The notes beneath the pieces were generated by a model. The model ran no database searches and was not told the origin of the DNA. It saw only the letters and a program-made list of their open reading frames with translations. 20,000 nt of DNA from Psammoneis japonica. Lineage: Eukaryota. The translations under genes and the position numbers were made by a program. The stretch covers positions 118,110-138,109 of the forward strand of contig QPGO01000034.1 in assembly GCA_008632985.1 (NCBI GenBank), in the 5' to 3' direction. This document shows positions 1 through 20,000 of the stretch, piece by piece. Numbering within the stretch: the stretch's first letter is position 1; the number at the start of each line of letters is the position of its first letter.

Positions 1-149
1 GTTGAGAGATGGAGTCTGGAGGAGATTGACGGTCTTCAAAAAAAAAAACACAAAAGATTGTTCATTTTGTTGGCTGCACTTTGGACAACTGCCATCAAGT
101 CATTTGGCACAAGATTGTGCTGAGTGCAATTTCAAGATGTGGTTTCCAG

Positions 150-1181
150 ATGTTTGGCAGGGGTTGAAAGGAAATGTGTTGTCACCAATGGAGATCAACT
201 TGCTGACAAGCAGCCCACCTGCACAACTCTTGCAAACAGACAAGAAAGATGCTGCATGTTTTCATCCCTGGCCAATGTTCTTCATCATGTTGGAGACTTG
301 GGAACAAGAGACTGCATTGCATCTCACATTTAAAACATCTGCTGAACAGATTGAAGCTGACAGCAGCTGCACATTGTTTGCAAGGAGCACACTGCATGGC
401 CATCAAAGGGAGCTCCCGCCAAGAAGCAATGAAGGTTTTGCAGCAGCAGTTTGGATTGAGCCATTTCCTTGGAAGCAGGTGGTGAACATTTGATGTCACA
501 ACATGCAATGCTGGCTGCACAACTGTTTGTCATCCAGCAAACAACAACTGCTGTGTTGCCTTGTGCTGTGGATGGATGTTTGACTGAAGCTGGCTTTTGG
601 TCACCAACTGCTGCATGTCAAGGCTGCTGGGTTGGGTTGGCATCATTTGTGCCCAAGGCTGTCTGAGTTGATCCAGGAAGCCATCAGAAGTGCAAGGAAT
701 GCATCTCATTGCAACCCAATCAGCCAACAGGAACATTGGGATCAAACAAGAAATTGCACATGGCACCAAAGCCACAATGGTGCTGACACAGCTGCACCAT
801 CCTTGCAACTTGACTTTAACAGAAGAACCAAGCATTTTTTTTGTCTTGCAGATCACACACCCTTTCTTTCATCTTCAGAGGGGATTCCATCAAGGCGTGT
901 TTCCTGTCACCAACTGCTTTTTCAGCACTCTCTTCTCTTAAAAAGAATTTTCAAACATTCCAGCAAATGACTGCGCTGCTTTGCCAGATTGTCATCATCC
1001 ACAACCAAAGCACCAGCTCTCTGGTTTTTTGTCTTCATCACTCACTCCCACAACAGCTGCAGTTTGCATTTCTTGACATGCAGGTGATTCAATGCAGCGG
1101 GCTTCAACTCCATCAACCTCTCCTTTGCCACATCCAGGCACTCTGATGGCATGGTCAAACACAACTTTCTGTGTGATCCCA
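150..1181 (-). pseudogene. C-terminal part of a decayed Sola-like DDD transposase (downstream of the LINE insertion)
   Basis: Minus-strand frames give VVFDHAIRVPGCGKGEVDGVEA (GKGEVDG at 1109-1129), resembling the IDRxIxAPGHGKxxVDG third-Asp motif. They also give VAMRCIPCTSDGFLDQLRQPW..QP, resembling AIRRIPC..C...L..PW...QPRY. Contains frameshifts and stops; left boundary approximate. Confidence 0.65.
1166..1181 (+). repeat. Target-site duplication, left copy (TTTCTGTGTGATCCCA)
   Basis: 16/16 identical to 7879-7894; the two copies bracket the retrotransposon remnants. Confidence 0.85.
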
Positions 1182-1254
1182 CTTTTCTGCATGAGCACCT
1201 GTCAACAGTTTCTGTGTGGAATTCTGCATGAATTTTTGCCAAAAACTTGTCACC

Positions 1255-2063
1255 ATGACAATCCCTCCACTCTGCCGCAGGCTGGCCCCACTGGTGATCC
1301 TCAGCCAGATCCTCCACCTGACAAGGACACTGCTCCATCCACTCCAACCAGAGCTGGATCAGGAAAACCCAAAAGCTCTTTGCTCAAGGAGATCACCATC
1401 CATTTTGAACTCACCTCCTTCAATGTTTGCATGTCCACGGCATTGGCCATGGGTCATGCTGTGATTCTCAATGCCCTCCAACAGAAAGCCTCTCATGACC
1501 CATTGATGAATGAGATGACTGTTGTGTTGAACCGGGGTTTGAAAATTCCCAAAATCAATGCAGTTGAGTGGACTTCTGGTCTCACCCACTCTCAGCACTT
1601 TGGTGTGCATTGCATTGGTGGTTCTCATCGTTGCTCCCCAATGTTTGTCATTGCTCACTGCATCCACACCTCACCAGATGTCTGGAACATCCTGTTTGTC
1701 AACAAAGTCTTAAAAGACAATGGAGTTTGTGTGCACCGCCATGAATGGGATGAGACCAGTGTTGATCTTTCTTGAGTCACCTTGCTGGTTGATCTTGCGC
1801 CAAAGCATGGCCCAGTGGATTTAGCCCAACAATTGTTGATGGCTCTTCTTCCACCATGCACTTGCTCAAGTCACACACCTCCCTCCAGTGCCATGGACTG
1901 CACCAAATTGTCATTGAATGAACCTGTTGGCAGATTCACCTTCTCCTCCCCAAATTGCCAGACCATGCATGACCATGTGCCTTCAATGCCAACAGATGCT
2001 CCTTTGACCAATGTGGAGGCAACTTTAATGAGTGCACCCAAGCAGCCACCAAAATTCAGGTGA
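1255..2063 (+). pseudogene. ORF1 remnant of the LINE (N-terminal part only)
   Basis: ATG at 1255, ~70 bp inside the element 5' end. A Pro-rich start is followed by globular-looking sequence (KEITIHFELTSFNV...VLKDNGVCVHRHEWDE...DLAPKHGP) in ORFs 1092-1775 and 1782-2063. Assigned by position upstream of the APE. Confidence 0.55.
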
Positions 2064-2810
2064 GCGCAATCAGAACATCAGAGACATGCCTTGACACTGT
2101 GCAATTCCAAGTTCATCACAGCTGCACGTTGGCAGTGAAATGCTCTTTTGCACCATGGGCAACTCACTTGCTTGTCATCAAAGAATGCCTTCACTGCCCC
2201 GTACAAACTGGGTGGGACAGTGCTCACATCATGCAACTCCCTCTCCGCAAGCCACCAAACTCAACTCAAAGACCCACTGGGATGCTGGTCAATGCAGATT
2301 TTTGACGGAAAACACGGCCATCAAGTCATGTTTGTTTCGTGTTGCCGCATTTGTTCCAACTCTTTGTCATTGGCAGGCAAGACAACCGCGTGCGCTCAGC
2401 AAGTGGCTTTGCTCTGCCAGCAAGGCCAAGTGAATCCAGACCCTCATAGAGAGCCTTTTGCTGCACCAATCTGACTTGCACTGTCGAACAATTCTTGGAT
2501 GACTCAAACCAAGAAGTCATTCTTGTTGGCAATTTCAGCTTGGATTTCTGCCACAATTCCAACACACTTGCTTCCATGGCCCAACAGTTTAACATGTTGG
2601 ATGCCATGCACCACCAACATGAAGACTTTGAATTTTCTGCTTGTGTTCAAGGTTCCAGATGCCTTGATTGTGTCCAAGCAACTCCTGGTGCTTCAGCTGC
2701 TGCAAGACTCTGCGGGTGTGAATCTTTTGGGTGCAGAACATTGTCAGATCACCAAGCTCATTACATGGATTTCAACATGGTTGCTTTGTTTGGAAACCCT
2801 TCCGTCATTC
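2064..2810 (+). pseudogene. APE (exonuclease/endonuclease/phosphatase) domain of ORF2, N-terminally truncated
   Basis: SETCLDT; YKLGGT; DPLGCWS (DPLGRWS); SCCRIC (SAYRVC); TTACAQQ (TTAYxQQ); VILVGNF (ILxGDFN); GSRCLDCV (GSxRIDY); SDHQAHYMDF (SDHRxxxxDF). Confidence 0.85.
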
Positions 2811-3699
2811 TGCCAAGATTCCAGCTCCATGATCTTCAAGCATCTTTGCCAAAACATGTGACTGTGCATGTCTCAAAGCAGTTGATCCTTTGATCACAAG
2901 TCAAAATGTCCTTGCCGGAGCAGAGGCCCTTCTTCAATCAGGGACTCCAAATCATTGTCTTGCTGACAGATTGGACCAAGACATGCTCCAGTCATTGCTG
3001 TCAGCAGCTGAGAAATGCAAATGACACAAAGAACCAGAAAGGTCTGTCAAATTGGCTGGCCAACCTCCAGAAGCAAGTGTTTGTGTCATTGAGGATGATG
3101 GCTGTGTTCCGCAACCACAAGGATGTGGTCCCCTCCATTCTCAGAGCAAAGCACAAATTGTCAACTTCGTTTCTCCTCCCTGCAATGATTCACGAATGTT
3201 CAATGGCCCCACATTGTGCACTTGTTCGGAGTGTTGCCAAGTTGTGAAGGACAGCCAGAAGCACCAAGACACTGAACGTGATGCGCAAATTGCTGAACTA
3301 GAACTCAAAGGCACCAAAAAGTCCCAGGCTCAGGCTAAAGTTCTTTGCAATTTACACTGTGCAGAAGAAACACAGTGAGTCTTCAGAAAAATTAATGCCT
3401 GCAAGAAGAGAGAGGGCTCCAGTGTAAAAGACCATTCAAGTCCCTGCAAACCCAAACAAAAATCAAAGACGTGCAAAACTTGAATGACAGTCAACACCCC
3501 AGAAGATGCAGCCGCAGCGCTGCAGTCCAGGAACCAGCGTCATTTTGGCCAAGCTCATGGTGCTCCACCAACAGTTCCTCCTTCATCTGTTGACCTGGGT
3601 TGCAAAGGCAATGCCACAATGGCAGAGCTCATCTTAGATGGCGAACATGAGACTGGTCAGCTGAAACTTGCTGCTTCTTTGCTCATCCAGCATCTTCAG

Positions 3700-4920
3700 A
3701 GACATGCCCCACCTGCAGTGCGGAACCATGTCTCATCTGACATCTTGCTCTCCAAACCAAAGACATGGTTCGAATCTGCCTCCACATCTCTGAAGTCAGG
3801 ATTGCACCTTGGACATTGGAAAGTGCTGTGTGCTCCTCATTCTCATGCCAAAGATCTGGACTCCCAAGGCAATCCATCCTCAAAGAAAGAACATCTGGAT
3901 CAAGTTCAGCAGACACTGTTTGCAATTTGCCTCAACCTCATCAACTGGGCTTTGAAGTGGGGCTGTTTGTGTGACCATTGGAAAGACATTGCAAACACAG
4001 TGTGATGTTCAAGAAACCAGGCAATGACAAAATCCACCGACTGCAAGTCACGCACATGTGCAAAGCAGATTTTCAAATTGTCACAGTGTCAAATGGCAAG
4101 AATTGGCTCAGCACATGGAGAACCACCAAGTGTGTGATCCTGGCACACATGGATGCCATTGCTTCTTGTCTGCTCAGACTCCAGTGTTTCTTGAGAACCT
4201 GATGTTGGAAATGTCCCAAGCCTCTTGCAAAACTCTGCTGATGAGTGATGATGATTGCACCTCCTGTTGTGATCGAAATGTTCCTGCAATTGTTGGACCA
4301 TGTTCCCAAAGTGATGGAATGGACTTTTGTGTGGTTGAAGTGAACATGTCTGCCCTGCACCATGCTGGACACTGGCTTTGGACCTTGTTGGGACTGGCTC
4401 AGTGGAGTCATGCTCACACTGCTGCACAACCCCTTTGCAGCACAGGTCAAGGCAGCAGGAATTCCCCATGGCATTGGAACACCCCACACAGCTGCCTGTT
4501 TGACATCTTTGATGCAAGAGCCATGGGATCACACTTTGAAACTCCAGACAGCAAGTTCTTTGTCCAAGTTTACAATTGGGGACATGTCAACAACACGTCC
4601 AAACAGGTCAACAACTTTTGAGCAAGTCCGCAACCGTCTGCGCTTGACTTGTCCTTTTCTCTCCAACAGGATGATCAACTTTGGTGTGATTTGCTGGCTG
4701 GACACTGCAGGACACAAACTTGAGTTGCCAAAGTGTTCCTTTCACGCAGTTGAATGGGACTTTGCTGAGTGCGGCAAGTCTCACATCCGCCCACACCATG
4801 ACAACCCAGATGTTCAAATCTTCTCAGCAGACTGGTCCACGTCTTGGTCCAGCAAACAAATTTCAGCACATGCTCTGCACAAAATGCTCTGACATTACGT
4901 TGCACCAATCAGCACCAGAA
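3700..4920 (+). pseudogene. Reverse transcriptase domain of ORF2
   Basis: STSLKSGLHLGHWK; KKPGNDKIHRLQVTHMCKADF (KxPGxxKIHRLRVIHLYEADY); DDDCTSCCDR (DNDAxSCYDR); STGQGSRNSP (GTGQGSGNSP); GHVNNT at 4580-4597 in place of the catalytic G[YF]VDDT; LELPKCSFH. Confidence 0.9.
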
Positions 4921-6169
4921 AGACTCAGTTTCAGAAACTTCTCACCAAGAGCAACACCACAGCTCCATTCCTCTGATCTTGTCCCTTTGACCAGATTGAA
5001 ACATGGCAGTGCTTTCACGTGTGCCACTTGTCTTTGATGACTCATGTCCAGCCAAACTCAACTTTCTACCTGAGGAGCTCTTGACTGTTCAACAAAAAAC
5101 AATGCGGGCTACATTTGCCAAATGCGGGTGCAACAGAAATGTGAAAAGACTCGTCCCATGTGGTCCTCAATCCCTTGGCAGCAAAGGACTCCAATTGTTG
5201 GACATGGAACAATGTGTCACTCAATTGCAACTCTTGTTGAAACACTCACAAGGTGCAACAACAAACCTCAAGTTGGGAGAAGATCAACCTTGCAAAAACT
5301 TGCACATCACGGTTTCCTGGATCCAGCTGAACACAGGAATGGGAGTGAGTTTTTTGTGGGACATTGATGCAGCACTGCCGCATGTGGAATCTTGTTGGTT
5401 TGCTTCAGTCCAGTCATTCTCACACAGGATTCAAGGAAGAATTTACTTGACACAGTCCAGCATGCTCCCTCTCCAATGTGATGACAATCAGGGCATCATG
5501 GACGTGGTCCTCCAATCTCAACTCTTTTCTCATTGTGAAATCAGATGGACAAACTGCTGTTGCTCATGCTTGCAGGTGCTGTCCATGTCCAACATTGCTC
5601 TGTCCAATGGTTTGACATTGGACACAATGAAGGCAGCTGGTGACCCTTGCTTCAGAGCAGTGTCAGCACTTTGAACATGTTGAGCAGTGTGAACCAGGAT
5701 TGAGAGTGTGGGCCACATGGAAGAAGTTTTGTGTGTCCCTGTGCCATCCAAAATCACAGACACTGAAAGAACCTCTCAGAAATTGGTTGGCACCACCATC
5801 CACCAGGATGCGCATGCAAGCAACCATGCATTTTTCTCCCTTGGAGGATCATTTGTGCACCAGGTCTTCCTCTGGGTGCAACACATTTTGAGTGAATGGA
5901 ACCAGAACAGACACACCATCACAGAACTGGAAACAGTGCCGGTCCCATCCAAAGAATCATTTCCGGCAGAACTTTCCATGACAGACGACAGTCGATGGAC
6001 ACTCAATCTCCCATGTGCTGACTTGTCTGATCCACTGATTTCTCGGCTTCCTGATGCATTCCAAGACATGCTGCAATCCTTGCCACAATGGGAGTCAACG
6101 TTGTTCAAAGACCTCAAGTTTCATGTGCCCCTTAAAATGCTGCTGGTTCAATGCTTTTTGTCCTCGACA

Positions 6170-6720
6170 TTGACTGCAGGGAGTGATGGGTCTGCAAATG
6201 AAGGTGCCACCTTTGGTTGGACGATTGCATTGGCAGAACCCCTGCTGGTAGATTGTGCCGGACCAGTTTTTGGAAGACAGCCGTTGTCTCACTGACCAGA
6301 AGCATGTGGAATTCTCTCTGTTTGCCACTTCATTTACAGATTCATGGAACACTGCCACATGAGAGAGTTTCCGGATTTGGACGTGCATTGCAACAACAAG
6401 GCGGTGGTGTCTTGCTTGGAACAGATTGCTCTTAACCTGTCGGCTCCATCTCCTGGAGACCAACTCAATGGCATCTGAGATTTTCACATCTGACACAATG
6501 GAGCCAATGCCCTTGCCTCCAACTGGGACATCATGAACAAGAGATTGCACTTTTGCATGGCAATGGAGGAATCCCACAAATCCAATGCATCCCCATTTCC
6601 TCCACAGGCAAAGTGGGTCAAAGGACATCAAGATTGACATGCCCCGGTTCACACACTTTCACTCAACGCAAGAGCAAACACATGAGCAGACCAGACAGCC
6701 GGCACCTGCCAAGGACATTG
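6170..6720 (+). pseudogene. RNase H domain of ORF2
   Basis: AGSDGSANEGATFGW; GPVFG..PLSH*PEACGILS (SYRAEAYG); CNNKAVV (CDN); NWDIM; TGG GTC AAA GGA CAT CAA GAT = WVKGHQD near 6614-6634. Confidence 0.85.
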
Positions 6721-7001
6721 CAGTCAAGATGCTTCAATGGTTCTGCCCTCCCTCACTGCCACTTGCATTTGAGTTTGCAGGATGGCACATTGACATCAGG
6801 CTACAAACAGCAAGTCAGGCATGCTGCCACCGCTCCGCAACTTTTGGAGTGCATTCTCAATTCTCAAGTGCAGTCAGTGGCATCCAGAAGTGATCAACCT
6901 GACAGATTGCTTGGGATGCTCATGCCATTCTAACAAAAAGGCATTCCAAGCAACACATTGAAACAGCTGAGCTTGTTCACAACCTTCTTCCTGCCAACGA
7001 G

Positions 7002-7760
7002 ATGGTCAACAGATGCAATTCCATCCAACCTCACCATTGCATTCTCTGTGAGCATCTGATGGAGGACAGGGATCATGCACTGTGGTGTCTGCACAATGAA
7101 CCCTGGCACAGAAAATTTTTGCAAGGATTGCAGCATTGTTGCAACCAGATCAACACGATGCCAACGCGGCATGATTTCTCATTGGGTTCCATTCAAGCAT
7201 GGTTTGACAGTGAGATGGTGCGCCCAGACGATTTAGACTGCCACTGCAGAGCCCTGTGGCATGCTCAATCAGATGTGGGATGGCAGCAAGTGTTTGGTGG
7301 AAGGCACTCCACTCTTTGGAATGTGGTCCAGTTGGGGTGTTTGTGTGATTCAGGCATTCTTCATCAGCACCAAGAAGAGAACAAACAGCCCCTGAATTGG
7401 ACCATTCAGATGCGTTTGTTCACATGGAAACAGTGGTGGAGTCTGTGGGAAGAGCATGACCATCATGTGCATGGACACAGTGCAGATTTGAGGACATTGT
7501 CTCAGAGATGAAAGGTTGAGGCCAAATTGACAGCTGCACACAACAAATGCCAAGAATGCCTGGCCAAAGATTGAGGTGTCCTGCTTGATTCTGTGGAAGA
7601 TCATGAACATTTCACAACAACGCACACACAAAATTGGATCTCAATGGTCCAACCCAGACTGAAAGAAAGTCTCAAAGAAGCCAAAAAAGCTGGTGCTTTG
7701 CAGCACTTGCACCATCACCAGTTGCTTCCATCAGGCATCTCCTCAAGGAGATGCTGACTC
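7002..7760 (+). pseudogene. C-terminal region of ORF2 with CxxC...H...C zinc-binding motif
   Basis: CILCEHLMEDRDHALWC; Q..VGWQQVFGGR; WWSLWEEHDHHVHG (W..RN..VHG); TITSCF near the end. 3' limit approximate. Confidence 0.7.
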
Positions 7761-7878
7761 AAGCCAATTGCATTTGCTTCTGCCGCACCCCTGGCAGGGT
7801 GTGCTGGAGGTGTGGGTCAGCTGGTGCCAGTGTTGCTGGGCAAAGGTGCAGCAGCACTTTAAATTGGGTTTGGGCTTT

Positions 7879-7894
7879 TTTCTGTGTGATCCCA
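7879..7894 (+). repeat. Target-site duplication, right copy (TTTCTGTGTGATCCCA)
   Basis: Identical to 1166-1181. Confidence 0.85.
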
Positions 7895-9860
7895 AATCAC
7901 AAGCCATCCCCAATGCAGCCCATGGTTCTTTGACCGCATGAGAAACTTTTCCAACTGAGCATTGACTGTGGTGGTGCTTTGCTTTGAAGAGCCAGAATGA
8001 TGTGCATGGCATGTTTTCTGACCTTGACTTTGCTGCAAATCACATCACAAACTTCGCCTTCTTAAATGGACATTGCTTCATTGTTGCCACAGTGGTCCCC
8101 TGAATTTGGCTGTTGAATTTAGGCTGAAGACACTCAGAGCAGTCAGCAGATTTGAAAATGCTGTTGGCCATCAACTCAAATGCCTTGCAAAGCATTTTTC
8201 TATGCAATGATTTTTTCCAAGAATGGTCATGTGGGGAAGATGGCATTGCAGCTTTTTTGATCTTAGGGTGCAGCTCTCTTTTGCAAAAATCCTGGTGACT
8301 GGCTTGCAAACCCGGCCCCTTGTCAACAAGTTTCTTTGTTGGACCTTTGCACCCTTCCTGCCACCTGGATCTGCCACACAAACACAGGACATGTGTCCAC
8401 AAACATGCCATGCTTGGAACAATGTTTTGCAGTCAAATCCATTGAAACAAAACTTGGGGTGCATTGGGACATTCACTCTGTTCCAACAATGGAGATGAAC
8501 AGGATGGGCAATTTTGACATTCATCAGGAATGCATTTCTAATGAGGGCAATCCTGACCACCCGCATGGCCACAAATGATGGCTGCCATTGCATCTCGAGC
8601 TTTGGGATGAAGGTGGTTGGAATCAGAGCCAAAGGCTTCCTCTTGATGATTTGATTCTTAAACCCAATTGTTTGTTTTGCTGTCACAGTTCTTGGAGGTT
8701 TCAGGGTCATCACTCACAGCCTTCAACCAGCCACTTCTGCTGCACCTGCATCTCTTTCAAAAGCCTTCTTTGAAACCTGCTCAGTGTGTCTTGCAGAAAG
8801 TGCGCACCCACACAATTGCTGCATTGACACATGTTGCATCAACTGTTGCTCATTTTTTGAGGACATGGATTGCTCAGGAATCAAAAAGCAAGACATGGTT
8901 CATTGTTGACAAGGGTCTTGCCATTTGCATCACAAGCAAATTCAAATCCACCAGAATCCACAGGCTGCAACATGTCATTGTGGAGCTGATGCATGGATGT
9001 GCTGCAAAACCATTTGTTCATTCATTTTTTACATCCATCTTTACCTTCAATCAGAGTCAGTGTCTCTTGAGTTGCAATGGGTGGCTGCACTGTGTCAGGC
9101 TTGCAGAGGCTTTGCGGGTCTCAGGGAACACTTTGTGAGGCTGCCAATGGGGCTGCACTGAAGACCACATGACATCTTCTTTGTCCTCAATCAAGGCTGC
9201 CATGGCAATCTTTCCCTGCTTTGTTTGTCAACAAACAGTTGTTGGATTTAGACTGGGTGCACTGGCAAAGTTGTTCAAAGACACTCTGGGTTCATTGGCA
9301 GATTTTTCTAGAGAACTGGAAACTCCAATTGCTGCTGAACAGATGAAAGATTCTCTGTCTCATCAGCAGAGCATTGACCACTGTTGGCATGTTCCCACAT
9401 TTGGCCCAGCTGCTTGGTCATTTGCAAAGCAACATCCTTCATTTTTGGCATTGTCAAACCACAGGCCTCAACATGAAAATTGGAGTCAGGCATTTGCAGC
9501 ATGCAGAGCAATGCACAGGCACATTGCTCCTGAGCAGTGGCGCAGAAGAAGATGGCACATCTTGTGCTGACTGCTGCATGACACAGCACTTGTTCAGGAT
9601 CTTTGTTGATTTTGTCAAAGGATTGAGAATCAAAACAAAAGCATTCTGTGGTGGGCATTTCAGGCCAACAGGAGTTTGGACATCTGGAGCAATTGAGGGA
9701 GTGATGGCAGCATTGTCAGAGGTGAGGTTGGGTGGAGTGGCTGTTGCTCTCATGGTGTTGCTTGTCAGAGATGAAGCAGGATGAGGAAGCAGCTGTTGCT
9801 CCTTCAGCGTCAATTTGGGAGGAGGCAGGTTGTCTTGGAAAGGGCAACCCTTCACAGCAA
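7879..9860 (-). pseudogene. N-terminal and central part of the decayed Sola-like DDD transposase
   Basis: Minus strand, in order: VQPPIATQETL...TSMHQLHNDMLQPVDSGGFEFACDANGK; CHLPHMTILGKNHC; ADCSECLQPKFNSQIQG (first Asp at 8142-8144); HHSGSSKQSTTTVNAQL; VIWDHTE (second-Asp motif, overlapping the TSD). Start approximate. Confidence 0.65.
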
Positions 9861-10949
9861 GACTTTTTGTTTTTGCTGTTGCCAGCTTGCCCTGATGACT
9901 TGTGTTGCCAGCTAACTTTGGATTGCTTCCTTCTCTTGATCATGGTGCATTGGGGATTTGAGAGTGAAAAATGTGCACAAAGAGGGCTGGTGGTTGAGAG
10001 GGATGAGAAACATTGTTTTGTGGCATGCTCTGCAAAAATCAACTGTGCAGTGTCTGGAGAAACAGGGCATGTTTGAATGTCACTTGAGCTGAAGCAGACA
10101 GCAAAGTCAAGCTCCAAAAAATAAAAAAGTGCACGCGCAAAGAGCATTTTTCATGCAGAACATGACACTTGCTAAAAATGGCATTTGTGGCACAAAAAAC
10201 TTCTTCAATTTTGATTGTTTCAAAAATTGAAAGGCAACAAGTGCACACAAAAAAAATTAAAAGGTTTGTGTGCACTCACCCTTCAAAAATTTTGGAAAAG
10301 ATCAAAGTTGAGGGAGCTCATTGTGCCAAATGCAAAAATGGGCCAGTGATGGATTGCAAGCCTGTGTGCAACACCTGGAGATAGAGCAGGCTGGCATGTG
10401 AGTCTTGAAGCTGAGCAAAGTGTGGACATTGTGTCAGACCCATGGCTTCGTGATCCCCTCTTTGGCACACAGTGCTGGGCCTCCCCGACCCCAGGCACTG
10501 GGCGCACCTCTGTCTGACAGGAGCTGGCAACTTCTCAACCAGACATCAGGTTTTGAAGCTCACACAATGGGATGCAGCCAGGCAAATGGCCAAACACCAG
10601 GAGGAAGCAAAGCAGCACAGTCAAGTGCTTCAGAAATTCTTTTTGCCTGCAAACAAGAGTGCTGCTGCACCACAGCCTCTTGTGAATGCAGCAACAGCTT
10701 TCAACTGTGACAAGCACCCAGCCATGTTTCATTTTTGTCCTCCCTTTCTGGGCCAGGAGTGAGCCCAAATGTGGGCGACATGTGAGCAATGGCCTTTTGT
10801 GCACTTTTCTCTTGTTGTGGACAAGGAGAAAAAAAATGATGCCATCAAGCACACACACAGCAAAGTTGCCAAAGCAAAATGACAACTGCAGTTGCCAATG
10901 TTGTCAGCCATTCAAAAAAAAAAGCTGAGCAGGGCTGTTGAATCATGAT

Positions 10950-11064
10950 GAGGGCTTTCACCTCAGCAGACCTTGGCAAAGTTCACAAAAATTCATGTGC
11001 AAAGAACCACAAGCCATTTGGCAATTTTCAAGCCAAAAAGCACCCCCAATGACCACCCTCTTAA
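10950..11064 (-). mobile_element. Putative 5' terminus of the Sola-like element (5'-GAGGGTGGTC... on minus strand) next to TTAA
   Basis: ...GACCACCCTC|TTAA at 11051-11064. GAG...CTC termini and TTAA targets are described for Sola3. It lies ~1.2 kb upstream of the transposase; the partner end is not in the window. Confidence 0.45.
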
Positions 11065-13070
11065 AGAGCACAACAGTGGCACATTTCACTTTTTCAATTG
11101 TCAACAAATGATCATTTGGCTTTGAAAAGGCACAAAAAAGTTCAGCAAACTTTTCAAATTGAGCAAACTTGGCAACTTTGTCATGCATCCAAGTTTTTTG
11201 GCACAAATTTGGTTCTTGCAATTGTGCAGTTTTTGTGTTGTCTGAAGTCCCCAAATTTGTGCATGTGCATTGGCAAATTTGTGCAGAGATTCCTCTGAGG
11301 TCCAAACTTTTGGTGCCCATCAGAGAAAATTTCACTTTTGACAACTTGGCACACTGCATGGGCTGCATTGGTGCAGATGCACAGAACTGTGCAGGTGAGA
11401 TCAGTTTTGTGGGAAAACTCACTGATTTGAATTGTTTGAGCATCAGCAAAGTTTCCATTGAGGATTTTCAAACAGAGCACAAATTTGCTAGAAATTGTGC
11501 ATGAATGTGGACTCTCCGGAAAGCCCCAATGCAGCCAAAGTTGTCATGTCCCAGAGATGACAGCTTTGGATGAAGCCAGGAGCAAGAGTTTTGTGGCGGC
11601 TTTGTCCGCACCACTGGCAGCTGTCATCAATGTGAGAAACAAGCTGTCATGGGTGCCGTTGCTCTTTGATGAGCAGCAACCCCCATTGTCCACCATCCTT
11701 GTTCTCCACAAGAAAGATCTGGGATGAGTCTAGTGGGTGTGTTGTCTGTGAGCACCATCTGCCATGCCAAAACACAGCATCAAGTTGAGTGCACTCTTGC
11801 TGTCTCCAAGGCTTCCTCCCATCCAAGGGTGGTTGCTGGCAAGCCAGGAAGCCACACCATGGCAAACACCTTGAAACACCTTGAGCACCCAAGGAGTGAC
11901 CATCAGCGGCTTTGATCATGAAGTGATGCTGGATGAGATTGGCTGCCCAAGATGACAAAAAGGTTTGAACACCTGATTGAGTGGAGTGCAATGTGCTGAG
12001 AAAGTGCTTTCTTTACAAAGAATTTTTCTCAAGCTGGACTTTTGATGCCTCAAGTGCCCTGTGTGCTGCTGCAGTCAGCTTTGTCCCTTTCAGCATTTTG
12101 CAGAGCTGGGGTGTGAATGATTGAGCAGAGCCTGAGGTTTGTGAATCTCTCGCACAACTTGCATCATGGGAGTGGGTCTGAACCCTCTTCCATGATGCAC
12201 CATGAGCCATCAAGGTGTCAAAGTTGAAGTGCCAGTGCCCTTGTGTCAAATGATGAGCATGTGTTCTTGCATGATTGGTTGGGGCTGTCCAGGGCATCAC
12301 CCTCTGCTGGACATTGTTGGACCCTGGAGGCCATCAACAAAAAGCTTGCCTCCTGCCACTCAGCAGGTTGCTGCCCCAGCCTGTCAGCCCAGCCAGCTCC
12401 ATCTTGCTGCTCTGGGAGCTCCGACATTTGCTTGCAATCCAGCATGTCACTGGCTTTCCACAAGTCCAAAGAGACCTGGAAGACCACGACTTGGTGGATG
12501 GCTGCAGCAAGTTGTCAGAAAAGCTTTGCTTTGATGATGCCAGTTCCTGTGCAATGCTTGGTGGTGCAAAACCATGCAAGGCATCATGGAACTTGACATG
12601 GGCTTTCACATGCAAGCAACATGCTCAGTGCCCCCCACATCACTTCAAGGAGGCTGAAGAAGCCCCTGAAGCCACCCCACTGTCCTTCAGCATTGGGGCC
12701 ATGGGGTCATTCATGTAAAAAATTAGAGTTTGTCTGACTTGCAGTGAGACCACCATGACGACCTGCTGCACCTCCAAGAGACCAACAACCTGAGTCTGAC
12801 ACTGAAGTCCTGAGACATTCTCCCTGCATTCTAGCTGGGAAAACTCAACTTTCATTTGCTTGGCTTTCATGCCACTGTGCACAGCATCAAGCACTGCACC
12901 ATCTCAACAGCACAGCCCAAAATTTGTTGCTCACCTGTTGGTTGGGTTTTTCCTGGATTTTTGTGTCATTTCTTCACCCAATGATCAACTAAATCCATGG
13001 TGGCTTGCAGGCTCCATGCCAGCTGGGTTTGCTTTTTGCTGGCCATTGTTGCCATCCACCCACCAATTGT

Positions 13071-14053
13071 CCAGCATTGCTTTGGGTCACCATGATGAGA
13101 CAAATGTTTGACCCATTGCAATTTGCAACCTTGGTGGCACAACAAGAGGCTGCAACACAAAACTCTCATCATGCACTTTCTTGGCTGTCAGCCAGTGGTT
13201 GCTGGTCACTTGTGGGGCTGGAAAAGATGTGGACAATTGTGACAGGGCATCCAGCATTGCTTTGGATCATCCTTGCTGGGTGCACATTTGACCCACTGCA
13301 TTTTGCAGCTTTGGCAGTGCAGCAAGAAGAGGCCAGAGCACAGCATTCTCATTGCACACTTTGGTCACAAGTGGGCAATTGCTGGTTGCATGTAGGGCTG
13401 GAAAAACACAGACAATTGTTGTGACAGGGTGTTCAGTGTCACTTTGGGTCATCACAATGAGGTGCACATTTGACCCATTGCAATTTACAGCCTTGGCAAT
13501 GCAACAAGAGGCTGCTGCAACACAAAATTCTCATCGTGCACTTTGGTTGGCAGCCGGCTGTTTTGCCAAGTGCCTGTGGGCTGGAAATGATGCAGCTGAT
13601 TGTGACAGGGCATCCAGCATTGCTTTGGGTCATCATGACAAGGTGTGCATTTGACCCATTGCAATTTTCAGCCTTGGTGGTGCAACAAGAGGCTGCAACA
13701 CAAAATTCTCATTGCACACTTTGGTCATTGGTTGGCAGTTGTCAGTTGCTTCCAGGGCTGGAAATGATGCAGATGATTGTGACAGGGCATCCAGAGTTGC
13801 TTTAGGTTGTCGTGACATGATGTGCCCTTGCTCTGTTGCAATTTGCAGCCTTGGCGGTGCAACAAGAAGCTTCAACACAGAAATCTCACAGTGCACGTTG
13901 GTCATTGGTCGGCAGTTGCCAGTCACTTGTGGGGCCAGAAGTGATGCAGATGACTGTGGTGGGGTGTCTGATGCTGATTTGGGTTGTCATGACAACATGC
14001 ATGTTTCATCCATTGCAATTTGTGGTCTCAGCAGTGCAACAAGAGGCTGGAAC
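13071..14053. repeat. Tandem array, ~5.5 units of ~176-182 bp
   Basis: Units start near 13071, 13251, 13433, 13614, 13791 and 13967. Shared core: CCAGCATTGCTTTGGGTCA...TTTGACCCATTGCAATTT...CAACAAGAGGCTGCAACACAAAATTCTCAT...GGGCTGGAAA...TTGTGACAGGGCAT. Confidence 0.95.
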
Positions 14054-14345
14054 TCCATGGGTTTTTTGCACACTTGGTTGTTGTCATTGTTGGAGATGGC
14101 AGGTCACTCATTGCTGTCTCAAGAGCTTTTTAACCCACCTCAACAAAGTTTTTGTTTGACAGACAACTGACATGTCATTTGCAGCAAATGTTGCAGCCAA
14201 CTGGTGGGTGCCACTCAGGTGCAATGAAACAACCAGGAGAGCTGCAGTCCCACACAGAGCAGTGCCTGCCAATGCAGTGCACCATTCTGAACTTTGCAGA
14301 GCATTTTTTCCAAACTGGTGGGCTGTGTTGTGTTTGATGTGGGGA

Positions 14346-14381
14346 AATGGGGGTTTCTTTTTCACAAACAAAAACCCCATT
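14346..14381. other. Imperfect inverted repeat (hairpin) AATGGGGGTTT...AAAACCCCATT
   Basis: Read directly from the sequence; lies between the two tandem arrays. Confidence 0.55.
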
Positions 14382-14430
14382 GGCCAGCACAGGGGTGCTT
14401 TTTTGGGGTTGTTGCAATTTTTGCAGTGTT

Positions 14431-14805
14431 CAGCCTGCAGTTGTTGGGTTGGTTGGTCCCATCAGTGTGTGGGGTCCTTTCACTGTGGAGCAGAGAGTTT
14501 GAACAAGTCTGGTTTTCCTTGGTGAGATGAAGCCACAGCTGCATGACAGTGGCCTTGCAACATTCTTCCACAGGTTTCAAAGTGTTGCCTGGGATCTAAG
14601 AAAGACTGCCAATGCCCTCAGGCTGCAGTTGCTGCATTGGTTGGTCCCACAGTGGTGTCCTTTTACTTTGAAATTAGGAAATGCAAGCCATTCTTCTTGG
14701 TGGGATGAGCCACAACTGCACAAAAGTGGCCTTGCAACACTCCACCACAGCTCTCAAAGTGTTGCCCGGGATGTGCCAAAGATCCTCAGTGCCCTCAGGC
14801 TGCAG

Positions 14806-14836
<31 letters not shown>

Positions 14837-15070
14837 CACATCCAACCAGGACAACACAGTGGATTGTTGTGGTTGTTGTGTTTGTTCATCCCACAATGGT
14901 GACTTTTCACTTTGGAGTTGTTGGGAAACTCAAGCCATCCTGCAGCTCTCAAAGTGTCACCTGGGATCTGCCAAAGACCCCAAGTGCCCTTAGGCTGCAG
15001 CTGTGTTGCATTGGTTGGCCCTGTGACAGTGTCCTTTTAATTTGGAGTTGGGGGCTCAAGTCATCTTCCA
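14431..15070. repeat. Second tandem array, ~3.4 units of ~177-195 bp
   Basis: Units start near 14431, 14619, 14796 and 14991 (CAGGCTGCAG-like). Shared CTCAAAGTGTTGCCTGGGAT...CCAAAGA...TGCCCTCAGGCTGCAG and TTGGTTGGTCCC. Confidence 0.9.
14806..14835 (+). repeat. (TTG)10 microsatellite
   Basis: Ten perfect TTG units inside unit 3 of the second array. Confidence 0.97.
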
Positions 15071-15376
15071 CTGGCAGCAGACAAAATTGAGTCATGTGAC
15101 AGATGTGCATTCTCTGAAGGTTGCTCACATTTGAACCAAATGAAAGACATGCAGTTGTCAGAGGTTGGTGCACTTCTGGGAGATGCAATGGTGGTGGGTG
15201 TCACAAGTTGCCACACAACTGGCACATGCATTGCAGTCATGGCCATTGCAGCTGCAATGGCATGCTGGCATTTAGGATTTGACACAAATTCTGGAAGCTG
15301 ACTTGACCCCTTCATTCTCAATTGTGCCGGTCAATCTCAAATTTGTTTTTGGAAGTGCTGCGGTGGTGACAATGTG

Positions 15377-18300
15377 TCATCTGACACTTGGTTCCTTTTT
15401 TAAAAGTGTTGTGCAATGCCCAATGAGTTTGCATTGTGCAATGAACTCCTTTTTCCTCTTTGGTGTCTTCAGGCTCAGTTTTTTACACACAAGACACCTC
15501 CACTCAGATTCATCACACATGCAACCCTCCACCATGATCAGCACAACACCTCCTGGTCTCATTCTGGCTTTACAGACTTGTTCACAGCACATGTCCTGAG
15601 TGAAGAAGATGAGCTGCTGAGCACTTGATGCAAGGCATTTGTGCATTCAGTGTTTGCATCTGTGTTGCTGGCATTGCCAGAGGTCAATCATGACCTGATG
15701 CAAGCACAATCAACCTTTTCAAGTGCTTTGAATGACTCCTCTTTGTCCAAATCCTCAGTGCCCAACAACAGATTGAACAAACCAAACTGGCTCATTGCTT
15801 TTGTTTGCACTGTGGAGCCAGATGCCAAGAGCAACATGTCAAGAAACAAAAAGAAGAAAAGTCACCTGTGTCACTCACTCCCAATGTCTTGGATTGCTGT
15901 CCCAAGAGTCAATGTGATGTGGAGCTCCCAAAGCACATTCATTCTTTTTGCTTTCAAATGGATGCAATGAGTCTCCAGAAAAATGTTGCCAACATTGTGG
16001 ACCATGGTGTTGACATTGAGCAAAGGACATCACTTGCATGCTGCCATTCTTGCAACATGGGAATGCAAGCCATGCATCACAGTCACATGACAAGAAGTCT
16101 CTGATGAAAATGCCAAGACAAGGCACTGTGCATTGGCCAAAAAGTTTGGTGGCACTTTTGCATTGCTCATTCTTTCATGGTTTTGGAGTGTGTTTGCAGC
16201 AACTGCACAACCTGGCTGCAAGAAATGAAGAACCACCAGTTCTGTTGGAATGGCACATTGCACACTTTTGTCAAGATGTTTTGCCCCCATCTCTTGATGC
16301 ACATGCAGAATGCCTTCAGGTGCCACTCAAGAACAATGCAATTGTTTCATTGTGGCTGCTGTTTTCTGCTGTCTTCAGACAGTCAAAAATCTTTCTAATT
16401 TGGGGATCATGCTCCACAAAGAACGCATTGTCTTGTGCTCCCATTGTTGATCTTCACTCCTCCCACCCATGGCCAAAGCCTTGTTGAGTCTGCTTGCCCC
16501 ATTTGAGTTGCAAGGATTGCACATCCCAGTGTTGCCATCACAAATGCAATTGGGTGGTCCTTCTTGATGCAGCCACTCCACGCTTGGCAGGCATTGATGG
16601 TGACAACCTTTTCTGGTTTTGCACAAGACAATGAGACATGGTTGCACACTGTCTTTTGGGGTTGTTCTTGTTGCCATTTGCACCCCACAAGACACATGTG
16701 GGAGCCAATGGAGAATTTGATTTAGGAGGCTTTGACAAGTCAATGCCAAGTTTCTCAAATGCAGGTGCGCAGCTCTTGTTGGCAGTGCTGGAAAGTCCAA
16801 CATTCAAAGGCTTCCTCATTGCAATGGGGTCAAATGTGAGCCAAACGGAGCAGCCTGTCTGTTTGTCCAACACACTGGTTTTCAAAAGGAAAGCGACACT
16901 TTGTCCAACTCGTTGGCAAGAAAATGCACTGAGAAACCATCCCTGCTGCATTGTGGAGCAGAGACAGGTTGAATGCATCACTGTGCAAGCTGGATGTTGC
17001 AGCTGAGGAGTTTGCAGTGGAAGCCCCTGTCACCACACAAATGGCTTTTTCTCAGCACATTGAAACAAGACAAATCACTGCACAGTGGTCCAAGAGCTTG
17101 TGGCCCTGTCAATGCCAAGACATCTCACTTTGCTTGGCGCTTCATTGTGCTGGCCAACAAGCCCACAATGTCTGCAATGTGCAACATGGGGAAGGTGCAC
17201 TTGAATGTTTTGTGCATCAGTGGTGAGTGGAGTGGGCTCTGTGGAAGCAACACTGAATTCTGTTGTGGAGAGCAGCTCCAAAAAAGACAATGTTCATTGT
17301 GAACAAACCCAACATCAGTTTTGGCCTCTGATGTTTCCACCTGCATGGAGCCAAACACCCTGCAAGCAACCAAATGCAAACATGCAAACATCTTGTGAAG
17401 ACAAAAATGATGGGTGTGGCTCATTGGATTTTCTGCAGGATTCTCATGTGCAGTTTCTGCACATTGATGAATGGTGCCTGCTGCAACAACAAGTGGCCAT
17501 CTTGCTCACCACACAATTTCAAGTTTTGTTGCAACAAACACTGTTGTTGCCAAGAACCTGTCCTCATTGATGCTGTCCCCCCCCCCCCACACACACACAT
17601 TTTGACTCTGCTCTTCTTTGGCGTCAAGTGTGCAGTGCTGTTTTGGATGCAGATCCAGGCAGTTCAATCTCAGTGGTTGATGAAAGGAGCAAGCTCTTGC
17701 CACTGCTTGTGTCTCCCATGACAGATTCACATGTTGGCCCACAATTTCATTCTTCAAAAGCTTCTCCACAAGCCTTGGTGGCTTTTGTTGCCCTCTGAGG
17801 TCACCACCGCTGCATGTCAAATTTCCTTCTTGCTGGAAATTTTGGGTGTTTCCAAGGAAAATTAAGCCGAATCTGAAAGACATGTCAACCTGGCCAATGA
17901 GATGCATGGGGACAAAAAAAATGAGCATTGGAGACAAAGTTGCTTTTCATTTTTTATCTTGGTGCTTTTGGCGGCACTGGCAACATGAACTTTGGCTCCA
18001 CGTGCTGGATCTTTCAGGTGAGGGCTGCATTTGGGATGCTTCTTCAATTCACTGTCTTCATTTGCTTTGCCATGACATCAATGGTGCAATGAGTGTGATT
18101 CCAACCATGACAAAAAAGCACAGACCTGTTTTTTTAAAGTGTTGTCAGTGCCTTTACCCTGCAACCGGCAAACCCACACTTCCAGTGTGGACTGCCTGAT
18201 GATGTCACAGCACAGGCACAAGTGGATCATCCAGAGTTTGCATGGGCCGCTGGTGGCACCCTTCAAAAGCAACATGCTGTGCCAAGCCATTTTCATTTGT

Positions 18301-19219
18301 TGAAAAATGCTGATTTTGAGTTGTCAAACATGACTCGTGGCACAATCCATTTTTGTTCAATTTTGGTTTCAATCACAACTGTCAAATGTCACATTGGAAC
18401 ATTGTTGCAGCATCAAAGCTTTTGTCTTGGGATCCCTGCAGAACAGTCTGTTGAACAATTGTTTTTTCATTGCCTGGCACATGACACAAATCAATGGAAT
18501 GACCACTGCTTTCAGGGCCAACAAGACTTGTCTCTAGACCAACAAATCTGTGTTTCTGTGCCACAATGGTTTGTCTCATTTTGTGAGACACAACTTCTGG
18601 ACTTGTTGTTTGACCTTGTTTCATGAATGCCTCTCATCCCACCTGATTCTTTGCATCAACATGTGCAAATTGAGCTGCCAGCCCCAGGACTTCTTCACAG
18701 CCCAAGTCCACATTTCTTGCTGTCAACACACACACAATTCAGTTGGCTCAATGGCTGGGTTTTCCACTTTGGCTTGGGCCATTGCTCTTGCTTTGTCAAC
18801 TGAAACTTGTTTTGACAGATGCTTCACAGTGTCCCTGCCCACATGTTTCAGCAGCTTTTTGTTCAGTGTTGCCTCCTTCACACTGTTGATGGCAGCGGAG
18901 GAGTTGAGCAGCAGCAAGCACACCATTCCCAGCATTGACACATTTTGTTGGTGAGTGAGCTAAAACTTGTTGGGAAGGTGTCTTGGTGTTAGTTGGTTGG
19001 GTTGTTGAGCTTGCTGTTGGGAAATTCCACAAGTGCAGCTGCATCATCATTCTCAAAACTCTCCCCTTTGGTCTCCTCCTCTATGTTGTCAGAACATTCA
19101 ACAGCATCCTGAGTGCACGACTCAAAGTCTGTTGACTGATCAGTTGGTGAGTCATCCACAATGTGGCCCTCATCTTCAAAGTCACCTTTGAAATCTGCTG
19201 TTGCCTTGTTGCATGCCAT
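15377..19219 (-). pseudogene. Large decayed ORF, possibly a transposase (Academ/DUF6589-like), with an acidic N-terminal tract and a C-terminal Cys-rich PHD-like remnant
   Basis: Acidic segment at 18989-19219 (DFEDEGHIVDDSPTDQSTDFE...EEETKGESFENDD) and helical-looking 18723-18941. Weak motifs FGCLQ....WKH near 17340 and DPIAM...LDF...NLAL...MATRT near 16660-16830. CEQVC...EGCMCDESEWRCLVC at ~15485-15590. Family call is tentative. Confidence 0.35.
17577..17598 (+). repeat. C12 homopolymer followed by (AC)5
   Basis: Read directly from the sequence. Confidence 0.9.
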
Positions 19220-20000
19220 CCTGTCACCTGGTGTGTCATCAGCATTCTGCCTCTCATGAGCACTGCACCATCCACAACAGACTGTTCTTGTGGTGCCATG
19301 TGCTGTGTGGTGTCAGCCATGACACAGAAATTGGCCACCATGTGCTGCTTCATTTTTTGTGACCAGTTGTCAGATGATCTGCTTCATTCTCAAGCACCAA
19401 CATGGGCAGGCACGGATTGTTGAGGCCAAGAGACTTCTGCCAAACCAACACCAAACTGTGCCTTTTTAGGTTTGTTGCCACACTGATTTTTCTGCCAATG
19501 TTTGCATCACCTCACATTGTTGGAATCCATCTGTCATTTTGCTTGATGCTTGGGTCAATCCACTCAAGTGCTTTTTGCCTTTTTTCTGTGCTCATGCTGA
19601 ATTTCTGCTCTGGACAATGGCACAACAATGACACATCATGTGACCCCCACACTGACAATCACAAAGAGCAGCAGTTGTGCACAAGAGAGAAAACTTGCAC
19701 TGCTGCATTGTGGATGCTGTCAACATGGTCAGCATGGTGGGACTGCACTTTTTTGTCATTTCGGTGGCCTTCAATGGTTGTCAAACCAGCAAGTGAATGT
19801 TGCCAAAAGACCATCCCACTGGGCTGCCTGTGCTCCTCATTGATGCACTTGCCTTGGCAGCTTGTGATGGCTCTGTGGGTGGGTTGCCAAAGGTGTGAAT
19901 GCAAACTGCAAACTTGCACAACAACAAGCACCCTGCTGATGCCAAATGACAAATCACACAAACCACCAAATGTTTCACTCCAAAGAGTGAGACAAAAAAA

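Follow-up and report, generated by a model that had tools for sequence, protein, structure and literature searches.

How does a stretch of chromosomal DNA come to lose nearly all of its TpA and CpG steps together? This is the question raised by the window analysed here, a single stretch of 20,000 nucleotides. A sequence-only reading of the window had proposed that a second process, converting TpA to TpG/CpA, works beside CpG decay, and it had known of no described pathway of this kind. The latter statement has been overtaken by Mettrop et al. 2026 (bioRxiv 10.64898/2026.01.13.699255), the sole description that our literature search for TpA-specific hypermutation found. That preprint describes TpA->TpG/CpA hypermutation in mutation-accumulation lines of the marine alga Bigelowiella natans. 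Of the 231 de novo mutations recorded in its hypermutable regions, 230 were A>G/T>C changes, every one at TpA, and 1 was non-TpA. Integrated foreign DNA was struck ~1000-fold more heavily than the remaining B. natans genome, TpA-poor, CpA+TpG-rich clusters, of which 124 are reported, were rich in transposon genes, and an ADAT2-like enzyme is the preprint's candidate.

TpA and CpG are nearly erased throughout the window

The depletion covers the following feature:

1..20000, no strand assigned: depleted block in which TpA and CpG have almost wholly given way to TpG/CpA (dinucleotide counts)

Dinucleotide counts over the whole window give 76 TA steps for 1395 expected (observed/expected, o/e, 0.054) and 139 CG steps for 1111 expected (o/e 0.125), together with 2294 TG (o/e 1.83) and 2340 CA (o/e 1.89). 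Mononucleotide shuffles (n = 200) average 1398 TA (sd 28) and 1110 CG (sd 25), and the loss of TA and CG is confirmed as real and extreme. It is found in all 20 of the 1-kb bins (TA o/e 0.03-0.09, CG o/e 0.02-0.27), each of which is ~1.85-fold enriched in TG and CA, and in all 77 sliding 1-kb windows (TA o/e at most 0.117, mean TG/CA o/e at least 1.68). The earlier hand count of 3 TA and 4 CG in 18001-18600 was reproduced exactly, and the impression that the rest of the window looks alike is borne out by the bins. Base composition stays at ~47% G+C. The level of depletion is uniform across element boundaries at the resolution of 1-kb bins; outside the LINE described below the two steps are erased to a similar depth (TA o/e 0.03-0.08, CG o/e 0.02-0.11), whereas within the LINE TA is erased more fully than CG (0.057 versus 0.22).

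Per frame, TAT occurs 0-2 times and TAC 1-7 times, against 179-211 TGT, 180-255 TGC, 169-215 CAT and 129-191 CAC, in agreement with the earlier observation that translations hold almost no Tyr and many Cys and His, and frame-wise codon counts leave TGA as almost the sole stop codon. The surviving sites carry a bias of their own. TA sites have a 5' A at 6 of 152 flanks where 37 are expected, such that ATA/TAT is nearly absent, and residual CpG has for the most part G+C-rich neighbours, with SCGS accounting for 63 of the 139.

Inspection of strand distribution reveals no long TG-only or CA-only runs (runs test z +1.7), with TG/CA overdispersion of 1.15-1.36 against 1.5-2.6 for a GT/AC control. 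Because such one-strand tracts are missing, no processive single-strand signature is discernible; saturation would erase a signature of this type, and the result gives a deaminase neither support nor exclusion.

Reads reproduce the window

Three readings would place the depletion outside a targeted process on DNA, namely sequencing or assembly artefact, genome-wide avoidance of TA and CG through composition or selection, and ADAR-type RNA editing before reverse transcription. As a set we judge them extremely improbable, and the evidence on the first two is given here. Contigs of public run X1, built from 31-letter words at ~65x depth, reproduce the window, such that its bases are supported by reads: the contigs (depth 62-72) match ~10,966 of its bases with 16 other letters. 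Run X1 may be the window's own assembly data and is hence not fully independent, a point in favour of artefact, but 16 mismatches in ~11 kb at this depth imply reads of high accuracy and a data set that differs from the assembly. The clean 31-mer contigs at ~65x were also the ground for rejecting a nanopore artefact, in which modified bases would have been miscalled. Runs X2 and X3 contain next to none of the stretch, and no RNA run is among the carriers listed.

Genome-wide avoidance draws on the window itself, which shows no normal-composition flank. A proteome almost without Tyr codons and TAA/TAG stops is not viable, and the trait therefore cannot extend genome-wide through genes. Short loose contig ends in the same runs, with repeat-type ends excluded, gave ~9 TA and ~11 CG in ~190 letters by hand count, a hint of normal composition elsewhere and hence of a localised depletion, although these contigs may come from other organisms.

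A decayed LINE records the direction of change

One recognisable element can be compared with its relatives:

1985..7709, plus strand: nearly full-length, decayed non-LTR retrotransposon (APE endonuclease, reverse transcriptase, RNase H-like C-terminal part; phmmer, tblastn)

Searches with phmmer identified 1222 relatives of this LINE (best E 8.9e-86), and tblastn maps residues 40-1922 of the 1934 in P0001 to 1985-7709, with several frame changes and ~19 in-frame stops in the reading; the HSPs of 150 relatives together span 1272-7733. Named relatives belong to the diatom Fragilaria crotonensis. The order expected of an APE-type LINE, endonuclease/exonuclease/phosphatase and then reverse transcriptase, is seen via the relatives only, where Pfam reports Exo_endo_phos (PF03372) in 4 of five and a weak RVT_1 (PF00078) in 2. 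Pfam detected no endonuclease or reverse transcriptase domain in 16 native ORFs and the read-through frames of 2401-7601, word-index protein searches with the window's reverse transcriptase ORF and a 549-aa read-through gave no match, and metagenome contigs queried with the window's own protein yielded 10 pattern matches, 0 of them confirmed. That is to say, blocks of this kind escape Pfam-based transposon annotation, where a reverse transcriptase missed by Pfam is recovered by phmmer at the E value above.

Substitutions were scored at columns conserved among 150 LINE relatives. Tyr is kept at 0 of 22 such columns and has become Cys (TGY) in 10, His (CAY) in 7, Phe in 3 and Trp in 2. Arg is kept at 7 of 31 (9 now Gln, 7 His, 4 Cys and 1 a TGA stop), with 21 of the 31 columns reading CAN or TGN, and all other conserved residues are kept in 320 of 441. 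A-to-G changes follow T almost without exception, and G-to-A changes likewise follow C. First-base A became G in 10 of 11 codons with a preceding T versus 1 of 55 without (Fisher 6e-10), and first-base G became A in 13 of 21 codons with a preceding C versus 1 of 100 otherwise (Fisher 3e-11), such that 13 of the 14 G>A changes follow C. The first-base A context and the Tyr columns place the A:T>G:C changes at TpA, as in B. natans, while the G>A context, the Arg columns and the CG o/e of the window show CpG>TpG/CpA on both strands, as in 5-methylcytosine (5mC) decay. The proposed second, TpA-specific A:T->G:C process beside CpG decay is thus upheld by the context test, and the context-resolved family comparison that had been called for returned a TpA-specific excess of A->G over other contexts.

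Individual Tyr sites singled out by the sequence-only reading held up with one exception. The codons at 2669, 4268 and 6305 are TGT where 22 of 28, 93 of 106 and 39 of 57 relatives, respectively, have Y; at 6290, CAC is followed by TGA, where relatives have Y in 33 of 57 and then R in 57 of 57. At 4583 the window reads CAT GTC AAC AAC. Here the change of DD to NN stands (D in 109 and 108 of 111 relatives), but a Tyr origin of the first residue does not: of 111 relatives, 105 have F here and only 5 have Y, the family motif being FVDD, not YVDD.

With the relatives' mean o/e as the start state, the 1723 TA and CG steps lost balance the 1741 TG and CA steps gained, and total pyrimidine-purine (YR) steps are unchanged (4849 versus 4832). 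Metagenome loci carrying this LINE family (n = 80) have TA o/e 0.39-0.85 and CG o/e 0.40-1.12, and across 1779 1-kb windows of these loci TA o/e falls no lower than 0.20. As judged from these sequences, the depletion is not a trait of the LINE family, as 0 of 80 environmental relatives approach it.

Tandem repeats indicate change at the DNA level

Two repeat sets lie downstream of the LINE:

13035..14108, no strand assigned: six tandem copies of a ~177-bp unit, 61-81% alike (repeat comparison)
14531..15004, no strand assigned: second repeat set with a spacing of 177-195 bp (families D4 and D5) and a (GTT)n run at 14805-14836

Neither the whole window at the gathering threshold nor 12800-15300 at E <= 1 gave a credible Rfam match, and the 177-bp unit is not a recognisable RNA gene. 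Comparison of the six copies shows both TG and CA at 33 of 47 YR steps, and both GT and AC at 10 of 49 purine-pyrimidine (RY) steps, a pattern of independent decay in place, after amplification. Because the copies decayed independently, the process acts on genomic DNA, in line with the earlier proposal that genomic DNA rather than a retro-RNA is the target.

These repeats also bear on ADAR-type editing of RNA before reverse transcription, the last of the three readings introduced above. ADARs favour a 5' U, as cited in Mettrop et al. 2026, which would suit changes at TpA. The tandem copies, decayed in place, and the gene fragment and single-copy DNA described below were never retrotransposed as a unit, however, and the strands are equally affected, with near-equal counts of TG and CA in the window.

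Single-copy and host-type DNA are equally depleted

Two further segments address what the process recognises:

10673..12673, no strand assigned: segment without a paralogue of at least 80% identity in the public run, equally depleted and with no coding content recognised (read depth, Pfam)
16352..16546, plus strand: DENN-domain (Rab-GEF type) coding fragment broken by TGA stops, a host-type gene piece (Pfam PF02141)

Summed depth over 10673-12673 is 67.7-71.4 versus 65.4 for the window's own contig, which denotes single-copy DNA, although this call would miss older duplicates now below 80% identity. TA o/e here is 0.04-0.08 and CG o/e 0.06-0.10. The DENN match (E 5.4e-07, 30.2 bits against a cut-off of 23.4) covers residues 451-515 of the frame from 15002, and in a weak match to DENND1B (3tw8_A, E 0.2) the motif 'YIPVLP' reads 'HIPVLP' in the window. 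A DNA transposon reported earlier was not recovered: on both strands, Pfam found no family in the read-through frames of 7601-12600 and, in those of 15001-20000, the DENN domain only, with no transposase in either region. The targets thus include a LINE, but also tandem repeats, a DENN fragment and unannotatable single-copy DNA. That the block holds single-copy DNA and a piece of a host-type gene, and not foreign DNA alone, is a point against the account favoured below.

A repeat-induced trigger, as the sequence-only reading had suggested, would have duplicates recognised by pairing, as in RIP, and then mutated at another dinucleotide. Most of the window is indeed repeated: in most bins, summed depth in run X1 exceeds the single-copy level by a factor of 2 to ~37, and the multi-copy DENN fragment is affected in the same way as the LINE and the tandem repeats. 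The equal depletion of 10673-12673 at single-copy depth nevertheless speaks against a repeat trigger, as do the uniform depletion over element boundaries and the single-copy state of the hypermutated NCLDV insert in B. natans (Mettrop et al. 2026), and we regard a homology-dependent system as very unlikely.

A probable two-process account

Direction, dinucleotide specificity and DNA-level timing of both changes are established by the comparisons above. The account that we hold to be probable is that the window represents silent, repeat-rich DNA (a decayed LINE, satellite-like tandem repeats, a gene fragment and unrecognisable sequence) on which two dinucleotide-specific mutational processes would have acted, near saturation, as chromosomal DNA. 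The first would convert TpA to TpG/CpA (A:T->G:C at the palindromic TpA step), with the same signature as B. natans hypermutation. The second would convert CpG to TpG/CpA, most simply through 5-methylcytosine deamination within the same silent chromatin. Every pyrimidine-purine step would then end up as TG or CA, and G+C would stay near 47%, the gain from the first process being offset by the loss from the second. We infer that the TpA arm is enzymatic and the CpG arm methylation-driven, and that targeting follows chromatin or foreign-DNA status and not sequence homology. TpA loss with comparably deep CpG loss points to targeting via silent, probably methylated chromatin rather than via a viral origin in itself.

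The chemical step at TpA may, tentatively and at somewhat less than even chance, be carried out by an ADAT2/TadA-like adenine deaminase, the preprint's candidate. At a palindromic site, deamination of A and modification of T are indistinguishable.

An unlikely alternative for this step is that thymine, not adenine, is altered at TpA, as 5-hydroxymethyluracil (5-hmU) or a base-J-like product of a TET/JBP-type oxygenase, with mispairing to G or misrepair yielding T>C. TpA is self-complementary and T>C would read the same as A>G; CpG decay alongside would fit a heavily modified DNA block. PMC11071213 relates that early studies of Crypthecodinium saw a preference of 5-hmU for TA and TC, and that in Breviolum repeats are enriched for this base. 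That source also reports no TA preference of 5-hmU in Breviolum, nothing ties 5-hmU to the source organism, and TpC, named in the old reports as the second 5-hmU context, is not depleted in the window (TC o/e 0.94). Dinoflagellate 5-hmU therefore stands as a chemical rival only, on account of the Breviolum result (PMC11071213) and because ~141 Mb of contigs in the best run seems small for a dinoflagellate.

Comparison of the window with run X1 indicates which steps still differ between two samplings. Among 40 of the 1968 differences, 8 lie at least 200 letters from a contig end, and these 8 comprise 3 CG>TG, 2 TG>CG, 2 TA>TG/CA and 1 transversion, that is, 5 at CpG versus 2 at TpA. Hypermutation is possibly still ongoing, as judged from the differences among those listed. 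That both steps are touched would agree with a single pathway for the two palindromic steps, by a dual A/C polynucleotide deaminase or by repair recruited to silent chromatin, without cytosine methylation. The similar depth of TA and CG loss outside the LINE points the same way, and Mettrop et al. 2026 cite ADAT2 enzymes able to deaminate both A and C in DNA. The contexts differ, however, where A needs a 5' T and C a 3' G, the rates within the LINE are unequal, and the preprint's 230 of 231 hypermutations fall at TpA, with none reported at CpG. A single pathway is quite unlikely, somewhat more so than thymine modification.

Beside the two-process account, a bolder version is conceivable but doubtful, in which one chromatin-wide, homology-independent double hypermutation would turn TpA and CpG into TG/CA at comparable per-site rates in everything within a silent domain, from transposons and satellites to a host-type DENN pseudogene and single-copy DNA. 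If true, it would represent either a second, unreported arm of the B. natans system, whose published mutation-accumulation data lack a CpG arm, or the same type of defence in another lineage, and the scarcity of ATA/TAT among surviving sites would give a first view of the sequence preference that the enzyme has beyond TpA itself.

Discussion

The near-elimination of TpA from 20 kb turns Tyr codons into Cys and His and leaves TGA as almost the sole stop. The 76 surviving TpA and 139 surviving CpG offer sites for testing, and the flank bias of surviving TpA is one that any candidate deaminase or thymine oxygenase must reproduce.

Among known systems, fungal RIP converts CpA to TpA (C:G>T:A), which enriches for AT and creates TpA. 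Dense transitions at one dinucleotide wreck repeated or foreign chromosomal DNA in RIP as in the window, leaving stop-riddled, mostly alignable copies. In contrast, TpA is here destroyed by A:T>G:C change, dependence on duplication is not seen at the 80% identity level, and the dinucleotide signature is the opposite of RIP (TpA o/e 0.054, CpA o/e 1.89). The decay of 5mC in methylated transposons of vertebrates, many protists and fungi shares CpG>TpG/CpA, symmetric on the strands. Vertebrate bulk DNA has a CpG o/e of ~0.2-0.25, and the values outside the LINE here (0.02-0.11) are deeper. ADAR hyper-editing and APOBEC3 act on RNA or single-stranded cDNA in replication, marking one strand in tracts; shared with the window are transitions of the deaminase type that obey a neighbour-base rule and are directed at selfish or viral nucleic acids. 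In the window, by contrast, the changes arose in place in double-stranded DNA resident in the chromosome, affect both strands and form no long one-strand tracts.

One 2026 preprint (bioRxiv 10.64898/2026.01.13.699255) is the only known record of targeted A:T->G:C hypermutation in resident chromosomal DNA, and the window represents the end state of that process. By analogy, the window would fit the same kind as B. natans TpA hypermutation, where the chemical enzyme is only a candidate. All 77 sliding 1-kb windows pass both thresholds for clusters (TpA-poor and CpA+TpG-rich 1-kb windows) given in the preprint's Methods, changes in the TA arm are exclusively TpA>TpG/CpA, endonuclease-reverse transcriptase transposon sequences are among the targets, and TpA frequency is of the same order (0.0018 in the most depleted sequences there, 0.0038 in the window). 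In contrast, the published inserts are still TpA-rich (Rho 0.45; 3.3% and 9.2% TpA), whereas the block here is at the floor (0.054). CpG has 0 mentions in the preprint's main text and is not hypermutable in its lines, while here CpG is erased too and its differences equal or exceed those at TpA among those listed; given these CpG differences, the published case is not simply repeated in the window. A literature search on cytosine methylation in B. natans found nothing. The block here further includes satellite-like repeats, a DENN fragment and single-copy DNA. If the source organism is other than B. natans, the defence would be wider spread than reported so far. New relative to the preprint are TA loss near saturation, an equal loss of CpG, the flank bias of surviving TA, and the finding of single-copy DNA and a DENN gene piece within such a block.

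TpA and CpG are depleted throughout the window

Dinucleotide counts were compared with those expected from base composition (A 5125, C 4832, G 4599, T 5444) and are given as observed/expected ratios (o/e). Inspection of the whole window reveals 76 TA against 1395 expected (o/e 0.054) and 139 CG against 1111 expected (o/e 0.125), with TG (2294, o/e 1.83) and CA (2340, o/e 1.89) near-doubled and the remaining dinucleotides all within ~25% of expectation. Mononucleotide shuffles gave 1398 TA (sd 28) and 1110 CG (sd 25). The depletion extends to all 1-kb bins (TA o/e 0.03-0.09, CG o/e 0.02-0.27), and across 77 sliding 1-kb windows the maximum TA o/e is 0.117 and the minimum mean TG/CA o/e is 1.68. 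Tyr codons are near-absent in all six frames (TAT 0-2, TAC 1-7), TGY and CAY number several hundred each, and stops are almost all TGA. The pattern is confirmed as real and highly non-random. Both the window-wide loss of TpA and CpG to TpG/CpA and the near lack of Tyr codons, as proposed by a sequence-only reading, hold in these counts, and its hand count at 18001-18600 (3 TA, 4 CG) is exact on recount.

The public sequencing run that matches best, X1, may be the window's own source sample. It contains 91% of the 31-letter words sampled from 2001-9000, and its contigs, which have a word depth of 62-72, cover ~10,966 window bases with 16 differing letters. Clean contigs at this depth indicate accurate reads, and the 16 mismatches indicate that X1 is not a mere restatement of the assembly; a sequencing or assembly artefact is very unlikely. 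By hand count, TA and CG are at ordinary levels in some loose contig ends of the matched runs, a hint that normal-composition DNA may flank the block. The 89-base stretch 18533-18621 shares ~81% identity with a contig of that sample (runs X1 and X3) in which the flanks are TA- and CG-rich. That contig could be an unmutated relative of the local element, which would provide a direct before/after pair.

A decayed LINE and other contents

The following features were identified:

1985-7709, + strand, decayed APE-type LINE (tblastn to best relative; endonuclease/RT domains via relatives)
13035-14108, six tandem copies of a 177-bp unit (sequence comparison)
14531-15004, second repeat set with a spacing of 177-195 bp (sequence comparison)
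16352-16546, + strand, DENN-domain (Rab-GEF type) coding fragment (Pfam E 5.4e-07, above gathering score)

Neither the native ORFs nor the read-through frames of 2401-7601 gave a Pfam domain. A phmmer search with the read-through of 4028-6700, with X in place of stops, returned 1222 relatives at E <= 0.001 and 54 at E <= 1e-30 (best E 8.9e-86), such that domain-based transposon annotation would miss blocks of this kind. The top-scoring relatives are mostly ~1200-2000 aa; those with names come from the diatom Fragilaria crotonensis, and the others are mostly metagenomic. Five relatives submitted to Pfam gave an Exo_endo_phos endonuclease in four and a weak RVT_1 in two. By tblastn, residues 40-1922 of the 1934 in the best relative align over 1985-7709 with several frame changes and ~19 in-frame stops. 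These alignments identify the segment as an APE-type LINE that is nearly full-length but dead. Searches with the window's own translations returned no named paralogue.

Two local relaxations of the depletion are visible, and no others: seven surviving CpGs within 90 bp (2306-2393) in the 5' portion of the element, and five surviving TpAs within 130 bp (3299-3425) in its Lys-rich linker. The most abundant repeat in the window, 7338-8004, covers the LINE 3' end and sequence just past it, with a summed X1 depth of ~2430, or ~37x single copy.

The DENN fragment is interrupted by TGA stops, has ~4x summed depth in X1 and aligns weakly to DENND1B, whose YIPVLP motif reads HIPVLP in the window; it may represent a pseudogene family or a repeat-borne gene piece. 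Pfam searches of read-through frames on both strands yielded no recognisable family in 7601-12600, and a DNA transposon reported earlier was not found by the same approach in 7601-12600 and 15001-20000.

Substitutions are dinucleotide-specific

To read the direction of change, 150 relatives were placed on the window by tblastn, and columns were kept if at least 8 relatives covered them and at least 60% agreed (n=494). None of the 22 conserved Tyr columns retains Tyr (10 TGY for Cys, 7 CAY for His, 3 TTT, 2 TGG), and Arg persists in 7 of its 31 (9 Gln, 7 His, 4 Cys, 1 TGA), versus 320 of 441 columns for all other residues, with Trp (23/24), His (19/20) and Cys (7/7) retained. Tyr content is ordinary in the relatives, at 2.4-5.0% among the 60 relatives listed. 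Where the residue dictates A as the first codon base (I, M, T, N, K), 10 of 11 such bases after T now read G, and 1 of 55 after other bases is changed (Fisher 6e-10). Where it dictates G (V, A, D, E, G), A has replaced that base at 13 of 21 positions after C versus 1 of 100 otherwise (Fisher 3e-11). That is to say, A-to-G change is tied to a preceding T and G-to-A change to a preceding C, so both processes are strictly dinucleotide-specific.

The aligned relatives support the Tyr-to-Cys replacements proposed at 2669, 4268 and 6305 and the Tyr-Arg to His-stop change at 6290-6293. The proposed YVDD-to-HVNN change at 4583 stands in part: DD became NN at 4589-4592, but the first residue is Phe, not Tyr, in 105 of 111 relatives.

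Comparison with 80 metagenome loci from this LINE family reveals TA o/e of 0.39-0.85 (mean 0.66), CG o/e of 0.40-1.12 (mean 0.91) and TG/CA of ~1.16, versus 0.057 for TA and 0.22 for CG in the window's copy; none of 1779 1-kb windows from these loci has a TA o/e < 0.20. With the relatives' mean o/e values as the start state, 1723 TA+CG were lost and 1741 TG+CA gained, and total pyrimidine-purine steps stayed constant (4849 vs 4832). Because the two processes cancel in G+C, the window (47.2%) remains close to its relatives (47.9%). Among the 80 loci, two metagenome contigs, L063 and L064, come closest to the window's pattern, with TA and CG jointly but more mildly reduced (TA o/e 0.51-0.54, CG 0.40-0.46, TG/CA 1.37-1.53), which is probably ordinary methylation-linked CpG decay.

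Decay occurred on the chromosome

In the six tandem units, TG and CA co-occur at 33 of 47 pyrimidine-purine steps, versus 10 of 49 steps for the GT/AC pair in the purine-pyrimidine control, and CG or TA is still present in a few copies. Such mixing indicates that ancestral CG/TA decayed separately in each copy, on the chromosome and after amplification. Together with the context tests, these copies uphold the core of the sequence-only reading, a TpA-specific A:T>G:C process acting on DNA beside CpG decay.

TG matches CA in frequency and the two are well interspersed (runs test z +1.7), and their overdispersion (1.15-1.36 in bins of 25-200 events) lies below the GT/AC control; these two measures give no sign of long one-strand TG or CA tracts, which saturation could have removed. 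CG is less completely lost in LINE bins (12-16 per kb vs 1-9 per kb elsewhere), and TA is at its floor throughout, LINE bins included. Should the LINE be the most recent component, as we infer, the TpA process is the faster one. Comparing X1 contigs with the window gave 1968 differences. Forty of them were listed, and the 8 of these that are 200 or more letters away from the end of a contig comprise 3 CG>TG, 2 TG>CG, 2 TA>TG/CA and 1 transversion. TA and CG make up only ~2% of window bases yet are involved in 7 of these 8, so both look unstable over the interval between the two samplings.

Surviving TA sites are themselves biased. Across 152 flanks (both strands pooled), the base 5' of T is A in 6 vs 37 expected and T in 79 vs 42.5 expected, with expectations derived from TG/CA flanks (chi-square p = 3e-14). 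The 76 sites are almost only YTA/TAR (TTAA 19, TTAG 14, TTAC 14, CTAA 9), with hardly any ATA/TAT left. The imbalance between TTAC (14) and the complementary GTAA (2) is odd.

Candidate mechanisms

At the level of the pattern, the window is probably the product of two processes co-targeted to one silent domain. A putative activity would convert TpA to TpG/CpA, and 5-methylcytosine deamination would convert CpG to TpG/CpA. A single pathway of dual specificity for TpA and CpG is quite improbable. For the TpA step we tentatively favour adenine deamination. A modified-thymine route is unlikely, though sequence cannot separate the two since TpA is palindromic.

A homology-dependent trigger, of the RIP-like kind suggested earlier, was weighed against copy number. 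By summed contig depth, X1 contains 2 to ~37 paralogues (>=80% identity) for the greater part of the window. Bins 10673-12673, however, match only their own contig (depth 67.7-71.4 vs 65.4) and are depleted like the rest, which argues against a strictly duplication-triggered process. A homology-dependent trigger is quite improbable.

Comparison with known systems

Fungal RIP is the closest classical analogue, yet its chemical direction is the reverse, with TpA as the product. ADAR/APOBEC editing of retroelements is at odds with tandem copies that decayed in place. The earlier statement that no pathway of this kind had been described is out of date: a full-text literature search returned one work describing such a process (Mettrop et al., bioRxiv 10.64898/2026.01.13.699255, 2026). 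According to this preprint, 15 mutation-accumulation lines of Bigelowiella natans show ~6e-7 changes per site per generation in two integrated viral regions, ~1000x the genome rate, with A>G/T>C in 230 of 231 changes, all at TpA. The genome holds 124 clusters of 1-kb windows that are TpA-poor and CpA+TpG-rich, and the authors propose that an ADAT2-like protein deaminates DNA adenine (bioRxiv 10.64898/2026.01.13.699255).

The window's signature is of the kind newly described there: every 1-kb window here falls within the preprint's thresholds, and the TpA frequency of the whole stretch is 0.0038. In contrast, CpG is absent from the preprint's main text and is not hypermutable in its lines, whereas CpG is erased here to a depth like that of TpA (o/e 0.125 vs 0.054). 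The published B. natans inserts are far from saturation, and, unlike that case, the block here also has non-foreign-looking DNA. We file the window as a saturated example of a process known from one preprint, plus a CpG companion signal that its main text does not report.

Follow-up and report, generated by a model that had tools for sequence, protein, structure and literature searches.

Surviving TpA steps in an erased repeat island

The window analysed here, a 20,000-base stretch of diatom DNA, is almost free of TpA (TA observed/expected (o/e) 0.05) and poor in CpG (o/e 0.13), with TG/CA at 1.86, and it raises the question of whether the few surviving TA steps record the sequence preference of a mutator. 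By comparison of o/e values across its borders, erasure was restricted to the repeat island around the window (Table 1), the gene-bearing DNA on either side having a TA o/e of 0.43-0.72. The LINE in the window, which we take to be 'Ambal-like' (a literature search for the name 'Ambal' gave no papers), contains endonuclease, RT, RNase H-like and zinc-finger parts and has 50 DNA matches in the genome assembly. Homologs P0001-P0003 aligned to it by tblastn at 21-41% identity and carry Exo_endo_phos and RVT_1 Pfam matches under the curated cut-off; Pfam scans of three read-through frames of the window and of the least broken LINE copy returned no families. Among the 35 window codons aligned to Tyr in at least two homologs, 15 were TGY, 6 CAY, 2 TAY and 12 other.

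Table 1. Features of the island and the window (window coordinates unless marked as contig; X1, contigs of one public run)
Feature	Position	Strand	Observation
TpA-erased repeat island, ~27 kb	contig ~113,750-140,800		window 1..20000 is its middle; borders sharp
Surviving TA steps	300..7870		16 YTAR, 12 mixed, 1 RTAY
Decayed non-LTR retrotransposon ORF (LINE)	1985..7697	+	frameshifts, TGA stops
GTAC, sole RTAY of the window	2201..2204		codon aligned to Tyr in 1 of 4 homologs
Surviving TA (GCTAAA)	3336..3337		TG in X1
CAC in the window	5858..5860		TGT in X1
Second multicopy repeat, TA-erased	7881..10391		transposase-like frames in less decayed copies
Degenerate tandem repeat, unit ~180 bases, TA-erased	13070..14053		self-match
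Segmental duplicate	15177..20000		91-97% to contigs C260, C231, C222

The sequence-only reading had proposed that RTAY is nearly gone from positions 300-7870 while TTA, TAA and CTA/TAG survive. This span holds 29 TA (TpA o/e 0.06), including all those cited (331, 817, 1711, 6133, 3353, 5444, 6335, 3635 and 7234) and the single RTAY at 2201-2204; they comprise TTAA (10), TTAC (6), TTAG (3), CTAC (3), CTAA (2) and one each of CTAG, GTAA, GTAG, ATAG and GTAC, and the reported abundance of TGCA, CATG, TGTG and CACA was likewise found (111, 87, 69 and 81 occurrences). The test named beforehand was comparison of NTAN with local composition, and against counts expected from flanking dinucleotide frequencies the survivor flanks did differ, with one RTAY where 6.1 were expected (p 0.01) and 16 YTAR where 8.6 were expected (p 0.003). 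Of 500 dinucleotide-preserving shuffles of the span, RTAY was at or below 1 in five, YTAR at or above 16 in three, and ATA plus TAT at or below 1 in none. The bias is not peculiar to the span to which it had been assigned, but extends through the whole window (RTAY 1 of 76 TA, 14.9 expected, p 1e-6; YTAR 48, 23.7 expected). While the YTAR excess and RTAY deficit stand, the trinucleotide description needs amending, with CTA/TAG only mildly enriched (1.25), GTA/TAC only mildly depleted (0.70), the strongest loss at ATA/TAT (6 in the window against ~34), and half-favoured contexts such as TTTAC making up 12 of the 29 span survivors. As a separate observation, TTAC outnumbered GTAA on the + strand by 14 to 2 (p 0.004 raw, 0.02 corrected for base skew), this being one of six pairs.

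The same TA-poor sequence recurs in the X1 contigs, from a run that may be the sample behind the assembly: their eight longest pieces cover 7,217 of the 7,571 bases and 27 of the 29 TA of the span, with 14 letters different and three probable single-base deletions in the assembly. At 5858..5860 a single TAT was probably altered on one strand in X1 and on the other in the window, where a bystander on the same strand as the hit probably changed too. In the segmental duplicate, 12 window TA could be compared with the paralog L156, of which 6 were in common and 6 were TG or CA in L156.

Per-context rates and strand behaviour in transposon copies

Alignment of lightly mutated copies with heavily mutated ones, for transposon families unrelated to each other, gave per-context rates (6,470 site-copy observations at 523 sites), in two independent sets of 1,966 (copia+LINE) and 4,504 (gypsy) observations; 25 of the listed gypsy matches and ~30 copia pieces were used. 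Sites near-fixed in one direction were left out (15 of 72 copia, 29 of 293 gypsy), as were six closely related or overlapping copies; dropping the near-fixed sites is conservative, since in 15 of the 18 mixed gypsy sites so dropped it was the TAY strand that had become fixed. By themselves, young LINE families A-F retained too few TA for context ranking. Site-level TA survival was 0.018 for RTAY (113 sites), 0.155 for mixed sites (192) and 0.386 for YTAR (102), and at informative mixed sites the TAY strand was the more often mutated in 139 of 177. These rates, with R-TA-Y lost fastest in independent families, bear out the sequence-specific, strand-symmetric T:A>C:G mutator that had been suggested; the sense/antisense ratio was 1.03 [0.97-1.13], with TG and CA outcomes roughly equal. 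In hit tracts ~80% of TA had changed against ~0.4-2% of other A:T sites, AAY being the best non-TA target (0.030), AAR at ~0.005 and GAR among the least changed contexts, and outside CpG, C was no co-target.

Position weights were fitted from -2 to +2 as relative rates with site bootstrap intervals, and gave a target, on the strand carrying the altered A of TA, of 5'-(A>G>C>T)(A>G~C>T)-T-A-(T>C>>G>A)(Y>G>A)-3'. The weights at +1 were T 3.95 [3.39-5.07], C 3.07 [2.56-3.71], G 1.27 and A 1; at +2, C 2.37, T 2.42 and G 1.70; at -1, C 0.46, G 0.54 and T 0.39; and at -2, T 0.40. The two sets predicted each other (negative log-likelihood 4684 for the null, 4116 after exchanging weights between the sets, 3972 with their own), and a model fitted elsewhere predicted the 76 survivors of the window (log-likelihood -135 against -191, and -136 against -181, without context). 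That a context-specific TpA mutator exists is, we consider, very nearly certain. Its unit is the per-strand motif T-A-Y with graded effects from -2 to +2, RTAY being this motif on both strands. Site rates span ~60-fold, from TTTAAA (slowest) to AATATT (fastest), and therefore what long exposure leaves is chiefly YTAR within runs of T/A, the survivor pattern first noticed by the sequence-only reading.

The strands behaved independently over distance, the same-direction fraction equalling expectation from 3 to 1,200 bases, and strand-coordinated clusters of tens to thousands of bases, as in processive APOBEC-like mutation of single strands, were not found. With private changes alone counted, non-TpA adenines no more than 2 bases from a hit (bystanders) had changed in 55/2325 cases on the hit strand and 8/2894 on the other in gypsy, and in 37/2105 against 15/2556 (p 2e-4) in six other, smaller sets pooled. 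This 3-9 times excess on the hit strand was weaker outside gypsy, significant in three of seven sets (J, A and B; p 0.08-1 in G, G2, H and D), and absent in copia G once shared changes were counted; at offsets of 3-4 there was no same-strand excess (21/2739 vs 27/2384). TATA had become TGTG/CACA 133 times and TGCA/CATG 76 times in gypsy (57 and 25 in copia). At distances above 5 bases from the nearest TA, VAY>G changes numbered 60/4872 in hit and 4/1160 in spared tracts, and VAR>G 25/5569 and 5/1376; V-A-Y is a weak secondary target. The tracts that were hit ran for kilobases and coincided with faster CpG decay. Recent conversion from active copies was considered as the origin of spared tracts and found no support, private transversions being higher there (20/7143 vs 25/19527); chimeric assembly or a sub-lineage origin may account for them.

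Proposed adenine deamination and the alternatives

On the reading we favour, a repeat-directed mutator turns T:A into C:G at TpA once transposons have inserted, on each strand independently and nearly to saturation. The chemistry that we lean towards is deamination of adenine to hypoxanthine, read as G, by an enzyme of TadA/ADAT or ADAR fold acting on duplex DNA of silenced repeats. Such an enzyme would unwind the duplex over only a few bases at TpA, where stacking is weak, and might serve genome defence by being drawn to repeat chromatin that is methylated or silenced in some other way.

One alternative, which we think unlikely, is that a Y-family polymerase filling repair patches on methylated repeats, triggered by CpG deamination, puts G opposite T at TpA. 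The assembly has five Y-family loci, AAY is the top non-TA target, same-strand changes at close spacing would fit polymerase slips (an error-prone polymerase would likewise produce the bystander effect), and private CpG loss was ~5-fold up in hit tracts (63/2972 vs 4/1042). Patch synthesis, however, would coordinate strands, and at 3-640 bases no coordination was seen; TA survival showed no drop or trend near CpG, transversions were not elevated in hit tracts, and TA was lost far earlier than CpG. Pol eta in somatic hypermutation, in the parts of the source covered (PMC7884765), likewise yields A>G with TA a hotspot downstream of cytosine deamination, yet its hotspot WA covers AA, which here changed at 0.4-3%, leaving TA more than 30-fold above it.

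A comparably unlikely alternative has thymine as the attacked base, the T of R-T-A being modified (for example oxidised and G-pairing) in silenced repeats and fixed as C. Modified thymines do occur in DNA of microbial eukaryotes, and the spectrum would be identical, T-A-Y being R-T-A on the opposite strand, such that sequence does not distinguish attack on A from attack on T. A TET/JBP search of the assembly gave no match, nor did its positive control; against thymine, no precedent for an R-T-A-specific thymine mutator stood among the papers listed by a literature search, and attack on A agrees with a known enzyme preference, that for TAY.

It is very improbable that the survivors are TA regained from TG/CA in T/A-rich runs under a mutator lacking flank preference. 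Some regain is conceivable at 17863, 18990 and 19082, which are TG or CA in every close paralog, but context-dependent loss was measured directly on TA sites of lightly hit copies, several survivors are common to paralogs or lie on homolog Tyr codons, and the log-likelihood of the 76 survivors was -290 for escape against -302 for steady-state regain (-353 with no context). Generic GC-biased drift, gene conversion or assembly artefact can hardly be credited: the change does run from A:T to G:C and the assembly has the few deletions noted above, yet island GC (0.47) is like that of the flanks, CpG is lost rather than gained, A:T sites outside TA barely change, public contigs carry the same TA-poor sequence, and copies vary in direction site by site, so that the argument of the sequence-only reading against drift holds.

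Known systems, candidate enzymes and consequences

RIP of ascomycetes makes dense dinucleotide-specific transitions in repeats, in sharply bounded tracts and linked to cytosine methylation, with a homology-pairing trigger and premeiotic timing. The diatom process resembles it in directing such transitions at repeats with sharp borders; the direction is opposite, however, RIP changing C:G to T:A at CpA/TpG and creating the TpA that is removed here, and pairing alone would not explain the spared tracts that mosaic gypsy copies have within high-copy DNA. Adenine base editors also co-edit nearby adenines, and differ in being engineered, Cas9-guided, active on a single-stranded R-loop and far less TA-exclusive than the diatom process. 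TadA-derived editors, in the parts of the source covered (PMC10879117), edit A>G most efficiently at TAY and least at MAR, the same order as found here. The natural tRNA deaminase BjADAT2/3 of amphioxus is reported to deaminate A in DNA, with BjADAT2 preferring GAA, TCG and hairpin loops (PMC10354150, in part); GAA and TCG are not diatom targets. By these comparisons the signature matches TadA-derived editors, not Pol eta or amphioxus ADAT2.

Within the literature covered, genome defence by TpA-specific A>G change has so far been described for one unrelated alga, without an enzyme. A literature search for diatom TpA hypermutation, with most subscription journals outside its reach, gave one relevant item, a preprint on integrated NCLDV and virophage DNA of Bigelowiella natans (Mettrop et al., bioRxiv 10.64898/2026.01.13.699255). 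In the parts covered, TpA-only A>G was measured de novo, at a rate raised ~1000-fold and active in a subset of lines, and an A-deaminase was proposed, not shown; 231 de novo mutations are tabulated, and RIP is named there as well. Both processes change T:A to C:G almost only at TpA on both strands and are restricted to foreign or repeated DNA, leaving TpA-poor, CpA/TpG-rich clusters; they differ in that the diatom process has struck LINE, copia, gypsy and further repeats and has come close to saturation. The main text of the preprint lacks the words 'trinucleotide', 'flanking' and 'context' (its Fig. 2B motif and supplements may hold flanks), and the parts covered contain no bystander or tract analysis.

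The context had been expected to fingerprint the enzyme; it narrows the class towards a DNA adenine deaminase, but identifies no single enzyme. Bases 5' of the T weigh nearly as heavily as bases 3' of the A, a near-palindromic effect that is compatible with an enzyme pocket but equally with duplex shape. The deaminase-domain genes found in the assembly are a TadA-like gene (contig C38, 7.4k), an ADAT2-like gene (C26, 119.9k) and two A_deamin genes (C40, 112.7k, and C79, 344.6k). They look like the usual housekeeping genes, to which a second A_deamin gene is added whose relatives are pan-diatom; in the ESM Atlas one A_deamin gene matched generic A_deamin clusters and the other had no match. We tentatively propose that diatoms possess a natural chromatin-targeted adenine deaminase that acts on duplex DNA at T-A-Y-Y within a ~5-base bubble and erases TpA from silenced repeats. 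If true, fungal RIP would have an A-to-G counterpart, possibly common to chlorarachniophytes as well, and the enzyme would be a naturally occurring adenine editor of double-stranded DNA; a deaminase of this kind would be relevant to base editing.

The -2 to +2 weights, the bystander window on the hit strand and the absence of coordination at longer range form a signature for scoring candidate enzymes; comparing it between genomes could address whether diatoms share one system with chlorarachniophytes. Dating and annotation of diatom repeats are also affected, Tyr being turned into Cys or His, and as TAA and TAG stops vanish, long false frames therefore arise in these repeats.

Surviving TA sites of the window

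TpA was found at 0.05 of expectation in the window (CpG 0.13, TpG/CpA 1.86), with 76 TA left in its 20 kb and 29 within 300-7870 (the span), where all of the surviving sites listed by a sequence-only reading were present. That reading held RTAY, which reads T-A-Y on both strands, to be nearly gone, and with flank frequencies taken from the same DNA this was confirmed, as the span had 1 where 6.1 were expected (p 0.01) and the window 1 where 14.9 were (p 1e-6); for YTAR the counts were 16 against 8.6 and 48 against 23.7, respectively. Dinucleotide-preserving shuffles were as extreme in 5/500 cases for RTAY, 3/500 for YTAR and 0/500 for ATA plus TAT in the span, and in 0/500 for each over the whole window, in agreement with these counts. 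The proposed survival of TTA, TAA and CTA held for TTA/TAA (1.6) and to a lower degree for CTA/TAG (1.25), 12 of the 29 span survivors being mixed sites, which read T-A-Y on one strand; among the contexts proposed as lost, ATA/TAT was lowest (0.18) and GTA/TAC only mildly depleted (0.70). On the + strand of the window TTAC survived 14 times and GTAA twice, the transposon families being without strand bias, and CpG survivors were also biased (CCG/CGG 1.36, TCG/CGA 0.64, GCGA/TCGC 5 vs 20 expected).

Contigs from a single public run, which may derive from the sample used for the assembly, reproduced the TA-poor sequence and differed from the span by 14 letters (7 at CpG, one TA>TG, one TA>TT and one CA>TA). 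At both borders of the repeat island TA fell from 0.5-0.7 of expectation to below 0.1 over a few hundred bases, and further repeats together with a segmental duplicate made up the window outside its decayed ORF. Named relatives of one host gene place the organism among the diatoms. Where two or more intact homologs had Tyr, the aligned window codon (n=35) was TGY (15), CAY (6), TAY (2) or another (12). Younger LINE copies had TA at 0.04-0.2 with CG still at 0.6-0.85, so TA loss precedes CpG decay. In three TA-erased LINE copies (L022, L052, L076) the removal of TAA and TAG had left frames of 1,000-1,900 codons free of stops and with hardly any Tyr, and such frames may be taken for intact genes.

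Positions of features in the genome assembly (G000; C, contig) and in the window
Feature	Position	Remark
Window	G000:C35:118110-138109	within ~27-kb island
Decayed non-LTR retrotransposon ORF	window 1985-7697	
Extra G or C in public contigs, one at each site	window 799, 842, 6749	missing base probably a single-base deletion in the assembly
A_deamin gene L196	C40:112.7 kb	ADAT1/ADAR-fold
A_deamin gene L197	C79:344.6 kb	ADAT1/ADAR-fold
dCMP-deaminase-like gene L181	C41:505-507 kb	two tandem deaminase domains
Same dCMP-deaminase-like gene on a second contig, L182	C317:55-57 kb	two tandem deaminase domains
C5 cytosine-methyltransferase gene copy L203	G000:C301:35.3-36.3 kb	TA-erased; 365 aa without Tyr; also copied on C297 and C10

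Context preference in three transposon families

Per-context rates were obtained by aligning copies with few and with many mutations from three unrelated families of the assembly: a copia element (3' part), LINE pieces and a gypsy element (25 copies among the matches listed, L131-L155). With near-fixed sites (15/72 copia, 29/293 gypsy) and 6 related or overlapping copies dropped, 6,470 observations at 523 sites were retained. At most sites direction varied independently by copy, giving TG in some and CA in others; the changes therefore postdate insertion. Mean TA survival, one count per site, was 0.018 for RTAY (113 sites), 0.155 for mixed (192 sites) and 0.386 for YTAR (102 sites), and at mixed sites the T-A-Y strand took the change about two times in three, being the more often hit strand at 139/177 sites.

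A competing-rates model in which each copy had its own exposure gave weights on the strand of the changed adenine (A*), relative to A = 1, of T 3.95, C 3.07 and G 1.27 at the first base 3' of A* (+1), T 2.42, C 2.37 and G 1.70 at +2, G 0.54, C 0.46 and T 0.39 at the base before T (-1), and G 0.82, C 0.69 and T 0.40 at -2. Site rates reached from 0.31 (TTTAAA) to 19.2 (AATATT). Copia/LINE and gypsy weights had the same rank with sizes partly different (-1 G 0.80 vs 0.47; +1 G 0.82 vs 1.49). The proposal of a sequence-specific, strand-symmetric mutator is supported, with sense over antisense at 1.03 (0.97-1.13) and with the refinement that the motif on the A strand is T-A*-Y. The model, given one free exposure, also predicts the TA survivors of the window. 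These could instead be TA regained at steady state, and a few do look regained, but this fits worse than escape (-302 vs -290).

TA survivors of the window by context
Context	Observed	Predicted
ATAT	0	0.0
ATAC	0	0.2
GTAC	1	1.8
ATAA	2	3.3
ATAG	4	2.1
CTAC	5	8.6
CTAG	6	8.6
GTAA	16	11.0
TTAA	19	15.5
CTAA	23	24.8

Short-range coordination and domains

Further FINGERPRINTS, direction showed no correlation between TA sites separated by 3 to 1,200 bases, and long processive single-strand tracks are thereby excluded. Over a few bases direction was correlated: a non-TpA adenine no more than two bases from a TA target became G mostly where that target had been hit on the same strand (among private changes, 55/2325 against 8/2894 for the other strand in gypsy, and 37/2105 against 15/2556, p 2e-4, in the six other sets together), with no effect at 3-4 bases. 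The effect was significant alone in only 3/7 sets and absent from the copia set when shared changes were counted. Sequential context change does not account for these bystanders, because TA[A] changed on the same strand at 35/675 and the G[A]N control at 19/5789. V-A-Y was a weak secondary target (260/12956 in tracts largely stripped of TA, 22/3178 in spared tracts; V-A-R 48/12130 and 6/3093), and in hit tracts it also changed far from any TA.

Ten of the 25 gypsy copies among the matches listed were mosaics of hit and spared kilobase tracts, with about 80% of TA lost from hit tracts and with sharp internal borders along which CpG decay also ran (for example L134, L135, L139, L152). TpA loss is tied to domains of CpG decay, because private CpG losses numbered 63/2972 in hit gypsy tracts against 4/1042 in spared ones; transversions were not lower in the spared tracts. 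We infer that these shared domains are methylated chromatin. The mosaics may be a product of chimeric assembly; a spared tract lay at about the same place in four copies.

Mutator chemistry and candidate enzymes

TpA-only A>G hypermutation was measured in B. natans by Mettrop et al., who proposed an A-deaminase; the available text of that preprint is without flanking context, which its Fig. 2B and supplements may carry (bioRxiv 10.64898/2026.01.13.699255). The substitution is the same as in the diatom, lineage and target set differ, and beyond the process as that text describes it the diatom data add a measured hexamer preference and micro-clustering. Literature searches for a diatom description of TpA hypermutation found none.

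Adenine deamination is, on balance, the chemistry we favour. The context had been put forward as an enzyme fingerprint, and this stood in that T-A*-Y matches TadA-derived adenine base editors, for which TAY is reported as highest and MAR as lowest (PMC10879117), but no single enzyme is pinned by it; BjADAT2, with its reported GAA/TCG preference, does not match (PMC10354150). The step TpA is weakly stacked and A-runs are rigid, which would account for the resistance of TTTAAA and the effect of both flanks, and a locally opened duplex would account for the two-base bystander window.

An error-prone polymerase is unlikely: the reported WA motif of Pol eta (PMC7884765) is unlike the diatom process, in which TA exceeds AA more than 30-fold. 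Five Y-family loci, candidates only, were found in the assembly. Thymine modification appears slightly more doubtful still. A TET/JBP search of the assembly gave no match, but its control likewise gave none. GC-biased drift, which the sequence-only reading had argued against, fails because island GC equals that of the flanks, CpG is lost and A:T pairs outside TA are nearly unchanged.

The assembly held TadA-like, ADAT2-like and other housekeeping-looking deaminase genes, named from motifs and candidates only, and 29 C5-methyltransferase (PF00145) matches. Its two A_deamin genes are candidates for the mutator. For the gene on C79 many relatives are known from diatoms, and no further Pfam domain is recorded for these.
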